Below are positions 1 to 64,000 of a stretch of DNA of 64,000 bases, piece by piece (positions within the stretch are counted from its first letter, which is position 1; each line of letters starts with the position of its first letter). A model generated the notes under the pieces. That model did no database searches and was not told the origin of the DNA. It saw only the letters and a list, made by a program, of their open reading frames with translations. The position numbers and the translations under genes are program-made. This stretch comes from Methanomicrobiaceae archaeon (GTDB taxonomy: Archaea > Halobacteriota > Methanomicrobia > Methanomicrobiales > Methanoculleaceae): the NCBI GenBank assembly GCA_020854755.1, contig JAHKLN010000011.1, positions 2,131 through 66,130 of the forward strand, in the 5' to 3' direction.

Positions 1-1050
1 CTCCTGCGGATGGATGATTGCTTTCAGACTCCCGTCCCGCGGGTGGGCGGTCAGGAGAAACCCTTCGACCGTTTTGTGTAACGGGAGCAGATGGGTGATC
101 ATATCGGCCACGGTGATCCGGTGATGCTGGATCCATGTCAGGGCAGTGGCCAGGTTATGGAAATCGGCGGCATATGAATGGGTGATCGTAATCTCGTTCT
201 GCCACAGGTTCCAGAGGTTTATCTCGGATTGAACGTCAGGATTCGTGGGGGCGAAAAACAAGATCGTTCCCCCCTTCCCGACTGCTGCAAGCGACTGCTG
301 CACACAGACGGGAACCGGTGCGGTCATAATGACGGTGTCTGCGCCAGAGCCGCCGTTTAACTCTTTAAACTTTTCGGGAAGATCGTCGGTAGCGGAGATG
401 GCTGCATCAGCGCCGAAGTTTTTTGCGATCTGCAACCGATCGGGATTGATATCGGAGACCGCAATGAATCCCGCACCGTTCAAGCGGGCCACCTTCACAT
501 GCAGCAGCCCGGTGATGCCGGCGCCGATGATCAGGACCGATCGGCCGTCACTGGTCGGCGCCCAGTGCTGCCCGCGCACGACACATCCGAGGGGCTCGAC
601 AAAGGTGGCTTCATCAAACGAGACCGATTCGGGAAGGCGCAGGATACCCCGGTCCACGTTGATCTCCGGCAGGACGACATACTCTGCAAACGCCCCGAAC
701 GCATTCTTGAATTTTGTCTTCTGCAGCGTGTCGCAGGCGGTCGTATGCCCGCGTATGCACGCATTGCATGTGTTGCAGGCGACATGGTGGGTAGCCACGA
801 CCCGATCCCCCACCCTCCACTTCGGGTCGACATCTGATCCGACCTCTGCAATGATGCCTGCGCATTCGTGTCCGAACGCCCCGATACCACCCGGCCGTCC
901 GGCACGCTTCATCCGGTACCATTCCATGACATCCGACCCGCAGACCCCGCATGCCATGACTTTGACTTTGATCTCCCCCGGCCCGACCGATAGATCCTCA
1001 ACCTCTTCGGTGCGAATGTCGCTGTTCGAGTAATACACTGCCGCTTTCAT
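1..1050 (-). CDS. Zn-dependent alcohol dehydrogenase family (MDR; threonine/sorbitol dehydrogenase-like); C-terminal end runs off the window
   Basis: Absent from the ORF track because it has no stop in the window. Manual reverse-strand translation from ATG 1050..1048 is open to position 1: MKAAVYYSNSDIRTEEVEDLSVGPGEIKVKVMACGVCGSDVMEW...GHECAGIIAEVG...VLIIGAGITGLL. This shows catalytic-Zn Cys/His motifs and a GxGxxG Rossmann motif. The + ORF 245..1033 is its antisense shadow. Confidence 0.85.
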   Translation of the reverse strand, partial: MKAAVYYSNSDIRTEEVEDLSVGPGEIKVKVMACGVCGSDVMEWYRMKRAGRPGGIGAFGHECAGIIAEVGSDVDPKWRVGDRVVATHHVACNTCNACIRGHTTACDTLQKTKFKNAFGAFAEYVVLPEINVDRGILRLPESVSFDEATFVEPLGCVVRGQHWAPTSDGRSVLIIGAGITGLLHVKVARLNGAGFIAVSDINPDRLQIAKNFGADAAISATDDLPEKFKELNGGSGADTVIMTAPVPVCVQQSLAAVGKGGTILFFAPTNPDVQSEINLWNLWQNEITITHSYAADFHNLATALTWIQHHRITVADMITHLLPLHKTVEGFLLTAHPRDGSLKAIIHPQE

Positions 1051-1093
1051 GATTGTACCGTGGAGTGCTGCTATATGATAGATCAAAAAATTT

Positions 1094-1918
1094 TTAGTCG
1101 AGCCTGGATGCCCCGGGCAGGCATCCATTGTATATATCCAGGGCTTCCTGCACGGTATGATCGTCGTGGACGATTGCACGGATTGCTCTGATCATGCCGA
1201 TGGGATTCTCATCCTGGAAGATATTCCGTCCGAAATCGACGCCCACGGCACCCGCCTGGACGGAGTTGTAGGCCATTGCAAGGGCGTCGGGAGGGCTCGA
1301 ATACTTCCCTCCTGCAACGACGACCGCTGTGGGAGCAACAGCCTCAACCAATCGGGAAAACTCCTCGCAGTAATAGGTCTTGATGATCCGGGCGCCGGCA
1401 TCCTGGCAGATACGGGAGGCAAGGGCTAAGTAGCGGAGATCCCGGGCCATCTCTTTACCCACGGCGGTTACGGCCAGCACGGGCATGCCGTACTCTTCGG
1501 CCTGATTGATCATATCGGTGAGATTAAGAATCGTCTGCTGCTGATTGGCAGAGCCGACATACACGCTGACCGCCACCCCGGCCGCATCCATCCGGATGGC
1601 TTCCTTGATGGTGACCGTGAGCTTCTCATCGCTCAGCTCTTCGAATAGAACGCTGTTCCCCCCGGTCACCCGCAGCATGATGGGTTTACTCCCGGCATCT
1701 TCGGGTGCGATGTTGCTCCGGACCGCCCCCCGGGTCGTCATCAGACAGTCGCAGTAGGGAAGGAGTGTTTTTATCGTGTTGCTCATATTGCGCAGACCCG
1801 TTGTCGGCCCCTGGAAATAGGGGTGGTCTATTGCAAGCATGACGACCCGATTGTCTTTCGGGTTGATGATCCGGTTCATCCGGCTTTGAATTCCCATATC
1901 AAGGTATGCGTTCACCAT
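1094..1918 (-). CDS. DeoC/LacD-family class I aldolase, LsrF-like / archaeal FBP-aldolase-like
   Basis: 274 aa. GIQSRMNRIINPKDNRVVMLAIDHPYFQGPTTGL and IIKTYY...VVAGGK...GVDFGRNIFQ resemble LsrF/FbaB-type TIM-barrel aldolases (recollected similarity, not searched). Confidence 0.8.
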   Translation of the reverse strand: MVNAYLDMGIQSRMNRIINPKDNRVVMLAIDHPYFQGPTTGLRNMSNTIKTLLPYCDCLMTTRGAVRSNIAPEDAGSKPIMLRVTGGNSVLFEELSDEKLTVTIKEAIRMDAAGVAVSVYVGSANQQQTILNLTDMINQAEEYGMPVLAVTAVGKEMARDLRYLALASRICQDAGARIIKTYYCEEFSRLVEAVAPTAVVVAGGKYSSPPDALAMAYNSVQAGAVGVDFGRNIFQDENPIGMIRAIRAIVHDDHTVQEALDIYNGCLPGASRLD

Positions 1919-1968
1919 AAGGACATCTCACGAAAAGTAATCATTCACAACGGTAAAGAACGTTGGGA

Positions 1969-2187
1969 TTATTCTTCCTTCGGCCTGACGATGAGGTATC
2001 CCTTCTCTATGAGCCAGTGGTGGAATTCGTAGGTGCTGTGCAGACAGTTCGATGCGCAGATCGCCCGAATCTCTTCATATTCACGAGATTTTTCCACTTC
2101 TTTATTCAACAGCAATTGAATCGGGCATTTCACATCATGGCAATACTCCCGACGCGTATAATCGATATACCCCTCTATCGACTGCAT
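1969..2187 (-). CDS. small Cys-rich hypothetical protein
   Basis: 72 aa ORF with protein-like composition (CHDVKCP, CASNC). No family recognised. Confidence 0.4.
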   Translation of the reverse strand: MQSIEGYIDYTRREYCHDVKCPIQLLLNKEVEKSREYEEIRAICASNCLHSTYEFHHWLIEKGYLIVRPKEE

Positions 2188-2251
2188 ACCAGTCTCTTGA
2201 GAGTTGAAATGAAAAAGGATTGCGGAAGAGTTCGGTGAGGCGGTGCCCGGC

Positions 2252-2998
2252 TCAGCGCTTCCGAAGGATGAAGAACTCGTAGCCGTACTCGCGTCCGTGC
2301 TTTTTGAATATCTCCATCTCCCGCTCCGAGAACGCGACGAACCCTTCCGCGTCGGGATTGCCGGCAGCGGCCTGCTTCAGGCCGGGCAGCCGCTCAAGAA
2401 GCGGCATATAGTAGTTCTCCCACCAGACGGAGGGAGGGAGCGGGAAGGTGGCGACGACCTCGTAGCCGGCCCGCTCGGCAATAGCACGGTTCTCCGAAAC
2501 CCTCGTTATCGCCGGGTAGCAGTCGTTCCAGAACGCGGCAGCTTCCGGGGAGGGCTGATCGGTGAACCAGACCGCTTCGGTGAGGCAGACATAGCCCCCC
2601 GGCCGGAGGAGCCGCTTCCAGGACTTCAGCCCCTCCGCAAACCCCACGACAAAGATCGAGCCCTCCGCCCAGAGGATGTCGAACGATGCAACCTCAAACG
2701 GCAGATCGTCCATAGACGCCTGCACCGTCGTGATCCGGTCGTCGACCCCGGCCCTTGCCGCCCTCAGGGCGAGGTCGTCCAGGAAAGGCTGGTGGATGTC
2801 GATGGCGGTGATATGGCAGTCCGGGCAGATGCGTGCGAGGTCGACCGTCTGCATCCCGCTCCCGCACCCGATATCCAGGATCTTTGGCCGGGCCGGGAGG
2901 TTTTTCAGCATGAAAAACGCTTTTCTCGTGCACTCGTTGCTCCCCGGGCCCTGGCGGGGGAGCCCTTCGTGCATGGTGAAGAGGAAAGATAGGTCCAT
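2252..2998 (-). CDS. class I SAM-dependent methyltransferase
   Basis: Start placed at ATG 2998 (MDLSFLFTMHEG...) inside ORF 2252..3130. Motif I ILDIGCGSG is present, with a typical post-I/II layout (ITAIDI, DILWAEGS). Confidence 0.85.
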   Translation of the reverse strand: MDLSFLFTMHEGLPRQGPGSNECTRKAFFMLKNLPARPKILDIGCGSGMQTVDLARICPDCHITAIDIHQPFLDDLALRAARAGVDDRITTVQASMDDLPFEVASFDILWAEGSIFVVGFAEGLKSWKRLLRPGGYVCLTEAVWFTDQPSPEAAAFWNDCYPAITRVSENRAIAERAGYEVVATFPLPPSVWWENYYMPLLERLPGLKQAAAGNPDAEGFVAFSEREMEIFKKHGREYGYEFFILRKR

Positions 2999-3294
2999 TA
3001 GGATATAATGCGTCCCCCGATCCGATAAAGGGCAGGGTTGCAGGGCTGGGCTCTGCCGCTGTCCTCGTGTTCTTTCCCCGATACCTCTTCGATAATGAGA
3101 GGCTCGATGCCTCCGGGACTCCTGCAGCACACGGCTGAAAGTTCTATAATCGAAGCTTCAACAACTCTCATCGGACGCGAGGCGTTTGGTTCTCTCCCGG
3201 TCGTCAGTGAAGCCGCCAGATGTATTCCCGGGCCGCTCAAACGCGAGCATGCGGCAATATCCTGGAGGAAGATCGCAGGTATGTGTAGGTGCAT
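2998..3294 (-). CDS. hypothetical ORF, possibly translationally coupled to the methyltransferase
   Basis: 98 aa from ATG 3294. Its TAA (3000..2998) overlaps the methyltransferase ATG by 1 nt. No recognisable domain and no obvious RBS. Confidence 0.25.
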   Translation of the reverse strand: MHLHIPAIFLQDIAACSRLSGPGIHLAASLTTGREPNASRPMRVVEASIIELSAVCCRSPGGIEPLIIEEVSGKEHEDSGRAQPCNPALYRIGGRIIS

Positions 3295-3645
3295 CACCGT
3301 ATGCCCGGCGGCTTTGCCCGGGCGACCGGCTGGTCATCGCCCCCCAGAACAGCCCGGAGGCATGGGACGGGTGCGAGATAGCGGTGACGGTGAAGGTATA
3401 GTGGCCCGGCAGAAACGGATTTGCGTAGATTGGTGGGATGGATGAGAAGATGAGCCTGAAAAGAGGATAGCAACGGTCCTTCGACACCGGAAGACGGCCC
3501 GCTATCAGGCTCTGATGATCACCTGAGATGGCCGCCCTCTCTCCGGCTGTTTTTTGGCTCCTGGATCGCTGGACTATTGACACCCTCGATGGAACAAACC
3601 GGAGTGATAAAGTAGAAGCCCGGGAAAACACTGTACTCGACCGGA

Positions 3646-4530
3646 ATGATGGTCTCCGATGGCATCGAGTTATTCCTTCGCCTCTATCCTGCTTACCTGC
3701 TGGTTGAGTTCGTTCTTCGGCCAGGCTTTTGCGGAGCGGATCGGTTCCGGAACAGCTGGCGCTCCAGGTCGCTGATACTGCATGCCGTTGCTGCCGGAGG
3801 GCTGACATTTCTCTTTGCCGCCCTCTGGGACATTGTATTCATGCTGCAAAACCCGGCGTCTCTCCCGGCTATGCTTCCTCAGCTCCGGAACGCCCTGCTA
3901 TACGCCTTCGTCCTCGTCGCGGCCTCGCACTTCGCGATCGACGGAGCGCTGGCCCGATGGACGGCGGGCAGACGGGAAAAGACGAGCCGTGGAGGCGATC
4001 CGGGCCTGCTGCCCGAAGATGACTCACTCCGTACGCTCTTCGCCGGTGGTGCCGCCCACCTGGGGGTGCTGTTCATCGTGCTCGTGCTGCTCTCTCCGCA
4101 GGCCCCGATCCCATATCCGTTCGCCGGTCCGGTCGAGCTGATCAGGATCTGGGTCGCCGCAATCTCCTTCCTTCTGGTGCTCCAGCCTGGCGGGATGCTG
4201 GTCGGCGGCGTCATCCGCTCCTGGCGGGATGATGCGGATGCTTTCCAGGAAGGCAGCCTGGATAAAGCCGGCCGCTTGATCGGATACGTCGAGAGGGTCC
4301 TGGTCGTGACGTTCATCCTGGTAAACCAGTACACGGCGATCGGCTTCTTCATTGCGGCAAAAGGGCTTTTCAGGATCAACGATCCGAAGAGATCGGAATA
4401 TATCATCGTGGGAACACTGGTCAGTTTCGCCATTGCGGTCCTTATCGGAGCGGCTGCCGCTTACCTGATATATCAGGGCGGAATTGAGCAGTGCATAGAA
4501 TATCTATCGGAGCTCCTACAAATCTCCTGA
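3646..4530 (+). CDS. polytopic membrane protein (possibly DUF3307-like)
   Basis: 294 aa with multiple hydrophobic helices (LTFLFAALWDIVFML, LLYAFVLVAASHFAIDG, VLFIVLVLL, ISFLLVLQPGGMLVGG, IIVGTLVSFAIAVLIGAAAAYLIY). The family name is a tentative recollection. Confidence 0.6.
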   Translation: MMVSDGIELFLRLYPAYLLVEFVLRPGFCGADRFRNSWRSRSLILHAVAAGGLTFLFAALWDIVFMLQNPASLPAMLPQLRNALLYAFVLVAASHFAIDGALARWTAGRREKTSRGGDPGLLPEDDSLRTLFAGGAAHLGVLFIVLVLLSPQAPIPYPFAGPVELIRIWVAAISFLLVLQPGGMLVGGVIRSWRDDADAFQEGSLDKAGRLIGYVERVLVVTFILVNQYTAIGFFIAAKGLFRINDPKRSEYIIVGTLVSFAIAVLIGAAAAYLIYQGGIEQCIEYLSELLQIS

Positions 4531-4590
4531 GTCCGACTGTAACGATTCCATTCTATCAGCCGGGACCACAGAGTGCTCACATATACTAAT

Positions 4591-4695
4591 ATGAATAATT
4601 TAATTCATAATATCTAAAAATGAATTAGTAAATTCATGCAAATAATTTATGAGTTCAAATATTCATATAGTTAAAAAATAAGGAGATATATTCAT
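4591..4695 (+). promoter_or_regulatory. four phased 18-bp palindromic boxes (ATGAAT-N6-ATTCAT type) at exact 29-bp spacing in the A/T-rich leader of the 4698 gene
   Basis: Boxes start at 4591 (ATGAATAATTTAATTCAT), 4620 (ATGAATTAGTAAATTCAT), 4649 (ATGAGTTCAAATATTCAT) and 4678 (ATAAGGAGATATATTCAT; right half conserved, left half overlaps the RBS). Read directly from the sequence. Confidence 0.5.
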
Positions 4696-4697
4696 AT

Positions 4698-5426
4698 ATG
4701 CCTGCGGCCAAGATCCCTTACAGCAGAGGCGATGATGACGGCATGACGGGAGGTAAGGTGTTTGCTGTGCTCACAGGAGATCTGGTCCGTTCCAGAGCCA
4801 TCAAGGATGCATGCGGCGAAGAGTGTATACGCCGCCTAAAAGAGATATTGGCGGAGATCGGGAGGGACTACACAGCGCCCTTCTCGATCTTCCGCGGCGA
4901 CAGTTTTCAGGGCGTCTCAGCACAACCCCAGGAGGCGCTGAAAGATGCGGTTCTTCTGCGCCTCAAACTCATCGCCGGGTTTAATCCCGGCAATAGCGCT
5001 CTTCGGCTGGATGCACGAATTGCGGTCGGCATCGGCAGCATCCGGTACCTGCCCGGAGATGGTTCGGTTGGAGAAGGGGATGGAGAAGCATTCCGGCTCT
5101 CGGGCCTCGAACTGGACGCCATGAAGCAGGCCGGCCGGGGCATCATCGCAAAGACCCCCTGGGAGGATGTAAATGAGACGCTGTCGATCTTCTGCGAGGT
5201 TTTAGACAGAACCATTGCCGGATACACGAAGAGGCAGGCCGAAGCGGTGCTGCTGGCGCTGGAAGGGCTCACGCAGAGAGAGATCGGGGAGCGGGTCGGC
5301 ACGAGCCAGTCTGCGATATCGTATCGCCTGAAGGGGACGGATTATGACCTCACCCTGAAGATCCTGGAATGGTATCGATCGCAGATCCGGGAGCGGGCTG
5401 CACCTGCAGAAGCGATACACGCATGA
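4698..5426 (+). CDS. SatD-like protein with C-terminal sigma70-region-4/LuxR-type HTH
   Basis: AAGGAG lies ~12 nt upstream of the ATG. The N-terminal FAVLTGDLVRSR...FRGDSFQG resembles the SatD family (recollection). The C-terminal LEGLTQREIGERVGTSQSAISYRLKG is an HTH. Confidence 0.65.
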   Translation: MPAAKIPYSRGDDDGMTGGKVFAVLTGDLVRSRAIKDACGEECIRRLKEILAEIGRDYTAPFSIFRGDSFQGVSAQPQEALKDAVLLRLKLIAGFNPGNSALRLDARIAVGIGSIRYLPGDGSVGEGDGEAFRLSGLELDAMKQAGRGIIAKTPWEDVNETLSIFCEVLDRTIAGYTKRQAEAVLLALEGLTQREIGERVGTSQSAISYRLKGTDYDLTLKILEWYRSQIRERAAPAEAIHA

Positions 5427-5777
5427 TAAGACCTGAGTGCTGCCTGCGCCGGGGAGATGCTGGCCCTGTGGTCTCTAGGTGTATTGGGGGCCGGATCTTC
5501 CATGGATGCATCCTGCCTCCGACAGTTCAGGGAATGCCAGCAAGCATCGGGATCACCGTTTAAAGCTGATCAGCAGAATACTGTGTTTAGCTGATTTAAT
5601 CGCATTAGAGTGTATCTGGCACTAATAGGGAGCGGAGTTAGGACAGAAAGAATGATGCTATCGCAGTTAAACCAGATGCACAAGAATAACCGTCCCCTCC
5701 ATGCACGTCAACCTATTAACCGGAATCTAACATGGAGAGCAGAGATTTGCATGAGTATGTTCAAACGAGGAGTCCCT

Positions 5778-5805
5778 CTTCAGGAGGATTTGAACCATCC
5801 TGAAG
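5778..5805. terminator. perfect 8-bp-stem hairpin between convergent genes
   Basis: CTTCAGGA (5778..5785) pairs with TCCTGAAG (5798..5805) around a 12-nt loop. It lies between the 3' ends of 4698..5426 (+) and 5941..7143 (-). Function is inferred. Confidence 0.3.
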
Positions 5806-5940
5806 GACATAAGCAATGAATGGGTGACCGGCAGATAGTATTTGGTGAGGAAGAAGGAGCGATCAACCCGGAAGATGGGGATCAGCGTTTTTGCAGAAAA
5901 ATTGAGGCGTTACCGGGACAGACACAGTCTGCGGAGCATG

Positions 5941-7143
5941 TTACTCGCTCAGCGCCTCCTCATCATCCTCCCGGGCAATCACCCCATACCCGTGGGGCAT
6001 GCATTTTGAGCAGAGAATGATCTCATCCTCCCGGGACCCGCGTTCCGATGCACTTGGCGCTTCGCTTGACACTGCATCGGGACTGACGCCTCCACGCGGC
6101 AGTTTCAGGACAGTAATGCCTTTGGTCTCCGGCAACCTCTCGATTGAGGCCAGCAATCTTCGGATCTCGGCTTCGCTGTCGCGGATGAGTTCCTGGATCT
6201 GGTGCAAAAACGTTCTTTCATCTGCAACATATATCGGCCGGTCGCATAATCGGCCGGAGCGGACCTCGTCTTTCAGTATGATCGAGCCGTCCTGCTCAAG
6301 CTCTTTCAGCGCCCGGACTATGCCTTCTTCAGAGGAGGTGTTGTGGTACTGCGAGAAATCGTTGCCCGAACGGTACGCCTGCCGGATCTTCTCCAGCGAT
6401 CCGATGTTAGCGGCCAGCCCGGCAAGCCGGCTCCTTATCCGGTAGAAAGATTCCATGAACGCGGAGTAGTCGACGGCCGTGAAGAATTTTACAACGTCTT
6501 CCTGGCGGAGGCACGGCGCAACAAGGTAAAATCTCTCGTCCATCCCGCCCCCACGCGGCGTCAGGTAATAATCTACCACTGCAGCCAGTTTCTTCGCCAC
6601 GAGAGTTTCCAGCACCTGTATGCAGTCATTGAAGAACGTCCTGCTGATCTCGTGGGGGAGTGCGGTCGCATAGTTATAGTCCCGCGGACTCTTTTGCAGA
6701 AATGACGCCTCGATTCTTTTTTTATCGATCACATACAGAACGGCGAGGGGATTGTGGCCTTCGAAGTCTCTGGGCTCGAGGTGTTCGATGGCACTGCGTG
6801 CGAACACTTCTGCAATGGCATTTCCTTTCTCGGTCAATACATAGCCTGTTAACTCCTCAAACGAGTGCCATTGGGCGTTCTCGATGAATTCCAGCACCTT
6901 GAGGGAGTGAATAGCGTCATCAGGAATATTTTTATAGATGACCCCCTCCTCGCGGATATGCTGGGCGGCATAGGTGTATCGTATCGCGTTAAAGGTGCAT
7001 TTGATTCTGGCTTCCGGAAGGCCGTTCATCACTTTTTGCGAAAATCCGTCCAGCAGACCGTTAATGGCATGTATTGAATCTTCAGACAGCCCCATCTCTG
7101 CCAGCACACTGGAAATCTTTGAATCCCCCATTCCTCTTTCCAT
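5941..7143 (-). CDS. hypothetical protein (400 aa), no family recognised
   Basis: Long ATG-initiated ORF with protein-like composition and an acidic C-terminus with CSKCMPHG. It is flanked by lower-GC non-coding DNA. Confidence 0.65.
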   Translation of the reverse strand: MERGMGDSKISSVLAEMGLSEDSIHAINGLLDGFSQKVMNGLPEARIKCTFNAIRYTYAAQHIREEGVIYKNIPDDAIHSLKVLEFIENAQWHSFEELTGYVLTEKGNAIAEVFARSAIEHLEPRDFEGHNPLAVLYVIDKKRIEASFLQKSPRDYNYATALPHEISRTFFNDCIQVLETLVAKKLAAVVDYYLTPRGGGMDERFYLVAPCLRQEDVVKFFTAVDYSAFMESFYRIRSRLAGLAANIGSLEKIRQAYRSGNDFSQYHNTSSEEGIVRALKELEQDGSIILKDEVRSGRLCDRPIYVADERTFLHQIQELIRDSEAEIRRLLASIERLPETKGITVLKLPRGGVSPDAVSSEAPSASERGSREDEIILCSKCMPHGYGVIAREDDEEALSE

Positions 7144-8193
7144 GCCGCCCCTGACCTGATTTGATTGGTTTTATCGGCTCTGTAAGTAAATACGTTTCGT
7201 TTCGGCTTTCACCGAGATCAGGCCCGGCTATGCAGATATTTCTCTCTACATGCCTGTATGGTCAAACGGGCGCTTCCAACCTATCCCCTCCCCCTGGCAG
7301 AGCGCAGATATCTTTACGTTCATACTCTCAACTCGAATGGTCTCGATGCGGGTCTGCACGCAGGAACAATATAAAAGGGGGATATCCGGCTTCCAATTGT
7401 CCACCGGACCGTTGCGATAGCATACAGGGGCAGACCCGCCCGCTCCAGGGGTATTGCGATGCCATCGCGGGCAGCGTTTTTGCCAGGCAATTACTCCATG
7501 TACGAGAAGATCGGTGCCGGCTTCCGGTAGCCAACCGGCCGCCCTGCTGTCCGACGCTGGGACTGATCGCCCCCGTAGACCAGAAACGATCGATCGGGGG
7601 TGTTGCCGGAAAGTTGGTTCCAGCGTGTTAGACCGTCCGAACAAGTGTTGTCTTTCCCGGCTGGCGGGGGGCGATTACTGATACCGCCGAAACCCGAGAG
7701 CGAGCGACCGGATCTTCTCCTCTGCATCCCGCCTGATGAAGGGGGTCGTCACTTCCTTATGGTTGGACATATTGTAAATCTTAGTTACAATTTGTCCATA
7801 TCTGCTCCCTCTCCAGAGGCCGGCGGGAACCGGGAGGGGCTGGTGGATATCCACGATCTGCCATTCCGGCCCACTGCGGAGAATGACGGATATAGCCCTG
7901 ACTGAGAGGGGACAGGGTAAAAAATCCATCGCGGTGAGCAGGATTGTCTGAAACCAATCAATCCACGATCAGTATAGCAGCATGCGGCGGTCGCATGCCC
8001 CCATCGCCGGGCTATAGAAGAGAAGGCCGTTCTGGCCTGGTCCAGCACTGTTTGAAAGATTTGCTTTAATGAATGCTCTGCCACGTTCTTCAATGATCTC
8101 GGTTCTCTGGAACTGAAGGAATCCGGGCTAAAGATGCAATGCTTATTACCTCCCGAGAAAAAGCTCCATTGGTAATAGCAATTGTGCGGTAAT

Positions 8194-8724
8194 ATGATGA
8201 AAGCGAGGTTTGTTTCGATAATTATTCTTCTTTTGCTCGGATGTCCTCTTGCAGGGCCAGCATTACTGCCTGCTGCAGCGGCAGTCCTGCATGCTCTGCC
8301 CGGCATTCCGGACGATGCTGTTCCCCACTGGGAACGGGACTATCTTCAGGGGGCTGGAGATCCCGTGCTTGAAGTAATCAATGTCGGCAAGAGGGAAGTG
8401 ACATTTTCTCTGTGGAAAACGCCGCCTGACTATTATGAGGGATATCATCTTACCCCGGCGGATTATGCGGTGACCGTGCAGAAAGGTGAACGTGCGTCGC
8501 TTGTCGTCGATGAAGGGCACTACCTGTACTGGGCTGCGGAGATGCCCTATGAAACATCGCCGTGGTGGTCTGGCTCAACCATCTGGTTTGACGGGGATTG
8601 TACATATACAGCGGTTTTTCCCGAAGAATCCAACCTGAATGCGAAAAGCATACCGGGCTTTGAGGTCGTTTTGCCGGTTGCGGCATTGACGCTACTTGCT
8701 CTTTTTTGGAGGAAGACGATTTGA
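8194..8724 (+). CDS. secreted/surface protein with PGF-CTERM-like sorting signal
   Basis: Start moved to ATG 8194 (MMKARFVSIIILLLLGCPLAG signal-like). The C-terminus [23 protein letters not shown] has PGF, a hydrophobic helix and basic residues. Confidence 0.7.
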   Translation: MMKARFVSIIILLLLGCPLAGPALLPAAAAVLHALPGIPDDAVPHWERDYLQGAGDPVLEVINVGKREVTFSLWKTPPDYYEGYHLTPADYAVTVQKGERASLVVDEGHYLYWAAEMPYETSPWWSGSTIWFDGDCTYTAVFPEESNLNAKSIPGFEVVLPVAALTLLALFWRKTI

Positions 8725-9272
8725 AACGCGTTTTCATGTTGATTCTGGCGATCAGCATAGCTTTTTTCTGCCCGGCACTTGCAGCATCGCAGGATTCGGG
8801 CGCTGATGGGTGGGAACTCCTCCCGGAGAGCCGCCAGAGCCATCCCTGGGAAAGAATGCCTGACGAATCTTCAGAAGAAAGGGCGGTAAAAGTCGAATTT
8901 GTCAACGATCTACCCTGGAACTACACGGTGAGTCTTGATGAATGCACACTGGAAGCGATCGACTCGGCAACACCCTCCGGGAATACGTTTATTCTCGCAT
9001 CGGGCATCCCTGAAACGAGATATCTCGAACCCGGCTTCCACTCATTCGTGTTTAAGAGCCATACTGATTGGGTAGCCTTTGGGTACTCCGCGAGTGATTC
9101 GATTCGTTTTGAAGAGGGTTACACGTATAGAATGACGTTCCTTGACCCGGGAGGTTATTCTTCGAAACACGGCGTGGAAACCAGCCATCCACCGGAGAGA
9201 AGCATACCCGCTTCAGGATGGGAGGCAGGCATCCTTGCGGTGGTGTTTGTGCTCTTGATCAGGAGGCGGTGA
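8721..9272 (+). CDS. secreted protein with C-terminal transmembrane anchor
   Basis: TTG 8721 has GGAGG 8 nt upstream and overlaps the upstream stop (TTGA). Signal-like [20 protein letters not shown] at the N-terminus; C-terminal [18 protein letters not shown]. Confidence 0.6.
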
Positions 9273-9442
9273 GTGTTTCCCTGGAGTGTCCGGGTATGCG
9301 GTTCAATTTGGATCGAATGAGTCTCGCTGGAGATATCGGTGAAATGAGTCACGATAGGCTATATCGCAATAAGGCCATGCCGGGGTATCGTCTTGGCAGG
9401 GAGTATCCGTGGCGATGCCCGCCACGATCTCCTGCGGGATCT

Positions 9443-9682
9443 GCACTCCGGGCGTTTCGTGCGAGCCGGTCGTTTGAGGAGGGCTGCCTGCTTGCCGTGA
9501 ACCTGGGCGACGACGCGGACACGACCGGAGCGATTTTTGGGCAGCTGGCGGGGGCGTATTATGGAGAGCGCGGGATACCTGCATCCTGGCTGGAAGTGCT
9601 TGCCCATCGGGAGATGATCGGCAGGTGTGTTGAAGACCTGATGCATATCGGGCGTGAGGAATACGATAGAACTACCTCGTGA
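9443..9682 (+). pseudogene. C-terminal fragment of an ADP-ribosylglycohydrolase-family gene
   Basis: Only the family's C-terminal motif block is present: [36 protein letters not shown]. The upstream part of ORF 9218..9682 has no matching N-terminal domain. Confidence 0.5.
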
Positions 9683-9766
9683 GTACTCGTGTCTGATCGG
9701 CGGTCCGGGAGCTGCCGGCATCCCTATCCCTTCCGGTCCGGTTCTTATACTTACATTGCTCATATA

Positions 9767-9774
9767 TTTAAATA
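9767..9774 (+). promoter_or_regulatory. TATA-box-like element (TTTAAATA) upstream of the vapB-like gene
   Basis: TTTAAATA ends 22 nt before ATG 9797. That spacing is compatible with a leaderless or near-leaderless archaeal transcript. Confidence 0.4.
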
Positions 9775-9796
9775 TTTAAACCTTACACGTAGATGC

Positions 9797-10036
9797 ATGG
9801 GCACGATCACGCTGAGCATCGATGATCAGACGGAGCGGGCATTCCGGAGGCTGGCTGAAAAAATTCTCGGGAAGCGGAAGGGAGCGCTCGGTGAAGCGGC
9901 GACCGAGGCGATGAACCTCTGGATCCGGGAAAAGACACAGGAGGCGATCGCCAGGGACGCTCTCGACCAGGCTGATAAGGCGTATCATCTCGGCGAGAAG
10001 AGGTATGCGTCGAGGAAGGACCTGTATGACCGGTAA
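9797..10036 (+). CDS. VapB-type antitoxin (small DNA-binding protein)
   Basis: 79 aa from ATG 9797 (MGTITLSIDDQTERAFRRLAEK...). It overlaps the downstream PIN gene by 11 nt. Confidence 0.7.
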   Translation: MGTITLSIDDQTERAFRRLAEKILGKRKGALGEAATEAMNLWIREKTQEAIARDALDQADKAYHLGEKRYASRKDLYDR

Positions 10037-10463
10037 TCCACCGCTGATCGACACGAATATCCTCGTCTCCCTCTTCGATGCGGACGCACCCGAAAAGCGG
10101 CGCGTCTCAAAGGATCTCGTGGCTGCATGCTGGCGGTCGGAGACACGCTACTCGGTCTCGGTGCAGAACCTCGCCGAGTTCTCGGTGGTCGTGACCGAGA
10201 AGGTCGAACACCCGATGCCGGCTGAGGACGTGCAACGCTTCGTCCGGAACATCCGGGACTTTGAAGGCTGGAACGTCGTCGGATACGGGAGCGGGACCAT
10301 CCTGCACGCCCTGGAGATCCGGGAACGCTATCATGTCCACTTCCGGGACGCACTCCTGGCTGCAACGATGATCGAGTCCGGTATCGGGACGATCATCACC
10401 GAAGATGCGCATCTCCTGCGCATTCCCGGTATCACGGTCACCAACCCGTACCGGCATGGATGA
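10026..10463 (+). CDS. vapC: PIN-domain toxin (VapC-type ribonuclease)
   Basis: Start at ATG 10026. PLIDTNILVSLFD, FRDALLAATM and IITEDAH supply the PIN acidic residues. Confidence 0.85.
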   Translation: MTGNPPLIDTNILVSLFDADAPEKRRVSKDLVAACWRSETRYSVSVQNLAEFSVVVTEKVEHPMPAEDVQRFVRNIRDFEGWNVVGYGSGTILHALEIRERYHVHFRDALLAATMIESGIGTIITEDAHLLRIPGITVTNPYRHG

Positions 10464-10719
10464 TCGGTACGCTGGCGGAGGGCATCCCTCACGCTCCGCG
10501 CGCTTGCTGCCGGCACCAGCATTCATCCGGCGAAGCTCATGCCCGGTGACCTCCCGTGCCCCGGCATCCGGGCAGGGAGGCTCCCGGGATCGAGGCACTG
10601 GCCGAAAGACTGCCTGCAGGTGTCTCCTGCTCTCTCAATCGATGCAACAGGGCGAAGCCGCAGCGGCCGGTGCCAGTGCGTGAGCCGAAAAGAAGAGGAT
10701 GGAGAGGATACCGTCCCGC

Positions 10720-11634
10720 TTACTCTTCCCCTCTCTTCCGGGCGGCCGAGACTGCGTAGACCATTGCTATTCCTATCAGGAGGCCTGCAGGAACGACCAG
10801 GATCGGAAACTCAGGAACATCGGTTGTCGGTGGTTCCGACCCGGCGAGTGAAAACATTTGGATCCGGTGATTGCTGGTGTCGGCTACATAGACATATCCG
10901 TCGGGATCCACCGCGATCCCCGCCGGGTATTTGAACTCCCCTTCGCCGGAGCCTTCAGAGCCCCATTGTGCGACGAAGGTGCCGGTGCTGTCGAATTTCT
11001 GTATCCGGTGATCGAGTCGACCTGTCACAAAGACGTGCCCGCTGGCATCCGCTCCAACTGCGATGCCGTAAGGCTGGTTAAACTCTCCTTCGCCAGTGCC
11101 GGATGAGCCCCATTGTGCGATGAAGGTGCCGGCGCTGTCGAATTTCTGTATCCGGTGATTGTTGCTATCGGCTACATAGACATATCCGTCGGGATCCACC
11201 GCGATCCCGTGAGGCATCTGAAACTCCCCTTCGCCGGGGCCTTCAGAGCCCCATTCTGCGACGAAAGTGCCGGTGCTGTCGAATTTCTGGACGCGGCGAT
11301 TGTTCCTATCTATCACATAGACCCATCCATCCGCTCCAACTGCGATGCCGAAAGGCTGGTTAAACTCCCCTTCGCCAGTGCCGTATGAGCCCCATTGGGC
11401 GATGAAGGTGCCGGTGCTGTTAAATTTCTGGATCCGGTGATTGTTGCTATCGGCAACATAGACATGGCCTTCGGCATCCGCCGCGATGCCTTTTGGCAGG
11501 GGAAACTGTCCTGTGCCTTTGCCATGAGTGCCCCAGGCTGTGACGAACTGATACTCTTCAGCTGCCGCAACTGACGGCACCAGCATGACGCATGCAACAA
11601 TTGCTACAAGAAAGGCTATCTTCTTCATTCTCAT
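10720..11634 (-). CDS. secreted NHL-repeat beta-propeller protein with PEF-CTERM-like anchor
   Basis: Signal peptide MRMKKIAFLVAIVACVMLVPSVAAA. Five ~47-aa repeats of the form GEFxxPxGIAVDxDGYVYVADxxNHRIQKFDSTGTF. The C-terminus is PEFPILVVPAGLLIGIAMVYAVSAARKRGEE. Confidence 0.85.
   Translation of the reverse strand: MRMKKIAFLVAIVACVMLVPSVAAAEEYQFVTAWGTHGKGTGQFPLPKGIAADAEGHVYVADSNNHRIQKFNSTGTFIAQWGSYGTGEGEFNQPFGIAVGADGWVYVIDRNNRRVQKFDSTGTFVAEWGSEGPGEGEFQMPHGIAVDPDGYVYVADSNNHRIQKFDSAGTFIAQWGSSGTGEGEFNQPYGIAVGADASGHVFVTGRLDHRIQKFDSTGTFVAQWGSEGSGEGEFKYPAGIAVDPDGYVYVADTSNHRIQMFSLAGSEPPTTDVPEFPILVVPAGLLIGIAMVYAVSAARKRGEE
10820..11520 (-). repeat. tandem ~141-bp coding repeats (NHL blades); boundaries approximate
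   Basis: The same peptide unit recurs five times. The repeats also show in antisense ORFs 10858..11106 and 11113..11388, which translate almost identically. Confidence 0.7.
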
Positions 11635-12329
11635 CTCCTCCTGATGTGAGTATACAATCTGGCATCTCCCTGACCGATAGGTTCGGCGGCAGCGGCACGG
11701 TCACGATGCCGCAGAGCAGTCCGATCAGCAGTACCAGGACTCTCTTCACTCACACCGCTTCGCTTGCATCCACATGTCTGCATCGTTCAGGTCGAGAAGA
11801 TGCCTGTATGCCGGCTGATGGCCTTTCCGGGGCAGCAAGGGCCTTCTTGAAATCCTAGAGTTCCGTGAGGCAGGCCGATACGCCTTTCTCCGCCGGTAAT
11901 GCCACGATTGGGTTTTTACACTTCCTGTATTTATATCTTGGCTGGATTTTGCACTGTTGAATACAAGAAGAAAAAAACTATATTTTACATAACCCGTCAA
12001 AAATTTCCCTCTTATTCCTATAAAAAACTTCAATTTTTGGCATATGTATTGTTGGGATTTATATATGATAATTTGCAAAAAGCCTGCTCGAGGACTTTAT
12101 TATACAGTACATTGTATTCAGATTGTTGAATATAATCCAGCAAGAAATACCGCTATATAAAAGATGTCATTTGGATTATTGTTGTGCATGAAATATTCTG
12201 CCGGAAAAGACTCTTTAATCTCATAAACTTCTGATATGTCGTTATTCTCTCTTTTTCCGTTCGGCCGAAGATCTCGCGACGCTCTGCCGGACGTGCCGCA
12301 CCTGTTCCGTTTTAAAGCAACACCCCCCG

Positions 12330-12347
12330 GCCAGCCTCTGGGCTGGC
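12330..12347 (-). terminator. 7-bp GC hairpin just downstream of the 12354..12752 ORF
   Basis: GCCAGCC-TCTG-GGCTGGC lies 7-24 nt after the TAA at 12356..12354 and is followed on the minus strand by an A/T-rich tract. Confidence 0.3.
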
Positions 12348-12353
12348 TGCAGG

Positions 12354-12752
12354 TTAGCGGTGCATAGTATCCGCTGGTCTCCCTGCTGCGAGCCTCGACC
12401 CGGCAGCGGTGAGACCCGTATGCGAGACGACGGCCAGGTGGTCAGTGCCGCCTGCCGGCGCTACCTGCCTGTCGAGCGCGTACTCTCCTGTGCTTGCAGG
12501 GATTGCATGATAGTGAAAGATGATTGTGCCAACCGGGCCATCGGGGAAAACCGGCAGCGGAAAAGGCGTCACTCTCAAACTTCCCGGGCATAATGCATGC
12601 ATATATTCTCCCGGTTCACTGAATCTTCGAGGATTGCGGCATTCACAACTCTGGCTTATCCATTCCTCATTCGTGACATCGCACTTGAAGCCGGATCTCA
12701 TTCGGGAAATCTCCGGATTCAGGGAGGGGGATCCGTCTCCGTGATAAGGCAT
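12354..12752 (-). CDS. hypothetical protein (132 aa)
   Basis: ATG 12752 with GGAGG 10 nt upstream. No domain recognised. Confidence 0.4.
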   Translation of the reverse strand: MPYHGDGSPSLNPEISRMRSGFKCDVTNEEWISQSCECRNPRRFSEPGEYMHALCPGSLRVTPFPLPVFPDGPVGTIIFHYHAIPASTGEYALDRQVAPAGGTDHLAVVSHTGLTAAGSRLAAGRPADTMHR

Positions 12753-12945
12753 TTCGGAATGACCTCCTTATCATACCATTATCCGATCTTCATGTCGGCC
12801 CGGAAGAGTTTGGACCATCTTGTGAGATCATCCCTGTATCCGAACCGACTCTATGAACCAGATGCCTCCGGCAGGATGCATCAACCAACACTGATCAGTG
12901 CTGAATCAACCCATTTCAGCAGATTGATGTGTTCTGCGGCTCCAG

Positions 12946-13647
12946 ATGAGTATACCTATGATGGCAATGGGCCGCATCACCTCGCCAATCCTGAAGCTAT
13001 CTGCAATTCTGCTGATCTCGCTCGCCATCTGCTGCTCGGCCGGCTGCGTGGCATTTGAGGAGGCAACATCCACGGCAACGCCGGCATCGACTCCAACCGC
13101 GATGCATACCATCGCATCAACCCCGACACAAAAGGTTGCAGCAACAAAAACCCCCGCACCGGCGTCGACGCCTTCAGGGATCAATTCAGTCAGCACCGCC
13201 GCAATCGAGCAGGCAGTCTTTGCCCTCACCAATGAGGAGAGAGCAGATGCAGGAACGCCTGCTCTCCTCTGGGACGAGCGGCTGGCGGCGATCGCCCGGG
13301 AACACAGCCGGGATATGGCGGAGAACGATTTCTTCTCCCACGACAACCTTCGCGGCGAAGATCCCACTGCTCGGGCAGAGCGGCACGGTTACCCCACCCG
13401 CAAAGACCTCGGCGGGGGCTGGTACACAGACGGCATCGCCGAAAATATCGGCAAGATGCCGACCGGCAACGTCATCGGGATCGGGCATGTTGCCCGGGAC
13501 GCCGATGCGATTGCACGGGCTCTGGTGGACTCCTGGATGGAGAGTCCGGGCCACAGAGGGAACATGCTGGAGGCGGGGTATGACCGATTGGGGGTGGGGG
13601 TGGCATACGACGGGAAATACTATGTTGCAACGCAGAATTTCTGGTAA
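12946..13647 (+). CDS. CAP/SCP/PR-1 (YkwD-like) domain secreted protein with Thr/Pro-rich linker
   Basis: Signal/lipobox-like LLISLAICCSAGC, a TP-rich linker, and CAP motifs REHSRDMAENDFFSH and WMESPGHRGNML...GVGVAY. Confidence 0.85.
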   Translation: MSIPMMAMGRITSPILKLSAILLISLAICCSAGCVAFEEATSTATPASTPTAMHTIASTPTQKVAATKTPAPASTPSGINSVSTAAIEQAVFALTNEERADAGTPALLWDERLAAIAREHSRDMAENDFFSHDNLRGEDPTARAERHGYPTRKDLGGGWYTDGIAENIGKMPTGNVIGIGHVARDADAIARALVDSWMESPGHRGNMLEAGYDRLGVGVAYDGKYYVATQNFW

Positions 13648-13855
13648 CTCAGGCGATGATTCGGACGGAGGGGCTGGGCGGATCCAACTTTTCGAACCTC
13701 ATATCCGGCAGGTCCTCCGGAATGCTTGATCTGGCATTTGACTGCTACATTTCAAATGTCAGGTTGCTCTCACCGTGCCGGACATCTCAACTGCCGGGAT
13801 AGACACCCACAGCCGTTCCGGCATCCTTTTCCGTTCGCGGATGGTAGCCTCTGGT

Positions 13856-14344
13856 ATGACAGCACTCTCTATCGGCATGCCGGCACCCGACTTCTGCCTC
13901 CCGGACGCTGATGAGCAAACGGCCTGCCTTGCAGACTTTCGGGGAGGCTACGTGGTCGTCTACTTCTACCCAAAGGACAATACCTCGGGCTGCACCCTGG
14001 AGGCCCGGTCCTTCTCCGACGAGCTGGAGGCGTTTGCCCGATTAAACACCCCGGTCTTTGGGATCAGCCCGGACTCGGTCAAGAGCCATAAGAAATTCTC
14101 CGAGAAGCAGCACCTCGCCGTCCGCCTCCTCTCCGACCCCGATCGCCAGGCGATCGAGGCGTATGGCGTCTGGGTGCAGAAGAAGCTCTACGGCAGCGAG
14201 TACATGGGTGTCGACCGGAGCACCTTCATCATCGACCCCGAGGGAAAGGTTGCCGCCGTCTGGCGGAAGGTGAAGGTGAAGGGGCATGTGGCCGAGGTGA
14301 TGGAAAAGCTCGAGGAACTCACCGGAACAGGTGTTCCCCGGTAG
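13856..14344 (+). CDS. bcp: peroxiredoxin, Bcp type
   Basis: Start at ATG 13856 (MTALSIGMPAPDF). VVVYFYPKDNTSGCTLEA carries the peroxidatic Cys motif; GISPDSVKSHKKF follows. Confidence 0.9.
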   Translation: MTALSIGMPAPDFCLPDADEQTACLADFRGGYVVVYFYPKDNTSGCTLEARSFSDELEAFARLNTPVFGISPDSVKSHKKFSEKQHLAVRLLSDPDRQAIEAYGVWVQKKLYGSEYMGVDRSTFIIDPEGKVAAVWRKVKVKGHVAEVMEKLEELTGTGVPR

Positions 14345-14459
14345 GTGCAGGGTTGTCCTGGCACCAAGGAGCACTACGACACCCGGAAGGGAACGGCATC
14401 TCCCCGAATCCGAAAGAGATAATGCTTCCCGGATGGTACTACCCATATAGAGGAGTCTG

Positions 14460-14771
14460 ATGCACCCGATTATACGCGACAAGATCCGCGACATCGCCTC
14501 GATTGCCGCACGCCGCCGGGTGAAAAAGCTCGCGGTCTTCGGCTCGGCGGCGGGCGACCGGTTCAAGCCCGCGGAGAGCGACATCGATTTTCTCGTCGAG
14601 TTCGAACCGATGACCCCAGTGGAACATGCAGAGGCGTACTTCGGTCTCGAAAAAGACCTGGCCGAGCTATTCGACCGCGAAATCGATCTCGTGGAGCTAT
14701 CCGCGATCAGAAACCCGTTCTTCCGTGAATCCGTGGAAGAGACCCGCAAGGATGTATATGCCGTCGCGTGA
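14460..14771 (+). CDS. mntA: nucleotidyltransferase antitoxin (MntA-type)
   Basis: FGSAAGDRFKPAESDIDFLVEF matches the GSx10-ishDxD minimal NTase motif. AGGAG RBS is present and the gene overlaps the downstream HepT gene. Confidence 0.85.
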   Translation: MHPIIRDKIRDIASIAARRRVKKLAVFGSAAGDRFKPAESDIDFLVEFEPMTPVEHAEAYFGLEKDLAELFDREIDLVELSAIRNPFFRESVEETRKDVYAVA

Positions 14772-15099
14772 GAGCAGGAAGTATCTCTACGATATCACAG
14801 AGGCCGCAGACTATATCGCACGCTTCACCGCCGGGAAGACCTATGAGGAGTACCGCAGCGATCCCATGCTCAGGTCCGCCGTTGAGAGGCAGTTTGAGAT
14901 CATTGGTGAAGCGCTCAATCAGCTCCTCCGGCGGGAGCCGGGCATCAGGAATAAAATCTCCGATGCACCCCTGATTATTGCGTTCAGGAATCGCCTGATT
15001 CATGGGTATGCAACTGTGTCCGATGAGGTTGTCTGGGGTGTCGTCGAAGGTTACCTGCCGGTTCTCTCAGGTGAGGTGCGGTCACTCTTGAGAGAATAG
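14758..15099 (+). CDS. hepT: HEPN/DUF86 toxin (HepT-type)
   Basis: Start at ATG 14758 (or 14752). FRNRLIHGY carries the Rx4H HEPN motif. The protein is ~113 aa. Confidence 0.85.
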   Translation: MPSRESRKYLYDITEAADYIARFTAGKTYEEYRSDPMLRSAVERQFEIIGEALNQLLRREPGIRNKISDAPLIIAFRNRLIHGYATVSDEVVWGVVEGYLPVLSGEVRSLLRE

Positions 15100-15124
15100 G
15101 TGGTTGATAACGTGACCGTATAGG

Positions 15125-15361
15125 TCATTCCTTCATACAGAACTCGTTCTCGATCTCATGCTCGGAGTAGAACCGACCAGCGCGGATATCCTCGAGAGCA
15201 TCCTCAATCCCCCGGATCGTCTCCTCGCTCAGGGGCTCCGCATCGACGGCCATCGCAATCAGGCGACCGATAACATCGTTATATGACTCTCCTGGATGCC
15301 GTTTCAAGGCATCAAGGCGTCTTTTGTTCTCGGGTGTGAGCCAGACCGTGGTACCGGACAT
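15125..15361 (-). CDS. small antitoxin-like protein (archaeal RelB-like), no adjacent toxin
   Basis: 78 aa. The C-terminal IRGIEDALEDIRAGRFYSEHEI resembles archaeal RelB-type antitoxins (recollection). Confidence 0.5.
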   Translation of the reverse strand: MSGTTVWLTPENKRRLDALKRHPGESYNDVIGRLIAMAVDAEPLSEETIRGIEDALEDIRAGRFYSEHEIENEFCMKE

Positions 15362-15475
15362 GTCACTGCCAATAGGCGGTTATTGCTATTGAGATCTGTG
15401 ATAAAAAGCGTTCGTCGCCTGTACGCCACCCGGCAGAAATCCGGGCAGCCGGTTTTCCCAGATCCGTTGGCTGGT

Positions 15476-16141
15476 CTACTTCTCATCTCCGGCAGCACAT
15501 GCCAGTTCGCAGGCACGGCAATGGTCGACCCGCTCTCTGCCGGAGGCTTTATCGGTGCTCATCCTTTTCGAACAACGCTCCCGGCTGTACCTGCCGGTGC
15601 GAAAGGCATCCATCGGGCAGGCGCGGATGCAGTATTCCTCGCAGCCTGCGCAGGGGTGTGCAGCCGCCGGCAGAGCCGGGTCAGGGCTCTCCAGGTCCGC
15701 CCAGACCGCCCGGAACCGAACCCGCGGCCCGAAGCCCGGGACGAGGACGAGATTGTTCCTCCCCATCACCCCGATGCCCGCCATGCACGCCGCGTCCTTC
15801 AGGTAAATCCCGCCGTCATAGATCTGGTAGGGGATGACCCGGGCCCGGATGCCGTACTCTTTCTCCAGCCAGAGGGCGAGCTCTCTGCCGATACCCGCGA
15901 GGATCCGATCCCCGGGCGTTCCCCGCTCCGGCTCCCAGAGGTCTAATTCGGGATGCTCCGGGTCGTGGGAGAGGCCCAGGATGATGTACGTTCCCCGGTC
16001 TGTCTGGAATCCCTGGTAGCCGTCGGCGGCTGCCGAAGGGCAGTTAATGAGCCGGGCTGCAGGGACGGCGCCGGCCGCGTCCGCTCCGAGTGCGCGTGCT
16101 CTCCGGAGCGCTGCGTTGAGGATCTCGCGGTCGTCCGGCAT
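15476..16141 (-). CDS. 4Fe-4S cluster protein, epoxyqueuosine reductase (QueG)/reductive-dehalogenase-like
   Basis: Start at ATG 16141 (MPDDREIL...). Cys clusters CAGCEEYCIRACPMDAF and CRACELAC. Confidence 0.65.
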   Translation of the reverse strand: MPDDREILNAALRRARALGADAAGAVPAARLINCPSAAADGYQGFQTDRGTYIILGLSHDPEHPELDLWEPERGTPGDRILAGIGRELALWLEKEYGIRARVIPYQIYDGGIYLKDAACMAGIGVMGRNNLVLVPGFGPRVRFRAVWADLESPDPALPAAAHPCAGCEEYCIRACPMDAFRTGRYSRERCSKRMSTDKASGRERVDHCRACELACAAGDEK

Positions 16142-16648
16142 TGCAGGAAGAGTGGATGCGAGGGGTGAAGAATGATCCGGTTGTTCGGGTTCTGAAAAGG
16201 GGAAAGGCGGTAACTTTTCACAGTATCGGGATATCTCTGTTATTTGTGCCCGCGCCGGTGCTCTCGATCTCAATGGGATGCGGTGATGCATTGGCCAATC
16301 TGCGTGAGTGCTCATGAGGTCAGAGTGAAGAGTGGCGATCCCGGTGCTGGTTGCGGGCAGGTTAAGCCCCCGTATTGCAGATCTAAAACCAGATAAAGTA
16401 TTTGAATCCGGTGCTGCTCTCGCCAGGCCATGCCGCCTGCTATCCGGGGATAAACCCGCCGCAATACCGCTCCGGGATGCCGCATATCTGCAATTATTAG
16501 AAAAGCTTTATTTAGTCAGGCCGGATATCGCTCGGCGATGGCAGCTCCCCGGGCAGTCTGCGGTCTACCGGCATAATACACGAAGCAACGACAAAAACCA
16601 TGAAGATGGAGGCCGGGCTGCCCCCGGGCGGGCAGGAGTCCTGTACAT

Positions 16649-18142
16649 ATGGCAAAGAAATCCCTGGTAATCCCGGATGACCGGAGTGTCATCGTCGTCT
16701 CAGATCTGCACCTGGGGTCGCAGGAGGGCCTGGAAACAGCGAGGCGGTTCTATAGGTTTCTGGAGCATCTCTCGAATGGCTGCATACCTCTTCCCGATGC
16801 CTGCCGTGCGGGAGGTGCGGCTGCATCCCCTGATCCTGCCACGAGGGAGTGTTTGCTTCCGCCGGAGGCGATCATTCTGCTGGGGGATATCCTCGAACTC
16901 TGGGATCCGAGAAACCAGGACCGGAACATGGCATACACCGATGCATTTCAGCCATTCTTAACGATGCGGGATATGGACTGCGATGTGATCTACGTGGCCG
17001 GAAACCATGACGAGGATATTGTAGAGATCATCGAATCGTATGATGAGGAGTTGGGGCAGCTAGAGCAGTCAGAGAATGGCCTTCTCCAGAACTATAGGAT
17101 CGAGTATCTCAAGGAGGAGGGTCGGCAGAAGCCGGTGAGCCTCAAAATTCCGTGGAGAGGCTCCCGCAAACTCGAGATCTGCAGCCGCAAATATCCCGCC
17201 CCGCGTCTCAAAGGTGGGGAGCTGGGTATTGATGTAGGAGGCACCAGATATGCGTTCCTTCACGGCCAGCAGTTTGATCGGGAGCAGATCACCTATACGA
17301 CAAGCCAGGTACTGGGGAGACGGTTTGATCCGGTGGATTTCTTCCAGGATCTTGCCTGCACCTCAGTGGCAAGGATGTTCAGGCTGACAAGACCGGGGAA
17401 GAATCCTCTGCTGACTATTGGCATCTTTCTGGCAGCAATCCTTCTGGCAGCAATTCCACTCTGGGCGGTTCTCGCATCGGATTCTGGCATCTGGCGTCCA
17501 GTTATCGGTGCATTAGGGGGCATCCTGCTGGCATTGATATCTCTCTACTATGGGCTGTTCAGGTTTGGGGATAAAGAGCGCGACTATCCCTCCTCGGCTG
17601 TCTTAGGACTTATCTGCGCTCTGATATTCATTCTTGTCGTTGGGGCACTCTGGGCTGGTATGATGAATTATCTGTTCTATATCCCGTTAATATTGTCAGG
17701 TTATTTCCTTGCGGTCATCGGCATCCCGGTCGCCATTTCCGTTGTGAAAAAGAGATTCTACAATAGGTTGTCCTCAACCAGAGATTGGACTTCGGAAAAG
17801 ATAATGAACCCACAAAAGAGCAGTTTCGACCCGAGCAAGTATCTGTATGAATCCCCGGTCCTGGTGTTCGGTCACACCCACATACCGGACTTCGAGCGGG
17901 GGAATCTGGAGACCGGACGGATCCGCCTCTTCGTCAATTCAGGCTCGTGGATGAGAGAGGACGGTAAATCGAATGCAGACCTGGATACTTTTATCTATAT
18001 CGATAAAGCGGGCATATGCTGTCTGCGGTGGAACGATGAAGAGGGCAGGGTAGAGTGTTATAGAAAGGATAAGGGCGGTCCGGAGGGCAAGGTCCCTCTC
18101 TGCGAATACATTCTGAAGAGTAATATTCAATTGAGGGATTGA
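16649..18142 (+). CDS. calcineurin-like metallophosphoesterase with an internal multi-helix membrane insertion
   Basis: MPE motifs appear in order: VVSDLHLG, LLGDILELWD, VAGNHDE, LHGQQFD, then VFGHTHIP. About 130 aa of hydrophobic helices (LLTIGIFLAAILLAAIPLWAVL..., ILLALISLYYGLF, LICALIFILVVGALWAGMM, LILSGYFLAVIGIPVAI) lie between the fourth and fifth motifs. Confidence 0.8.
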   Translation: MAKKSLVIPDDRSVIVVSDLHLGSQEGLETARRFYRFLEHLSNGCIPLPDACRAGGAAASPDPATRECLLPPEAIILLGDILELWDPRNQDRNMAYTDAFQPFLTMRDMDCDVIYVAGNHDEDIVEIIESYDEELGQLEQSENGLLQNYRIEYLKEEGRQKPVSLKIPWRGSRKLEICSRKYPAPRLKGGELGIDVGGTRYAFLHGQQFDREQITYTTSQVLGRRFDPVDFFQDLACTSVARMFRLTRPGKNPLLTIGIFLAAILLAAIPLWAVLASDSGIWRPVIGALGGILLALISLYYGLFRFGDKERDYPSSAVLGLICALIFILVVGALWAGMMNYLFYIPLILSGYFLAVIGIPVAISVVKKRFYNRLSSTRDWTSEKIMNPQKSSFDPSKYLYESPVLVFGHTHIPDFERGNLETGRIRLFVNSGSWMREDGKSNADLDTFIYIDKAGICCLRWNDEEGRVECYRKDKGGPEGKVPLCEYILKSNIQLRD

Positions 18143-18181
18143 CCGGCCTCTGGACCTGCGAAAAATGGGCAGAGGTCCGGC

Positions 18182-18817
18182 TCACCCGTTGAAATGGTGG
18201 AAATCGTGGCACTGGCGGAGATACTCCTGCTTCCGCTGTTTGCTCGGGTTGATCGGCGGTCTGAGGTAGCCCATCTCCGGCGTCTGGAGGGCCGGGCAGA
18301 ACGGGCAGAGAGCGGCATCGACATCGTTTGCCTTCTCCCGGACCGGGCAGTAGTACACCCCGTCGACGCTCGCGACCGTATCGCCGCCGGGAAACGGCAT
18401 GCCGACCGGATGGGCGGGGAGATCCTGCACGAACATGCAGAACGCGGCGAGGAGGAACTTCAGGAACCGGAGCCGGATCTGCTCGTCATTGCCGTGCGAG
18501 CACTGCGTCGCTACCATTGTCCAGTATCTGCCGGCATCCGGGTGGAGGGGCGCTTTCTGGTGGGCGTATGTGCCCTGCCGGTGCGCGAGGAGGAGGGCCT
18601 GGTAGGTCCCGTGCAGGTGACCGGTGATCATCTCTTCCAGTCTCCTCCGGTACTCGGGGCTCGTGCCCTGGAGCGATCCCGAAAAGTTCCATCGCATCTT
18701 CTTGAGGTCCGTCGGGGAGTAGGAGAGCGCGATGGCTGCGATCTCCCGGGCAAGCTCGCCCCGGTTCGTTGCCGACCCGAGTTTCGTACAATGCTGTGCG
18801 ATAGTGTCGTCATTCAT
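18182..18817 (-). CDS. UPF0305/DUF2115-like archaeal protein
   Basis: Start at ATG 18817 (MNDDTIAQ...). SPEYRRRLEEMI and C-terminal YYCPVREK...CPFCP resemble the methanogen UPF0305 family (recollection). Confidence 0.55.
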   Translation of the reverse strand: MNDDTIAQHCTKLGSATNRGELAREIAAIALSYSPTDLKKMRWNFSGSLQGTSPEYRRRLEEMITGHLHGTYQALLLAHRQGTYAHQKAPLHPDAGRYWTMVATQCSHGNDEQIRLRFLKFLLAAFCMFVQDLPAHPVGMPFPGGDTVASVDGVYYCPVREKANDVDAALCPFCPALQTPEMGYLRPPINPSKQRKQEYLRQCHDFHHFNG

Positions 18818-19087
18818 GGTTGATATCTCCGCAGAGCATGGATCCTGCGGCGGCCGGGCATGTCTCCTCTCTCCGGTACGCTGCAGGCGCTCGCCATGCT
18901 TCAGGCTGGAAGGGATGCGGTAGGCCCGGGCCTGCCAGGCAGCTCCCGTTTCCCGCGTCCTCTGGGATATCGACTGATACGCTGCCAATCCGGCCTCCGC
19001 TCCTCCTCCACATCCACCGCAATACTATTCGTGTTGAGGGGAAAAATTCTGCGGTTTCGGATACGGGGGAGATCGAACTATCCGCAT

Positions 19088-19717
19088 TCAATCGTCAGGG
19101 ATCAGAAAGAGCCCCAGCAGATTCGCATGGGTCGTTCCCATCGTCTCGACACTGACGCCCTTTGCCGCCATGAGCCCGGATATCACGGCATCGGCAAAGA
19201 CCCAGGCGGCCGTCTCAAAGAAAGTGCCGAGGGGGGAGAAACAGGTCCGCTCCTCTCTGGCGTCCGGCCTCAGGAACGGATCGCAGGGGATTTCAATGAT
19301 GTAATGGGCAATCTGCCCGGCGGGTGAATCCCTATTGCCGGTGACCACGCAGATTGCTGCTCCCCCGGTATGCGCTGCCTTCACAGCGAACCGGGTCGCA
19401 ACCCCATCTCTTCCCGTGCTCGAGAAGAGGATGAGGAGATCGCCTGCCATGCTGCCTGTTGTTACTTGCGGCACGATCGTCTCGCCGACAACATACGTGG
19501 GGATTCCCAGGTGGGTGAGCCGCATGGCAAATACACATGCAACCAGCCCGGACCGGCCCATACCGAGGACGAATATGCGGCGGGCATCGAGGATCGCGGC
19601 TAGAAATGCAGTGACGTCGTCTCTGGCGATGGTATCGGTCACCTGTGCGAGGCTCTCCGCCATTGAGCGCATCATTGTCTTTACATAGGATTCGAAGTCG
19701 CGTTCCGTGAGATCCAT
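19088..19717 (-). CDS. SIS-domain sugar-phosphate isomerase (6-phospho-3-hexuloisomerase-like)
   Basis: RIFVLGMGRSGLVACVFAMRLTHLG, LLILFSSTGRDG and ICVVTGN give the typical SIS layout. Confidence 0.8.
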   Translation of the reverse strand: MDLTERDFESYVKTMMRSMAESLAQVTDTIARDDVTAFLAAILDARRIFVLGMGRSGLVACVFAMRLTHLGIPTYVVGETIVPQVTTGSMAGDLLILFSSTGRDGVATRFAVKAAHTGGAAICVVTGNRDSPAGQIAHYIIEIPCDPFLRPDAREERTCFSPLGTFFETAAWVFADAVISGLMAAKGVSVETMGTTHANLLGLFLIPDD

Positions 19718-20112
19718 GCGGACTACGGTTCCCGTATGGGTGCCGGCGGATGAAAAAAAATGGTATGCCCGGAAGCGAAGGCCCTCGTCTCCGGCGGAAG
19801 GCGCGTCATACGCGGAGAGCGGCCGGGAGATCCCTGCGTGGACGTTTGCAGGGCTATCTGCCCGGGGCAGGGCCGTTGAGCCTGCAACGCAGGAACATCC
19901 TGAGGATGTCGCAACAAAGCCGGGGAAGAGCCGGATCGTACCGGTGACCCGTGCATTGCTGCGTGGCAGCTCACTCCCCGGCCTGAGGACTGGGGACTTC
20001 CCGCTCCGCCCCCTTCACCCCCGCATGTTACAGGGCATTGCAGCGCCGATCACCCCCGGGGGGGAGATCAGGGCTTGTGAGACAGCCGGCCCGCCGGTGG
20101 CACGCGGATCTG

Positions 20113-20208
20113 CCGGGAAGCGAATACGCGGTGATCCCGGATGCCGGGCATGTCGCGCACCAGGACAACCCCGAAGGGTTCAACCGGGTGCTGCGGGCAT
20201 TTCAGGAA
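20113..20208 (+). pseudogene. possible C-terminal remnant of an alpha/beta hydrolase
   Basis: Only PGSEYAVIPDAGHVAHQDNPEGFNRVLRAFQEE (the catalytic-His region of the fold) is present. No upstream nucleophile-elbow region is found in any frame. Confidence 0.3.
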
Positions 20209-20427
20209 GAATGGCCGGCGGGAGGGATTGAGAGGGAGATCACAACGCTTCTCATGGTGAAGCCCGGGCTGCAGATTTCGCAGATCCCTGCAGCGATGAA
20301 GGCCGCATGGCTGCGAGGTCATGCAGCACCCCTCCTGCAAGGACAGACCTGAAGATCAGGAGCAGAATGCGCAGAGCAACGGTGGTCTATATTGCCTGCC
20401 TTCGATCATGGTTCCAGATCAGAATCT

Positions 20428-20474
20428 TGTTGTTTCCTGAACGGAAACATTTTGTTCACGGAGCGGAAACAACA
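20428..20474 (+). promoter_or_regulatory. nested inverted repeats overlapping the start of the wHTH-nucleotidyltransferase gene
   Basis: TGTTGTTTCC (20428..20437) is the reverse complement of GGAAACAACA (20465..20474). An inner GTTTCC-TGAAC-GGAAAC hairpin lies between them, and CGGAAACA occurs twice. Confidence 0.35.
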
Positions 20475-21031
20475 TGCGAGAACCGGTACTAAGCGACCTC
20501 TTCAGGACTGAAGAACGGATACGCGTCCTCCGCTATGTAGCAGGGCGGCAAACAGTTGCGGCAACGGGAGTTGTCGAAGCAACAGGGGTCTCAAAAGCTC
20601 TGGTTTCACGCTACCTGCACCTGCTTGTCCGGGAGGAGTTCTGCACGCAGGATGGCCGGGCATATCTCTGGGAGGAGAATGCCAGAAGTCTGGCGGTAAA
20701 GTGCCTGCTCAACATCGATCTTCTCATGGCGGTGGTTCCGCTCCCGGGGTGGGCGGGGGGTATAGGCGTCTACGGGAGTTTTGCAGAAGGGACAAACACA
20801 GCCGACAGCGATCTCGATCTCTGGGTGCTCGTCGACGAATACACACCCGACCTCCTGATGCTTGCAGCAAGGGTTGAGAAGACTGTTAGTGCAGCAGCAG
20901 GAGTTGAGACAAATATACTCATAATTACCCCTGAAAGGCTATCGGAACTCCGCGAGACTGATGAACCGTTCTATGCCGGCCTCATGAGGTGGGGCGTCAC
21001 AATCAGGGGTGAATCCATTGACAACGATTGA
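20474..21031 (+). CDS. winged-HTH + minimal nucleotidyltransferase (MNT-type antitoxin-like)
   Basis: N-terminal HTH IRVLRYVAGRQTVAATGVVEATGVSKALVSRYLHLL. NTase motif YGSFAEGTNTADSDLDLWVLV. Confidence 0.8.
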   Translation: MREPVLSDLFRTEERIRVLRYVAGRQTVAATGVVEATGVSKALVSRYLHLLVREEFCTQDGRAYLWEENARSLAVKCLLNIDLLMAVVPLPGWAGGIGVYGSFAEGTNTADSDLDLWVLVDEYTPDLLMLAARVEKTVSAAAGVETNILIITPERLSELRETDEPFYAGLMRWGVTIRGESIDND

Positions 21032-21034
21032 TGA

Positions 21035-21471
21035 TTGCTACTCGGAAAAATGCTCCGCAGGGTCAGGCCGTCCGCAGAGAAGGCGAACGAGTCGCTCAGC
21101 CTGGCCTCATCCTATCTTGCGGAGGCACGGCAGGTTGCCGGGGTCGGCGCGAACAGGATGAGCCTGACAGGAGCATATATGGCATGGTTCCATGCTGCCC
21201 GTGCCGTGCTCTTCCGAGATGGTATCCGTGAGAAGAGCCATTATTGCATCGAACTGTATCCTGAACATATGTAAAGTCCGGAGATCTTGAAGACGCATGG
21301 GTATTGATGTTTGGCAGGATGAGGGCACAGCGGCATGAAAGTCAGTACTCATTCGCGCCTGCGCCTACCGATGCGGAGGTCTCGGCCGCCGTCCTGCATG
21401 CCGGGAGGTGTATCGAGAGGATGAGGCGCTTGCTCTCCAAGACGCCGAAAAGGGAATGGAAGGGAAGATAA
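21035..21471 (+). pseudogene. HEPN-domain gene interrupted by a frameshift near 21265-21274
   Basis: Frame 1 (21035..21274) gives ...YMAWFHAARAVLFRDGIREKSHYCIELYPEHM*. The reading continues in another frame from ~21265 as ...VKSGDLEDAWVLMFGRMRAQRHESQYSFAPAPTDAEVSAAVLHAGRCIERMRRLL... to TAA 21469..21471. The second frame carries an Rx4-6H HEPN-type motif (RMRAQRH). Confidence 0.6.
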
Positions 21472-21733
21472 CTCTACTGTTTAACAGCGAGTGGCCATTG
21501 CATCACAGCAGTGTTTTAACTTGTGAGAGTGAAAGGGGCGAGGCAGGAAGTCCCCGACCGGGAGTGCGCGGTAGTATACAGTGTGAAACCCTAACCATGC
21601 ATCAATGCCGGCTGGGGTGATTTTTTCTGTGGCTACGACAATAATAGTAAAAAGATCATCATTGCGGGGGGATGCCCGGACCATCGCCCCGCTATCGATT
21701 CGAACAGAATCGTCTGGATGAATACGAGGCACC

Positions 21734-22642
21734 ATGCCAGAGAAAGGAGGGGGGATCTCCTATTGCCCGCCGGATATCGGATCGCTTCGGGCTGACGGGT
21801 ATTATCCGGTCGACATGCACCTGCACACCAATCATTCGGACGGCCGCACCGGGATTTGGGATATCCTCCGGTATGCAACAGCAAAAAAGATCGGCGTTGC
21901 AATAACCGATCACAACGAGATACGCGGATCGCTGGAAGCGATATCGAAAAGACCTGAGATCCTGGTGATCCCGGGCATCGAACTTGATACGGAGGAAGGG
22001 CCGCATCTCCTCTTTTATTTCTATACTGCCGGTGATTTGCAGGATTTCTTCCATGATCTTTCCCGTGAGCGAAACCGGCAGACACCCGGTCTTCCAGAGA
22101 ACCTGCCGGTGCTGGAGTGCCTGCAGATTGCCGCAGACTATGACTGCCTCCGGGTAGCCGCCCACCCGTATGGGTACTTCGGCATCAACCGGGGAGTCCT
22201 GAAATGTGTCGAGAAACAGATGCTCCCCGGCGTTCTCGATCATATCGACGGCATAGAAGCCATCTGCGGGGGCATGATGCACGGCCTGAACGCGAAGGCC
22301 ATCGGATATGCACGGCGGCATGAGGTCGCGTATACCGGCGGATCGGATGCCCATATCCTCTCGGACGTCGGCAATGTGGTGACCGCCGGTACGGCCGATA
22401 CGGTGGAAGAGTTTCTGGATGGAATAATCCGGAGGGAGAACCTGGTCGTCGGCGAGCCCGGGGGATATCTGGCAAAGGGTGCGACCGCCGGGGTCATTGC
22501 CTGGAGTTTCGTCCCGTATTCCATCGCCATGATAGGTGCCCGCTGTTCGGTCCGGAGACGCCGGGCATCAGCACTGGTCTCGTCCTGCTGCAGCAGGATT
22601 CCGGCATACTGCGGCACAGAACAGGAAGACGATGGATCATAG
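21734..22642 (+). CDS. PHP-domain metal-dependent phosphoesterase
   Basis: VDMHLHTNHSDG, AITDHN, AAHPYGY and GGSDAH are PHP motifs. Confidence 0.8.
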   Translation: MPEKGGGISYCPPDIGSLRADGYYPVDMHLHTNHSDGRTGIWDILRYATAKKIGVAITDHNEIRGSLEAISKRPEILVIPGIELDTEEGPHLLFYFYTAGDLQDFFHDLSRERNRQTPGLPENLPVLECLQIAADYDCLRVAAHPYGYFGINRGVLKCVEKQMLPGVLDHIDGIEAICGGMMHGLNAKAIGYARRHEVAYTGGSDAHILSDVGNVVTAGTADTVEEFLDGIIRRENLVVGEPGGYLAKGATAGVIAWSFVPYSIAMIGARCSVRRRRASALVSSCCSRIPAYCGTEQEDDGS

Positions 22643-24109
22643 GAGCGGGGAGAAAAGCCTCGATATCGACTTTTTTATCCGGATCGTCATGGGCAGGGCT
22701 GCAAACCGCTCCCGGGTCAGCTCTGTGCAGACCAGGAGATCCTGGTCGAATATCTCCTTGAGCTCCTTTGCGACGGCATGGTCGTACATGATGACATTTG
22801 TCTCGAAATTGAGGTTGAAGCTCCTGACATCCCAGTTGGCGCTCCCCACCGATGCCGCGGCCTCGTCGACGACGATCGTCTTCGCGTGGATAAACCCGTT
22901 GTCATAGGTGTATGCCCGGACGCCTGCGTCCAGGAGCTGTTTGATATACGAATATCCTGCCCAGTAGACGAACGGGTGATCCGGCTTTGAGGGTATCATG
23001 ATCCGCACGTCAATGCCGGACAGGGCGGCCATCCGCAGGGCGTCCATGATACTATCGTCAGGAATGAAATAGGGGGTCTGGATGTATACCGACTCTGTCG
23101 CCAGCGTGATCAGTTTGAGATAGGCCTCCTTGATCGGGCTCCAGTAGGTATCCGGACCGCCCGACACCACCTGCATCGGAAGCCAGGTGTCGGGCCGGGT
23201 GCCGATGTCCGGGAAATAGCGAGGAGAAAACTCGAGTCTTTCCTCTTTTGCTGCATAATTCCAGTCAAGGATGAAGCGAATCTGCATCGAACGTACCGCA
23301 TGGCCTTCCACCACAACAGCCGTATCGCGCCAGGGCGCCCACCTCGGGTCGCGGCTTAAGTTATCGTCGCCGATGTTGAACCCGCCGATGAACCCGACCG
23401 TCCCGTCAATGACTGCGATCTTGCGATGGTTACGGTAATTGAGCCTCGGATGCCGTATGTTTAAGAGAGAGGGGAAGAAGAATGCCAGCTTTCCTCCCGC
23501 CTCGAGATAGGGTGTGTAGAAGGATTTTTTTGGACCTGCCGCACCAAACCCGTCGGCAAGGAACCTGACCGTCACACCCGCGTTTGCCCGCTCGGTCAAT
23601 GCTGCAAAGACTTCGTTGCCGATCCGGTCATCCTTGAGGATATAATATTCCATGTGAATATGGTCCTGCGCCCCCCGGATGGCCTCGAGCAGGGCATCGA
23701 ACTTGTCATTGCCGTCGGTAAAGATCTTCACCCGGTTGTCTGTCGTCACGAGCGCCATGTTGCTCTCCATCAGCATGATCATCATCCGCCTGTACGGATC
23801 AGGGAACGCGTGCGGTTTCGGGATTTCGTATCTGAAGAGGTCCTTCTTCTGGGATTCTATCTGGTAGGTCAGGGCCTCGTCATACTCTTTCTTCCCCCCA
23901 AACATCCTGCCCCGGTAAATACTCTGGCCAACGAAGAGATAGAGGACAAATCCGATGACCGGCAGCAGGAACAGGGCCATCAGCCATGCGATGGTCGAAC
24001 TCGGGTTTTTCCGCTCGATAAAGACCACGGTCAGTGCAAAAAAGATGTTTATCAGGAAGACGATCGGGATGATGAAGTATAGGATGAATTGAAGCGCTCC
24101 GGCCATCAT
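22637..24109 (-). CDS. cls: cardiolipin synthase (PLD superfamily, two HKD motifs)
   Basis: Two N-terminal TM helices. HKD motifs NHRKIAVIDG...GGFNIGD and FIHAKTIVVDEAAASVGSANWDVRS. Confidence 0.9.
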   Translation of the reverse strand: MMAGALQFILYFIIPIVFLINIFFALTVVFIERKNPSSTIAWLMALFLLPVIGFVLYLFVGQSIYRGRMFGGKKEYDEALTYQIESQKKDLFRYEIPKPHAFPDPYRRMMIMLMESNMALVTTDNRVKIFTDGNDKFDALLEAIRGAQDHIHMEYYILKDDRIGNEVFAALTERANAGVTVRFLADGFGAAGPKKSFYTPYLEAGGKLAFFFPSLLNIRHPRLNYRNHRKIAVIDGTVGFIGGFNIGDDNLSRDPRWAPWRDTAVVVEGHAVRSMQIRFILDWNYAAKEERLEFSPRYFPDIGTRPDTWLPMQVVSGGPDTYWSPIKEAYLKLITLATESVYIQTPYFIPDDSIMDALRMAALSGIDVRIMIPSKPDHPFVYWAGYSYIKQLLDAGVRAYTYDNGFIHAKTIVVDEAAASVGSANWDVRSFNLNFETNVIMYDHAVAKELKEIFDQDLLVCTELTRERFAALPMTIRIKKSISRLFSPLL

Positions 24110-24229
24110 GTCTTTTCACTGTCAGCACAGCTAGGTTGATCCTCCCTGTATAGAATGCTAGCGAAGTTTCAGACCCGAACAGAACGCCACTGACATACCG
24201 AAGAGGGCAGACATCACCGCTCGCCCGCG

Positions 24230-24601
24230 TTCCCATCGCCCCCCCGCTCTCCGTTTTGGCCACCGTGAAACAGGCCGTCTTTATAAATCGCGGGAAACGA
24301 ACCACGCACCGAGAGCAGATCGGGCGCAACGGCGGAGAGGCGAGGCCGGAGCCGACGTTCCAGACCCTGGTTACCCATTGCTCAAACTCGGTGTCATGGG
24401 TGACGCCCCGTTCCAGGGTGATCGGCTCGTACTTCGCCCGGCCCGGCGATTTTCGCAAGGAGGGGGGCTCCTCTTCCCGGTGGTCGGCGTGAGCGCACCG
24501 ATCTTTGGTACTCCCGCAACGTACCGGCCGTCCCGCTTCACGCGGAACTTGAAGTTCTTATAGGGATCGAACCTCTGCGGATTGACGCTGAAATCGACCA
24601 T
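24230..24601 (-). pseudogene. frameshifted, 3'-decayed copy of the eCIS tube gene
   Basis: MVDFSVNPQRFDPYKNFKFRVKRDGRYVAGVPKIGAL (ORF 24371..24601) continues in another frame as KSPGRAKYEPITLERGVTHDTEFEQWVTRVWNVGSGL (within ORF 23880..24458). Compare the intact tube at 49569..50096. The lower boundary is approximate. Confidence 0.7.
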
Positions 24602-24614
24602 ACCGACTCGCCTC

Positions 24615-25045
24615 CTATGTCTGCATCTCTCCGGCGATCTGCTGGATCTTGATGATCACGAACTCTGCGGGCTCGAGCGGTGCAAAACCGACGACGATGT
24701 TGACCATCCCCCGGATGCCGCCAAACAGGCTTTCTTCGATGAAGAGGGCCATCCTGCGCACCGGGATGTATCTGTACTCGTCGGCGAACCGGTCGCCTTC
24801 CTGCAGCGTCCGCGCGCCCAGCAGTGCTGCATCGAGGCCTGCAGGAGACTTCCAGACCCCCGGGTTGCATCCGTCCCGGCAACGATGCCGGCGATCATGC
24901 CGCAGGGCGCGAAGGTATCGAGCGGTCCACCCGGTTCGGGTCCGCCTGGATCACCCGGGGGAAGAAGAGGGCGGCATTCCGGGTCTCTTTCCCGGTCAGG
25001 CCCAGAGTCGCCAGGCCGTTCCGCGCGGACGCGGCATGCCGCCGC
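24615..25045 (-). pseudogene. 5'-truncated, internally deleted copy of the eCIS sheath gene (3' part only)
   Basis: ARNGLATLGLTGKETRNAALFFPRVIQADPNR matches sheath residues ~309-340. DNA next to the stop (24615..24617) is near-identical to 50033..50180. Antisense ORF 24582..25088 parallels 50077..51129 with two blocks missing. The upper boundary is approximate. Confidence 0.7.
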
Positions 25046-25198
25046 CCAGCACTCTTCCGGGAGGGGGCACCATCATTATCATGATTAAGGGCGACAGTAA
25101 TCGGTACATACCAATCCGTAACACTGGCGAAATATGAGAGCATATCGAACACACAAGATACTTTCGCACATCAGCGGGCTTACTGGCGGGCGGCCCAT

Positions 25199-27118
25199 AT
25201 GACGTCACCTGACAATGCCACCGGATCCGAAGGCATCCAGCGCAGACGCCGGCTGCTGGCTGCCGCTCCCGTTTTTCTGCTGACGCTGGTCTTTGCTGTG
25301 CAGTTCTTCGTGGATATTCCCATCGATGTAATCGCTCCCTTTCAGGCAGCGCTCAACATCCTCCTGAACGTGGGGTTCATTGTTCTGGCTGCTCTCGTGG
25401 CCTGGGGCGTGGTGAAGATCGGCCGGCTGCAGCTCGTCTGGATGGGATCCGGCATCCTCGTGCTGGGTCTGGCCATTCTGACTGCGAATCTGGTCGGAAG
25501 CCCGATCAGCCTGAATACGGGTATACAGATACAGAATATCGGCGCTCTTCTCGCCGGTTCCCTCCATTTCATCGGCGCCCTGATGGCAGTCTTCTCGATC
25601 GGCCTGCTGAGGCCGGATCGGCGGCAGCGGACAATCGCTCTCGCGGCCGGCTACGGCGGCGGCATTGCGGCTGTAGTACTCGTCGTCCTCCTGAGCGCAG
25701 CTTCGGCGCTCCCCGTTTTCTTCATCCCCGGAGAGGGCGGAACCCCGATCCGGCAGGCGGTCATCACCCTCGCTGCAGTTCTTTTTGCCGCCTCCGCCCT
25801 GCTGCTATTCGTGCAGTACTCCCGGTCGCGCTCGTCGTTCCTGTACATGTACAGCCTGGCGCTGACTTTTCTGAGCCTCGGGCAGCTCGCATACCTGTTT
25901 GCCGTCACATCAGGCGACATCATGTCATGGATCGGCAGGGTGGGGCAGTGGGGCGCCTCCATCTACTTCCTGATCGCCCTGTTCCTGCTGTTCCACCTCT
26001 CGCGCAGCCGCCTTGGTGACGTTCACCACCTGCTGGACGGCATCTTTCCCCCCTCCAGCGAAGGCTATAGGCTCCTGATTGAGGCATCCCCCGATGCAAT
26101 CATCGGCCTGGATGCCGAAGGGCGCGTGCTGGTATGGAACTCCGCCGCCGAGAAGATACTCGGCTACAGCAGCAGAGAGGCAATGGGGCGGCCTCTCGGG
26201 GATCTGCTGGGCATCCGGCTATCCTGGCGTGATAGCGGCGCCTCCGCCAATCCCGGCACGCAGGAGTCAGAAGAGCTCCTGCTGCGACGGCAGGACGGCA
26301 GAGAAGTGTGGCTGGGCATCTCGGTGGCTCACGGTGCTGTTCGCGGGCATCCGGTTGCCACCGTCAACATACGGGATATCACCAGGCGGAAGCGTGCAGA
26401 GCTATCGCTCCGCGAGAGCGAAGAGAGGTACCGCCAGCTCCACCGGCAGCTGGAGATCGCAAACAGGGAGACGAGCCTCTACCTCGACATCCTCACCCAC
26501 GATATCGGCAACACCGAGAACGTCTCGAACCTCTACGACGATATCCTCGTCGAGACGGTGGAGGGGGAGGCGCTCGGCTACGCGGAGAAACTCCGGCGGA
26601 GCATCAAAAAGAGCATCGAGATACTCGATACCGTCTCAAAGATTCGCCGGATCCATCAGGCTTCACCCGATCTCAGGCCGGTCGATCTTGATGCAGCGAT
26701 CCGCGACGGGGTCCGGGAGTTCCCTGACAGGCCCGTCTACTATGACGGCATTCCCCTCTGGGTGTGGGCGGACGACCTCCTCGGTGTGGTAACGAGCAAC
26801 CTGATCGGCAACGCCGTCAGGCACGGCGGGCCGGATGTCCGGATTGCCGTCAGGGTAGAGGGGCTGGAGGGTGAGGTCCTGGTCTCGGTCGAGGATACCG
26901 GACCCGGGATCCCGGCTGCCGGGAAGCTTGAAGTCTTCCGGCGGTATGAGCAGCAGAAGCGGGGAGTTGGCGAAGGGCTCGGGCTCTATCTGGTGCAGAT
27001 CCTCATCGAGCGCTACGGCGGGCGCGTCTGGGCCGATGACCGGGTGCCCGGGCGTCCGGAGGAGGGGGCGGCGTTCCGGTTCACGCTCCGGCAGGCGGAT
27101 CAGGATGGAGAGGACTGA
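25199..27118 (+). CDS. membrane sensor histidine kinase (multi-TM N-terminus, PAS, HisKA-like THDIxN, HATPase_c)
   Basis: ~8 hydrophobic helices, then PAS (PDAIIGLDAEGRVLVWNSAAEKILGY), phospho-acceptor LDILTHDIGNTEN, and N/G boxes NLIGNAVRHG, DTGPGI, GLGLYLV. Confidence 0.85.
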   Translation: MTSPDNATGSEGIQRRRRLLAAAPVFLLTLVFAVQFFVDIPIDVIAPFQAALNILLNVGFIVLAALVAWGVVKIGRLQLVWMGSGILVLGLAILTANLVGSPISLNTGIQIQNIGALLAGSLHFIGALMAVFSIGLLRPDRRQRTIALAAGYGGGIAAVVLVVLLSAASALPVFFIPGEGGTPIRQAVITLAAVLFAASALLLFVQYSRSRSSFLYMYSLALTFLSLGQLAYLFAVTSGDIMSWIGRVGQWGASIYFLIALFLLFHLSRSRLGDVHHLLDGIFPPSSEGYRLLIEASPDAIIGLDAEGRVLVWNSAAEKILGYSSREAMGRPLGDLLGIRLSWRDSGASANPGTQESEELLLRRQDGREVWLGISVAHGAVRGHPVATVNIRDITRRKRAELSLRESEERYRQLHRQLEIANRETSLYLDILTHDIGNTENVSNLYDDILVETVEGEALGYAEKLRRSIKKSIEILDTVSKIRRIHQASPDLRPVDLDAAIRDGVREFPDRPVYYDGIPLWVWADDLLGVVTSNLIGNAVRHGGPDVRIAVRVEGLEGEVLVSVEDTGPGIPAAGKLEVFRRYEQQKRGVGEGLGLYLVQILIERYGGRVWADDRVPGRPEEGAAFRFTLRQADQDGED

Positions 27119-27195
27119 TTCTCTCCGGCACCGGTACAGCACCGCCGGGATAACGCACGGCCGGGGGAACGGGCCGCGCGGTTTGTCGAGCGGGT

Positions 27196-27755
27196 CGGGC
27201 TCGATGCCATCAGAAAGGACGTCCTGGCCTTCGTCCCCGGTATCCCGCTTGATGCAGCCCGCTCCGGGCAGAGATCCTCCCGCGAGCCTCCTTGTCTCCC
27301 GGGGGCAGGAAGAAGTGGGGCATGCCATACCTCCGGACGGTGCAGTATGCTGCGGGTAAAACGGATTTACAACGAACCTTCCGGGGACGATGGCCTCCGG
27401 ATCCTCGTCGACCGGCTCTGGCCGAGGGGCGTCCCGAAGGAGAAGGAGATCGCGCCGAGCCACGAGCTGCGGCGCTATTCCGCGGGGGCTTTGCATGAAA
27501 CCCCATAATGCCTTGAGGCCACAGGCATACAGCAGGAACATGGACGGTGACGCTCACCACCCAGTTCATATAAAACGCCCATGAAGCCGTTTTACGGCCA
27601 CAGGCGCAACGGATGAAAATTCATGAGTTTTCTGGAGCTCCCAGTACAGTGGGCCGAGGGAGACATCCTCATGGGGGTGGGGGGACCGGGGGGGAGACCC
27701 CTCCCCGAAAGCCGCCTCCCCCCGTGAGGATGGCCGGTGGGAAGCCGTATATGGG
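27196..27755 (+). repeat. direct-repeat copy A (deleted version of 53435..54383)
   Basis: Near-identical from CGGGCTCGATGCCATCAGAAAGGACG onward. Relative to copy B it lacks 27 bp inside the DUF488 ORF and ~340 bp (the DUF488 3' part plus downstream sequence). Similarity ends near GGGAAGCCGTATATGGG. Confidence 0.75.
27347..27508 (+). pseudogene. truncated DUF488 gene copy
   Basis: [43 protein letters not shown] then diverges to a stop. The intact paralog is 53587..53931. Confidence 0.6.
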
Positions 27756-28150
27756 AGAGCATATGAAGGACGTCCGTATCCACGGGCCGGTTCGATTTTT
27801 CAAAGAAAACCGGGATGAGGCCCGCATCGGCCGCATGCCTAGCGGCGGAGAGCGGGATCGGATTTGCCGGGAGGATGCTGGAAGAGCAGCGGTTCATCCT
27901 CGAGAGGGGACGGGCTGTACCTCCCCCGCAGCCGGATCGGGCAGAAGAGCATCGATCAGGAGTAGCAGTACGGCTTACGGCAATGAAGGATGGGAATGAG
28001 GTGGCCGGACTCGAACCGCATAGCAGACAACTCAGCGCATCGATCTTTTTGGTTTCACGGCATCTCAGCACTACTGCTGCATGTATGACGCGATTCCTGA
28101 TAACCGCATACTCTGCTTTACTCCGCCATTGCCCCTACCAGGGGTGTGCC

Positions 28151-28165
28151 ACCAAAAAATAATTG
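28151..28165 (-). terminator. oligo-T tract downstream of the last eCIS gene
   Basis: The minus strand reads ATTATTTTTTGGT about 35-45 nt after the TGA at 28200..28198. Archaeal terminators are typically oligo-T, so function is inferred. Confidence 0.35.
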
Positions 28166-28197
28166 GAGTCTGTGAGGATATCAATCTATCGGCAGAT

Positions 28198-30969
28198 TCA
28201 CGCATGCGTGCTGCCGTCCCTCATGCTTGCCGGCTTGCTGATCGGTACCGAGGCGCCGCGGGTCAGGTTGTCGGCAGCGATCCACTGCGGCATCCCCCTG
28301 TCGGTCGTGGCAACCGCACGGACAAGGATCCCGGTATTTGCGTTCTCTATGTGGTTCTGCCGCAGGACGATCATGGGGCCGAGGACGCCGTAGACCTTGA
28401 TCCCCACGACGTCGGCCTGCCGCAGGTTGTTCACCCGCACGATATTGCTCTCGGCGATCAGGCTCCGGCAGTTGCCGGTAAAGATGCCGTGGGCGGGGTC
28501 GGGGCAGAGCGGTGTTGCCGTGATCTCCACCGTATTGCCCGATATAATCGCCCTGTCGATGAAGTCGTGGTCGTTGCGCGGCGCATTTGCGTGGCTCACC
28601 CCCAGGTGGATGCCCTGGGTCGCCCCCCGGATTGTGTTGTAGAGGATCCGGACGTCGGGCTGCGAAGAGCCTGCGATCAGGATACCCCGGGCGGCGGACG
28701 GCGGGGCGCTCACCGCTTTATCCAGCCAGCCGGCCAGCGAGGGGAACTTCCGCCTGAGATCCTCCTCCCGGAGGACGCGGTCCACGTGTGAGAACACGAA
28801 CGTCTTCGCATCCCCCGGCCGGTCGAATGCAGGAGCGCTCGCTGCTCTCACCAGCGCCTGCAGATCCTTTTCGAGTGCAGGGGCGGTTGCGAGCCGGATG
28901 GTATGGCTGCCGATGGGGATGGCGATATACTTCCCTGCTTCCCGCACGGGCTGGTCGACGACGAGTCCCTTGAGGAGCCGTCCGACGATCTCCTTCCGGA
29001 GCCCCCGGTCCACGCGGATCGCAGCGAGGGGGTCCCTTCTGGGCTCGCCGTGCACCGCGATATCGTTCTGCTCGATCCTAACGCGGCCTGCGTTTGAAAC
29101 CAGGATGCCAATCTGCCGGTTGGCCGGAGAGAGGTCGCACCCCCGGATCCGGACCGACGCGGTGGCTCGGGCGTTCGCTCCCGGGTCGGGGTTCCATACT
29201 CCCAGGCAGGCGATGCCGTCCCGGCGCCCTGCCGCCCCCCGCACCGTCACCCGCTCGACCGTGACGCTGCCGCAGCGGTCGAAGGCGAGCACGCCGTTAA
29301 GCGTCTGCTCTCCCCCTGCCGCCCCCTCTGCTCCGGCGCTGACCATGATGTCCTCCACCACGACGCTCTCCCATCCGGAAAACACCAGCGCCGGCCGGGA
29401 AGCGGGTGCCGCAATCATCGTTCCCTTTCCGCATCCCGACAGACGGAGGTGGCCGCTGCCGGAAAAGACGATCGTATCGTCAATGCTGTATTCTGCCGCC
29501 TGGAGGCAGATCCGGGCGCTCTTTTTCCCCGTCACCCGGGACGGGCAGTTCCTGAGATCCGATGGGAGCACCACCACGGTGCAGCTCCCGTCCCGCCGCC
29601 GGCAGATGGCATCGAGAGCCTCCTGGACCGTTGTTGAGTCCTCCATCTCGCAGGCAGTCCCCGAAAAATCGACGTCTTCTGCAGAAATAGCGGTAGCGGG
29701 AGGAAACAGCCTCCGGCAGTCCTTCACGACCCCGACCGTCCCGCCCGACACACCGAGGATCGCGAGCGGGCAGTAATGGTGCTCCACCCCGTCGGGAGGC
29801 CTGAATGCGGGTTCATCGCCGGCATCGAGCGGCCACTCGATGGCATCGGTGATCGTCCGGGACGGGATCAGCCAGTAATCGCCGGGCGACAGCGCCCCCT
29901 GGCGGAAGGCCACCTGGATGCCCTCCTCGAGATCCATCCACTCCTCGCCGCCGGGCAGCGATCCGACATAATCCCAGAGGCGGACTGTCGGGTTCGTGAA
30001 CGATTCGAGGCGGATGACGGTGTCGCTGCCGGGAGGGCGTATCGTCTCCGGGTCGATGATCAGGTCTTCTCCCTCCAGGCCGATCAATCGGGCGACGACC
30101 CCGGCAATGCCCTTCCGCTCCCGGAGTTCGTCGGTGATCTCTATCCATCGTCCCCCTGCAGTCCGGCAATCCCGGAATGCGTCGAGCACGCGGGAGGGCG
30201 CGTCTTTCAGCGTGATCCTTCCATCTGGCGATGAGGCCGAGCAGCGGGCGGCAAAGGCGGCGTTATCGCGCGACCATTTGATGAGAGGCAGATGTCCGCC
30301 GGAGAACTCCTCGTGCACCTCCACCCGGTAGAGCTGGTTCTCCAGGCGGCGGTACTCCCCCGCAGTGATCTCGCACGGCCCGGCATGTGCCTGGCTGCGG
30401 TTGTATCGCGCCTTCATCATCCCCTGTACGGCCTCGCCCTCGATCGGGTCGCTGCATGATGGCTGTCCGCCGGGGGATCGCCTGGCCCGGATCTCCCAGG
30501 CCACTTCGGTGCGGGTGGCGGTATCCGGGCCGCCGAGCGCCACTTCCCGGATATTCGGGTCCTCGAGCGCCGAGACATGCCGCTCCCACACATCCAGGTA
30601 CACGAAGTGGTATCCGGTCTCGAGCGGCCAGGGAAAGGTCAGCAGGCCTCTCTCTGCCAGCGCGTCCCCGGCCGCCGGGACGATCAGATCCGCTTCGTTC
30701 TCGCAAAGTATCCCGTCCACGTAGTACCGGCCGCGGGTCACCGCGATCCCGCCGCCCTCCGTCGGCCGGATCGCGAACCCCGCGGGCGCATCCCCCTTCG
30801 GCCCCCCGTGGTGGCCGATCAGGTCTCTATCGGCAGAGCGGCGGCGATACCTCTCGATATCCGCCTGCTCGTTCCAGTCCGCATCGAGCTGCACCCTCCC
30901 CTGCTGCATGCGGACACCGGAATAGTGCTTCTCCCGCGAAAATGAATTGCGGGTAAAATCTCCATACAT
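28198..30969 (-). CDS. eCIS terminal gene: DUF6519-like N-terminus + right-handed beta-helix-like C-terminal region (candidate receptor-binding/depolymerase protein)
   Basis: ORF 28198..30987 starts at a GTG; ATG 30969 has GAGGAGG ~8 nt upstream. N-terminus MYGDFTRNSFSREKHYSGVRMQQGRVQLDADWNEQ. The C-terminal third has short repeated units (ILYNTIRGATQGIHLG, ISGNTVEI, AESNIVRVNN, LRQNHIENANTGILV). Confidence 0.7.
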   Translation of the reverse strand: MYGDFTRNSFSREKHYSGVRMQQGRVQLDADWNEQADIERYRRRSADRDLIGHHGGPKGDAPAGFAIRPTEGGGIAVTRGRYYVDGILCENEADLIVPAAGDALAERGLLTFPWPLETGYHFVYLDVWERHVSALEDPNIREVALGGPDTATRTEVAWEIRARRSPGGQPSCSDPIEGEAVQGMMKARYNRSQAHAGPCEITAGEYRRLENQLYRVEVHEEFSGGHLPLIKWSRDNAAFAARCSASSPDGRITLKDAPSRVLDAFRDCRTAGGRWIEITDELRERKGIAGVVARLIGLEGEDLIIDPETIRPPGSDTVIRLESFTNPTVRLWDYVGSLPGGEEWMDLEEGIQVAFRQGALSPGDYWLIPSRTITDAIEWPLDAGDEPAFRPPDGVEHHYCPLAILGVSGGTVGVVKDCRRLFPPATAISAEDVDFSGTACEMEDSTTVQEALDAICRRRDGSCTVVVLPSDLRNCPSRVTGKKSARICLQAAEYSIDDTIVFSGSGHLRLSGCGKGTMIAAPASRPALVFSGWESVVVEDIMVSAGAEGAAGGEQTLNGVLAFDRCGSVTVERVTVRGAAGRRDGIACLGVWNPDPGANARATASVRIRGCDLSPANRQIGILVSNAGRVRIEQNDIAVHGEPRRDPLAAIRVDRGLRKEIVGRLLKGLVVDQPVREAGKYIAIPIGSHTIRLATAPALEKDLQALVRAASAPAFDRPGDAKTFVFSHVDRVLREEDLRRKFPSLAGWLDKAVSAPPSAARGILIAGSSQPDVRILYNTIRGATQGIHLGVSHANAPRNDHDFIDRAIISGNTVEITATPLCPDPAHGIFTGNCRSLIAESNIVRVNNLRQADVVGIKVYGVLGPMIVLRQNHIENANTGILVRAVATTDRGMPQWIAADNLTRGASVPISKPASMRDGSTHA

Positions 30970-30983
30970 GCTGTCAGACCTCC

Positions 30984-33062
30984 TCACGAAACATAGAATA
31001 TCCCCGCTTCAAACCCGAATCTGATATACTCATCAATCACCCTCCGAAGGTTCGATTCCCGGTCGGCCTGGAACAGCCTGTTGAACGCACCCATCTCCGA
31101 GCCGTTCTGTGCCCCTGTCAGGATATCCGGGCTGCATGCCGCGCTCAGCTGGGCATACCCCGGACGGCCGTAGCGCCGCCGGGTGAACGCAGGCCGGCGT
31201 GCGGCCTCCAGGGCTGCGATCTGCTGTTCCGTCCGATCTCCGGCTGTTCTTGCGGCCTCGAGACTCAGGTCGGGCTGACAGCGGTACCGCCGGGGGGTTC
31301 GCGACGCTCCCGGGACATAGCTGAAGCGGATGCAGCCCGCCTGCCTCCGCTCCACGGTGACATCAATGAGGAAGATCGAATCCGACGCCTCCAGTTCCGC
31401 CACGCAGACCTGACCAAAGACCGTGCAGCGCTCCATCACGGCTTTCGGCCCCTCCCCCGACTCCCATCCGGCGACTGCGGGGTACGACCCGTCCTCCGGA
31501 GGCGCATCCAGGATGCTCTCGCTGACGGTGAGGGGGCGTGCATCTGCGGGAATCCGCAGCGGCCCGCAGATGCTCCGGTGTATCGTCACCCCCGGGCGAT
31601 CGGACGCATCCGATGTCTGGAGGCTGTTTGCGCGCGGATAGCGGGGGCTGCCGTCCTGGTTGAGCGACCACCCGGGCACCAGGGTGGTGTGCGTGATCCG
31701 GATATCGGGCGATCCCGCAATCTGCAGCCCGCCCTCCACCAGGAACCCGTCCAGGGAGAAGGAGGATCCCTCCGCTCCCCGGATGACGTTGTTCCCGACA
31801 GGCCGCCAGGTCGGCCGGCAGCCCTCGCCCGCCTCGATCGTCACCGCGGTCTCCGGCGGCAGATCGATATCGAAATTCCCTCCGTAGACGCCGTTATCCT
31901 CGACCCGGATGACGAGCACGCGCCTGCCTTCGGACTCACCGATATCCAGGCATCGGTCCCTCGCCTCCTGCAGGGTCGTGCACGCCCCGTTCTTTGAGAC
32001 CCGGATCACGCATGCATCGGGATCGGCTGCACGCTGCCGGGGATACGGTCCGCCCCCCATATCCGCAGAGAAGCCGTAGCAGTACGAGACCTCCACCTGC
32101 GCCGGCGACCCGCCGTCGGGGAAGGCAAGCCGTCCTCGCTCCGGGTCGATCGCCACCTTCCCGGGCCCGGGCCGCTCCCACGCACTCAGGTCGGCCACGA
32201 CGATTGCCGAGGCGGGAACAAGCCTGCCGTCACGGTAGACGGCAAGGGCGCAGCCCTCCCCGTACAGCCGGGAGCGTCCGGGCCACCCGGTATCGGGCCG
32301 TGAGTCCGAGCGGGCCATAAACTCCCTGAGATCGTCCTCCAGCGCTCCCGGACGGATTGCGCCTGGCACATGCTCCTCACCGGAGATCCGGGAGATATCC
32401 TCCTCCGTGGACGGGAGGGAGAAGAGGGGGAGATCGGTACCGAGCGTGCTGAAGTGGTACAGCCCCCGGGAACCGCGGGCAGGAGCGCGGAGCATCTGGT
32501 AGGGCGTCAGCCGCCAGAGGAAGATGCCGATATGGGGGATGTTGAACCTGCCCCTGCCGCTCCCGATCCGGCGCACCTCGGCCGTGTGCGCCAGACGGCT
32601 AAACGGCGTCCCCAGGAGATCGAGGGCGTTTCGATCCCGCAGATCCGCCGTGCCGCCGCCGTCGCGTACGTGGGCGAGGTGCTGCGTCCTCGCCAGTGCC
32701 TGGAAGAACTCAACGGCATGGGCGGGCCACCGGGTGATGTCGCGGGCCAGCTGCTCCAGCACGGCCGCCGTCCCCTTCCTGCGGCGATAGGCGATGCTGT
32801 TGGCGACGTATGCCCGAAGGCTGCTCCCCTCTCCCGGGGTGAGCAGGCCGGCGCCGAGGGCGTCCCCGATGTAGGGCACCGCCCACTCCGCACAGGTCTC
32901 GATGAAGAGATCGTCGTACAGCTGATCCAGGTTCTCCTCCAGTGCCCGCACCTCATCCGCAATCACCCCGAGCAGCTGCAAAAGCGGCTCCCCGCGTTCG
33001 CCGTCGCGTATGCGGTAGATGGCGGGCAGCAGGGAATAGAGGGTCTCATCATCGAAGTTCAT
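30984..33062 (-). CDS. phage P2 gpI-like tail/baseplate protein
   Basis: N-terminus LYSLLPAIYRIRDGERGEPLLQLLGVIADEVRALEENLDQLYDDLFIETCAEWAVPYIGDALG. ATGA overlap with the upstream gene. Confidence 0.8.
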   Translation of the reverse strand: MNFDDETLYSLLPAIYRIRDGERGEPLLQLLGVIADEVRALEENLDQLYDDLFIETCAEWAVPYIGDALGAGLLTPGEGSSLRAYVANSIAYRRRKGTAAVLEQLARDITRWPAHAVEFFQALARTQHLAHVRDGGGTADLRDRNALDLLGTPFSRLAHTAEVRRIGSGRGRFNIPHIGIFLWRLTPYQMLRAPARGSRGLYHFSTLGTDLPLFSLPSTEEDISRISGEEHVPGAIRPGALEDDLREFMARSDSRPDTGWPGRSRLYGEGCALAVYRDGRLVPASAIVVADLSAWERPGPGKVAIDPERGRLAFPDGGSPAQVEVSYCYGFSADMGGGPYPRQRAADPDACVIRVSKNGACTTLQEARDRCLDIGESEGRRVLVIRVEDNGVYGGNFDIDLPPETAVTIEAGEGCRPTWRPVGNNVIRGAEGSSFSLDGFLVEGGLQIAGSPDIRITHTTLVPGWSLNQDGSPRYPRANSLQTSDASDRPGVTIHRSICGPLRIPADARPLTVSESILDAPPEDGSYPAVAGWESGEGPKAVMERCTVFGQVCVAELEASDSIFLIDVTVERRQAGCIRFSYVPGASRTPRRYRCQPDLSLEAARTAGDRTEQQIAALEAARRPAFTRRRYGRPGYAQLSAACSPDILTGAQNGSEMGAFNRLFQADRESNLRRVIDEYIRFGFEAGIFYVS

Positions 33063-35686
33063 GCGAGCTCACCCCACTCTATCGGCCTCTGATCGATCTG
33101 GAGCAGTTCGGCAGGGGACGCGGCGGCGATATCCTCGCCGGAAGAGGGCTGTCTGGCGACGATCACCGCATTTCGCCCCCGCTGCCCGTCCGACCTGAAG
33201 AGGAGGCCGATCTCGACTGCAGACACACCGGGGACCGACTGGATCACCCCGGTCACCTCGCTGATCGTCACGGGCTGGCCGAACTCGCGGGCCTCGAACG
33301 AGAAGGCCTCCCTGACCGCACGCTCCGCATCGGCCAGGACCTTTGATCGGACGTACGCAGGATCGGTCTTTACGTTCGCGCGTATCTGGAAGAATACCGG
33401 ACGGAACGACAGCACCCGGACCGGGAGGCGGGGGTCGCCGCGGGTGCACAGCGCGGCCTTCAGCCCCTCGCAGGTGGGTCCGCCCGGAGGCACGCTCTCG
33501 CCCCCGGGACCGGCGACGGTGAGGAGGACGGCCCGGGACTGCCCCATCCATCCGTCGACGGCCATGGCTTTTGCGATGCCGGGGAAGGCCCTCGCGTACG
33601 ACGCAAAGTCCCGGATGGAGACGATCCGGTCCAGGGTGAGGACCGCGAGCGGCGAGTTCTGCCGGATCTCGCCGAGTGTCTCCGCATCGGCGCCTCCCGA
33701 TGCAGGCAGGGGGTTGGTGACGGACCGGACGCCCGGAGGCCGCCTGGTGAGCAGGGTGAGGCGTTCCGCCTCGAGGTTTCCGGCACGGCCGCTGCCGGAC
33801 CGGTAGGTGGCGGTGACGTTCTCCCTGCCTGAAGGCAGCCGCGCTCCCCGCTCGCCGTCGCCGAAGGTGACGGTGGTGGTGCCGTCCTCCTCGGTGCGGA
33901 CAGTGTAGCACCGGTCGCCGGGCCCTGCGTCGATCAGGCTCTCTGCTTCGCGCCAGAGCAGATCGTTGACCCGGATCTCAAGGCTCGATTCCAGACTGCC
34001 GGTCTCCCCCGAGGTGACGCAGGTGAGGGGAGCGGCCTTCAGGGAAAACTGCTGGTAGGAGAGCCTCCCGTCGCCGCTCCCGAGGACCTCCTCCCGGGTC
34101 TCGCCGTGCGTTGCCGCCGCCACATTTGCGTTGATCGTCACGCTCTCCCGCCTGTACCTGTGGGATAACGCCGTCGAGAAGGAGAGGAGGGTCAGGCCTT
34201 CTGCGATCTCGACGGAGGCGATCGTTACCGCTTCGTGCGCAGCAGACATCCTGAGATCGATCGGCGCTCCGGACAGCACGACGACCTGACCTTTCTGCAG
34301 CTCCGGATACGCCCCTTCCAGGACGACGGAGTCCCCTTCGACGGGAGTGGTGTCGGCCACCTCCGCAATCTCGAGCTCCTCGCTCTGGGCGGAGATGGCG
34401 GTCTCCCGGATTTTAAAGGAGGGGACGGCCCGATCCAGCCTGAGCCGGGAGACCCTCGCGCTGATCAGGTAGTCGCTCCGCGCCACCTCCTCGTTCTGGA
34501 CGACCGTGCCGAGGACTTCCTCTCCGGTGCGGGTATTTTTGAGAAGGATCCGGCTGCCGGGGAGGATGCCCGGATATGAGGCGTCCAGGTGGATGCAGTC
34601 GTGTACCCCAAAGAGGTTCGCGTCGTCGGCGAGCGTTGCATCGTCCCAGTTGCGATGGCCGCCTCTCCGGTCGTCGGGGAGCATATCATACCGGGGGGCG
34701 TTGTGGCCGAAGGGTGCGGTATGGCAGCGGAAGACAGAGACCCTGACTGTCTGCGCCAGAACGCGCCCGGCCCGCTGCATCTGCATGTTCTCCTTGAGTC
34801 TTTTGAGCGGCCATCCCTGGTGCGCGGCGAATGCAATCAGGTCGGCGGCCTGCCAGCGTTTATCGAGCACAGCGGACTTCACGTGGGCGTCGGTCATGGC
34901 CATGGCCTTCGAGATGAAGGCGGCCGGAGCCGCCGCGATCTGCGCCGTCACCGGGCCCGGGGGCGGTGCGGAGGCGAGGTGGACGCGGACGGTGCCGCGT
35001 GCTGTGTCCGGGAAGACCTCGGTCACCGTCCTGACCCTCTTCTCCTCCGCGCTCTTTGCAAGGAGGATCCGGTCGCCCGGCTTTACGGTGGCGGCGTTCC
35101 CCCGGATAGTGAAGGCCTCCGCGTCCAGGGAGATCTCCTGCGGGAGGTACAGCCGGGGTGAAATCGCGTTCCATTCGGTCCGTGCAGCAATCTCCTCGAC
35201 CGTCTCGAAGGTCAGGGGCGGCCGCCCGTCGAGCGGGATGCTCTGCACCCTCGTGCCCCTGCCGACCGGCACGGCCGCCAGATCGCTCTCCACCGTGAAT
35301 GCGAGGTAGGTGGCGGCAGCGGCGCCGGGCCGCAGCCGGTACCCGGTCAGGGCGGCGATGTGGGAGAGCGAGAGCCGTTCGGTGGCCGTCCGGAGGTAGC
35401 ATTCGTTTGCGATACGCTCCTGGTAAAAGGTCAGGACATCGCCGATCACCGCCCAGGCATCCAGCAGGGCGATGCTGAAGTCGCCGCTCTCCCGCGTCCG
35501 GAGGCCGGCGAGCGCCGGCCGTCTCTCTGTCCCGCTGAGTGCGGCCATCATGCTTGCCCTGAAGCGGGCGTGGTCGCCTGTCCGGTAGGAGATCATCCGG
35601 AGTCCCGGGCGGTTGTATATCCGTACGGGGGTCGCGCGGCGCATCCCCTCACAGCAGCCGCAGAGATCGGATCTTGCGCTCATCAT
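33059..35686 (-). CDS. baseplate-J-like protein, second paralog (Afp12 position)
   Basis: Start at ATG 35686 (ATGA overlap with the upstream stop). LLDAWAVIGDVLTFYQERIANECYLRTATERLSL parallels LVEVLAYLGDHLSYRQDAIATEAYLRTARRRVSV of the upstream protein. Confidence 0.8.
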   Translation of the reverse strand: MMSARSDLCGCCEGMRRATPVRIYNRPGLRMISYRTGDHARFRASMMAALSGTERRPALAGLRTRESGDFSIALLDAWAVIGDVLTFYQERIANECYLRTATERLSLSHIAALTGYRLRPGAAAATYLAFTVESDLAAVPVGRGTRVQSIPLDGRPPLTFETVEEIAARTEWNAISPRLYLPQEISLDAEAFTIRGNAATVKPGDRILLAKSAEEKRVRTVTEVFPDTARGTVRVHLASAPPPGPVTAQIAAAPAAFISKAMAMTDAHVKSAVLDKRWQAADLIAFAAHQGWPLKRLKENMQMQRAGRVLAQTVRVSVFRCHTAPFGHNAPRYDMLPDDRRGGHRNWDDATLADDANLFGVHDCIHLDASYPGILPGSRILLKNTRTGEEVLGTVVQNEEVARSDYLISARVSRLRLDRAVPSFKIRETAISAQSEELEIAEVADTTPVEGDSVVLEGAYPELQKGQVVVLSGAPIDLRMSAAHEAVTIASVEIAEGLTLLSFSTALSHRYRRESVTINANVAAATHGETREEVLGSGDGRLSYQQFSLKAAPLTCVTSGETGSLESSLEIRVNDLLWREAESLIDAGPGDRCYTVRTEEDGTTTVTFGDGERGARLPSGRENVTATYRSGSGRAGNLEAERLTLLTRRPPGVRSVTNPLPASGGADAETLGEIRQNSPLAVLTLDRIVSIRDFASYARAFPGIAKAMAVDGWMGQSRAVLLTVAGPGGESVPPGGPTCEGLKAALCTRGDPRLPVRVLSFRPVFFQIRANVKTDPAYVRSKVLADAERAVREAFSFEAREFGQPVTISEVTGVIQSVPGVSAVEIGLLFRSDGQRGRNAVIVARQPSSGEDIAAASPAELLQIDQRPIEWGELA

Positions 35687-38451
35687 CCACCTCGCAGTTC
35701 CATACGGAATACCCCGTGTTCGGGGAAGTTCGGGTCGTTGTCCAGGCGGGCGCACTCGAACTTCCTGATCGCCAGCCTGCCCGCATCGATCCCCTCGTTG
35801 CCGGGCTGCCCGAGCCGCCGGAACGTCGTCACCTCGCAGGCCGAGACGCCCTCGATCTCCCCGGCAGCCCGGTAGATATGACTCAGGTAGACCGGCTGCC
35901 CGAGCGAGAAGTTGTCTGGATGGAAGATCCCCCGCCGTCCATCGGGACGCCGGCCGGCGCTGAAGGTGGAGATCAGTTCCCGGGCGACATCCGACCGGTC
36001 ATACCCGGATTTGACGCATATCCGGACTGCGATCTCCAGAGGCACGTGGCGTGGCCCCCGGATCTCCAGATCCTGCCCCATGAACCGGTACCGGTCCAGG
36101 AACGCAAGGAGTTCCTCTTTGAACGGCTCGTCCACCTCCCTGCCGCCGAACCGGTCGACGGTGAGGAAGACCGTATACCAGCTCCCGGTCCACTGCAGCG
36201 CGGCCGCGGCCCGCTGGACCGAAGGATGGCGCATCGCGAGGGCTGCATAGTCCTCCGGGGTGACCGCACGCTCCTGGCGGCGGAACATGGACGGTGCGAT
36301 CTCGCGCACCCGGTCGATGCTCTCCGGTGCGGTGCCGCCGAACGCGGGCAGGGGGTTGTTGACGCCAACGATCGAGGGATCGTGGGCAACCATATGGACG
36401 AGCGTCTCGCTGCCGACGTTCCCCTCCGGCCCGTTGCCTGTCCGGTACGCCGCGAAAAACTCCTCCCCTGATGCCGGCCGCATCCCGAAACTGCCGTCCC
36501 CGAATCGTATCCAGGCAGATCCGTCCGACTCGGTCTCGATCACATATTCCCTTGCTTCCGGGGCGCTGTTGAGCAGATCGCGGACGGGAGACCAGGAGAA
36601 GGCCTGCTCTCTCCCGGACATCCGGCTGGAGAGCCGTACGGCAGGCCGGGCCTCCTCCGGCGACAACTCCCTGACCGCAGCCGCCGGAGGCGGGAGCGAG
36701 GAGACCAGGAGGCGTTCCGGGGCGTCCTCGTGAGCATTTTCGAGACGGATCCGGTAGGCCTGCGTGCCGTCTGAGATCGACCACTCGTCCAGCCTCCCCT
36801 GTATGGAGAGGCTCTCCGCTGCAAACACGATCCCCCGGTTCATGAACGCCTGGTGCAGATACGGGGGCAGTGCCCTGTCATCAAGGCTCTCTACCTGCCG
36901 GGCCAGCAGATCCTCCTCCCCTGCGGCAAACGCCAGTCCGAAGAGCGTCCGCTCGGCATACGGCAGCGCGTGGGTGAGCGGGCCGGCACCGAGCCGCGGC
37001 CGGAAGCGTGGCAAAACGGGCTGCTGCGCCGGGCGTGCGCAGGGATTGCCCGTCTCCTGCGGATCTGCGGCAAAGAAGAGTGCCGGTGCGGCCACCGTCC
37101 CGAGCGCCTCAGCCCCGGGCAGCGTGCGCCCGGCATCTGCCAGCACGATGTTCCCCAGCGCGATGCTGAGATCCTCGCAGTACTCCTCGCGCTTCCCGTC
37201 GGGGGAGACGGATCCCGATATGCAGAAGGCCGCCGGCAGCGCGTCCGCCGCGTCCCACCGGATCAGGGTGACGGGCGCCGGGCCGCCGTCCGCAGAACGG
37301 ACCGGATCCCCGGTGACCCGGACGTGGGTCAGGCGGACGGCATGCCGGTGCATACGGTCCGCTTCCTCCGGCCGGCCGGTGCGGGGATCCCGGTGCTCTG
37401 CAACGATCAACACGTCGCCGGCCATGAGGCCGGAGAGATCGCCCGCTAGCCAGGCCTCGGTCGCGCCTGCTGGCAGGCAGCACCGCCGGTCGCCCCAGGC
37501 ATAAAAGCGCATCTCATTCTGCGCCCGCGAAAGAACCGCGGAGTGGACCGTCTCGAACACTTCGGGCTTCTGATCCAGAGCTTTCTGGTACTCGCGGGAA
37601 TCCGGCGCGATCCGCGTCCCCGCTCCGGCGACCCCGGTGAGGATCTGCGTCCCGGGTGCGAGCCGGAGGCGGTCGCCCTCCACGCGGATATGCATCCATG
37701 CCCGGGCATTGCAGCCGTCGTGCATCCGGTAGTCGACCAGCCGGGCATGCCTCCGCACCGATACCCTCCGGCGTGCGGTACGGAGGTATGCCTCGGTGGC
37801 GATCGCGTCCTGCCGGTAGGAGAGGTGGTCTCCCAGATAGGCAAGGACCTCGACGAGCGCCATGCCGGCATCGGCGGGGTTTTGCTCGGTCCATTCCGGC
37901 AGCAGCAGGGCCATTCGATCGAGGATCAGCCTGCGGAAGCTCTCAAAGTCCCTGGCGCAGTAATCGATCTCCGGGGCGCGATCCGGGACGTCCGGACAGA
38001 CCATCTCCTCCCTGCAGTCGAACGTCCGGGGGCATCCCGCCTTGAAGGAGAACTCAACTGCGGAGAGCACCGGATCAAACCCTTCGGGCGGCTCCGCACT
38101 CGATCTCCCCCCCACCAGGCGGAGGGTGTAGGTGGAGAAGTCGCCCGGTGCATCGACCTCGATTATGAGAGTGCTCTCATCCTGTGCGGCGATGCTGCTC
38201 ACCGGAACCGTCTGTATGCGTGCGCCGCCTTCGATCCGGATCAGCCCGGCAGCTGCCGCTCCCGCGAGGGGCAGGCGATCGAGGATGCCTGCGGGCAGCT
38301 CCCGGATGAGGGTGAGGAGGATCGTCCTCTGGCGCTCATTCTCCGGCATGCCGGGCGCATCCACCACTTCGAGCGTCTCGATGCCGTTGTACGTGCTCCC
38401 GTGCCGCACCGCGTCGCGCCGGTCCCGGTTGCAGCAGGCATAGACGGCCAT
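35683..38451 (-). CDS. baseplate-J / T4 gp6 / Afp11-like baseplate wedge protein
   Basis: ATG 38451 (MAVYACCNRDRRDAV...) lies 1 nt after the gp25 stop. The ORF-track start 38469 is a TTG. Carries the conserved EAYLRTA block. Confidence 0.85.
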   Translation of the reverse strand: MAVYACCNRDRRDAVRHGSTYNGIETLEVVDAPGMPENERQRTILLTLIRELPAGILDRLPLAGAAAAGLIRIEGGARIQTVPVSSIAAQDESTLIIEVDAPGDFSTYTLRLVGGRSSAEPPEGFDPVLSAVEFSFKAGCPRTFDCREEMVCPDVPDRAPEIDYCARDFESFRRLILDRMALLLPEWTEQNPADAGMALVEVLAYLGDHLSYRQDAIATEAYLRTARRRVSVRRHARLVDYRMHDGCNARAWMHIRVEGDRLRLAPGTQILTGVAGAGTRIAPDSREYQKALDQKPEVFETVHSAVLSRAQNEMRFYAWGDRRCCLPAGATEAWLAGDLSGLMAGDVLIVAEHRDPRTGRPEEADRMHRHAVRLTHVRVTGDPVRSADGGPAPVTLIRWDAADALPAAFCISGSVSPDGKREEYCEDLSIALGNIVLADAGRTLPGAEALGTVAAPALFFAADPQETGNPCARPAQQPVLPRFRPRLGAGPLTHALPYAERTLFGLAFAAGEEDLLARQVESLDDRALPPYLHQAFMNRGIVFAAESLSIQGRLDEWSISDGTQAYRIRLENAHEDAPERLLVSSLPPPAAAVRELSPEEARPAVRLSSRMSGREQAFSWSPVRDLLNSAPEAREYVIETESDGSAWIRFGDGSFGMRPASGEEFFAAYRTGNGPEGNVGSETLVHMVAHDPSIVGVNNPLPAFGGTAPESIDRVREIAPSMFRRQERAVTPEDYAALAMRHPSVQRAAAALQWTGSWYTVFLTVDRFGGREVDEPFKEELLAFLDRYRFMGQDLEIRGPRHVPLEIAVRICVKSGYDRSDVARELISTFSAGRRPDGRRGIFHPDNFSLGQPVYLSHIYRAAGEIEGVSACEVTTFRRLGQPGNEGIDAGRLAIRKFECARLDNDPNFPEHGVFRMELRGG

Positions 38452-38452
38452 C

Positions 38453-38809
38453 CTACACCTCCCGGGCAAACCGGGCGGATTGACGCTCCTGGCTCCGGCG
38501 CACCACGTACTGCACCACGACCACGAGTGCCGCTTCCCGGCACTCCACGCTCACCTCCTCGACCTGGATCAGGTCCGAAAGCCACTTCTGCAGCGCACCC
38601 TGGACCATGAACTGCATTGCCGCGGAGGTCTCGTCACCTGCGGGGGCAAAGACAAGGTGCATCAGGCCGCAGCCGAAATCAGGGCGGTTTACCCGCTCTC
38701 CGGGCGAGGTGAAGAGCACCTGCTCGATCAGGTCGCGTATGTGTTCGTCCTCTCCTGCCGTTTTGGTCCCGCCCCGGGAGTCGAAGTGCAGGGGGAATTT
38801 GACCTGCAT
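38453..38809 (-). CDS. GPW/gp25-family baseplate wedge protein
   Basis: 118 aa. IRDLIEQVLFTSPGERVNRPDFGCGL is the characteristic gp25 block. Confidence 0.9.
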   Translation of the reverse strand: MQVKFPLHFDSRGGTKTAGEDEHIRDLIEQVLFTSPGERVNRPDFGCGLMHLVFAPAGDETSAAMQFMVQGALQKWLSDLIQVEEVSVECREAALVVVVQYVVRRSQERQSARFAREV

Positions 38810-39130
38810 TCAAGATCCCCTGACCCGCAGCTGGGTCATAAACACCGAAACACCCGTGCCGTTCGGGACGCATGTCGCCTGGCTGTCCTGGAGGAGCACG
38901 GGCTGCCCCCCGGCACGCACCCGGAGCGCAGCCGAGATCCACTGGGCGGTCACGCAGGGCTGCGGACCGGCGGCAGTTGCAAACGGGCAGCCCGCGATTG
39001 TATGCGGGTACGGCTGGGTGACGACCGGCTGCCCCGCGACCCGCACCCGGGGATTGCCCGCCGTCGCCTGCGCCTGGCCGCCGTGGAGGCAGAGGACGGT
39101 TGCACCGATATGCAGCAGGAATCCCGGCAT
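38810..39130 (-). CDS. PAAR-like spike-tip protein
   Basis: Internal ATG 39130 of ORF 38810..39658 overlaps the spike-gene stop by 1 nt. 106 aa, MPGFLLHIGATVLCLHGGQAQATAGNPRVRVAGQPV...RVRAGGQPVLL with PAAR/DUF4280-like repeats. Lies between the spike and gp25 genes. Confidence 0.65.
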   Translation of the reverse strand: MPGFLLHIGATVLCLHGGQAQATAGNPRVRVAGQPVVTQPYPHTIAGCPFATAAGPQPCVTAQWISAALRVRAGGQPVLLQDSQATCVPNGTGVSVFMTQLRVRGS

Positions 39131-39615
39131 CACAGCACCTCCAGCGCACCGTCGTTCACCGATACCTGGGGGCCGGTGAGCTTGAGGGAGGCGCCCATGC
39201 CGTTTGTAATCTCGATACCTGCAACACCGATCTCGATCTTCATGCCGGTCGCCGTCTCGATCGTGATGCTGCCGATTCCCGGGAGGTCGTTGATGGCGAC
39301 GGTGACCTGCTCGGTCTTGATCACCTTCATGTCCGGGACGGCAGGCATCGCAGGGGCTTCCCCGAGCCCCCAGAAGCAGCCGCTCCAGATCGGGTAGTCC
39401 GGATCCCCGTCTTCGAACTCGACCCAGATATTCGCCCCCACCGGGGGGATGGCGAAGATGCCGACCCCCGGCCCGGCGTACGGCACGCAGGGCATCGCCC
39501 AGCTCAGCCGTCCCTCGCCGAGGACGCCCGGAACGCTCACCTGCAGTCTCCCCTGGAGATGGGGATCCAGATTGCTCTCCACTTTTCCGCGATATTTTCC
39601 GAAATACTCTGTCAT
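39130..39615 (-). CDS. gpV / gp5 OB-fold central spike protein
   Basis: YRGKVESNLDPHLQGRLQVSVPGVLG...MPCVPYAGPGVGIFAIPPVGANIWVEFEDGDPDYPIWSGCFW. Confidence 0.9.
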   Translation of the reverse strand: MTEYFGKYRGKVESNLDPHLQGRLQVSVPGVLGEGRLSWAMPCVPYAGPGVGIFAIPPVGANIWVEFEDGDPDYPIWSGCFWGLGEAPAMPAVPDMKVIKTEQVTVAINDLPGIGSITIETATGMKIEIGVAGIEITNGMGASLKLTGPQVSVNDGALEVL

Positions 39616-40751
39616 GTCCGCACCACCGGAATCGTCGTCCCGAGCCCCTCCCTGGCAAGCAAAAACCGCTGCTTGCAGGAACCGCGGGTGATGGTATGGG
39701 TCACCTGGCTCACGTAGTACAGTCCGTCGTGCAGGGCGCCCGCCCCTCGCAGCCCCACGAGCCCCCGCGGCGAAAGCAGGCTGCCGTAGCGCACGGTGTC
39801 GACCTCGCCGCTTGCGGTGACGACACGGTCCATGGATCGATCGGTCTCGGCCTGGGCCCGGGCCATCGCCTGCGGGAAGTTCAATCCCTGCTGGCGAAGC
39901 CGGGTGGACCGGATATGCCTCCGGTGGATTGCCCAGTCCGGCAGGCTCGCGAGCGGGATTCTCGTGCTTGCAAACGTCTGCACCGGAAACACCTGGTTTG
40001 TCGTCCGGTCCTGCACCCGCCCCGACACCATCTCTGCTTCCAGGGCGTTATGCTGGAACGATATGGAGTCGACGTTGGAGTGGGTGCCCATATTCACCGA
40101 GAGCGCGGGCTGCGGGATCCCGGCCCGGATCGGAGGCCCCCAGTAGCAGGTGTTGGTAAACGGCGCCGGTCCCGGGGTGATGTAGCAGACGTAGGCGTGG
40201 CGGGCCGCAAGTGCCTGCAGGTACCGGAGATCAGTCGTCTGCTGGACGGGAATCCGCTCCGTGGGGAGCGGGGGGTCGATGAAGACCGGCGGGAAGACGG
40301 CGGGAATGAGGCCGTACTCCGGGTAGCTGCCGATGATCCGGTAGGCGATCAGCGTCTCGTCCAGGCCCGGATGCTCGACGGACTTCTCCTCCCGGTCGAG
40401 CATCAGGCTGATGTCCTCGCCGGTGAGGGTCAGCAGGAGCGATCCCGGCTGCCCTCCCGGCTCGAGATCCTGGCTGGTGATGATGCCGTCCATCGGCGCG
40501 TGCGGCATCCCGTTGATGATGATCGTCAGGATGATGCGGTTGAAGACCGAGAAGAGCGGGCTTGCCGCGAGCGCTGCCGCCGCAACGCCCGCAGGTGCGT
40601 TCCCCTCCACCCGGAACGCAAGCGAGAATCCCGATCGCCCCTGGTCCCGGTGCGTCACCTCGATCCGCTCCAGGGCATCGATGATCGGCCCGGGCACGGG
40701 CGCCGGAATCGTCGGTCCGATCATCAGCTGGACATGTATACCCTGGAGCAT
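39612..40751 (-). CDS. baseplate hub, phage late-control gpD / gp27-like
   Basis: 379 aa, with C-terminal GLYYVSQVTHTITRGSCKQRFLLAREG. Sits immediately upstream of the spike gene with an ATGA overlap. The family call is tentative. Confidence 0.65.
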   Translation of the reverse strand: MLQGIHVQLMIGPTIPAPVPGPIIDALERIEVTHRDQGRSGFSLAFRVEGNAPAGVAAAALAASPLFSVFNRIILTIIINGMPHAPMDGIITSQDLEPGGQPGSLLLTLTGEDISLMLDREEKSVEHPGLDETLIAYRIIGSYPEYGLIPAVFPPVFIDPPLPTERIPVQQTTDLRYLQALAARHAYVCYITPGPAPFTNTCYWGPPIRAGIPQPALSVNMGTHSNVDSISFQHNALEAEMVSGRVQDRTTNQVFPVQTFASTRIPLASLPDWAIHRRHIRSTRLRQQGLNFPQAMARAQAETDRSMDRVVTASGEVDTVRYGSLLSPRGLVGLRGAGALHDGLYYVSQVTHTITRGSCKQRFLLAREGLGTTIPVVRT

Positions 40752-40755
40752 CGTT

Positions 40756-41055
40756 TCACCCTTCAGGCTGCGGGACGGGCACCCGGAGCACCCTTCCGGC
40801 CTCGGCGGTCAGTTCGAGCGGGTGCATGGCATCGTTCGCATCGCAGATGCGCCAGAACATCGTCGGGTCTCCGAGCGTCCGGGCTGCGATCAGGTCGAGG
40901 CGGTCCCCCTGCTGGACGCGGACCTCGGCCAGGAGGGGGAGATCCCCGCTCCCGGGCAGGAAGCGCCTGGGCATATAGGAGCATTCCCGCCCGTCGCGTG
41001 CGGTGAACCGGAGCGGTTTCTGGTGGGCGTACCGGCTTGTATACTCGAACATCAT
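40756..41055 (-). CDS. LysM-like / phage tail protein X-like
   Basis: 99 aa. VQQGDRLDLIAARTLGDPTMFWRICDANDAMHPLELTAEAGRVLRVP shows a LysM-type pattern. Confidence 0.7.
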   Translation of the reverse strand: MMFEYTSRYAHQKPLRFTARDGRECSYMPRRFLPGSGDLPLLAEVRVQQGDRLDLIAARTLGDPTMFWRICDANDAMHPLELTAEAGRVLRVPVPQPEG

Positions 41056-41064
41056 CTGCGCCTT

Positions 41065-41715
41065 CTAGAGGATCCTGCTCATACCCGCCGCATCAAGGCC
41101 GGTGGGAATGCCTATTCTGGCCATGGTCTCCTTGCCGATCTGGTGGGCGATGAAGAGGGCGTGCCCCGGATGCGACGGCATGAGATCGTTGTAGCTCAGC
41201 ACCCGGAGGCCGAGGGTTACCCTGGCCCGGATCGGGTTGAGATGTACGTCGTGCGCCTCTTCGGTCACCCTGAACTCGGTCACCTGAACGGGGAGGATGC
41301 GCATGGGCCCGTAGATGAAGAGGGTGAAGGCAGCCGGCGGGGGCACGACCTCGATGATCCCCATCTCCATGAGGGCAATGTTTGCAAGCACCCTGCTGCT
41401 CTGCGGATAGAGGAGCACCTCGAGCGCCGCGAGCTGGGGGTGGATGCCCATGCCGGTCGCGAGGACGTCAGCCTTTTCCAGCTGATCCGTGGCGTCGATC
41501 TCCAGCTCGAGGCTGATCGTCTCGACCGGCGCCCCCTTCAACCGGAGGGCCGACGTCCGTTCCCCGCCCTCTCCTCCGGCCGTCTGCGCCTGCAGCGTCC
41601 GCGTGAGCGTATCGGGGTTATACTGAAAGACTATCACGCTGGGTGTGGGGCTGGGCAGATCGAAGGACACAAGCGCCCCTTTGAGAAGCCTTGGGGAACC
41701 GGGAAATGTCGTCAC
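41065..41715 (-). CDS. conserved tail protein with tube-adaptor/initiator-like N-terminus (Afp5/Afp7 class, tentative)
   Basis: GTG start with GGGG ~10 nt upstream. LLKGALVSFDL...VIVFQYNPDTLTRTL. First gene after a ~300-bp gap. Confidence 0.7.
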   Translation of the reverse strand: MTTFPGSPRLLKGALVSFDLPSPTPSVIVFQYNPDTLTRTLQAQTAGGEGGERTSALRLKGAPVETISLELEIDATDQLEKADVLATGMGIHPQLAALEVLLYPQSSRVLANIALMEMGIIEVVPPPAAFTLFIYGPMRILPVQVTEFRVTEEAHDVHLNPIRARVTLGLRVLSYNDLMPSHPGHALFIAHQIGKETMARIGIPTGLDAAGMSRIL

Positions 41716-42012
41716 TACATATAACCCCTTTGTATATCAGTAAAGAAGGTGCATCAGGAATAAAGGTTTTTGGTTGATTGTTTCTGCTTCCTGTGGAATC
41801 TTCGCGTCTCTGCATCGTCTGTTGTCAGTCGATGCATGATCCGGTGCTTCTCCGGGCGGGATCTTCACCGGTCTCCCTGCAGCCTCCGGCCTCGTGAGCC
41901 GCTCCATGCAGGCGGTCGATCCTGCCGGGGGAAGAGGGTGAGCCGATCCTTTATGGACCGGCAGGCAGGCCTCCCGGCAGAGGAACGCCTGCATCACCGT
42001 GCACCGGAGAGG

Positions 42013-42939
42013 CTACTGCTCTTCGTAATAGCCTCCCGATCCGGCCTTTGGTACCGAACTGCGGCTGGCGGGCGAGCTCGGGATGACATTCCCCGCCCCG
42101 TCAAGCACCCTGAGTTGACCGGCGTCCAGGCGTCTCTGGCAGCACAGGTCGCAGTCCGATCCGCCGCAGGCGCGCCCCTCTGCATTGTTATGCAGATCCA
42201 TCTTATTCTCATTGGCAGGCCCGTCGCCATGGCGTTCGTGGCCGGTGGCGATGGTCTCTGCCTGGTCGGCGCCAATTTCAGCCGTCATCGTGCAGTTCCA
42301 GTAACAATGCCGCCAGGCGTCTGCGGGCCCGTTATGCAGCCCCGGCAGTCCCGTCGCTCTGGCTCGTACCAGGGCGCGATCGGCAAGCCGGCTTGCCTTG
42401 TAGGCATCCCAGGGGCCGACTCCCAGGACAGCGCTCCACATCTCGCCCAGACCGGCGCGGGCGATCTGCAGCCCGGAGGGCGTCACCCTGGGGGGCTCCA
42501 CCCGCCCGTGCAGCACCTGTCTGGCTGCGGCGATGGCCTCACGTTCGTACAGGTCTCCTTCCTGGCCGCCACTGCCGGCGCTCTGCTGCATCGCGTGGGT
42601 CAACTCATGGGCGAGTAGTTGTCGCCCTTCGCCTGTTTCCGGGGCGTACTGCCCGGTCCCGAAGACCAGGTCCCGTCCCACCGTGTACGCCTTCGCATTC
42701 ACCGCTCGCGCCGACTCCGCGGCTTTTGCGCCAGTATGCACCCGCACCCGGGCAAAATCGTGGTTGAATCCCGATTCCATGAACTCCCGCGTCCTCCGGT
42801 CCAGCGGCTGCCCGGGCGAGCGCAGCACCTCGTGCACGATCGGCGGGATATGGCCGGCATCGCGGCGCTGCAGGATGCCGGCCCGGGAGGGCGTGATAGA
42901 GGATGCCGCCGCCGCAGCCTGGTGGTGTTTCATGGTCAT
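42013..42939 (-). CDS. DUF4157 (HExxH zincin-like) protein with unknown Cys/His-rich C-terminal domain; candidate eCIS payload
   Basis: PIVHEVLRSPGQPLDRRTREFMESGFNHDFARVRVHTGAKAAESARAVNAKAYTVGRDLVF...LLAHELTHAMQQ. The C-terminal part has ADAWRHCYWNC, HERHGDG, MDLHNNAEGR and CGGSDCDLCC. Confidence 0.85.
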   Translation of the reverse strand: MTMKHHQAAAAASSITPSRAGILQRRDAGHIPPIVHEVLRSPGQPLDRRTREFMESGFNHDFARVRVHTGAKAAESARAVNAKAYTVGRDLVFGTGQYAPETGEGRQLLAHELTHAMQQSAGSGGQEGDLYEREAIAAARQVLHGRVEPPRVTPSGLQIARAGLGEMWSAVLGVGPWDAYKASRLADRALVRARATGLPGLHNGPADAWRHCYWNCTMTAEIGADQAETIATGHERHGDGPANENKMDLHNNAEGRACGGSDCDLCCQRRLDAGQLRVLDGAGNVIPSSPASRSSVPKAGSGGYYEEQ

Positions 42940-42947
42940 TGAGAACC

Positions 42948-44327
42948 TCAGCGTGCGTACCTGCTGTTGATCATCCTGCGCAGTCCTCGCTCGCCGCCCA
43001 GCCGGAACGTGGGATCTTGCTCGTAGAGGAACCGGAAGATGCGTTCCCGTGCACGCTGCTCGACCTGCTGGTTTAACAGCGCCGTGCGCTTCTGGAGTTC
43101 GGGTCCCCAGCTGTCAATAGGCTGGTAGAGTAGGACTTCCGGTGCCATGCGGCGATACTGGTCGCGAAACTCCGTGCGCCGCAGAAACTCAATCTCCATC
43201 TGAATGGCCCGCCGAACGCTCTGTTCGGACGGCGTCAGCTCGCGGCGAATGGCGCGGCGCAGGTGCTCGAAGGCGGTGCAGCTGATCCCGAAACACGTCC
43301 GCTCTTCTCTGGGCCGTCTGTCTTCCGGTGCCGCACTGATGGTTGCTTGCGGGCGCTGCCGCCGGGGCGCCGGCAATGGCGTGGGGGCAGGCTTCGGGGT
43401 GGGCGCCGGTGGCGGTGCCATGCGGTGGGCGACGACGCTGCGGCGGTCCGCACGCGCGCCGGGCGTTGCACCGTGCTTGAAGATGCCGGCGATCCGGGCC
43501 GGAAAGACACTCGCGTTCTCCAGCACGCTTCTCGCTCTGAGCGCCCGCAGGCAGGAGAGATGTTCGTTGAAATCGGCCGGCCCGTCTTCGCTTGCAAACC
43601 CGTGAATCGTCACGGAGTCGCCGGGCTGAAGCCGACCGGCAAAACTGCGCAGCCGTGCTTCTTCGCCGGCGAGAAAATCGTCGCAGTTCACGGCGAACCG
43701 GAAGAGCTCCTCGCTGCTTGTACCGACGTCGGTGATGTCGCCGCACATGCCCTCACAGCCCGCGACGGGGCGCATGCCGGATGGCCTGTAGCATGCCCGC
43801 TGGAGCGGCGCCGGGGCATTGCCGCACCGCCCGGCACTGGAGCGGCCATCGGCCGACCCCGACGCGATCTGATCGGCCTCGTGCTCGTACCGGCTCTCGC
43901 ACGGCTCTATCCTGAGGTCTCCTGGCGTGCGTACGCCGCCCTGCTGCACCACGTGAGCCAGTTCGTGCATCAGCAGCGCTCTTCCTTCCGCCATATCCGG
44001 CGCAAATCGGCCGGCGTCAAAGACGATGTCGCGGCCGACCGTATACGCCAGCGCGTTGACCGCCCGCGCCGATTCCGCCGCCTTTGCATCCGCGTGCACC
44101 CGCACCCGGGAAAAGTCGTGGCCGAACCGGGGCTCCATATCGGCGCGGGTGGCCGGGTCGAGAGGCCGCCCCGTGGAGCGCAGCACTTCATGCACGATCG
44201 GCGGCGCCATCTCCTGCGTGGACCTCAGAGCCGAACGCTGCAGGGCCGGCATCTTTTGAGAACAATCGCATATCCGCTGCAGGACTCCGCCGGCCTGTTC
44301 TGCCTGAGCAGCAGCCATCTGTCTCAT
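42948..44327 (-). CDS. DUF4157 (HExxH zincin-like) protein with OmpA-C-like domain and basic helical tail; candidate eCIS payload
   Basis: PIVHEVLRSTGRPLDPATRADMEPRFGHDFSRVRVHADAKAAESARAVNALAYTVGRDIVF...LLMHELAHVVQQ. The middle region VTIHGFASEDGPADFNEHLSCLRALRARSVL is OmpA/MotB-like. A PAPTPKPAPTPLPAP linker follows. Confidence 0.85.
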   Translation of the reverse strand: MRQMAAAQAEQAGGVLQRICDCSQKMPALQRSALRSTQEMAPPIVHEVLRSTGRPLDPATRADMEPRFGHDFSRVRVHADAKAAESARAVNALAYTVGRDIVFDAGRFAPDMAEGRALLMHELAHVVQQGGVRTPGDLRIEPCESRYEHEADQIASGSADGRSSAGRCGNAPAPLQRACYRPSGMRPVAGCEGMCGDITDVGTSSEELFRFAVNCDDFLAGEEARLRSFAGRLQPGDSVTIHGFASEDGPADFNEHLSCLRALRARSVLENASVFPARIAGIFKHGATPGARADRRSVVAHRMAPPPAPTPKPAPTPLPAPRRQRPQATISAAPEDRRPREERTCFGISCTAFEHLRRAIRRELTPSEQSVRRAIQMEIEFLRRTEFRDQYRRMAPEVLLYQPIDSWGPELQKRTALLNQQVEQRARERIFRFLYEQDPTFRLGGERGLRRMINSRYAR

Positions 44328-44581
44328 CTCCCTATCCCTCCGTATACTGCCTGTGCGATTCGGGTGCCGAGATTGCAGGGGTCGTTTCCGCCCTCCAGCC
44401 GGATCGTCCCCCCGGGCACGCGTGGCCGTGCGCCCCCCGGGGCGAGATCGGCGGAGAGCCCGCCGGCGGCCAGCATCCGCGCCAGCTTGCCCTCCACCGC
44501 CGCCTGCAGGAGCGGGCGCTCGCTGTAAGGGATATCGATCCCGTCCAGCACCAGGCGCTCGATATGTACCGTGATCTTCAT
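44324..44581 (-). CDS. small conserved eCIS-associated protein (85 aa)
   Basis: Start at ATG 44581 (MKITVHIERLVLDGIDIPY...). ATGA overlaps on both sides, with the ATPase stop and the DUF4157 start. Confidence 0.6.
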   Translation of the reverse strand: MKITVHIERLVLDGIDIPYSERPLLQAAVEGKLARMLAAGGLSADLAPGGARPRVPGGTIRLEGGNDPCNLGTRIAQAVYGGIGR

Positions 44582-46629
44582 GCGTCTCCTCCTTTCTTCG
44601 CCGCCTCCGTCCACCGGAAGTCGGCCTCGTTGATCGGGCGCTCCATCTTCCGGAACTCGGCCCTTGCCGCCTGAAGCACGAGCGGCATGGTCACCGGGGT
44701 GCCTGCCTCTGCCGCAAGGAAGGCGGCGTTGAGGGCGGTGTTGTGGATGCTCCCACCGGTCAGGTTCAGCCGGGCCAGCCGGTCGATCTCCAGCCCCTCG
44801 GTCTCTGTCTCGGGTGGAAAGACCCTCTCCCAGATGCGCCTGCGTTCGGGCTGCCCCGGGAAGGGGAAGGCGACGATGAACCTGAGCCTGCGGAGGAAGG
44901 CGGGGTCGAGCGATGACTTCATGTTCGTCGCCAGGATCGCAAGCCCCCTATACGCCTCGATCCGCTGCAGCAGGTAGTTGATCTCGATATTCGCATAGCG
45001 GTCGTGGCTGTCCTTCACCTCGCTGCGTTTGCCGAAGAGGGCATCGGCTTCGTCGAAGAAGAGGATCGCCCCTCCGTCCTCCGCCGCGTCGAAGAGCCGC
45101 CGCAGGTTCTTCTCCGTCTCACCGATATACTTGTTGACCACGGCGGAGAGGTCAATGCGGTACAGATCAAGGCCGAGATCGTTGGCGATCACCTCTGCGG
45201 CCATGGTCTTGCCGGTACCGCTCTCCCCTGCAAAGAGTGCGCTGATCCCGAGCCCGCGGTTCATCCGGTGCCGAAATCCCCACTCGTCGTAGACAGTGCT
45301 TCGCCGCCTCACCTGGTCGGCGATCCGGCGGAGCAGTGACTGTTGCTCCTCGGGAAGGACGAGATCCTCCCATCGGGCCTTCGGATCGATCCGCCGTGCA
45401 AGCTGCTCTATCCCCGGCCGGGTTCTCTCCAGGCATGCCGACCACAGCCCGTCATGGAGGCCGGTATCGCCGTCGTCCGCCCCGTCGAGCACCGGGCCTG
45501 CGATCTGCCGGATCGCCTGAAGGTTCAGGTTGAACTGGCCGGCGAGGAGTGCCGGGCTCTCTTTGCCCCTCTCTCCGAGCGCCGCAGCCCACGCAGCCTT
45601 CTGTTCGGCCGGTGTCGGTCGCTCGATGTCCAGGATCAGGGTGGTGCGATCGAGATCCGGCCTGACCTCCCGGGTGTCGATCAGGGCAGGGCCTCCGTAC
45701 AGCAGGAGAAAACGTTCGAGCGTAGCGTTCTGTGCCTCGCCGGCCGTTCCCGGTTCACCCTCCAGGCCGGCGTCGAGGTAGAGTGCTATCGGCACAAGCA
45801 GGCTCTCGCGCTGCCAGAGACGGGCCAGCATATCGAGGTCGGCCGCCTGGGAAGGCAGCAATGCAACGGGGATACGGGTGATCCGGATGCCGGCGCTCAA
45901 TACGGCGTGGTGCGTCACGGCCTGCTTGCTCACCGTATCAGGACCGACGAGCTGGACAAGAGTCGGCCTTCCGGAATCGCCCTCCCCCTGCAGATGCCGT
46001 CGAATGCGTTCGGCTGCGGCGAACTGGCTCGGGGAGAGCGCTTCCGGTTCGGCGTATGCCGTATCGAACGGGACGGTGAACGGGATCAGCCGGTTGTCGA
46101 GCCTGTTATGCCCCTTGATGAAATGCACAACCCGCTCGTCGGCCTGCAGGGCGCTGGCGGTCAGGGGAAGGGCCGCCTGCTGGTGGCATTCGATCAGGCG
46201 GTAGTAGCGCAGCGGGCGTTCCGGCAGGAGCGCATCCCAGGAACGATCCTCAAACAACGCGAGCGCCAGGGCAAACGTCGGGTAGGGCCTTCCGGGGTCG
46301 TCCTGCGCCCGGGCGCAGAGCCCGGAAATCCTGGTATCGAGCTCCATGGCGGCGCAGAGCAGGAGCACCTCCTGCTCGAACCGGGAGAGCCCGAACTGCC
46401 GGGCAAGGAGGGTCAGCGCCGGAGAAGGAAGCGCCGCTTCGGCGGCGGCCATGGCTTCCGCGGCACGGGCGATTGCTTCGCCCGAAGGGAGGCGCCCTTC
46501 GGGCGATCCCCCTGCCTGCGGTTCGTCCGGGCCGCCGGCTGCGAACCGCTGCAGGAGGAGGCGAAGCCAGGCTAATGCCGCGGCGAGGTACTCCTCGTTG
46601 TTCTCTTCCCACTCTTCGTATGGACTCAT
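44578..46629 (-). CDS. AAA+ ATPase (Afp15-like)
   Basis: Walker A GESGTGKTMAAE, Walker B ILFFDEADALF, sensor LAILATN, and a ~400-aa non-ATPase N-terminal region. Confidence 0.95.
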   Translation of the reverse strand: MSPYEEWEENNEEYLAAALAWLRLLLQRFAAGGPDEPQAGGSPEGRLPSGEAIARAAEAMAAAEAALPSPALTLLARQFGLSRFEQEVLLLCAAMELDTRISGLCARAQDDPGRPYPTFALALALFEDRSWDALLPERPLRYYRLIECHQQAALPLTASALQADERVVHFIKGHNRLDNRLIPFTVPFDTAYAEPEALSPSQFAAAERIRRHLQGEGDSGRPTLVQLVGPDTVSKQAVTHHAVLSAGIRITRIPVALLPSQAADLDMLARLWQRESLLVPIALYLDAGLEGEPGTAGEAQNATLERFLLLYGGPALIDTREVRPDLDRTTLILDIERPTPAEQKAAWAAALGERGKESPALLAGQFNLNLQAIRQIAGPVLDGADDGDTGLHDGLWSACLERTRPGIEQLARRIDPKARWEDLVLPEEQQSLLRRIADQVRRRSTVYDEWGFRHRMNRGLGISALFAGESGTGKTMAAEVIANDLGLDLYRIDLSAVVNKYIGETEKNLRRLFDAAEDGGAILFFDEADALFGKRSEVKDSHDRYANIEINYLLQRIEAYRGLAILATNMKSSLDPAFLRRLRFIVAFPFPGQPERRRIWERVFPPETETEGLEIDRLARLNLTGGSIHNTALNAAFLAAEAGTPVTMPLVLQAARAEFRKMERPINEADFRWTEAAKKGGDA

Positions 46630-47849
46630 GGCAGGATCGTGATCGTCTGGTCTTCTGCAAACCCGGGCGGCGACTGCGAGAAGTCCACCGGGTTGCTGTC
46701 CACGCCGTCCACCCGTACCCGGACGACATACTCCCCGGGCTCGAGGTCGCTTGCACGCACCTGGAGGATCGTGGGCTTCCCTTCATCGGGGGGGGTTGTG
46801 ACGGCCTGGATCTCCGTCTCGCGATCCCCGAGGAGCACCATGACCCGCTGCCCCTCCCGCACCCGGGGAGCGCACTCCAGGGTGAGGAGGAGGTCGCCGC
46901 TGTCCGCCTGAACCGGCGTGATCCCCGATGCGCGGGGGGCGAGGGCAAAGGAGACCTCGTTCGTTGTCCTGGCGGGAAGATCCGGCGCCCGGAGGCGAAG
47001 GGCCAGGGTATAGAACCCTGCCGGCCAGCGTTCGAGCGCAAGGGGGTCCGTGCCGGTATCCGGGATCCTCAAGAAGAGGGTACCGGGCTGATTTCCCGGG
47101 AGAGGCGCGAGCGTATGCGCTTCCCGAAGAAGGGGCGATCGGATCTCCGCCGTGAGCCCTTCGCCGTCCAGATGCTCTCCCGAAACAACCAGATCGCCAC
47201 CGAGCTCCACCCCGAACGCGCCGTTTTTGGGGGCAGCTCCCCGGAGGGCGGGCGTGCCGGTGGGCAGGAGGAAGACGCCCCTGCCGTCCCGGCCGAGCTT
47301 CAGCACCGGCAGCGGCATCTTCGCAGGCCGGTCGCTCTCTATCAGGACGACGTGTACCTGGTATGCCGCGGAGATGCGGTACTGCGTCTGGAACGCGGTC
47401 CAGAGCCGGGAGATCTCGTCCAGAGACAGGGACAGGGGCGTGATGCGCACCCGCTCCGCCTGCTCGTGCAGGTCGGCGCCCGTCACGGCATGCCGGAGCC
47501 TGCCCGGGCTCAGGGAGGGGGTGTCGTGCAGGATCCGCATGGCGTGGCCCAGGAGCTGGTGGGCCATCAGATCGTCGTTGTCCCTGCCGTATGCCGTGAT
47601 CAGGTAATGGAGGTCGAGGGCTAGGGGAGGGTGTCCCCCCTCTCCCGGCAGGGCCATGTTCCGCCATGCGGCGTTGATCCCTGTCTGGTAGAGGAAGATA
47701 TTCACCTGGTTTGCACTGTTGCTGCCCCGTGCCTTGTCCGGCGGCTGGACCGTGACGATCGTGTCCGCCAGGGACGGATCCGCTGCGACCTCCATCAGGA
47801 GGCCCTGCAGGGCGGCGGTCACCGCCGCAATGGAACGGAAATTGCTCAT
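46626..47849 (-). CDS. DUF4255 / Pvc16-Afp16-like tail cap (terminator) protein
   Basis: MSNFRSIAAVTAALQGLLMEV...VNIFLYQTGINAAWRN is the DUF4255-type N-terminus. ATGA overlaps at both ends. Confidence 0.85.
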   Translation of the reverse strand: MSNFRSIAAVTAALQGLLMEVAADPSLADTIVTVQPPDKARGSNSANQVNIFLYQTGINAAWRNMALPGEGGHPPLALDLHYLITAYGRDNDDLMAHQLLGHAMRILHDTPSLSPGRLRHAVTGADLHEQAERVRITPLSLSLDEISRLWTAFQTQYRISAAYQVHVVLIESDRPAKMPLPVLKLGRDGRGVFLLPTGTPALRGAAPKNGAFGVELGGDLVVSGEHLDGEGLTAEIRSPLLREAHTLAPLPGNQPGTLFLRIPDTGTDPLALERWPAGFYTLALRLRAPDLPARTTNEVSFALAPRASGITPVQADSGDLLLTLECAPRVREGQRVMVLLGDRETEIQAVTTPPDEGKPTILQVRASDLEPGEYVVRVRVDGVDSNPVDFSQSPPGFAEDQTITILP

Positions 47850-48841
47850 CTTCGCATCTCTCCATCGCGTCTCTTCAGGTACTCGTCGAGACGGGTGGCC
47901 TCGTGTGCGTCCCGCTCCCGCCGCTGGACGGCAGGAGGCTGCACGGCCCGCACCTCGATCCTGCCGATGGTCACCTGGACGGCGGGCGGCTGCTGCGCCA
48001 TCCCGCCGTCCTCCGGGTATCCGCCAACACTGCCGGAACGCTCCCTCGGACGCACGTTTCTGCCGGGTATGGGCCTCAGTTCCCCGTTCTGCCGCACCTT
48101 TGGCCTGTGCCCGGCAGCCCCGGGAACGCGTATCGGATCGGGCTCTGCTGCCCCCGAAGGTCGGCGGAGTGGTTTGCCCGGATCCTGCTCGTATCTCATC
48201 GTCTCCAGAGGGATATCCGTTCCCGGTGCGGGGGTATGCGGACGCCCGGGGATCTCCTCCCCCCGGGATGGTGGCGGAACGGGGATGCCGGCCGGCGTCT
48301 TCCCATCGGCTGCGGACCGGACGGGAGACTGGGCCGGGGGAGGGATCTCATCCGGCGCAGCCGCCCGGGGAAGCCCCCTGTCCGGGTCGCTCTCTTCAGC
48401 GGCAGGCGGCCTGCGAGGCGTGCTGCCGATCTCCTCCGGTATATCTGCATTCTCCCCGCCGGGGGCGCGATCTCTGGCCGGTCCGGGTGGTCTCCCCGCA
48501 GGGTGCATCTCTTCGGCTCGCTTCCCCGTGCGGGTGTTTATCTCTTCTCTTCCCCGTGCGGGTGTCCGGGCGACGGCGGCGGGAGGGTGGTGTCTGGGCG
48601 GCGCGGGCCGCTGTACCGCCGTCTCGGGAGCGGAGGAGGTCTCCTGGGGGTCTTCTCCGCCTCCTCTCTTTATCCGCGGCCTCTCACCGGTATGCGGCAG
48701 CATGCCGGGGGGCATCTCCTCCTCGGCTTCGCCCCGGTGCACTTCACGCGCCGCGGGTTCAAAAAACGAAGGCAGGCGCGGGTAGACCGCCCCTGCCCTG
48801 CCGGAATGCCGGGCAATCAGTGCATGAATAAATCCGCTCAT
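47846..48841 (-). CDS. Pro/Arg/Gly-rich low-complexity protein in the tape-measure (Afp14) position
   Basis: Start at ATG 48841, a 1-nt overlap with the upstream stop. Ordered-looking ends MSGFIHALIARHSG... and ...VQVTIGRIEVRAVQPP...LDEYLKRR flank ~250 aa of P/R/G/E-rich sequence. Confidence 0.6.
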   Translation of the reverse strand: MSGFIHALIARHSGRAGAVYPRLPSFFEPAAREVHRGEAEEEMPPGMLPHTGERPRIKRGGGEDPQETSSAPETAVQRPAPPRHHPPAAVARTPARGREEINTRTGKRAEEMHPAGRPPGPARDRAPGGENADIPEEIGSTPRRPPAAEESDPDRGLPRAAAPDEIPPPAQSPVRSAADGKTPAGIPVPPPSRGEEIPGRPHTPAPGTDIPLETMRYEQDPGKPLRRPSGAAEPDPIRVPGAAGHRPKVRQNGELRPIPGRNVRPRERSGSVGGYPEDGGMAQQPPAVQVTIGRIEVRAVQPPAVQRRERDAHEATRLDEYLKRRDGEMRR

Positions 48842-49563
48842 CAGTCGACCAGCTCCAGGTATCTCTCCCGCCTCCAGGCGCTCATGGCCAGTATCTCGGT
48901 TTCGGACCACCCGTACGCAGAGGCAAGGATGTGCACTTCATGCAGGGTACGCCTCGCAAGGGACGCCACCTCCGCCCAGAGATACGAGACGATATCGAAG
49001 GCCGCCTGCCATTCGTAGGTGCACGAGCAACACGTCAGAACGAGCGTGATATCCGCCTGCGGGTCTGCCTCCCTCATCTCCTCGCCGACGGCGTCGACGA
49101 TGCCCGGAGGCAGGTGCGAGACGGCAACCGGCTCCCCGGCAAGACAGGACCGCACCACGCATCGATGAAGGAGCGAAGCCTCGGGGTCCTGGGCATCGAA
49201 AACCGCCAGGAGATCGCCGGCTGTCGGCAGACGGAACTCTACCGTATACCCGTCCCGGATCAGCGAGAGCCTGCCGTCCGCGGGTGGCGCTGCCTCGATC
49301 CGCACGTCCCCGGCTAGAAACGCGAGCTCCAGCTCTTCGCCGCATGCGGGGCAGGCCGTACGGGCGGCAAATCCCGGGCCGAAGATCGCTTCACGGAGGT
49401 CAAGGAGCAGCCGGTCCCGCTCGCCGATGCTCATGCACGCCAGATCGCCCGGGCTGGTATGGGGATATGCTGCGGCAAGAAGCGCAAGCGCACGTTCGGC
49501 AGGCGGCCGATTCTGCCCCCGCTCCCATACCCCGAGCACATCTGCTGCGGTAAGGCCCTGCAT
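48841..49563 (-). CDS. conserved hypothetical with two Cys pairs (zinc-ribbon-like), Afp6 position
   Basis: Start at ATG 49563 (MQGLTAADVLGVWERGQ...). Contains CPACGEELE and CCSCTYEW. Confidence 0.65.
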   Translation of the reverse strand: MQGLTAADVLGVWERGQNRPPAERALALLAAAYPHTSPGDLACMSIGERDRLLLDLREAIFGPGFAARTACPACGEELELAFLAGDVRIEAAPPADGRLSLIRDGYTVEFRLPTAGDLLAVFDAQDPEASLLHRCVVRSCLAGEPVAVSHLPPGIVDAVGEEMREADPQADITLVLTCCSCTYEWQAAFDIVSYLWAEVASLARRTLHEVHILASAYGWSETEILAMSAWRRERYLELVD

Positions 49564-49568
49564 AACCT

Positions 49569-50096
49569 CTAGCCGGGCGGTTCGGTGAAGGTGGGCTCGG
49601 TCGGTTCGGTCACCGCATAATCGCGCTCCCAGCCCTCGTTCTCCAGTTTCAACGTCTGGATTGCGACTGCATTGGCATTGGCGTCCAGGTCGGGAATGGC
49701 CTGGTACTCCGAGACCCAGCACCGGTATACTTTATACGCGATCGCAAGCTGCCCTGCCTCGTTGTATATCTCGATGATGATATCCTTGCGGAAATCCTTC
49801 AGCGAGACCTCGGAGCCGAGGCCGGAGCCGTAGTTCCAGACCTTGTTTGCCCATTGCTCAAACTCGACGTCATGGGTGACGCCCCGTTCAAGGGTGATCG
49901 GCTCATACTTCGTCCGGCCCGGCGATTTTCTCGAGGAGGAGGGATCTCCCCCTTCCCGGTGCTCCACCACCTCGGTGGTCCGCTTGAGCGCACCGATCTT
50001 CGATACTCCCGCAACGTACCGGCCGTCCCATTTCACGCGAAACTTGAAGTTCTTATAGGGATCGAACCTCTGCGGATTGACGCTGAAATTGACCAT
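49569..50096 (-). CDS. contractile-tail tube protein (T4 gp19-like)
   Basis: MVNFSVNPQRFDPYKNFKFRVKWDGRYVAGVSKIGALKRTTEVVEHREGGDPSSSRKSPGRTKYEPITLERGVTHD. GGAGG lies 10 nt upstream. Confidence 0.95.
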   Translation of the reverse strand: MVNFSVNPQRFDPYKNFKFRVKWDGRYVAGVSKIGALKRTTEVVEHREGGDPSSSRKSPGRTKYEPITLERGVTHDVEFEQWANKVWNYGSGLGSEVSLKDFRKDIIIEIYNEAGQLAIAYKVYRCWVSEYQAIPDLDANANAVAIQTLKLENEGWERDYAVTEPTEPTFTEPPG

Positions 50097-50109
50097 ACTG
50101 ACTCGCCTC

Positions 50110-51723
<1,614 letters not shown>

Positions 51724-52504
51724 CAATTTTCTCCTTTCTTTTTAGTAGTTCAGACCTCGAATATGCAGGGGTCTTCCTGAATCGCCATCCTGGCGGCAGA
51801 TATCGGGACGGCCGCGGCGCTGTCCACGGCATCGGATCAAAAAGAGCATGGCAGGTGCCTGATCGAACAGCACAACGCCTCCGGAGCTCGATAGTACATG
51901 CGGTGACCCGGGTAAGACCGGTTCATCTCCTCTGCCATCGGTTGTGCATGTACGATGCCCCCCGTCCATGTCCGCGGCGGTAAGGAGTGGTTGGGTTAAA
52001 CCCGCGTCTTCTGGCTGTACAATCAACGCAATGTCCGTTTCCCCTGTGTTAATCAATACTGCGATTATACCGCAGGCGTCCACACTCCAATCTCCGGCAG
52101 ATGAAATCGCCGGACAACCCCGGAACCCTGTCGTTGAATGCCCGATCGGTCTGTTTCGGCGTGGATCCCTACACACATCACTATACAGTGCCCTTAAAAA
52201 AACCTTTTGGTTATCAGAAATACCGCTGATATCCTGAATTACTCTTTGCACAAAAATTTCTCCGCACCCTCTCTCCGGGCGCCCGTTCAGGAGGCAGTCA
52301 TGCCGGAAGGGATCAGAGTCCCTGACCGGGCCGATGTGAACCCCCGGTGCGACCTCTGCCCGGGAGGTGGCGGATCAACCGGGGAAAATGCCGCGATCTC
52401 CTCAAACACGCCGGTGTAACCCGAACAGTGAGAACAGGCGTACCCCCCGGGGGCATCGGTGGACGGATCGTATCCGGCGGATTTGGATGTGCCGGATAGG
52501 TGAG

Positions 52505-53045
52505 ATGAATGTGGATAATGGACCCGCCAGAGCAATCCTCCAGAGGGACGGCACGCCATATGCAATCGCGCCGGGAACCCCGCAGGGATCGTCATCCCGG
52601 AGCATCCGGAGAGCATCATGAAGGTCTTCAGGCGCTACGGCATTCCCGTTATCGGGATGACGTTGGGGCAGCGGATGGTGCTCGCGGGCATCAGGGAAGA
52701 GGACGTCGAGAGCATCTGGACGGAACCCGGGATGACCGTGGGCCAGGCGGCCGCACCCTGCGTCCACTACGTCCGGGCATGCTCCGGGACGGTGACCGCA
52801 GACATGGCACGCAGGACTTGCCGGGCCTCGGGCTCGGGGTCGAGGAACTGTACCCGGGCATGAACCTGCCGGCAGAGGCCAAGATGGAGATCCCGGGATG
52901 CTCCCGCTGCTGTGGCGAGCGCTACCTCAGGGATATCGGGGTCGTCGGGAGCGCGAAAGGCTGGACGGTCCTCTTCGGGGGCGACTCCGGCGGATGCCCC
53001 CGGATCGGCGATACCGCCGCCAGAGATATCATAAAACGCCCATGA
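52505..53045 (+). pseudogene. small nitrite/sulfite-reductase-like (Dsr-LP-like) gene with at least two frameshifts, 3' end abutting a repeat element
   Basis: Three frames join as MNVDNGPARAILQRDGTPYAIAPGTPQG / IVIPEHPESIMKVFRRYGIPVIGMTLGQRMVLAGIREEDVESIWTEPGMTVGQAAAPCVHYVRACSGT / ...GTQDLPGLGLGVEELYPGMNLPAEAKMEIPGCSRCCGERYLRDIGVVGSAKGWTVLFGGDSGGCPRIGD. The family call comes from motif resemblance only. Confidence 0.45.
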
Positions 53046-53311
53046 AGCCCGCGAGCGGGCTCCAGGTTCAACTGATAAAACACACATGAGGAGCTGCATC
53101 AGGCTTAACACACGAAAACGACAGGTTGTAAGGTTCCAGCCCGGTATCGGCTACGAGGAGAGTACCTCGGGTATCGGGAGGTTTTTCATGGAAAAATTCT
53201 AGAGCCTCCATCGATACCCGGGCCCGGTTTTCTCTGACTGTCCCGGTGGAGTGGACCGGGGAGGGGGAGACCCCCTCCCCTGCGAGGATAGCCGGTGAGA
53301 TGCCGTATCCG
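53031..53311 (+). repeat. copy of a short dispersed intergenic repeat
   Basis: The 19-mer ATAAAACGCCCATGAAGCC is identical at 27569..27587 and 53031..53049. Both copies continue to a GGGGAG...CTCCCC G/C hairpin and a G(T/C)GAGGAT(G/A)GCCGGTG(G/A)GA(A/T)GCCGTAT block. Confidence 0.6.
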
Positions 53312-53434
53312 GGACGCAAAGAATAGGGCGGCAGGAACCTTCCATTTTAGAAATCGGCTTTATCTTCATGTGAAAGAGCAGGTCCTCTATCCGGGCCGCC
53401 GCCTCCTCGAGCACCATCAGGATAACGCTCAGAC

Positions 53435-54383
53435 CGGGCTCGATGCCATCAGAAAGGACGTCCTGGCCTTCGTCCCCGGTATCCCGCTTGATGCAGCCCG
53501 CTCCGGGCAGAGATCCTTCCGCGAGCCTCCTTGTCTCCCGGGGGCAGGATTAAGTGGGGGCATGCCATACTTCCGGACGGTGCAGTATGCTGCGGATAAA
53601 ACGGATTTACGACGAACCTTCCGGGGACGATGGCCTCCGGATCCTCGTCGACCGGCTCTGGCCGAGAGGCGTCTCGAAGGAGAAGGCGAAGATCGACCGG
53701 TGGGAGAAGGAGATCGCGCCGAGCCACGAGCTGCGGCGCTGGTTCGGGCACGATCCGGCGAAGTGGGAGGAGTTTCTGCGGCGGTACCGGGCCGAACTCA
53801 GGGACAGGGAAGACCTGCTCGACCGCCTCCGTCAGGAGGAGAGCGAAGGGACCGTCACGCTCCTCTACGCCGCCCGGGATGGAGAGCACAGCAACGCCGC
53901 GGCGCTGGTGCGGTTTATCAGAGGGGATTAGGCTGCACGCCGGCGGTCATCGACCCTTTCATCCGTCTTTTGGGCGATGGACGGGATGGGAGGTCAGGTC
54001 GGGATATGGACGAGGGCATTTCTCCGCCGCACCGGGAGAAACCCTCCGGCGGCAACCGTAGCAGGCAGCGCTCTTTTGCAGGGTTTTTGCATGAAACCAC
54101 ATGATGCCGCGGGGGCGCAGGCACCAGAACGAAGGTGGGTGATGCTGCTCACCACCCGTTTTCATGTAAAACCGCGTATGAAGCCCCCCGGGGAGGGGCT
54201 GCAGGCTCAATCGATTAAAATTCCTGACGCTGCACCGATACGCACTGTCCTGTTTTCGCAGACTATACCGGGACAGTGGACCGAGGGGGACATCCCAACG
54301 AGGGGTGGGACCGAGGAGGGGGTCTCCCCCTCCCCGTCCGCCCCTCCCCCGGATGAAGTGTCGGTGGGAAGCCGTGTACGGGG
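53435..54383 (+). repeat. direct-repeat copy B (full-length; carries the intact DUF488 gene)
   Basis: See copy A (27196..27755). The offset between copies is 26239 bp at the left edge. Confidence 0.75.
53587..53931 (+). CDS. DUF488-family protein
   Basis: Start at ATG 53587. [63 protein letters not shown]...VTLLYAARD. Confidence 0.85.
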
Positions 54384-54691
54384 TCAACTGATTTGAGCGG
54401 CGAGAGGCTTCCATTTACAGATGCCGGCTTAATTTTCCTGTGAAACTGCTCATGAAGCCCCCCGGATTGGGCATAGGCGCACCGGATAAAAATTCTTGAG
54501 CTGATATCGATACCCCGGAGCATCGCGGATTCTGTAGTTCCTGGATCTCGCGGGCCACCGGAACGTAACTATCGAGAAAACGGCTCCAAAATATCGGCAC
54601 AGAACTCAGGGATCTTCATGGCTGTGCTTGTGCCGCTCGGCAACACACTGTTCATATGGCGCCGCGGACATCTCCGCTGCGTTCATATCAG

Positions 54692-54700
54692 TTTTAAATA
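54692..54700 (+). promoter_or_regulatory. TATA-box-like element (TTTTAAATA) upstream of kaiC
   Basis: Ends 36 nt before ATG 54737. Confidence 0.4.
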
Positions 54701-54736
54701 CCTATTAGATCCTACAGGTATTCACCGTTGATTTAT

Positions 54737-56494
54737 ATGCACCTTATAGAACAACCGGGGGGATCGGCCCGCGTCGAGCTGCAAAAGAGCCCGACCGGGA
54801 TTCAGGGCCTGGATGAGATCACGCTCGGCGGCCTGCCGAGAGGGCGCACGACGCTTGTGGTCGGCAAGGCGGGATCCGGCAAGACCCTGCTCGGGATGGA
54901 GTTTTTAGTCCGCGGCGCGCTGGAGTTCGGGGAACCCGGCGTCTTCTTCTCGTTTGAGGAGACGGCCGGGGATCTCACCCAGAATGTCGCATCCCTCGGC
55001 TATGACCTGAACGATCTCCGGGAGAGAAACCTGCTCTCGATCGATCATGTGGAGGTATCCCGGAGCGATATCGTCGAGACGGGGGAGTACGATCTCGAGG
55101 CGCTCTTCATCCGGCTCGGCTACGCCATCGACTCCGTCGGCGCACAAAGGGTCGTCCTGGATACCATCGAGTCGCTCTTCTCCGGCTTTGCGGATACCGC
55201 CATCCTCCGCGCCGAACTCCGGCGGCTCTTCTTCTGGCTGAAGGAGAGAGGCGTCACCGCCGTCGTCACCGGGGAGAGCGGTGAGGCGACCATGACCCGC
55301 CATGGCCTGGAGGAGTACATCTCCGACTGCGTGATCCTCCTGGATCACCGGGTCGACGAGCAGATCTCCACCCGCCGCCTCCGGGTGGTGAAGTACCGCG
55401 GGTCGGTCCATGGCACCAACGAATATCCCTTCTTAATCGACGAGAACGGGATCTCCGTGCTGCCGATCACCTCCGCCGGGCTGACGCATACCGTCAGCCG
55501 GGACCGCATCTCAAGCGGCGTCGATCGCCTCGACGCCATGCTTGAAGGAGAGGGGTTCTACCGCGGCAGCACGATCATGATTGCCGGGACGCCCGGCACC
55601 GGCAAGACCAGTTTCGGGGCGAGTTTCGGGGACGCTGCCTGCCTCCGGGGCGAGAAATGCCTCTACTTCGCCTTTGAGGAGTCGCCGGACCAGATCGTCC
55701 GGAACATGCAGTCCATCGGGATCGATCTGGCGCCCCATATCACCGCCGGCCTGCTTGAGATTCACGCCTCCCGGCCGACCATGTACGGCCTGGAGATGCA
55801 CCTTGTCCTGATGCTCAAGCAGATCCAGGAGCGGCAGCCCGATGTGGTGGTGATCGATCCCCTGACCGATCTTATCTCAATCGGTACGTCCAGAGACGTC
55901 AAGGTCATGCTCACGCGGCTCGTTGACTTCCTGAAGACGGACGGGATCACCGTGCTCTTCACCTACCTTGCCCACACGCGGGAGGCGGTAGCCCCCTCGG
56001 ACTTTGTCGTCTCCTCGCTCATCGATACCCTGATCCAGCTGCAGGATATCGAGTCTGCCGGCGAACGCAACCGCGGGCTGTACGTGCTGAAATCGCGGGG
56101 CATGGGGCATTCCAACCAGATCCGCGAGTACCGGATCACCGATGGCGGCATCGAACTCGCCAACATCTACGCCGGGCCCGCCGGGATGTTCTTTGGCACC
56201 TCCCGGTTCGTGCAGGAGGCGAAGGAGGAGGCAGAGCGCGAAGCGCGGGAGGAGGAGATCGCATACCAGCAGCGCGAGCTCGAGCGGAAGCGGAGCGTCA
56301 TGGAGGCCCGGATCGCCGCCCTGCGCAACGAGTTCGCCTCGCACGAGGAGCAAGTCCGGAGGCTGATCAAGGCGGAGGGCGCCCGGCAGGATGCGGTGAA
56401 AGCAGACACCCGGGCAATCCGGAAACTGCGAAAGGCCGATGAACCCGGGGAGAGCATGATCCGATCAACCGGAAGTACCGGGGAGGAGCAATGA
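54737..56494 (+). CDS. kaiC: KaiC-family double RecA-domain ATPase with charged coiled-coil C-terminal extension
   Basis: ATG 54737; the track start 54728 is a [19 protein letters not shown], Walker A GKAGSGKT (domain 1) and GTPGTGKT (domain 2). The tail is [26 protein letters not shown]... Confidence 0.9.
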
Positions 56495-56805
56495 CCGATA
56501 CGGAGGAGACCGCCCTGGAGGAGAACGGCGATGTCTGGATCCTGCGGCTCTACGTCGCCGGGCAGACCCCGAAATCGCTCGCGGCGTTCGCCAACTTAAA
56601 GCAGCTCTGCGAGGAGCACCTTGCCGGGAAGTACCGGATCGAGGTGATCGATCTCCTGGAGCACCCGCAGCTCGCCAAAGGCGATCAGATCTTTGCCGTC
56701 CCCACGCTCGTCCGGCGGCTTCCGCCGCCGCTGCGCAAGATCATCGGCGACCTCTCGAACACGGAGAAGGTCCTCGTCGGCCTGGATATACGGCCGGGGG
56801 GCTGA
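56491..56805 (+). CDS. kaiB: KaiB-like thioredoxin-fold protein
   Basis: [47 protein letters not shown]...[23 protein letters not shown] overlap with kaiC. Confidence 0.85.
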
Positions 56806-56809
56806 GCGC

Positions 56810-57160
56810 ATGGCTGATGAGAGAGAGCAGGAGCGGCGCTCGGCGGCGGAAAAGTTCGAGCAGGCGCTTGAGGGACGGGCGGATACCCGCTACATCCTCC
56901 GGCTCTACGTTGCCGGCATGACGCCCCGGTCGCAGCGGGCGATCGAGAATGTCAAGGCGATCTGCGAGACGCATCTTTCCGGGCGCTACGACCTTGAGGT
57001 GATCGATGTCTACCAGCAGCCCGAACGGGCGGGGGAAGCCCAGGTCGTGGCCGCGCCGACGCTCATCAAGCAGCTGCCGCTGCCGCTCCAGAGGCTGATC
57101 GGGGATATGTCTGATAAGGATCGCGTCCTGGTCGGGCTCGGCATCCAGAAGAAGGAGTAA
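56810..57160 (+). CDS. kaiB: KaiB-like protein, second paralog
   Basis: Start at ATG 56810. [45 protein letters not shown]...PTLIKQLPLPLQRLIGDMS. Confidence 0.85.
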   Translation: MADEREQERRSAAEKFEQALEGRADTRYILRLYVAGMTPRSQRAIENVKAICETHLSGRYDLEVIDVYQQPERAGEAQVVAAPTLIKQLPLPLQRLIGDMSDKDRVLVGLGIQKKE

Positions 57161-57179
57161 CGCTGCCGGGAGATCCAGC

Positions 57180-58544
57180 ATGCAGGAGTCAGAGCGTCCA
57201 CCCGATCCGAATGCTCCGCGGCTGCCACACGAGGAGGATCTCCTCCGCGTGCTGGAGGAGCTCTACGGAGGATTCGCCGATGCGAAGGAGACGCTTTCGG
57301 CGATCCGGAAGGGCGAGGTCGACGCCTTCCTCGTCTCCGCGGAGGACGGGGAGAAGATCTACACCTTAAAGACCGCCGAGCATCCCTACCGCGTGCTGAT
57401 CGAGCAGATGCGGGAAGGTGCGGCGATTCTGTCTGCCGGCGGCACCATCCTCTACAGCAACGAAAGCTGCGCCCGGCTGCTCGGGATGCCGCTCGAGAAG
57501 GTGATGGGGGAGTCGATCCACCGGTTCATTGCTCCTGCCGATGCGGTGCGTTTCCGGAGGATGATGGAGGCGGGGGATCTTTTTGGCAGTGCGGTCGAGA
57601 GCACGCTGCAGACGCCCGGAGGACGGCAGGTGCCGGTGCACCTCTCGCTGAAACTGCTGCAGTTGGACGGGGTGCAGATCTACTCCCTGGTCGCAACCGA
57701 TCTGACAGAGCGGGTACAGGCAGAAGAGACCCTGCGCAGGGCTTATGAAGAGCTCGAGGACCGGGTGGAAGAGCGGACCGCCGAACTGGCTGAGTACAAC
57801 GACCGGCTCCGGATCGAGATCGATGAGCGCAGGCGGGCCGAAGAGGCGCTTCGCTGCCGCACCGGCGATCTCATCCGGCAGAGCCGGGAGATCGAAGAGG
57901 CGCAGCGCATGGCGAACCTCTACCTGGACATCATGACGCATGATATCAGGAACGCCAACAACGTCTCGGGGATATACGCTGATCTTCTCGTCGATCTGCT
58001 CGAAGAGAATCTCAGGGAGTATGCGGAGCGGCTCCAGGCCAGCATCAAGAGGAGCACCGAGATCCTCCAGAACGTCGCCACCATACGGCGGATACATGCA
58101 GGTTCTCCCGACCTGGTGCCGGTTAATCTTGACGCCGTCATCAGGGAGGAGATCCGGAACTATCCCGGCGCAGCAGTCCGGTACGACCGGACGAACGCCA
58201 CTGTCCGGGCGGACGGCCTCCTCCCGGTGATCTTCACGAACCTGATCGGCAACGCCGTCAGGCACGCCGGATCCGGCGCCGATATTACCATCCGTGTGGA
58301 AGACCGGGACGGCGAGGTGCTCGTTTCGGTCGAGGATACCGGTCCGGGCGTGTCGGATGGGATGAAAGGAAAACTCTTCAACCGGTTCGAGCGCGACGGG
58401 AACATTGGCCGCGGAGAAGGCCTCGGCCTCTTCATCGTCCGGACGCTCGTTGAGCGCTACGGCGGCAGGATCTGGGCCGACGACCGCGTGCCCGGCCGCC
58501 CGGAGGAAGGGGCGGCGTTCCGGTTCACGCTCCGGAAGGCCTGA
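57180..58544 (+). CDS. cytoplasmic PAS histidine kinase (THDIxN type)
   Basis: PAS (REGAAILSAGGTILYSNESCARLLG), LDIMTHDIRNANN, NLIGNAVRHAG, DTGPGV, GLGLFIV. The C-terminal 30 aa are nearly identical to the kinase at 25199..27118. Confidence 0.85.
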   Translation: MQESERPPDPNAPRLPHEEDLLRVLEELYGGFADAKETLSAIRKGEVDAFLVSAEDGEKIYTLKTAEHPYRVLIEQMREGAAILSAGGTILYSNESCARLLGMPLEKVMGESIHRFIAPADAVRFRRMMEAGDLFGSAVESTLQTPGGRQVPVHLSLKLLQLDGVQIYSLVATDLTERVQAEETLRRAYEELEDRVEERTAELAEYNDRLRIEIDERRRAEEALRCRTGDLIRQSREIEEAQRMANLYLDIMTHDIRNANNVSGIYADLLVDLLEENLREYAERLQASIKRSTEILQNVATIRRIHAGSPDLVPVNLDAVIREEIRNYPGAAVRYDRTNATVRADGLLPVIFTNLIGNAVRHAGSGADITIRVEDRDGEVLVSVEDTGPGVSDGMKGKLFNRFERDGNIGRGEGLGLFIVRTLVERYGGRIWADDRVPGRPEEGAAFRFTLRKA

Positions 58545-58615
58545 ACCGGCAGGTAACTTCGAAATATTTCGTAATTACAGACAGGTTTAACGGATCGGCA
58601 TGCCAATATCCGGTC

Positions 58616-59908
58616 ATGAAACGCATATCACCGACGATTTTTGTCCTGGCAGTGATCCTCGCGCTCGGCTGCATCGTTGCGGGGTGCGCCGATATGCAGG
58701 GAGCGATATCAGCGAGATCTGCCGGGGAGGAGACGCTGGATGATCAGTCGGCGGACGCTATCGATAGCGTGGCTGCGGGGAACAACCGGTTCGCCTGCGA
58801 TCTGTACCGCAATCTGGCCGACGATCCGAAATACGCGGAAACCAACCTCTTCTTCTCGCCCTACAGCATCTCATCGGCTCTTGCGATCACCTACGAGGGC
58901 GCCCGCGGCACGACTGCCGACGAGATCCGATCGGTGCTCCACCTGCCGGAGAACGATACCCTGCGGCGGGAAGGGTTCTCCGGGATCAACGCCCGGATGA
59001 ACAGCGTGGATGCCGCCTGCACCCTCCGGACGGCGAACGCACTCTGGGCGGAGGAGACGTATCAGTTCCTGCCGGAGTATATCGAGACGGCAGAGCGCTA
59101 TTACGGCGCGAACGCAACAAACATCGACTTCATCAACGCTCCCGAGGAGTCGCGCAGCACCATCAACCGCTGGGTGGAGGAGCGGACCGAAGAGAAGATC
59201 CGGGATCTGCTGCCGCCCGGCTCGATCGACCCGGTGACAAGGCTGGTGATCACAAACGCCATATACTTCGAGGGGACGTGGGTGAAGCAGTTCGATGAGA
59301 ATCTCACACGGGACGATGATTTCCGGGTTGCACCGGAAAGGGCCGTGCGTGTCCCGATGATGCAGCGGACCGGCGAAGATGCCGTCTTTAACTATACGGA
59401 GACCGGGACCGTCCAGGTGCTCGGGATGCCGTATGCGCACGAGAGCGGACGGCAACTCTCGATGCTCGTCATCCTTCCGAACGACGAAAACCTGACGGCC
59501 GCCGAAGCGGCTCTTGATCCGGAGCAGATCGGGGAGCTCCGGCAGTCGCTGGTCTCGCAGCGCGTGGACGTCTTCTTCCCGAAATTCACGCTCGAGACGG
59601 AGTACTCCCTTCCGGAGACGCTTGCGGCGATGGGGATGCCGACGGCGTTTTCCGGGGCGGCCGATCTCTCGGGTATGGACGGCACGAGAGACCTCTTCAT
59701 CAGCGATGTCATCCACAAGGCGTTTGTCGACGTGGACGAGGAGGGCACCGAGGCCGCGGCCGCGACCGCGGTTGTCGTCCGCCTGGTATCTGCGCCCCAG
59801 AACAATGATATTCCCGTCTTCAGGGCGGATCACCCCTTCGTCTTCCTCATTCTCGATGACGATACCGGAAACATCCTCTTCATAGGAAGGGTGGCGAACC
59901 CGGCGTGA
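58616..59908 (+). CDS. serpin-family protease inhibitor with signal/lipobox-like N-terminus
   Basis: LALGCIVAGC. NLFFSPYSISSALAITYEGARGTTADEI. Hinge and reactive-centre region DVDEEGTEAAAATAVVVRLVSAP...FRADHPFVFLI. Confidence 0.9.
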   Translation: MKRISPTIFVLAVILALGCIVAGCADMQGAISARSAGEETLDDQSADAIDSVAAGNNRFACDLYRNLADDPKYAETNLFFSPYSISSALAITYEGARGTTADEIRSVLHLPENDTLRREGFSGINARMNSVDAACTLRTANALWAEETYQFLPEYIETAERYYGANATNIDFINAPEESRSTINRWVEERTEEKIRDLLPPGSIDPVTRLVITNAIYFEGTWVKQFDENLTRDDDFRVAPERAVRVPMMQRTGEDAVFNYTETGTVQVLGMPYAHESGRQLSMLVILPNDENLTAAEAALDPEQIGELRQSLVSQRVDVFFPKFTLETEYSLPETLAAMGMPTAFSGAADLSGMDGTRDLFISDVIHKAFVDVDEEGTEAAAATAVVVRLVSAPQNNDIPVFRADHPFVFLILDDDTGNILFIGRVANPA

Positions 59909-59930
59909 GGGGTGGCGATCGATCCCCGGG

Positions 59931-60713
59931 CTACAGCGGGAGTTCGGCCTCCAGGACGGCGAAGAACCGCTCTCTCGCCCTCCGCTCTCGCCAGGGGGTA
60001 TGGCCGCACGCCTCCAGCGTGATGAACCGGAAGTCGGCGAGCACGCGGGAGAGGGGTGCTGCGACCCCTTCTGCCGGGTGGGGGTCGTAATCGCCGTGGA
60101 TGGCGACGACGGGGCAGCAGATCCGCTCCCCGAGCGCCAGGAGCTCTCCGCTCCTCCGCAGCCGCTCCGCCTCCCCCCATACCCGGCAGAAGATATCAGG
60201 CCGGAGTTCGCAGGCCTCGCCGCCGCCGGGCAGAGGGTCGAGGTGATCGGCACTTGACAGCACCTCCCCGAGCCGTGCGAGCGCCGCAGGAGCCGCTCCT
60301 CCGCTATCCCCGAGGGCACGCATCAGGGAGAGGGCTTCCTTGCGTTCGCTATCCTCCAGCCGGGAGAGGCGGGTGTTCTGGACCAGAGGAGCGTACCGCT
60401 CCTCAAAAGGCCCGCTCCCGATCAGGACGACCTTTGCCGCAAGCGCTGGATACCGGGCGGCGGCGATGAACGCGAGCCAGGCGCCCCAGGAGTGCCCGAC
60501 GAGGGTTGCCGGGCAGGCGGCGTGCTCCTCAAGCACCCCGGCAAGTTCCTGCACCTGCCCTTCCAGCGTCGCCGCCTGCTGCAGCGGTTCGAGGACGCCC
60601 CGCCGAAAAGAGAGCGCCCGGGCGACCGGGGCCATCTCGCCTGCCGCTCCGGGTCCTCCGTGCACGACGGCAACGGCGTACGGGGCGGCGCCGTACCTGC
60701 GCAGGGCAGTCAT
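59931..60713 (-). CDS. alpha/beta-fold hydrolase
   Basis: VVHGGPG and the nucleophile elbow GHSWGAW. C-terminal AIHGDYDPH...EACGHTP. Confidence 0.85.
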   Translation of the reverse strand: MTALRRYGAAPYAVAVVHGGPGAAGEMAPVARALSFRRGVLEPLQQAATLEGQVQELAGVLEEHAACPATLVGHSWGAWLAFIAAARYPALAAKVVLIGSGPFEERYAPLVQNTRLSRLEDSERKEALSLMRALGDSGGAAPAALARLGEVLSSADHLDPLPGGGEACELRPDIFCRVWGEAERLRRSGELLALGERICCPVVAIHGDYDPHPAEGVAAPLSRVLADFRFITLEACGHTPWRERRARERFFAVLEAELPL

Positions 60714-61008
60714 ACCAGGTATGTGGCCGGATACCCAATAGTCCTGTGCATCGGTGCGGCGGTCGCACGCTGCCCCATAAAACGGGAGCAGAATGGGACA
60801 CCTCGATCTGTGCGCTCCCGCCGCAGGCTTCTCTGCCGGATCAACCCGGGGCTTTCCATCTACGATCCCGGCGTAATCCCCGGGCAGACTCGTGCCCTTT
60901 TTCTTCTGCCATGCCTACCCTTGAGTTGATCAGGACGATGCCGCATCCGGAGGCAGGGTTTTCTCCCGCTGCCGGTCAGGCATCGTGCGTCGAGGGAGGT
61001 TACCTGAT

Positions 61009-61497
61009 ATGGATACACGCACATTCTGTGTGAAACTGGTCGGCATTGTGCATGCCGATGAAGGATCGTTCTCGATCGAGCTTGCCGGGCCGTTCCGGCC
61101 CGCCCTTCTGGGCCTTGACGGATTCAGCCATATGCTCGTGCTCTGGTGGTGCGACCGGGTTGATACGGAAGAGCGCCGGAGCGAGACTGTCTGCAGAAAG
61201 CCGTACACCAAAGGCCCGGAGACGATCGGGATCTTTGCCACCCGGTCGCCGGTCCGGCCAAACCCGATCGCGCTGTCGGCAGTACCGGTGCTCGGTATCG
61301 ATACGGCCGCGGGCATCATCAGCATTCCGTTCATCGATGCCGGCGACGGGACGCCGGTGCTGGACATCAAGCCCTATCTCCCGGCCACCGAGCGAATACG
61401 GGAGGTGAGCGTGCCTGCATGGTCTTCGCACTGGCCGCAGTGGTACGAAGACAACCGGGGGTTTGACTGGGCGGCGGAGTTCACCTCCGAGGAATGA
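61009..61497 (+). CDS. TsaA/YaeB (TrmO-like, UPF0066) SAM-dependent methyltransferase family
   Basis: Start at ATG 61009 with a GGAGG-containing RBS. FSHMLVLWW, GIFATRSPVRPNPIALS and DGTPVLDIKPYLP. Confidence 0.85.
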   Translation: MDTRTFCVKLVGIVHADEGSFSIELAGPFRPALLGLDGFSHMLVLWWCDRVDTEERRSETVCRKPYTKGPETIGIFATRSPVRPNPIALSAVPVLGIDTAAGIISIPFIDAGDGTPVLDIKPYLPATERIREVSVPAWSSHWPQWYEDNRGFDWAAEFTSEE

Positions 61498-61510
61498 ACG
61501 CATTCCGGCC

Positions 61511-62308
61511 TTATGGGGGGGCCGGGTACGGCCGCACCGAAGCGGCGACGGCGGCAAGTTCGTCCTCGGGGAGCGGGCCCTGGAGGCAGAACGACGCGCT
61601 CCCGTCGCTCCAGGAGAGCTGGTGCTGCCCGATTCCTTCGACGTATTTCCCCGGTTGGCCGTTGACCGTGACATTCTTCGTAGAGGGCATGCTGAGCGCG
61701 AAGGGGTAGGGCGGATCGCCGGCACAGGTCTGGACGAGACGGAGTTCGGAGGTCTCGTTCGTGTAGACGACGTCCCGGCGCGGGCAGGGATCGCCGAATA
61801 TCCGGACGGCGACGAGCGCGTAGCCGGACGGCAGGTATTCCGGGGCGGCGAGGGCGCAGCCGGGAGGCAGGGCGGCGGCAGCCTCCTTGAGTGTGGGGAC
61901 CTCTAGCGGCGGCGCCGTGTACATGCAGGGAGGGGGATCCTTTACATACTGCCACGTCCGGCTGACGATGGTCTCGTTCTCGACATCCACATACACCCGG
62001 TAGCGGGAGGGGATATCGGTCGGCCGGAGGACGACGACCGTGCAGGTGCCCGCAACGGTGCCTTCGGGCCCCGTGCTCTCAAGATACCCCTCGGTCACCT
62101 CGACGATCTCGTACTCCCCCTCCTCGATCGGAATATTCCGCCGGACTTCCGGGTCTGCGAGTGCGATGGCAATCGCCTGTTCGGTCTCGTTTGCCGGCAT
62201 CTCGTCACCCGCCGGGAGATCGACGCACCCTGCCGCCAGGAGAAGCAGCAGGCAGAGCCCCGCAGCGCCGGCAGGCATCCCGGGCCTCGTGCGGCAGCGG
62301 CCGGTCAT
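61511..62308 (-). CDS. lipoprotein-like secreted protein (DUF4367-like C-terminus, tentative)
   Basis: Start at ATG 62308 with GGAGG 7 nt upstream. AGLCLLLLLAAGC is lipobox-like. The C-terminus has LPSGYALV...LSWSDG. Confidence 0.6.
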   Translation of the reverse strand: MTGRCRTRPGMPAGAAGLCLLLLLAAGCVDLPAGDEMPANETEQAIAIALADPEVRRNIPIEEGEYEIVEVTEGYLESTGPEGTVAGTCTVVVLRPTDIPSRYRVYVDVENETIVSRTWQYVKDPPPCMYTAPPLEVPTLKEAAAALPPGCALAAPEYLPSGYALVAVRIFGDPCPRRDVVYTNETSELRLVQTCAGDPPYPFALSMPSTKNVTVNGQPGKYVEGIGQHQLSWSDGSASFCLQGPLPEDELAAVAASVRPYPAPP

Positions 62309-62610
62309 CGACACTCCTCCCGGCGGTATCCGGGGATTGGGTCTGCCCTGCAGAAGAGCGCCCCGGCACTGGCTGCACCTGCATTCTGCTTCATACGCCT
62401 TCAGGGTTAGATCCAGGCCGACAGGATAAAGGGTTTTTGGTGCGATCTCCCTTTGCGCGTGCTTTTGCAGATGGTTGTCATGGCAATGCCTTATGGCGTA
62501 ATGCCGGGGTCGGGACAGAGAAAAGCCCGGGAAGCTCGTGCTGCGCCTAATGTATCCGGTCACACAGCCCTCCCGGCATCGAAAGGAATAAGTATGTGTA
62601 AAAATAATTA

Positions 62611-62637
62611 AACACGTGTTGACATTATATTTCAACA
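62611..62637 (+). promoter_or_regulatory. overlapping palindromes at the 5' end of the ArsR-like gene
   Basis: AACACGTGTT (62611..62620) is a perfect palindrome. TGTTGA-N9-TCAACA (62617..62637) encloses ATTATATTT. Confidence 0.3.
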
Positions 62638-62924
62638 CTATCCCCGAACTGGCACGGGTGCTCGGCATGCTGGGGAACGAACAGCGTCTCGCCATCCTCA
62701 GGTCGATCTCGAGCGAAGAGAAGTACGCCCGCGAGATAGCAGAGGAGCTCGGCATTTCACGCCCGCTGGTGAACATCTACCTCAAGCAGCTCGAAAAGCT
62801 CGGGCTTGTGGAGGCAACCAGCAGGACATCGGAAGAGCCGCCGTACCTCCGGCGGTATTACCGGGCGGTGCCGTTTGAACTCGTGGTGAATCTTGAGATG
62901 ATCGAAAGATTACGGAGGTCATAG
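62616..62924 (+). CDS. ArsR-family winged-HTH regulator
   Basis: LGNEQRLAILRSISSEEKYAREIAEELGISRPLVNIYLKQLEKLGLV. The start is uncertain: GTG 62616 or ATG 62667. The latter would fit a promoter formed by the upstream palindrome/TATA-like region. Confidence 0.75.
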   Translation: MLTLYFNTIPELARVLGMLGNEQRLAILRSISSEEKYAREIAEELGISRPLVNIYLKQLEKLGLVEATSRTSEEPPYLRRYYRAVPFELVVNLEMIERLRRS

Positions 62925-62927
62925 AAA

Positions 62928-63272
62928 ATGAAGGGAAATTTGATGAATAAATTCGTTATTGCGGCGTGGGTCGCCGTTCTTGCACTGTGGGCGATCGTGA
63001 TTCTCGGTGGACTGTTCATCGAACCCCAGATGCTTGGTCACGGCGTGCAGGGCATTGCCTGGGTGACGATCAATCTGGCAATCTTTACGTTGCTCGTCTA
63101 TGTCGTTGTCCGGCTGAAAGAATGGATCGAACAGCGCACAGATCATATCGCGGAGCGAAGTTCCGGCACTGCGGATGCAGACGCCGAGCTTGGGGTGCTC
63201 CGGAATAAAGTTGATGCGCTTGAGCAGAAGGTCGACCGCATCCTGACAATTCTTGAGGATGTGGCGGAGTGA
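62928..63272 (+). CDS. small two-helix membrane protein with coiled-coil tail
   Basis: ATG 4 nt after the ArsR-like stop. FVIAAWVAVLALWAIVILGGLF and WVTINLAIFTLLVYVVV, then LRNKVDALEQKVDRILTILE. Confidence 0.6.
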   Translation: MKGNLMNKFVIAAWVAVLALWAIVILGGLFIEPQMLGHGVQGIAWVTINLAIFTLLVYVVVRLKEWIEQRTDHIAERSSGTADADAELGVLRNKVDALEQKVDRILTILEDVAE

Positions 63273-63377
63273 GGCCGAATGCGCAGGATCTCGCACGTAT
63301 TGAGTGCGCCGCAGTGTTATACTGGCGGACGGAAGTAGCAGGGAGCGGACGCCCCGGGGGAGTGCCGGGTCATTCTG

Positions 63378-63968
63378 TCACTCATGGCGGGTCACTGTCG
63401 TCAGCCGCCAGGCGAGAAGAACCCCGCACGAGACGCCACCCACGACCAGGACGGCTGCCGCCATCGAGGCGACGGAACTACTCCCCAGCACGAACGCACG
63501 GACGAAGAGCAGCGGCAGGAGGACGGCATATAGGATCGCGATGCGCACCGGATTGGCCCCGGCAGCACCGCCGTCGAAGAGGAGATGCCCGAGTGCCAGC
63601 GTGGCGCCGGCGAGGACGAGGATCCAGAGGGGCCTGAGTACCGGGTAGGATGCAGACGCGAAGATGTAGACGAGTGAAAAGATCACCACCGTCAGGATGT
63701 CGACCGCTGTTCTTGCTGCGCTCCGGGCGGGCACGACGCGGCTTTCACCATGTGTGGAGCGCGACTTCATCATGTGGCTCACAATCGCCGGGAGATAGGG
63801 GCTATAGAGGTGTTCCCTCCTCCGGTACCTGGTCATGAGCGCCACGTAGATGCCGGTGGGGACCATCGCAAGGATGAAAGGCCAGAAACCGGGCACATGC
63901 ACGTATCCCGCCATATCCGACAGGCCGATCGCCATGAAGGACGCGAACCAGACGGCAATGGAGCGCAT
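63378..63968 (-). CDS. polytopic membrane protein, no family recognised
   Basis: ATG 63968 (the track start 63971 is a GTG) with GGAGG just upstream. ~6 hydrophobic segments. Confidence 0.55.
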   Translation of the reverse strand: MRSIAVWFASFMAIGLSDMAGYVHVPGFWPFILAMVPTGIYVALMTRYRRREHLYSPYLPAIVSHMMKSRSTHGESRVVPARSAARTAVDILTVVIFSLVYIFASASYPVLRPLWILVLAGATLALGHLLFDGGAAGANPVRIAILYAVLLPLLFVRAFVLGSSSVASMAAAVLVVGGVSCGVLLAWRLTTVTRHE

Positions 63969-64000
63969 CACCTCCTCTTTCAGGATCGAGTCGACAACGA

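Follow-up and report, generated by a model that had tools for sequence, protein, structure and literature searches.

Four Photorhabdus virulence cassettes (PVC) lie in tandem in the chromosome of P. luminescens TT01 (PMC2717986). Among archaea, the contractile injection system (CIS) of Halogeometricum borinquense has been studied experimentally (PMC11566945), and catalogues of eCIS loci include archaea (PMC11297309). The locus described here is contained in a 64-kb window (the whole stretch of DNA that was analyzed) and belongs to a host of the Methanoculleus family, as the kinase homologs are named Methanoculleus. The marker mcrA was present in four of four relatives and gave no match in the source bin, which is 81% complete. 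Like the H. borinquense CIS and the catalogued archaeal eCIS, the intact operon is phage-tail-like and contractile, with genes for a sheath, a gp19-like tube, a Pvc16-like cap, an AAA ATPase, a baseplate J protein and an eCIS_core cargo. The segment under study is a dead fragment beside this operon.

Two kinds of described loci resemble this arrangement. As in the PVC arrays of P. luminescens TT01, copying of a phage-tail-like injection locus has taken place in direct orientation at a single site of the chromosome, and the relic is found just past the distal end of the intact operon, where the second tandem unit would begin. Unlike in TT01, a 0.74-kb two-gene fragment and a 0.28-kb host-gene fragment are what survives here, the host is archaeal, and there is neither a second functional cassette nor an alternative payload. 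A tandem eCIS/PVC array has at least two complete cassettes, and this genome has one intact sheath gene. Like duplicated (non-processed) pseudogenes of prokaryotes, the relic is clearly homologous to a functional parent elsewhere in its genome, is truncated on either side, has suffered frameshifts as well as internal deletions flanked by short repeats, and carries substitutions at residues that are otherwise invariant. It differs from typical members of that class in its mosaic divergence, in its three mid-size deletions that are all in frame, and in forming with its parent a direct-repeat bracket around a functional operon of 25 kb. Judged from its sequence, the segment is most likely a non-functional pseudogene relic of a lineage-internal duplication, which took in the upstream end of the eCIS and the adjoining host DNA.

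Homology and boundaries of the sheath-tube relic

Comparison of positions 24000-25300 with the window by blastn gave three matches, collinear and on the same strand, that lie at the start of the eCIS operon, with E-values from 8e-33 to 6e-142. Block A (25026-24812/24800 versus 50802-50586/50574) is 84.8% identical over 217 nt with two 1-nt gaps, block B (24819-24702 versus 50485-50368) is 84.7% identical over 118 nt, and block C (24717-24337 versus 50212-49813) is 87% identical over 400 columns, with gaps of 16 and 3 nt. The relic is on the minus strand, with blastn core ends at 24337 and 25026 that tblastx pushed out to 24325 and 25064. It lies about 25.5 kb from its parent (49801-50840), in equal orientation and with 85-87% nucleotide identity. 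A preliminary description of this DNA had noticed a segment similar to 49.7-50.8 kb, some 25 kb away in the same orientation, and the pairwise alignment bears this out with three collinear blocks in place of short chance similarity. Its left boundary, 24230, was about 100 nt too far left, as 24230-24324 lies outside the homology.

Both parents are intact genes with Pfam matches, and the relic thus has homology to functional genes of its own genome. The tube gene (49569-50096, minus strand) matches PF06841 with an E-value of 1.7e-47, and the sheath gene (50110-51726, minus strand) matches PF04984 and PF17482. The tube protein is 77-88% identical to tube proteins in loci of Bacteroidota, Proteobacteria, Acidobacteriota and Chloroflexota, while for the sheath encoded next to it, identity to the sheaths of those bacterial loci is just 48-58%. 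By this comparison the tube gene is unusually strongly conserved.

Lesions and reading frames

The tube pseudogene (24325-24601, minus strand; blastn and tblastx) represents roughly the first 95 codons of the gp19-like tube gene. Its GGAGG site, its ATG and about 39 in-frame codons are kept, after which deletions of 16 and 3 nt shift the frame. The copy stops at codon 95 of 175, and codons 96-175 are absent. The ORF called in this part (24371-24601, minus strand, 76 aa) gave no Pfam match. Next to it, positions 24602-24614 (minus strand) align with the sheath-tube intergenic spacer of the parent and preserve its GGAGG site.

The sheath pseudogene (24615-25064, minus strand; blastn and tblastx) covers residues ~296/304 to 538 of the parent and lacks residues 1 to about 300. 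The native stop codon is still present at 24615-24617. There are in-frame deletions of 108 nt (36 codons) and 171 nt (57 codons) and, besides these, two 1-nt frameshifts, and the remaining sequence matches the sheath of the same genome in four pieces over three different frames, at 65-84% amino-acid identity. No Pfam family was matched at E<=0.01 by the sheath relic frames (a 110-aa open frame at 24618-24947 and a 40-aa piece). A tail sheath carries PF04984 and PF17482 over a continuous frame, and a tail tube matches PF06841 at full length, about 134 profile positions in one frame; neither is found in the relic. Truncation, frameshifts and deletions are disabling lesions of the kind seen in duplicated pseudogenes. 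The preliminary description had read the tube copy as an intact start of 38 codons followed by a frameshift and 3' decay, and the sheath copy as beginning near residue 305 with two internal deletions, and on both counts the alignment agrees with it.

The mid-size coding deletions, 108 and 171 nt in the sheath and 24 nt in the DUF488 relic described below, each have a length divisible by three, unlike the small deletions of 1, 1 and 16+3 nt. That all three are in frame may be due to chance, at about 1 in 27.

Constraint and divergence

Amino-acid differences between the copies were polarized by outgroups, 40 homologs for the sheath and 9 for the tube. In 30 of the 37 differences it is the relic that has changed, and many of these changes are at positions invariant in the homologs. 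In the sheath, the intact copy has the homolog state in 16 of 21 differences, 9 of these at invariant or nearly invariant sites, and the relic has it in 2. For the tube, it is the intact copy that agrees with the outgroups at 14 of the 16 differing positions. Even within the seemingly intact first 39 codons, the tube relic has changes at three invariant residues (W23R, S32P and K38T).

The dN/dS ratio is about 0.9 in the tube, 0.55 in the end of the sheath and about 0.24 in sheath blocks A and B, where dS is higher (about 0.35). Changes in the sheath blocks number 26 at the third codon position, 14 at the first and 7 at the second. Constraint on the copy is relaxed, as in duplicated pseudogenes, with a lower ratio in blocks A and B (0.24). 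The latter value hints that the sheath copy may have been under selection for a time, or that parts of the relic have different histories. As a whole, the substitution pattern fits neutrally decaying DNA.

Divergence from the parents is unequal, being 14.7% in blocks A and B, 8.7% in block C and 2.8% in the DUF488 copy (Fisher p 0.013 and 0.0018). These values, roughly 15%, 9% and 3%, suggest either that the copies later underwent gene conversion or that more than a single event took place. They count against a single event alone, which does not predict unequal divergence. Gene conversion within the sheath/tube pair was considered separately and set aside, as a 49-nt identical run is estimated to be within chance at 8.7% divergence.

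A second relic derived from DUF488

A second repeat pair was exposed by comparing other assemblies with the window. The upstream region and about the first 40 codons of a DUF488 gene are found at 27196-27476 (plus strand; ORF 27347-27508, 53 aa), on the far side of the kinase gene and collinear with the sheath-tube relic. Its parent comprises the intact DUF488 gene (53587-53931) and the DNA upstream of it (together 53435-53931, plus strand; Pfam and alignment). Positions 27196-27476 and 53435-53740 are 97% identical, with 8 mismatches in 281 (2.8% divergence). The relic has a 24-nt in-frame deletion between GGAGAAGG repeats and lacks the 3' part of the gene, with GCGCT microhomology at this deletion of 332 nt. 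DUF488 Pfam models still match it, though only partially. The two relics keep the order and the orientation of their parents, with a spacing of 2.17 kb versus 2.63 kb in the parents.

DUF488 is single-copy in 21 of the 24 Methanoculleus genomes sampled, and it also stands beside a NIR_SIR-like gene in the relative G013. Its usual single copy and this adjacency mark DUF488 as host DNA, and host DNA was thus duplicated along with the eCIS DNA. In the window, a NIR_SIR (sulfite/nitrite reductase 4Fe-4S) fragment is found at 52509-53045, in the 1.2-kb gap between the start of the eCIS operon and DUF488. It appears to be a decayed remnant of the host gene that adjoins DUF488 in G013.

The JGI 3300009388 contig (L085) differs from the window at 13 positions over 14 kb, and 8 of these cluster in 53462-53611. 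At seven of the eight, within 53518-53611, the contig has exactly the letter found in the truncated DUF488 copy at 27.3 kb. The patch is either a gene-conversion tract between the copies or assembler cross-talk between repeats that are 97% identical.

Nearest relatives of the copy

Besides the intact gene, this genome has sheath-like sequence only in the relic, and a tblastx search of the genome with the whole operon turned up no remnant of further eCIS genes outside 24325-25064. One of 40 related genomes has a sheath homolog, at 61% identity, and the best sheath match among 185,579 species genomes (one per GTDB species) is 58%. The closest non-self sheath among 5.8 billion proteins reaches 69% amino-acid identity, versus about 85% for the relic, whose nearest relative by far is therefore the resident intact copy. 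The relic had no match in 50,697 phage records, and neither an intact second copy nor a closer foreign eCIS was detected in the 40 related genomes, the 185,579 species genomes or the 5.8 billion proteins.

Flanking genes and spacer

The relic adjoins a PLD-type cardiolipin-synthase-like gene, cls (22637-24109, minus strand), as the preliminary description had it; the gene carries two PLDc_2 domains and one PLDc_N domain. Between the relic and the start of cls there is a spacer (24110-24324), of which a genome search found no further copy elsewhere in the genome. It contains a TATA-like ATTCTATA box, 40-47 nt upstream of the cls ATG and downstream of the relic, which is a candidate cls promoter. 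The same unique spacer has at 24280-24287, 50 nt outside the tube end of the relic, a perfect palindrome, TTTATAAA, that resembles the archaeal TATA-box motif. This box could fire either way, and rightward transcription from it would be antisense to the relic. The host being archaeal, the promoter listing covers AT-rich TATA-like boxes only.

On the other side, a gene for a MASE3-PAS histidine kinase (25199-27118, plus strand; domain matches) is located between the two relics. It stands where the intact copy has the 5' part of the sheath gene, the ORF 51742-52251, the NIR_SIR fragment and the repeat copy R2. The homology borders of both relics are sharp, and the 2.2-kb segment between them holds the kinase gene alone. 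Orthologs of this kinase are full-length, with 63-71% amino-acid identity, and have other neighbors in every relative and in a contig of a sister taxon. In the relatives, PHP-cls and NIR_SIR-DUF488 are the only conserved pairs; the kinase gene and the upstream side of cls vary everywhere.

The window harbors another kinase gene, linked to kai (57180-58544). The last 45 residues of the kinases encoded at 25199-27118 and 57180-58544 are 82% identical (26963-27097 versus 58407-58541) and the rest about 54%. A serpin-like gene is found 3' of the ortholog of the first kinase in the sister-taxon contig (L104, 3536-3878) and 3' of the second kinase in the window (58533-58896). These two observations hint at a possible recombination between the kinase genes.

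A dispersed repeat family at the borders

Three copies of a dispersed repeat, family R, are present in the 64-kb window, all of them at borders of the eCIS/DUF488 structure. R1 (27482-27764) begins where the homology of the DUF488 relic stops, at the distal end of the eCIS operon. R2 (53064-53375) is located between the NIR_SIR fragment and DUF488, and R3 (54080-54565), which has two units, between DUF488 and kaiC. In the bin there are about 254 merged loci of the family, comprising 53 kb or 2.6% of the sequence, and 102 of the 246 contig ends have one of them no more than 300 nt away. The units are about 120-135 nt long, some with a GGAGGGGG..CCCCCTCC palindrome, and the copies are 70-82% alike. 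The family had no Rfam match, and the relatives have only faint 45-nt matches to it.

The pair 27469-27755 / 54065-54382 (65% identical) was considered as a third collinear piece of the duplication and rejected, since it belongs to the dispersed repeat with its roughly 250 loci in the genome. R1 is 65% identical to R3 and 72-82% identical to other family members; being no closer to R3 than to these, the repeats were not simply co-duplicated. Family R may have promoted the rearrangements.

Origin of the relics

The duplicated material includes host DNA upstream of the operon, which argues for an intragenomic duplication of the resident locus and not for a second foreign eCIS. In the history that we propose, a segment of at least 3.9 kb, from the 5' end of the tube gene to the 5' end of DUF488 (49813-53740), would have given rise to a copy beyond the distal end of the operon. 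The simplest version would be that the entire unit of about 26 kb was duplicated in tandem, this segment included, for which the PVC units of P. luminescens TT01 offer a precedent; re-integration of a circularized unit would lead to the same topology as a tandem duplication. The copy would then have lost everything past tube codon 95, and its middle would have been replaced by the sharp-bordered 2.2-kb segment with the kinase gene. Slippage-type deletions of 108, 171, 24 and 332 nt between short repeats, together with small frameshifts, would account for the remaining damage. Today the segment is probably best regarded as an inert spacer that separates cls from the kinase gene.

The preliminary description had proposed that either a second eCIS operon or a duplicated 5' part of the present one once existed here. 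The second alternative stands, as the relic is paralogous to the 5' part, of which it is a decayed duplicate, and is accompanied by a collinear DUF488 relic. A complete second operon is not demonstrated, given that no other eCIS gene left a relic in the genome. The wider proposal of past duplication or recombination at the locus gains from the second collinear relic and from a sheath relic closer to the resident gene than any foreign sheath.

Alternatively, the two pieces may be separate captures, one of 0.7 kb from the sheath and tube genes and one of 0.28 kb from DUF488, taken up as templated filler at the junctions of a translocated kinase segment, so that a second sheath-tube pair or operon never existed. 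Both pieces are indeed sharp-bordered and flank a 2.2-kb kinase segment deprived of the neighbors it has in relatives, their divergence from the parents differs five-fold (13% versus 2.8%), and the genome has no other eCIS relic. We consider such captures unlikely, however. A single copied segment predicts the conserved order, orientation and spacing (2.17 versus 2.63 kb), which two captures would produce in about 1 of 8 cases. The low divergence of DUF488 could be explained by gene conversion, as suggested by the patch matching the other copy in one assembly, and the excess of third-position changes in the sheath blocks (26 versus 14 and 7) also speaks against filler DNA.

A lineage-internal duplication, which we therefore favor, leaves relics and parents as direct-repeat brackets around the 25-kb operon. 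That these brackets are still active as recombination substrates, through their exact runs of 49 and 83 nt, seems very unlikely to us; the only hint of it is the conversion-like DUF488 patch in one assembly. If they were active, a population could amplify, lose or patch-convert the eCIS, which would amount to a copy-number or presence switch, the relic would be a reservoir of sheath/tube variants, and family R, present at all three borders, could promote such events.

An origin of the relic in a second eCIS, acquired independently from another organism as a xenolog and later replaced or deleted, is highly improbable. The patchy presence of eCIS in the family (1 of 40 relatives), the somewhat higher G+C content of the eCIS (66% versus a genome mean of 60.5%) and the sheath dS of about 0.35 with low dN/dS would be compatible with such an acquisition. 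Against it, the closest foreign sheath has 69% amino-acid identity compared with about 85% for the relic, and the collinear second relic is host DNA (DUF488) and contains no eCIS DNA.

Possible roles and authenticity of the relic

Several functions might be imagined for which the relic would be kept: an RNA that acts on the sheath/tube mRNA as antisense or decoy, a promoter or leader of cls, or a recombination partner for loss of the eCIS or for sheath/tube variation. If transcribed from the plus strand, the relic would be 85-87% complementary to the intact mRNA, and the palindromic TTTATAAA box lies 50 nt beyond its end. The copies have exact runs in common (49 nt in sheath/tube and 83 nt in DUF488), and a conversion-like patch between the DUF488 copies is present in one assembly. 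However, downstream of the relic cls is preceded by a TATA-like box of its own, substitutions seem to have accumulated neutrally, nearly clonal assemblies (0-4 differences in 16 kb) give no signal of conservation, and an eCIS-less or recombinant contig was not found. A search for structured RNAs or a tRNA attachment site detected no Rfam match and no tRNA in the window. Retention for any of these functions is very improbable, and the antisense or regulatory RNA that the preliminary description had offered as a speculative alternative finds no support in these results.

The source genome is a metagenome bin of 2.01 Mb in 123 contigs, and its structure at this locus was compared with that in independent assemblies. 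The spacer between cls and the kinase gene (24110-25198, 1089 nt, relic included) is 100% identical in GCA_028715245.1 and in JGI 3300009388. Four Logan single-run assemblies with the same cls gene all stop at window position 24575. This position falls within a 49-nt stretch beginning at 24546, the longest over which relic and intact tube gene are identical, and de Bruijn assembly of a sample that contains both copies should break there. Independent assemblies have 0-4 differences from the window in 12-16 kb and are nearly clonal; they therefore confirm the structure and carry no signal of conservation. All contigs with identical tube, sheath, cls or DUF488 proteins have the same arrangement, and among them there was no eCIS-less or recombinant contig. 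An assembly artefact or chimeric contig, which the preliminary description had named as the result that would overturn it and which a fragmented bin (123 contigs, 81% complete) with assembly-breaking repeats might lead one to suspect, can be dismissed as practically impossible, as it would not yield a copy 13% diverged and internally deleted, nor a relic-bearing spacer identical in two assemblies from other samples, nor four further assemblies that break within the shared exact repeat just as expected with both copies real.

Significance for the locus and its host

The relic is an ordinary duplication scar and a footnote to the history of the locus; it represents no new mechanism, function or system, and it says nothing about the function of the injection system. 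Archaeal contractile injection systems are already catalogued, and what is new here is the history of this locus only. For annotation, the small ORFs called in this region (76, 48 and 53 aa) should be regarded as pseudogene debris. In this uncultured Methanoculleus relative, the eCIS locus has been resident long enough for a duplication that included host flank, for 9-15% decay and for several deletions. The duplication and this extent of decay argue against a very recent acquisition of the eCIS. The operon is now bracketed by direct repeats and accompanied by lineage-specific dispersed repeats, an arrangement that bears on how archaeal genomic islands are rearranged.

Follow-up and report, generated by a model that had tools for sequence, protein, structure and literature searches.

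The 64,000-nucleotide stretch analysed here (the window) carries 19 open reading frames at 28198-51726, all on the minus strand and all free of internal stop codons in our ORF check. The uninterrupted minus-strand array of 19 genes without frameshift or stop described in the original prediction was confirmed, 23.5 kb of DNA being undisrupted. The sheath gene most likely starts with the ATG at 51723, which would set the limits of the array at 28198-51723. The genes are joined by 4-nucleotide overlaps of the ATGA type or by gaps of at most 14 nucleotides, thus the spacing across 28198-51723 is operon-like; the sole exception is a gap of 297 nucleotides (41716-42012, minus strand, read directly from the sequence), the single long one in the array. 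No gene was called in this gap in independent assemblies. It is possible, judging by the TATA-like sequences CTTTATTC and GATATACA upstream of the start of the second tube gene, that it contains an internal promoter.

Checked against family models, the sheath, tube, gp25, J and spike proteins were all above the thresholds, as were the cap, the ATPase, both eCIS_core proteins, the DUF6519 fibre and the Cys-pair protein (T4_baseplate). For five assignments (tube-adaptor, PAAR-like, hub, gpI-like and LysM-like) the single sequence gave weak matches, and these were re-examined via sets of orthologues, 19-21 sequences each, drawn from 80 related loci; this confirmed the first three, and the gpI-like and LysM-like assignments stayed weak. 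No family match was found for the Pro-rich protein (331 aa) and the small 85-aa protein.

The array begins with the genes of the contractile tail, which, like all genes of the cluster, are on the minus strand. The sheath protein (50110-51723, 537 aa, Cis2/Afp2-like; Pfam Phage_sheath_1 8.9e-10, Phage_sheath_1C 6.3e-8) found its best match among solved structures in Cis2 of S. coelicolor (8bky, 5e-75), to which it aligned over its full length; Cis2 of H. borinquense (9ezm, 2e-66) aligned in the N- and C-terminal domains, and the sheaths of Afp, PVC and AlgoCIS in the C-terminal domain alone (1e-38 to 1e-47). The closest characterised relatives by sheath sequence are not extracellular systems, that of S. 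coelicolor being cytoplasmic and that of H. borinquense membrane-bound. The inner tube protein (49569-50096, 175 aa, Cis1, T4 gp19-like; Pfam Phage_T4_gp19 1.7e-47) is 76-85 % identical to the products of tube genes in bacterial loci. It is followed by a Cys4 protein related to T4 gp51, of the baseplate-hub assembly family (48841-49563, 240 aa; Pfam T4_baseplate PF12322 1.8e-8; PHROG_150 'baseplate hub' 2e-5), with orthologues in the same position in at least 12 bacterial loci. The Pro-rich protein (47846-48841, 331 aa) ends with the C-terminal motif VTIGRIEVRA ... LDEYLKRR, and an ORF that is likewise Pro-rich and has the same terminal motif lies between the gp51-like and cap genes in 12 bacterial loci; by these sequences it is a member of a conserved family. 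It is a candidate tape measure or tube-lumen protein, a weak assignment. The block is completed by the tail terminator or cap (46626-47849, 407 aa, Cis16, DUF4255 = Pvc16_N; Pfam Pvc16_N 2.2e-49), an AAA+ ATPase with an N-terminal winged-helix domain (44578-46629, 683 aa, Cis15/Afp15-like; Pfam AAA 3.5e-26, WHD PF22977 6.3e-23) and, downstream of it, the small conserved protein (44324-44581, 85 aa). Tblastn detected orthologues of the latter in 15 bacterial loci (29-52 % identity, generally in the same position), or in 17 when two assemblies of the same species (L001 and L002) are counted.

The next two genes encode the cargo candidates. The first (42948-44327, 459 aa; Pfam eCIS_core, i.e. DUF4157, 1.7e-31) consists of a DUF4157 domain with HExxH, an OmpA_C-type peptidoglycan-binding domain, a Pro-rich linker and a helical C-terminal domain. 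The Pfam OmpA score (5.9e-5) was under the family cut-off; in the AF2 model, residues ~195-305 matched the OprF, Pal and OmpA-C domains (E 2e-5, TM(target) 0.67-0.79, rmsd 2.4-2.8 Å). The model confirms the OmpA-type fold, and peptidoglycan binding itself is predicted. Residues 14-300 are 40-51 % identical to bacterial DUF4157-OmpA proteins. The second candidate (42013-42939, 308 aa; Pfam eCIS_core 1.8e-31, DUF6973 1.9e-19) has a full-length orthologue of 58 % identity within a CIS (contractile injection system) locus of Udaeobacter, and some of its relatives carry pretoxin-HINT domains or have OmpA and DUF6973 fused in one chain. Its AF2 model (pLDDT 82) gave a single, weak fold match in the PDB, the T6SS effector BteO. 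DUF4157 marks eCIS cargo (Geller 2021) and, in Halogeometricum, toxins secreted in a sheath-dependent manner (Zachs et al. 2024, PMC11566945).

The remaining ten genes make up the baseplate module. A second tube-family protein (41065-41715, 216 aa, initiator/adaptor, Cis5/7-like) matched CIS_tube at 1.5e-3 alone, and 21 of 21 orthologues matched the same family (best 5.5e-9). The small protein next to it (40756-41055, 99 aa) matched PHROG baseplate families (1.4e-7 and 2.6e-6) and NCBIfam LysM (4.6e-3), and Phage_tail_X was found in 3/19 orthologues; a LysM/gpX-like identity would be consistent with these matches, weak as they are. The hub (39612-40751, 379 aa) corresponds to the gp27/gpD-like part of Afp8, a VgrG that is split here, and was assigned by its orthologue profile, which matched the VgrG 9rce_F at 4.9e-8 and 9gtr_q at 0.008, two of the 21 orthologues also showing Phage_GPD. 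The spike, with gp5/gpV OB-fold and beta-helix, is encoded at 39130-39615 (161 aa; Pfam Phage_base_V 5.6e-21) and the PAAR-like spike tip at 38810-39133 (107 aa; DUF4280 2.7e-4 alone, 21/21 orthologues, best 4.3e-8). Then follow the gp25-like baseplate wedge or sheath initiator (38453-38809, 118 aa, Cis9; Pfam GPW_gp25 9.7e-18) and two J/gp6-like proteins: Cis11a/Afp11 (35683-38451, 922 aa; TIGR02243 2.6e-89), whose profile best matched the baseplate J-like chain 9gtp_1K of S. coelicolor (6e-27) and also T4 gp6 (3.5e-10), and Cis11b (33059-35686, 875 aa; TIGR02243 1.2e-73, Baseplate_J 6e-12). The protein encoded at 30984-33062 (692 aa; tail_TIGR02242 2.2e-4; among its orthologues Mu_Gp48 in 8/21 and Tail_P2_I in 2/21) is a weak candidate for Cis12, a baseplate wedge protein similar to P2 gpI and Mu gp48; the gene position is kept in 69 of the 80 bacterial loci. 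The last gene encodes a tail-fibre or receptor-binding protein (28198-30969, 923 aa; DUF6519 1.5e-43, C-terminal right-handed Beta_helix 4.2e-8), of which the first ~575 residues are conserved between loci and the C-terminus is variable. DUF6519 has been defined as eBAP5, the baseplate-anchoring N-terminal anchor of eCIS tail fibres (PMC12923769).

Beyond the array lies a decayed second copy of some of its genes (24337-25026, minus strand), in which a sheath gene survives in its 3' part (residues ~300-537) and a tube gene in its 5' part (residues 1-~95). It is 85-87 % identical in nucleotide sequence to 49813-50802, has frameshifts and deletions, and was also found in four independent assemblies (L003-L006). 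An intact 19-gene copy beside a frameshifted paralogous relic argues for selection. The CIS island is bracketed by direct repeats on the plus strand. The right repeat (53435-54382) contains an intact DUF488 gene (53554-53931), and the left one (27196-27755) a truncated 5' part of this gene with upstream DNA, called as a DUF488 fragment in assembly L003. The left repeat is 89 % identical overall to 53435-53740 (95-98 % in ungapped blocks) and 65 % to 54065-54382.

The archaeal context, a Methanomicrobiales chromosome, was borne out by the flanking genes, the left junction and codon usage. An aldolase of the flanks is 85-92 % identical to its matches, which are Methanomicrobiales proteins only; the archaeal families DUF2115, DUF1673, TrmB and CbiZ are represented, and the left junction of the island recurs in the independent assembly JAQUSI010000011. 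The RSCU values of the CIS genes correlated with those of the two flanks at 0.955 and 0.981, compared with 0.946 between the flanks and at most 0.92 between the CIS genes and bacterial loci. By codon usage the CIS genes cannot be told apart from host genes. The GC content of the cluster is 64-69 % and that of the left flank 54-60 %, and the right flank is similar to the cluster in GC and GC3. In two other assemblies the proteins encoded by the sheath-to-hub half are 98-100 % identical, and the same proteins were found in four sources. The source organism is known solely from metagenome-assembled genomes, and the region around the cluster is variable, with pseudogene fragments, toxin-antitoxin pairs and the decayed CIS copy.

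By its relatives the cluster looks bacterial. The best non-self matches of Cis11a were 44-55 % identical, and every named one was bacterial; among the matches listed, the best 80 loci in species-representative genomes were all bacterial with a Chloroflexota MAG first, although archaeal ones could be among the further members of the at least 597 relatives in genomes. The order of the baseplate module (ten genes, second tube gene to fibre) was the same in 78 of 78 bacterial loci, 65 of which have all ten genes. In the Chloroflexota MAG LacPavin_0920_WC70_MAG_64_18 the region between cap and fibre, both included, agrees with ours in gene content and order (35-66 % identity). Uncharacterised bacterial lineage-II loci share the DUF4157-OmpA and DUF4157-DUF6973 cargo architectures with our locus; they differ from it in that the host here is archaeal, with Methanomicrobiales codon preferences, and that its cargo candidate 1 diverges at the C-terminus and its fibre at the beta-helix tip. 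Judged from sequence, the cluster is archaeal by residence and bacterial by ancestry. The bacterial named relatives and shared gene order, together with the archaeal flanks and the host's codon preferences, suggest that the genes were transferred from bacteria long ago and have since adapted in codon usage. By gene organisation only, the locus fits lineage II, subtype IIa of dbeCIS: it has two afp11 copies, an afp8 split into gp27 and gp5, afp10 and divergent afp12/13, the feature set of IIa according to Chen et al. 2019.

In line with the original proposal, the locus belongs to the contractile injection systems of the eCIS/PLTS superfamily and is both complete and intact. In our view it is probably a complete CIS that was acquired across the domain border long ago, was ameliorated in the Methanomicrobiaceae chromosome and has been kept intact. 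Expression, considered probable in the original prediction, is indicated only indirectly, by the intact genes next to a decayed paralogous copy and by the host-adapted codon usage. Assembly and activity of the particle are predictions. The baseplate would form in the cytoplasm from the gp27-like hub, gp5-like spike, DUF4280 tip, gp25, the two J-like proteins, the gpI-like protein and the DUF6519 fibres. Tube and sheath would then polymerise on it, possibly to a length set by the Pro-rich protein; the Pvc16 cap would close the tail, and the AAA+ ATPase would aid assembly or cargo loading, with the two DUF4157-tagged proteins loaded as cargo. When the beta-helix fibres touch the target surface, the sheath would contract and drive tube, spike and cargo into the neighbouring cell. 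To our knowledge, Methanomicrobiales do not make peptidoglycan, and no immunity gene or toxin-immunity pairing was recognised at the cluster; together with the peptidoglycan-binding fold modelled for the cargo, this suggests to us that the targets are bacteria. Alternatively, the cargo genes may simply have come along when the cassette left a bacterial donor, and would then be uninformative on present-day targets.

The mode of action is less clear. We tentatively regard the system as a true eCIS released from the cell, giving this reading somewhat less than an even chance; genes cannot tell release from firing while attached to the membrane of the producer. Neither release nor anchoring is positively supported, because neither genes for lysis or release nor a membrane anchor for the CIS were recognised. 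A system that is not functional at all seems distinctly unlikely. As originally stated, the T6SS membrane-complex genes are missing: the TssJLM families, and ClpV as well, are absent among the called genes of the 64 kb. This is still compatible with a T6SS-like mode, since the archaeal T6SS-like system itself lacks TssJ, TssL and TssM. That system, the clade IIa CIS of Halogeometricum borinquense, is membrane-bound and T6SS-like and was named 'archaeal T6SS' (Zachs et al. 2024, PMC11566945), thus the statement that no archaeal particle, target or payload had been characterised is outdated.

A similar cell-bound, contact-dependent particle, sitting on the cytoplasmic membrane of the producer and firing across the S-layer at a cell in contact with it, is rather unlikely here, although it has the single archaeal CIS characterised so far as its precedent. 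The two clusters share, besides the archaeal host, the IIa-type organisation of lineage II (Cis11 in two copies, Afp8 split), DUF4157 genes between the sheath/tube and baseplate blocks, and a canonical tape measure (cis14) not recognisable by homology; the sheath match (9EZM, 2e-66) and the lack of a visible lysis cassette point the same way. On the other hand, H. borinquense has a 6-TM anchor gene, whereas no transmembrane protein is encoded in or adjoining our cluster: the sole 6-TM ORF that lacks a family assignment lies 24 kb away and is associated with 0/80 related loci. For haloarchaeal clusters without anchor Zachs et al. proposed a different mode. The H. borinquense genes form two subclusters 8.7 kb apart, in contrast to the compact single cluster in the window, which further differs in a LysM/gpX-like gene, in the Pro-rich protein as candidate tape measure and in the lack of recognised toxin-immunity pairs. 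Since our CIS is nearer to bacterial than to haloarchaeal loci (Chloroflexota and other bacteria), and haloarchaeal CIS were reported nearest to Bacillota, we take the two as separate acquisitions.

A silent remnant left by horizontal transfer, intact by chance or recently arrived and unused by the archaeon, is quite improbable. The bacterial ancestry and the variable surroundings with pseudogene fragments, toxin-antitoxin pairs and the decayed copy would suit such a remnant, but 19 undisrupted ORFs over 23.5 kb, compared with several frameshifts in the 85-87 % identical paralogous fragment, the host-like codon usage and the near-identical sheath-to-hub proteins in other assemblies would not.

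An intracellular CIS, which fires inside the producer upon stress and causes regulated cell death, is very unlikely. The best solved-structure matches of sheath (8BKY) and Cis11a (9gtp) are those of S. coelicolor, the clade IId CIS of which is cytoplasmic (Casu et al. 2023, PMC10066040), and neither system has an Afp13-type fibre or canonical Afp14. In Streptomyces, however, afp11 occurs once and afp8 is contiguous, the effectors are single-TM proteins, the membrane protein CisA is used and the system acts inside the producer; in the window locus there are two copies of afp11 and afp8 is split, the DUF4157 cargo is soluble, the fibre is of the DUF6519 type, and no TM effectors or CisA-like gene were found at the cluster. 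A peptidoglycan-binding cargo would have no obvious substrate in an archaeon that, as far as we know, lacks peptidoglycan, and the variable beta-helix at the tip of the DUF6519 fibre suggests that it recognises foreign surfaces.

A bacterial CIS segment misjoined to archaeal DNA during assembly or binning is highly improbable: the source is metagenome-assembled, the GC exceeds that of the left flank and the named relatives are all bacterial, but archaeal genes lie on both sides on one contig, the left junction recurs independently, the right flank is similar in GC and GC3, codon usage is closer to the flanks than to any bacterial locus, and the archaeal flank itself carries a relic of these genes that has diverged. 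A prophage tail module or R-type tailocin is hardly credible, for although the structural genes descend from myovirus tails and the annotation pipeline labels them 'phage tail protein', capsid, portal, terminase, integrase and replication genes are, as originally stated, absent among the called genes of the 64 kb, the Pvc16 cap, AAA+ ATPase and DUF4157 are markers of CIS and not phage genes, and no Cis11a relative was found in 2.9 million viral contigs.

The systems of lineage I (Afp, PVC and AlgoCIS), the only lineage for which release into the medium has been demonstrated, belong to the superfamily of our locus and resemble it in the general set of parts, namely sheath, gp19-like tube, spike with PAAR, gp25, J, Pvc16 cap and AAA+ ATPase; several sheath paralogues, contiguous VgrG, Afp13 fibres and the Afp14 tape measure are features of lineage I. 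PLTS/CIS clusters have also been described in Methanomethylovorans hollandica and ANME (Sarris 2014; Chadwick 2022, PMC9012536; ANME-3, PMC12180501). By description these are similar, phage-tail-like clusters of methane-metabolising Euryarchaeota reported to be horizontally acquired; they are not experimentally characterised, and their hosts are Methanosarcinales or ANME, not Methanomicrobiaceae as here. CIS-type clusters of archaea were thus already catalogued, and a related one had been studied experimentally in salt-loving archaea; new in this work are the OmpA-type cargo fold, the Pro-rich family, the decayed sheath/tube copy and the DUF488 repeats.

The contractile injection system (CIS) of the original prediction is confirmed as a real feature, which had been well described. 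As predicted, 19 ORFs form an unbroken array on the minus strand, from the ATG of the sheath gene at 51723 (a TTG lies at 51726) down to 28198; they are joined by 4-nt overlaps or gaps of at most 14 nt, with the sole exception of a 297-nt gap (41716-42012), which divides the array into a block running from the sheath to the cargo genes and a block running from the second tube gene to the fibre gene. Most of the proposed part names were borne out by curated family models, with matches at or above the models' own thresholds. The sheath (50110-51723) matched Pfam Phage_sheath_1/1C, and CIS sheaths in the PDB down to 5e-75; the tube protein is T4 gp19-like (T4_gp19, 1.7e-47), the cap carries Pvc16_N/DUF4255 (2e-49), and the ATPase, whose gene adjoins the cap gene with a 4-nt overlap, has a WHD (6e-23) and an AAA domain (3.5e-26). 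Both DUF4157 proteins matched eCIS_core (2e-31 each), the gpV/gp5 spike Phage_base_V (6e-21), gp25 GPW_gp25 (1e-17), and the two baseplate-J proteins (35683-38451 and 33059-35686) TIGR02243 (3e-89 and 1e-73, respectively). The protein noted earlier for its Cys pairs belongs to the T4 gp51-type baseplate family (PF12322, 1.8e-8), and it also matched a PHROG baseplate-hub family. The last protein (28198-30969), predicted as a beta-helix protein, does contain a right-handed beta-helix, and in addition it carries a DUF6519 domain (1.5e-43), which makes it more than that label said.

Five labels were weak on single sequences and were rechecked with orthologue sets excised from 80 related bacterial CIS loci. 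Three of them could be upheld in this way: CIS_tube was found in 21/21 orthologues of the second tube protein (41065-41715), DUF4280 in 21/21 orthologues of the PAAR-like tip, and the orthologue profile of the hub matched VgrG (4.9e-8), with Phage_GPD in 2/21 orthologues. The other two are weakly supported, the gpI-like protein by Mu_Gp48 (8/21 orthologues), Tail_P2_I (2/21) and TIGR02242 (2e-4), and the LysM-like protein by gpX, LysM and PHROG matches. Single-sequence queries of the PDB with the hub, gpI-like, second tube and LysM-like proteins gave no match. With orthologue profiles, the second tube protein gave a marginal PDB match (0.014) and the gpI-like protein none; the latter assignment rests on weak family matches. 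The lengths of the ORFs are in line with those of their orthologues.

To judge from its genes, the cluster is a CIS of the eCIS/PLTS superfamily. It has the sheath and the tube, the core of gp25, J and hub-spike proteins, the Pvc16_N cap with an Afp15-type ATPase, and the DUF4157 proteins, so the membership originally proposed is upheld. The absence of virion and T6SS membrane-complex genes also holds, as the genes called in the 64 kb include none for a capsid, portal, terminase or integrase and none of the TssJLM or ClpV families. A canonical T6SS (subtypes i-iii) was rejected, as the Pfam and NCBIfam matches of the cluster and the flanks include no TssJ/L/M, ClpV, Hcp or TssA. A prophage tail or R-type tailocin was rejected as well, since there are no linked virion or lysis genes, and a Pvc16 cap, an AAA+ ATPase and DUF4157 proteins are present. 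Relatives of the first J protein were absent from 2.9 million viral contigs.

By its gene organisation, as distinct from placement in a tree, the cluster fits dbeCIS subtype IIa. Chen et al. 2019 described two afp11 genes and an afp8 divided between a gp27 and a gp5 ORF as marks of subtypes IIa and IIc, into which the archaeal loci fall, and divergent afp12 and afp13 as a feature of IIa. All these organisational features are found in the window: there are two afp11 copies (35683-38451 and 33059-35686), afp8 is split into hub (39612-40751) and spike (39130-39615), afp10 is the DUF4280 tip, and the divergent afp12 and afp13 are the gpI-like protein and the DUF6519 fibre. The CIS of Halogeometricum borinquense belongs to the same IIa clade. 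Among solved structures, the window sheath matched best, over its full length, Cis2 of S. coelicolor (8BKY, 5e-75) and second best Cis2 of H. borinquense (9EZM, 2e-66), whereas the Afp and PVC sheaths align with it solely in the C-terminal domain; the closest solved match of the first J protein was an S. coelicolor baseplate chain (9gtp, 6e-27). Judged by these matches, the two nearest characterised relatives are a cytoplasmic and a membrane-bound system, neither of them extracellular. Assignment to the Streptomyces-type subtype IId was rejected: the S. coelicolor-type CIS has a single afp11, a contiguous afp8, single-TM effectors and a CisA-like membrane adaptor, whereas the window has two afp11 genes and a split afp8, and neither the cargo proteins nor the products of genes downstream of the baseplate have a TM segment.

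The statement in the original prediction that no archaeal particle, target or payload had been characterised is outdated, because the H. borinquense CIS has been studied experimentally and was found to sit on the cytoplasmic membrane, to depend on contact, and to be linked to DUF4157 toxins and immunity genes (Zachs et al. 2024, PMC11566945). The same work, the sole experimental study of an archaeal CIS, named the clusters of methanogens and ANME as unexplored (Zachs et al. 2024, PMC11566945). Bioinformatic work has already described similar clusters in M. hollandica, Methanothrix and all ANME groups, and called them horizontally acquired. The kind is thus already known, and the cluster described here is a further member from a different order of methanogens. 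Its existence will not surprise a specialist; the useful leads are its adapted state, its wall-directed cargo and a candidate tape-measure family.

The best homologues of the first J protein outside the organism itself were 44-55 % identical, and every named one was bacterial (Chloroflexi, Pyrinomonadaceae, Caldilinea, Nitrotoga, Methylobacter and others). Scanning one genome per prokaryotic species with an alignment of this protein yielded at least 597 confirmed relatives, the best 80 of which were all bacterial, with a locus in a Chloroflexota MAG at the top (L007, 52 %). The hub protein, used as a single-sequence query against the species-representative genomes, gave no match. The ten genes of the baseplate module (second tube protein, LysM-like, hub, spike, tip, gp25, J, J, gpI-like, DUF6519 fibre) were on one strand and collinear in 78 of 78 loci, 65 of which had the full ten. 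By these relationships the cluster is bacterial in descent. [quoted passage not shown]

The GC content of the cluster (64-69 % vs. 54-60 % in the left flank) was considered as a sign of recent transfer, an idea dropped after comparison of GC3 and relative synonymous codon usage (RSCU). The GC3 of the cluster overlaps that of the host genes, and the RSCU of the CIS genes correlates with that of the two flanks at 0.955 and 0.981, compared with 0.946 between the flanks themselves and at most 0.92 between the CIS genes and any bacterial relative. As GC3 overlaps and the codon usage fits the flanks better than the bacterial relatives, mis-binning or a chimeric assembly is unlikely. The bacterial relatives and the separate acquisition, taken together with the host-like codon usage, indicate that the cluster derives from an old bacterial transfer and has since been maintained, with the donor phylum a matter of inference. 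The left junction (fibre gene, DUF488 fragment, MASE3-PAS kinase, cardiolipin synthase) is also present on an independently assembled contig (L003). Identical proteins occur in three further sources, a hydrocarbon metagenome, MAG GCA_028715245.1 and JGI sample 3300009388. Exact-sequence matches were obtained for the tube protein and none for the sheath, which in other assemblies is a variant 99 % identical to that of the window. The flanks carry families typical of archaea (DUF2115, DUF1673, TrmB, CbiZ), and a DeoC-family aldolase (1094-1918) is 85-92 % identical to many proteins, every named one from Methanomicrobiales (Methanoculleus sp. SDB, Methanoregulaceae, Methanoculleaceae). The locus is a clean and complete example in Methanomicrobiales, combining clear bacterial ancestry with fully host-adapted codon usage.

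The two DUF4157 proteins are the putative cargo, and for both there are bacterial counterparts of the same architecture. In the model of the first (cargo 1, 42948-44327), residues ~195-305 adopt an OmpA-C/Pal-type peptidoglycan-binding fold (E 2e-5, TM 0.67-0.79, rmsd 2.4-2.8 A). The second (cargo 2, 42013-42939) carries DUF6973, a helical, Cys-rich, uncharacterised domain which is widespread in DUF4157 proteins, and which in relatives is sometimes preceded by a pretoxin-HINT domain and sometimes fused with an OmpA-like domain in one chain. In a fold search its confident model (pLDDT 82) matched a single structure, and weakly: BteO, a T6SS effector of Bacteroides (E 4e-3, TM 0.32) that acts by binding OmpA-C domains; we treat this resemblance as a lead only. 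The DUF4157, OmpA-like and DUF6973 modules are fused in some relatives (P0322, P0326, P0332, P0333), and in the window they are split over two adjacent minus-strand genes (42013-44327). Because of the fusions, and of the weak likeness of the DUF6973 model to BteO, cargo 1 and cargo 2 may interact, and the DUF6973 partner may act on OmpA-like domains as BteO does. Another peptidoglycan-directed module, a YkuD (L,D-transpeptidase) domain, occurs in a DUF4157 cargo (1638-3410) of L091, one of the two non-self loci most similar by the first J protein (55 % identity).

No candidate immunity gene was recognised, and the 297-nt gap downstream of the second DUF4157 gene contains no credible ORF; ORF 41737-41997 was rejected as an immunity gene because its sequence is implausible and it is uncalled in other assemblies. 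Methanomicrobiales have protein S-layers and are not known to make peptidoglycan. On the structural model, the cargo points at bacterial cell walls, and a peptidoglycan-binding cargo without immunity genes is most simply explained by bacterial targets; an archaeon lacking peptidoglycan would, on an anti-bacterial reading, need no immunity gene. Alternatively, the cargo could have been inherited passively from the donor.

From the parts list, the system would go through the usual CIS cycle, in which the particle assembles, is loaded with cargo, binds through its fibres and contracts its sheath. It is quite possible, if short of probable, that the particle is released from the producer. This reading is favoured by the variable fibre tip and by the lack of an anchor: no credible membrane-spanning segment was found in the 19 proteins or their immediate neighbours, where only the C-terminus of the sheath, the hub and the unassigned ORF 51742-52251 have a hydrophobic window, one each. 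DUF6519 is eBAP5, one of five N-terminal baseplate-anchoring domains of eCIS tail fibres, and fibres anchored in this way often terminate in beta-helices (PMC12923769). Across loci, the first ~575 residues of the fibre are conserved and the tip is variable, as expected for a receptor-binding protein.

Attachment to the membrane appears a more doubtful mode; in its favour are the single precedent from archaea and the fact that release genes are lacking, no lysis gene having been recognised. In H. borinquense a putative 6-TM anchor gene adjoins the cluster (Zachs et al. 2024, PMC11566945); no anchor resembling Hbor_38620 was found near the cluster in the window, as judged by TM content. Neighbouring multi-TM ORFs were rejected as membrane anchors, being without homologues in related loci. 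The nearest 6-TM ORF without family assignment is 3646-4530 (plus strand, 294 aa), 24 kb from the cluster. With its six predicted TM segments it shares a broad class of architecture with the putative anchor of haloarchaea, but it has no counterpart in the 80 related loci.

That the cluster is inactive we consider improbable. Between the cardiolipin synthase and MASE3-PAS kinase genes lies a degenerate second copy of CIS sequence (24337-25026, minus strand), made up of the 3' portion of a sheath gene and the 5' portion of a tube gene; it is 85-87 % identical in DNA to 49813-50802, contains several frameshifts and deletions, and is present in independent assemblies as well. That this relic is frameshifted while 23.5 kb of genes have stayed intact speaks for selection on the 19-gene copy. 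A purely intracellular mode is very improbable, the type of cargo speaking against it.

A more specific scenario is that the methanogen CIS injects a cell-wall-directed cargo, the DUF4157 protein with its OmpA-type peptidoglycan-binding domain together with the DUF6973 partner, into neighbouring bacteria of a hydrocarbon-degrading consortium. We regard it as speculative and rather unlikely; if true, this would be the first injection system directed from an archaeon at bacteria, and would give a methanogen the means to police or exploit its syntrophic partners. More generally, an active system would be relevant to interactions between methanogens and the bacteria on which they rely in syntrophic consortia. 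The host is uncultured, which limits direct testing.

The Pro-rich protein (47846-48841) had no family match. In 12 bacterial loci the ORF in the slot between the gp51-like and cap genes is likewise Pro-rich and shares its C-terminal motif, [VI]x[VI][ST]IGR[IVL][ED][VI]RA followed ~25 residues on by L[ST]L[DE][DE]YL[RK]; on this evidence the protein represents a conserved family. Surveys reported the tape measure missing from lineage II, for which the Pro-rich protein is a reasonable candidate, its function being one we infer. The conserved C-terminal motif may help to find this 'missing' tape measure.

The island is bracketed by direct repeats of DUF488 sequence (27196-27755 on the left and 53435-54382 on the right, both plus strand, ~26.2 kb apart), which comprise the 5' part of the gene and upstream DNA and are 89-98 % identical in their best blocks (ungapped 95-98 %); the gene is intact only in the right copy (53554-53931). 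Either a partial duplication or the recombinational replacement of an older CIS copy could account for these repeats and the relic. The window contains no tRNA genes or Rfam matches, hence no tRNA attachment site. Between the sheath gene and DUF488 (51742-53434) there are only fragments, such as a partial NIR_SIR 4Fe-4S domain (52509-53045), called as differing short ORFs in different assemblies; the stretch looks like pseudogene debris. An oligo-T run, TTATTTTTTGG (28150-28165, minus strand), follows the stop codon of the fibre gene by ~40 nt, and TATA-like AT-rich boxes (41725-41770, minus strand) lie upstream of the second tube gene's start; they would fit a terminator of archaeal type and a promoter inside the array, respectively.

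On either side of the island is a PAS sensor histidine kinase gene (25199-27118 and 57180-58544, both plus strand); the two are paralogous, with 70 % DNA identity at their 3' ends. No exact-sequence match was obtained for the right-hand gene. The left-hand gene, whose end lies ~1 kb from the last CIS gene, encodes a 6-TM MASE3 sensor domain, and a link with CIS regulation is possible. In the flanks there are also many toxin-antitoxin pairs and a clock-like operon (54728-58544, plus strand) of kaiC (NCBIfam KaiC, 3.7e-214), two kaiB genes and the PAS histidine kinase. At ~12-22 kb the left flank is dense in toxin-antitoxin-type genes (HEPN/MNT pairs, HepT-like, PIN), which suggests a variable genomic-island region. 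A full-length serpin is encoded in the archaeal flank (58616-59908, plus strand; Pfam Serpin, 1e-117), and the gene at 10720-11634 (minus strand) for an NHL/ScyF-like beta-propeller repeat protein contains 141-nt tandem repeats of 74-85 % identity.

Follow-up and report, generated by a model that had tools for sequence, protein, structure and literature searches.

Two adjacent genes of a methanogenic archaeon, whose products share an N-terminal block and differ in their C-terminal parts, probably encode the cargo, or effectors, that a phage-tail-like contractile injection system (CIS) of the Methanomicrobiales injects. In the window (the whole stretch of 64,000 nucleotides that was analysed), both genes lie on the reverse strand. 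Protein A, of 459 aa, is encoded at 42948-44327 and is made up of a leader, a DUF4157 domain, an OmpA/Pal-like domain, a proline linker and an orphan helical C-terminal domain. Protein B, of 308 aa, is encoded at 42013-42939 and consists of a short disordered leader, DUF4157, a helical linker and a DUF6973 domain that resembles the toxin BteO. Together, these two ORFs match exactly the segment 42013-44327 to which an earlier note on this DNA had drawn attention. Sequence comparison shows which domains are present, that their genes keep a conserved place in the operon, that modules are swapped and that B is homologous to BteO, whereas the loading, the injection, the type of target and the activity of the two candidate effectors are inferred.

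Gene order and the cargo position

The genes for A and B are surrounded by CIS genes of the same strand, namely those for the sheath, gp19 tube, Pvc16_N, AAA, CIS_tube, spike, PAAR-like, gp25, Baseplate_J and DUF6519 fibre proteins. Directly upstream of the cargo genes is an AAA+ ATPase with an N-terminal winged-helix domain (44578-46629, reverse strand; Pfam AAA 3.5e-26, WHD 6.3e-23). It is of the Pvc15/Afp15/Alg15 type, shares 50% identity with the ATPase of another Methanomicrobiaceae locus and, by analogy with the PVC and AlgoCIS literature, is presumed to be the cargo loader. A conserved 85-aa protein (44324-44581, reverse strand) is encoded ahead of the cargo genes. No match to it was found in Pfam or NCBIfam; it is 55% identical to an 85-aa gene product at the same position in another locus (L003), and a homolog was detected in 19 of the 34 related loci. 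The stop of this gene overlaps the start of A (ATGA), which confirms the translational coupling noticed earlier on the upstream side, and 8 nt separate the stop of A from the ATG of B. The NCBI annotation of the locus begins both proteins further downstream, which leaves A with 420 aa and B with 306 aa. For A, homology favours the longer version, since its residues 15-31 match the leader motif found across the family (LQRKCxC...LQR).

On the downstream side, an intergenic gap of 297 bp (41716-42012, reverse strand) leads from B to the CIS_tube gene. It contains no credible ORF or known RNA, and the NCBI annotation of the locus places no gene there. Since the GC content falls within the gap towards the CIS_tube gene, it may harbour an internal promoter. 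The CIS_tube-type protein (41065-41715, reverse strand; Pfam CIS_tube 0.0015) is encoded by the first gene of the baseplate-proximal module and forms the downstream limit of the cargo position; related loci have a homolog at the same position. Thus, the gene order confirms that A and B lie between the ATPase/small-protein genes and the baseplate module.

The gene order was compared across 34 related loci, which come from archaea and from numerous phyla of bacteria. There, it runs sheath, tube, T4_baseplate-like, a gene marked x, Pvc16_N, AAA, the 85-aa gene, one to five DUF4157 genes, CIS_tube, a 99-aa gene, gpD-like, spike and gp25. DUF4157 genes occupy this position in 30 of the 34 loci, and exactly two of them are present in eight. 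The mid-operon placement is therefore not unusual but the standard cargo position of the lineage. Further, the variable copy number and the variable C-termini argue for cargo rather than for structural parts.

The shared N-terminal block

The common block of about 95 aa described by the earlier note was recovered by BLASTP, which aligns residues 42-138 of A with 32-130 of B (66/99 identities, 67%; E 1e-37). No significant alignment between the two proteins was found outside this block, in agreement with the claim that their C-terminal parts are unrelated. The DNA that encodes the block shows 70% identity over 271 nt, so it does not stem from a recent duplication. Its assignment to DUF4157 holds as well: against Pfam PF13699 (DUF4157, now eCIS_core), both proteins reach 108.6 bits, far above the curated gathering cut-off of 22 bits (A, residues 55-131, E 1.7e-31; B, residues 45-122, E 1.8e-31). 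The zincin-like domain spans residues 42-135 of A (43923-44204, reverse strand) and 32-125 of B (42565-42846, reverse strand; pLDDT >90). The HExxH motif is intact in both (H121-E122-L-A-H125 in A, H111-E112-L-T-H115 in B) and is invariant across 44 homologs of A and 48 of B. In the homologs of A, the invariant residues are H78, H121, E122, H125, Q128 and Q129.

Protein B and the BteO family

Protein B begins with a leader (residues 1-31; 42847-42939, reverse strand), which carries a GILQRR motif and is predicted to be disordered. In the AF2 model, residues 1-28 have a pLDDT below 50, the remainder is confident and the mean pLDDT is 83.9. The C-terminal domain had been described as Cys/His-rich; it does contain 6 Cys and 5 His, and it corresponds to Pfam DUF6973. 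The domain covers residues 165-292 (42064-42447, reverse strand), of which residues 176-259 score 69.9 bits on PF22322, with a cut-off of 27. A fragment of BteO scores 49.8 bits on the same model.

BteO is a GA3 T6SS effector of Bacteroides fragilis, which binds the C-terminal domains of OmpA proteins and attacks the outer-membrane anchors of bacteria (PMC12541434; PDB 9UU0). The replacement of its R143, H144, H167, E168, D187 and D191 by alanine abolishes toxicity and markedly reduces OmpA9 binding, and its immunity protein BtiO, an OmpA-C-like mimic, neutralises it (PMC12541434). The six toxicity residues align with R210, H211, H234, E235, E244 and D248 of B, so that, apart from a single change of Asp to Glu, they are common to both proteins. 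Among 48 homologs of B, each of these positions is invariant or at least 90% conserved; N251 and N252 belong to the same conserved set, as do C216, C258, C263 and C266.

In a Foldseek search with the model of B, the top PDB match, and the only one of high probability, was 9uu0_A (MBP-BteO; probability 1.0, E 8e-3, 217 columns, rmsd 11 A). The TM score of 0.32 is normalised on the full-length query, and the models compared include DUF4157 (in B) and MBP (in 9uu0_A). The DUF6973 family profile of B matches 9uu0_A with an E of 0.0042. With a modest fold match and a profile E of about 0.004, the relationship rests on several weak-to-moderate independent signals taken together. From these signals, the C-terminal domain of B is judged to be homologous to BteO and to belong to its family. 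This link between DUF6973 and BteO is absent from the searchable literature and gives a clue to the function of hundreds of DUF4157-DUF6973 proteins.

The two proteins also differ in several respects. Unlike B, BteO has an N-terminal transmembrane helix, lacks DUF4157, is delivered by a T6SS and has the immunity protein BtiO. The identity is about 19-25% in the aligned core, and the four conserved Cys of the eCIS-type DUF6973 are absent in BteO, so the mode of action may differ. Moreover, the invariant R-H / H-E / D / N-N arrangement resembles a catalytic or metal site; the mechanism of a 'non-enzymatic binder' may thus not transfer to B.

Protein A and the exchange of C-terminal modules

The leader of A (residues 1-41; 44205-44327, reverse strand) carries the motif of its family (GVLQRICDC...ALQRS) and aligns with the consensus GxLQRKCACG..C..C..K..LQR of 44 homologs. 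By analogy with the NTD of the AlgoCIS cargo, we infer that it is a candidate loading signal.

OmpA-C/Pal domains bind the diaminopimelate of peptidoglycan through a canonical pair of Asp and Arg. Residues 176-298 of A (43434-43802, reverse strand) form an OmpA-C/Pal-like domain, with four conserved Cys added. Protein A alone scores 23.8 bits against Pfam OmpA (PF00691), under the gathering cut-off of 27.2, while some of its homologs exceed it (e.g. P0243, at 44.3 bits). The profile of 44 homologs, however, matches Pal (2hqs, 1.6e-8), YfiB (1.7e-8) and the C-domain of B. fragilis OmpA9 (9uu2, 4.5e-7) over the whole domain. It is therefore by its family profile that the domain is OmpA-like. The NxxLSxxRA motif of Pal/OmpA-C domains (PDB 2HQS, 5EB1) is found in A, with its canonical Arg kept as the invariant R261, but the Asp of GHTD is replaced by an invariant Ser (S246), which makes peptidoglycan binding uncertain. 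The settings differ as well, in that Pal/OmpA-C domains are found in envelope proteins and the domain of A stands behind DUF4157 in a protein predicted to be injected.

The linker PPPAPTPKPAPTPLPAP (residues 299-325; 43353-43433, reverse strand) contains 10 Pro in 27 aa, and the homology of A to other DUF4157-OmpA-like proteins stops there. It is followed by a rare C-terminal domain (residues 326-459; 42951-43352, reverse strand), which is modelled by AF2 as helical (pLDDT 83.9), is basic (pI 10.6) and carries the motifs C.GISC.AF, FLRRT, AR.R.F and a terminal NSxYAR. The succession of OmpA-like domain, linker and basic tail is as the earlier note had described it. Among 1.84 billion proteins, the last domain has only 13 representatives (E<=1e-3), and it is C-terminal in all of them. 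In two relatives, a nuclease-like insert lies ahead of it, so the toxic part may be another. The HMM and structure searches proposed for the C-terminal modules thus identified that of B as a BteO-like DUF6973, and for residues 326-459 of A they gave no Pfam match and no significant fold match in PDB or BFVD.

Homologs of A with both DUF4157 and the OmpA-like domain were observed to end in various modules, including Ntox44, PLA2-like, M35, Tlde1, AMOP and DUF6973; Ntox16 and YkuD follow DUF4157 in matches where the OmpA-like domain was not detected. A second Methanomicrobiaceae MAG has, in the corresponding place, a gene whose product shares 44% identity with A as far as residue 299, beyond which the C-terminus is different. 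Going by these alignments, DUF4157 with the OmpA-like domain is a conserved carrier behind which many toxin modules are exchanged. The proposal of a constant N-terminus with variable effector modules is thus supported as far as swapping is concerned and needs correction for A, whose OmpA-like domain belongs to the carrier and whose variable part is the last ~135 aa only.

Comparison with known systems

DUF4157 is known to occur at the N-terminus of eCIS toxins, validated ones among them (Geller 2021, PMC8213781). In AlgoCIS, the adjacent DUF4157 proteins Cgo1 and Cgo2, each with a disordered NTD and a differing CTD, fill the lumen of the tube, and their deletion empties it (Xu 2022, PMC8894135). 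Like A and B, they are encoded by neighbouring genes in a cluster with an AAA+ ATPase and combine a leader and DUF4157 with differing C-termini. Their C-terminal domains, however, are unrelated to those found here, the host is a Bacteroidota bacterium and not an archaeon, and the leader of B (about 31 aa) is very short compared with AlgoCIS. Moreover, loading and toxicity were demonstrated experimentally for AlgoCIS, whereas for A and B they are deduced from the genes.

Another system close to the present one is the CIS/T6SS of Halogeometricum borinquense, which also has an archaeal host and DUF4157 genes in the middle of the cluster (the 'interspacing region'). Five of its DUF4157 proteins are secreted in a sheath-dependent manner and some are toxic (Sci Adv 2024, PMC11566945). 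For the toxic ones, immunity partners are encoded downstream, and the target is another haloarchaeon (PMC11566945). In contrast, the locus described here belongs to a methanogen and has no evident immunity gene, and its C-terminal domains relate to bacterial envelope proteins.

A constant N-terminus associated with trafficking, joined to exchangeable toxin modules, is also the plan of polymorphic toxins and of the EATs with an N-terminal DUF4157 (PMC8213781; Danov 2024, PMC11297309). These EAT studies stress the 3' ends of operons, whereas A and B, like their whole lineage, are placed mid-operon; the toxins that they tested include neither DUF6973 nor the C-terminal domain of A. The arrangement as such, with DUF4157 cargo genes in tandem and exchanged C-termini, is already established. 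The view of such proteins as candidate eCIS payloads, put forward for A and B in the earlier note, finds support in these reports (PMC8213781, PMC8894135, PMC11566945) and in the comparative data.

Proposed mechanism and its alternatives

In the proposed mechanism, the neighbouring AAA+ ATPase would help in recognising the short, presumably disordered leader that stands before DUF4157 in each protein, and the proteins would be packed inside the inner tube's lumen, as in AlgoCIS and PVC. On contraction of the sheath, A and B would be expelled into the target, where the activity would reside in their C-terminal parts. For the DUF6973 domain of B, the prediction is that it binds OmpA-C-like domains in the proteins that tether the outer membrane to peptidoglycan, which would weaken a diderm envelope. 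Protein A would bring the Pal/OmpA-like domain of a widely reused carrier along with its rare helical C-terminal domain.

DUF4157 could also act as an active zinc metalloprotease, either cleaving the cargo itself to release the C-terminal module or serving as a toxin in the target. The invariance of HExxH, the upstream His and the QQ pair in 44-48 homologs suggests a catalytic or metal-binding role, and for both domains the model or the match is of high confidence. Nevertheless, point mutations in the HExxH of Cgo1 do not reduce toxicity (PMC8894135), and in AlgoCIS the disordered leader is required for loading, whereas the deletion of DUF4157 leaves it intact (bioRxiv 10.64898/2026.05.27.728243), which for AlgoCIS goes part of the way to answering whether DUF4157 serves as a packaging signal, as the earlier note had asked. 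There is also no known third zinc ligand or substrate, and no solved structure was matched to DUF4157 by sequence; this role is therefore regarded as unlikely. That DUF4157 proteins are structural or assembly components, such as a lumen plug or an assembly scaffold, and not delivered effectors appears improbable. Such a role would suit the Pfam name 'eCIS core domain', the classification of DUF4157 as a core domain in 13 phyla (Geller 2021, PMC8213781), the near-universal presence of the genes in this lineage (30 of 34 loci) and their constant place between the ATPase and tube-initiator genes. It fits poorly with hypervariable C-termini that include many toxin domains and with one to five copies per locus, unlike structural genes. 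Further, orphan DUF4157-DUF6973 genes lie far from any CIS genes (L004, L086), and AlgoCIS particles assemble without Cgo1 and Cgo2 (PMC8894135).

A and B could, instead, form a pair, in which B's BteO-like domain is bound by the OmpA-like domain of A, much as BtiO neutralises BteO, and is kept inert or chaperoned until delivery. BteO does bind OmpA-C-like domains, BtiO mimics one of them, and the domain family of A matches the BteO-bound domain of OmpA9. Single proteins combining DUF4157, OmpA-like and DUF6973 domains exist (e.g. P0026 and P0057), and OmpA-like domains occur in only 7 of the 162 DUF4157 ORFs of the sampled loci, so their adjacency to DUF6973 here is not expected by chance. 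However, none of the five other DUF4157-DUF6973 genes with readable context (L002, L003, L004, L085, L086) has an OmpA-like neighbour, the fusion of the carrier to many unrelated toxin modules marks it as a general module, and two-hybrid tests show no interaction between Cgo1 and Cgo2 (PMC8894135). An archaeal producer would also need no protection from an OmpA-targeting effector. Such pairing is considered very improbable. It is also hardly probable that the CIS acts inside or on its producer, in regulated cell death or differentiation, with A and B as self-directed effectors. CIS of a related type in Streptomyces are reported to act intracellularly (PMC11126660), so that A and B need not be delivered to other cells, and no methanogen CIS has a known target. 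Against a self-directed role, the tail-fibre gene (28198-30987), with its eBAP5/DUF6519 baseplate-attachment domain and a beta-helix, argues for the binding of external targets, and the domains found in A and B are related to components of the bacterial envelope, which the archaeon does not have. The reading of A and B as injected cargo is, therefore, preferred.

Host and possible targets

It is established that the Methanomicrobiales possess neither murein nor OmpA, and a producer of this kind would need no immunity protein. The archaeal host and the lack of an evident immunity gene at the A/B locus suggest bacterial targets, and the homology of B to BteO predicts these to be OmpA-family proteins of diderm bacteria. 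A bolder extension of the cargo reading, which we put forward with considerable doubt, is that the methanogen uses its horizontally acquired CIS on diderm bacteria. In that case, B would bind OmpA C-domains, and the OmpA/Pal-like domain of A would compete for the tether sites or restrain B until delivery. If so, this would be a cross-domain, envelope-directed antagonism by a methanogen, and the targeted bacteria could include its syntrophic or competing partners. The mechanism of BteO, described as unique to a Bacteroides T6SS, would then be a widespread cargo module of eCIS in bacteria and archaea. DUF4157 with the OmpA-like domain, as a reusable carrier of envelope-directed toxins, may aid the prediction of effectors and help to engineer eCIS cargo. 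The haloarchaeal study explicitly leaves methanogen CIS as an open area (PMC11566945), for which this locus provides concrete cargo candidates along with a specific target prediction.

As regards the host, the exact protein B is deposited as coming from a Methanomicrobiaceae MAG, and the same junctions are found in a second assembly. The flanking aldolase has matches of 85-92% identity, whose named sources are all Methanomicrobiales. The CIS island itself is GC-rich and was probably acquired horizontally.

The tandem DUF4157 proteins and their operon

Two adjoining ORFs on the minus strand, A (42948-44327, 459 aa) and B (42013-42939, 308 aa), both score 108.6 bits on Pfam PF13699 (DUF4157, now named the 'eCIS core domain'; cut-off 22), and the HExxH motif is retained in each. 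This confirms the earlier note, which had placed two tandem DUF4157 HExxH proteins at 42013-44327 and had described only their N-terminal block as shared. BLASTP indeed aligns this block alone (67% identity over 99 residues, E 1e-37), and the C-termini differ. At the DNA level, the block is merely 70% identical over 271 nt; because of this, a recent tandem duplication was ruled out, and the two genes are judged to be old paralogues or separately acquired cassettes. Their DUF4157 domains are mutually no closer than either is to homologs in other genomes.

The upstream translational coupling claimed for the pair is also present, as the stop of an 85-aa gene (44324-44581, minus strand) overlaps the ATG of A in the sequence ATGA. 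The stop of A and the ATG of B are 8 nt apart, and B is followed at its 3' side by a 297-bp gap with no Rfam match. The sole ORF in this gap (86 aa, GTG start) is uncalled in the NCBI annotation of the same locus (L001). A search of NCBIfam with A, B and the 85-aa protein added nothing. In the NCBI annotation, Met40 is taken as the start of A (420 aa) and Met3 as that of B (306 aa). With Met40 as its start, A loses the conserved LQR...C..C...LQR leader, probably its loading signal. Cargo proteins of this type may, therefore, have their leaders concealed by automated start calls.

A complete contractile-injection-system (CIS) operon surrounds A and B on the minus strand, from ~52.2 kb down to 28.2 kb. 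It begins with the sheath, a gp19-type tube, a T4_baseplate-like protein, a proline-rich protein of 354 aa, a Pvc16_N cap protein and an AAA+ ATPase with a winged-helix domain. The 85-aa protein (44324-44581) and the A and B pair (42013-44327) come next. Further downstream lie a CIS_tube protein, proteins of 99 and 379 aa, a Phage_base_V spike, a PAAR/DUF4280-like protein, gp25, two Baseplate_J proteins, a 692-aa protein and, lastly, a tail fibre with DUF6519 (eBAP5) and a beta-helix. The GC content of the operon (~28200-52250) is 64-69% (~61% towards its sheath end), whereas the archaeal genes around it have 54-61%; this higher GC suggests a horizontally acquired island. Related loci sharing the CIS gene order are mostly bacterial. 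The host belongs to the Methanomicrobiales. Pfam domains of the flanking genes did not decide its taxonomy, but an aldolase gene in the flank (1094-1918) did, as it finds matches of 85-92% identity whose named sources are all Methanomicrobiales. An identical protein B is deposited as 'Methanomicrobiaceae archaeon', and GCA_028715245.1 holds the same locus with the same neighbours.

About 3 kb past the fibre end of the operon, at 23883-25170 (minus strand), frameshifted fragments match the C-terminus of the locus's own sheath in three frames (i-E down to 1e-12) and its own gp19-type tube protein in two (i-E 5e-21 and 1e-18). The stretch resembles a second pair of sheath and tube genes in decay, and its neighbours are a PLD-like gene and a MASE3/PAS histidine kinase. 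Unrelated to A and B, the archaeal flank carries a full-length serpin (58616-59908, plus strand; Pfam E 1e-117) and a double-domain KaiC-like ATPase (54728-56494, plus strand), both with PAS histidine kinases alongside.

The probable cargo position across related loci

For comparison, 80 loci were fetched from species-representative genomes with the B alignment as query, and their six-frame ORFs were scanned with profiles and with the CIS proteins of the window itself. This contig scan was meant for DUF6973 loci and mostly matched the DUF4157 pattern; the 80 loci thus form a general DUF4157 sample, which serves gene order and not DUF6973 statistics. The order AAA, 85-aa gene, DUF4157 genes, CIS_tube, 99-aa gene, gpD-like, spike and gp25 recurs in Verrucomicrobiota, Chloroflexota, Acidobacteriota, Planctomycetota, Proteobacteria and Abditibacteriales. 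In a second Methanomicrobiaceae MAG, the part from AAA to CIS_tube is present before the contig ends, and a Methanoregula MAG and Methanosarcina sp. DH2 hold arrays of DUF4157 genes in which no CIS markers were detected. One to five DUF4157 ORFs lie between the ATPase and CIS_tube genes in 30 of the 34 loci holding both (exactly two in 8/34). Locus L003 is a gene-for-gene copy of the arrangement in the window, with a DUF4157-DUF6973 gene directly after its 85-aa gene. The mid-operon location given in the earlier note is, therefore, the rule in this lineage and no oddity.

The conserved 85-aa protein (MKITVHIERLVLDG...GGIGR), whose gene always separates that of the AAA+ ATPase from the first DUF4157 gene, was detected in 19/34 related loci. 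The L003 copy (9747-10004 of that locus) is 55% identical to that of the window. The protein has no match in Pfam or NCBIfam; a role as loading adaptor or as a component of the tube lumen is conceivable.

The DUF4157 domain is known as an eCIS marker, N-terminal in many validated toxins or adjacent to them (PMC8213781). In AlgoCIS, the tube lumen is filled by two adjacent DUF4157 proteins, Cgo1 and Cgo2, both of which have a disordered NTD ahead of DUF4157 and a CTD of their own; mutation of their HExxH does not remove toxicity (PMC8894135). Halogeometricum borinquense releases five DUF4157 proteins in a manner that depends on the sheath; two of the five are toxic, plus a further DUF4157 protein encoded mid-cluster, and each toxic one has a downstream immunity partner (PMC11566945). 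The same work names methanogen CIS as unexplored (PMC11566945). The arrangement of A and B is thus supported as tandem DUF4157 eCIS cargo of a kind already known.

Protein B and the toxin BteO

A sequence search with B retrieved 4093 proteins at E<=1e-3. Among the best 120 of these, most have both DUF4157 and DUF6973, and dozens share 40-65% identity over 80-98% of B. Some DUF4157-DUF6973 proteins carry a C-terminal Hint domain; in P0135, P0137, P0146 and other homologs of B, this Hint/intein-like domain runs to the very C-terminus (...VHNKNI), which suggests a Hedgehog-type self-cleavage that would free the DUF4157-DUF6973 part.

The model of B (AF2, 48 homologs) has a mean pLDDT of 83.9, with residues 1-28 disordered. 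A PDB sequence search with the single B sequence gave nothing at E<=1. Foldseek against the PDB gave a single meaningful match, 9uu0_A (probability 1.0, E 8e-3), though with a modest fold score. In this entry, MBP is fused to BteO, a type VI secretion effector of B. fragilis, from residue 83 of the latter to its end. The family profile of B reaches the same entry at E 0.0042, with the motifs (D/N)A(W/F)RH..W, HE and (M/I)DL.NN.GR aligned. Since the aligned BteO fragment (74 residues) scores 49.8 bits on Pfam DUF6973 (cut-off 27), BteO is itself, by profile, a DUF6973 protein. This link is an addition of the present analysis; no mention of DUF6973 was found in the literature searched, and eCIS, Pfam and archaea are absent from the BteO paper (PMC12541434).

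BteO is toxic only in the periplasm; it attaches to several OmpA proteins by way of their OmpA-C-like domains, and BtiO, a mimic of this fold, neutralises it (PMC12541434). The substitutions R143A, H144A, H167A, E168A, D187A or D191A abolish its toxicity and markedly reduce binding of OmpA9 (PMC12541434). Once the fusion offset of 296 is taken into account, their aligned counterparts in B are R210, H211, H234, E235, E244 and D248, all of which are invariant or at least 90% conserved among the 48 homologs. The invariant polar residues of DUF6973 (R-H/H-E/D/N-N) could equally form a catalytic or metal site. Unlike BteO, the eCIS-type DUF6973 domains have four extra conserved Cys.

Protein A as a carrier with exchangeable ends

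Homologs of A align over ~60-65% of the protein, which comprises the leader, DUF4157 and an OmpA-like domain, and diverge past the proline-rich linker. Their divergent C-termini include Ntox44, PLA2-like, Aspzincin M35, Tlde1, AMOP and DUF6973; Ntox16 and YkuD stand behind DUF4157 in matches where no OmpA-like domain was detected. At L010, a second Methanomicrobiaceae locus, the gene that directly follows the 85-aa gene shares 44% identity with A across residues 29-299 of A and differs beyond them, which demonstrates module swapping directly. The proposal of a constant N-terminal part with swapped C-terminal modules as candidate payloads holds well with this, and the recognition of the DUF4157-OmpA-like carrier extends it.

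A PDB sequence search with the single A sequence gave nothing at E<=1, and A alone scores 23.8 bits on Pfam OmpA, below the cut-off of 27.2. The profile of its OmpA-like family, in turn, matches Pal (1.6e-8), YfiB (1.7e-8) and the C-domain of B. fragilis OmpA9 (4.5e-7), so that the assignment is firm at the profile level. In this domain, R261, the Arg of the LSxxRA motif, is invariant, an invariant Ser246 takes the canonical Asp position, and four Cys are conserved. With the canonical Arg kept and the Asp replaced, peptidoglycan binding appears plausible but not assured.

The last ~135 residues of A form a rare domain, with 13 representatives among 1.84 billion proteins (exhaustive HMMER, query 300-459). 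It is always C-terminal and ends in NSxYAR, and 8/13 members have an OmpA domain. AF2 predicts it as helical (pLDDT 83.9). Residues 300-459 have no Pfam match, and Foldseek with this domain found nothing below E=2.7 in the PDB or BFVD. Thus, the HMM and structure searches that the earlier note had proposed for the C-terminal modules identified that of B as DUF6973/BteO-like and gave no significant match for that of A in Pfam, the PDB or BFVD. In P0243 and P0246, an extra segment of ~200 aa lies between the OmpA-like domain and the A-type domain, with a weak match to DNA/RNA non-specific endonuclease (one alignment member, E 7.7e-4). In view of this nuclease-like insert, the A-type domain may not itself be the toxin but an accessory module.

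Possible modes of action

Since OmpA-C-like domains are bound by BteO and imitated by its immunity protein, it is suggestive that the OmpA-like A and the BteO-like B lie next to each other, and one may ask whether the two cargos work as a pair. Single-chain fusions of DUF4157, OmpA-like and DUF6973 do exist, and OmpA-like domains are rare among the sampled DUF4157 ORFs (7/162; DUF6973 is absent from that sample). Yet, around five other DUF6973 genes, no neighbour is OmpA-like; moreover, the OmpA-like carrier occurs in fusions with many unrelated modules. A concerted action of A and B is, therefore, improbable.

The domain identities, the order of the genes and the swapping of modules are observed; for loading, delivery, target and activity, we infer two cargos of one particle. 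A and B would be loaded into the tube via their leaders, aided by the ATPase, and expelled upon sheath contraction. The predicted binding partners of B are OmpA-type tether proteins of diderm bacteria; A would deliver its helical module, which the OmpA-like domain might hold at the cell wall. This offers a concrete hypothesis, that of a methanogen targeting bacteria with a CIS. The envelopes of Methanomicrobiales have neither an OmpA-type tether nor such a cell wall. No immunity gene is evident at the A/B locus, which fits an archaeal producer devoid of both targets.

A different cargo placement is seen in L085, a fermentation metagenome contig. At 5900-11400, three DUF4157 genes, one of them with DUF6973, lie downstream of the baseplate/fibre genes and not mid-operon. 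They are interleaved with small ORFs of 160 aa and 59 aa, which could be immunity genes.
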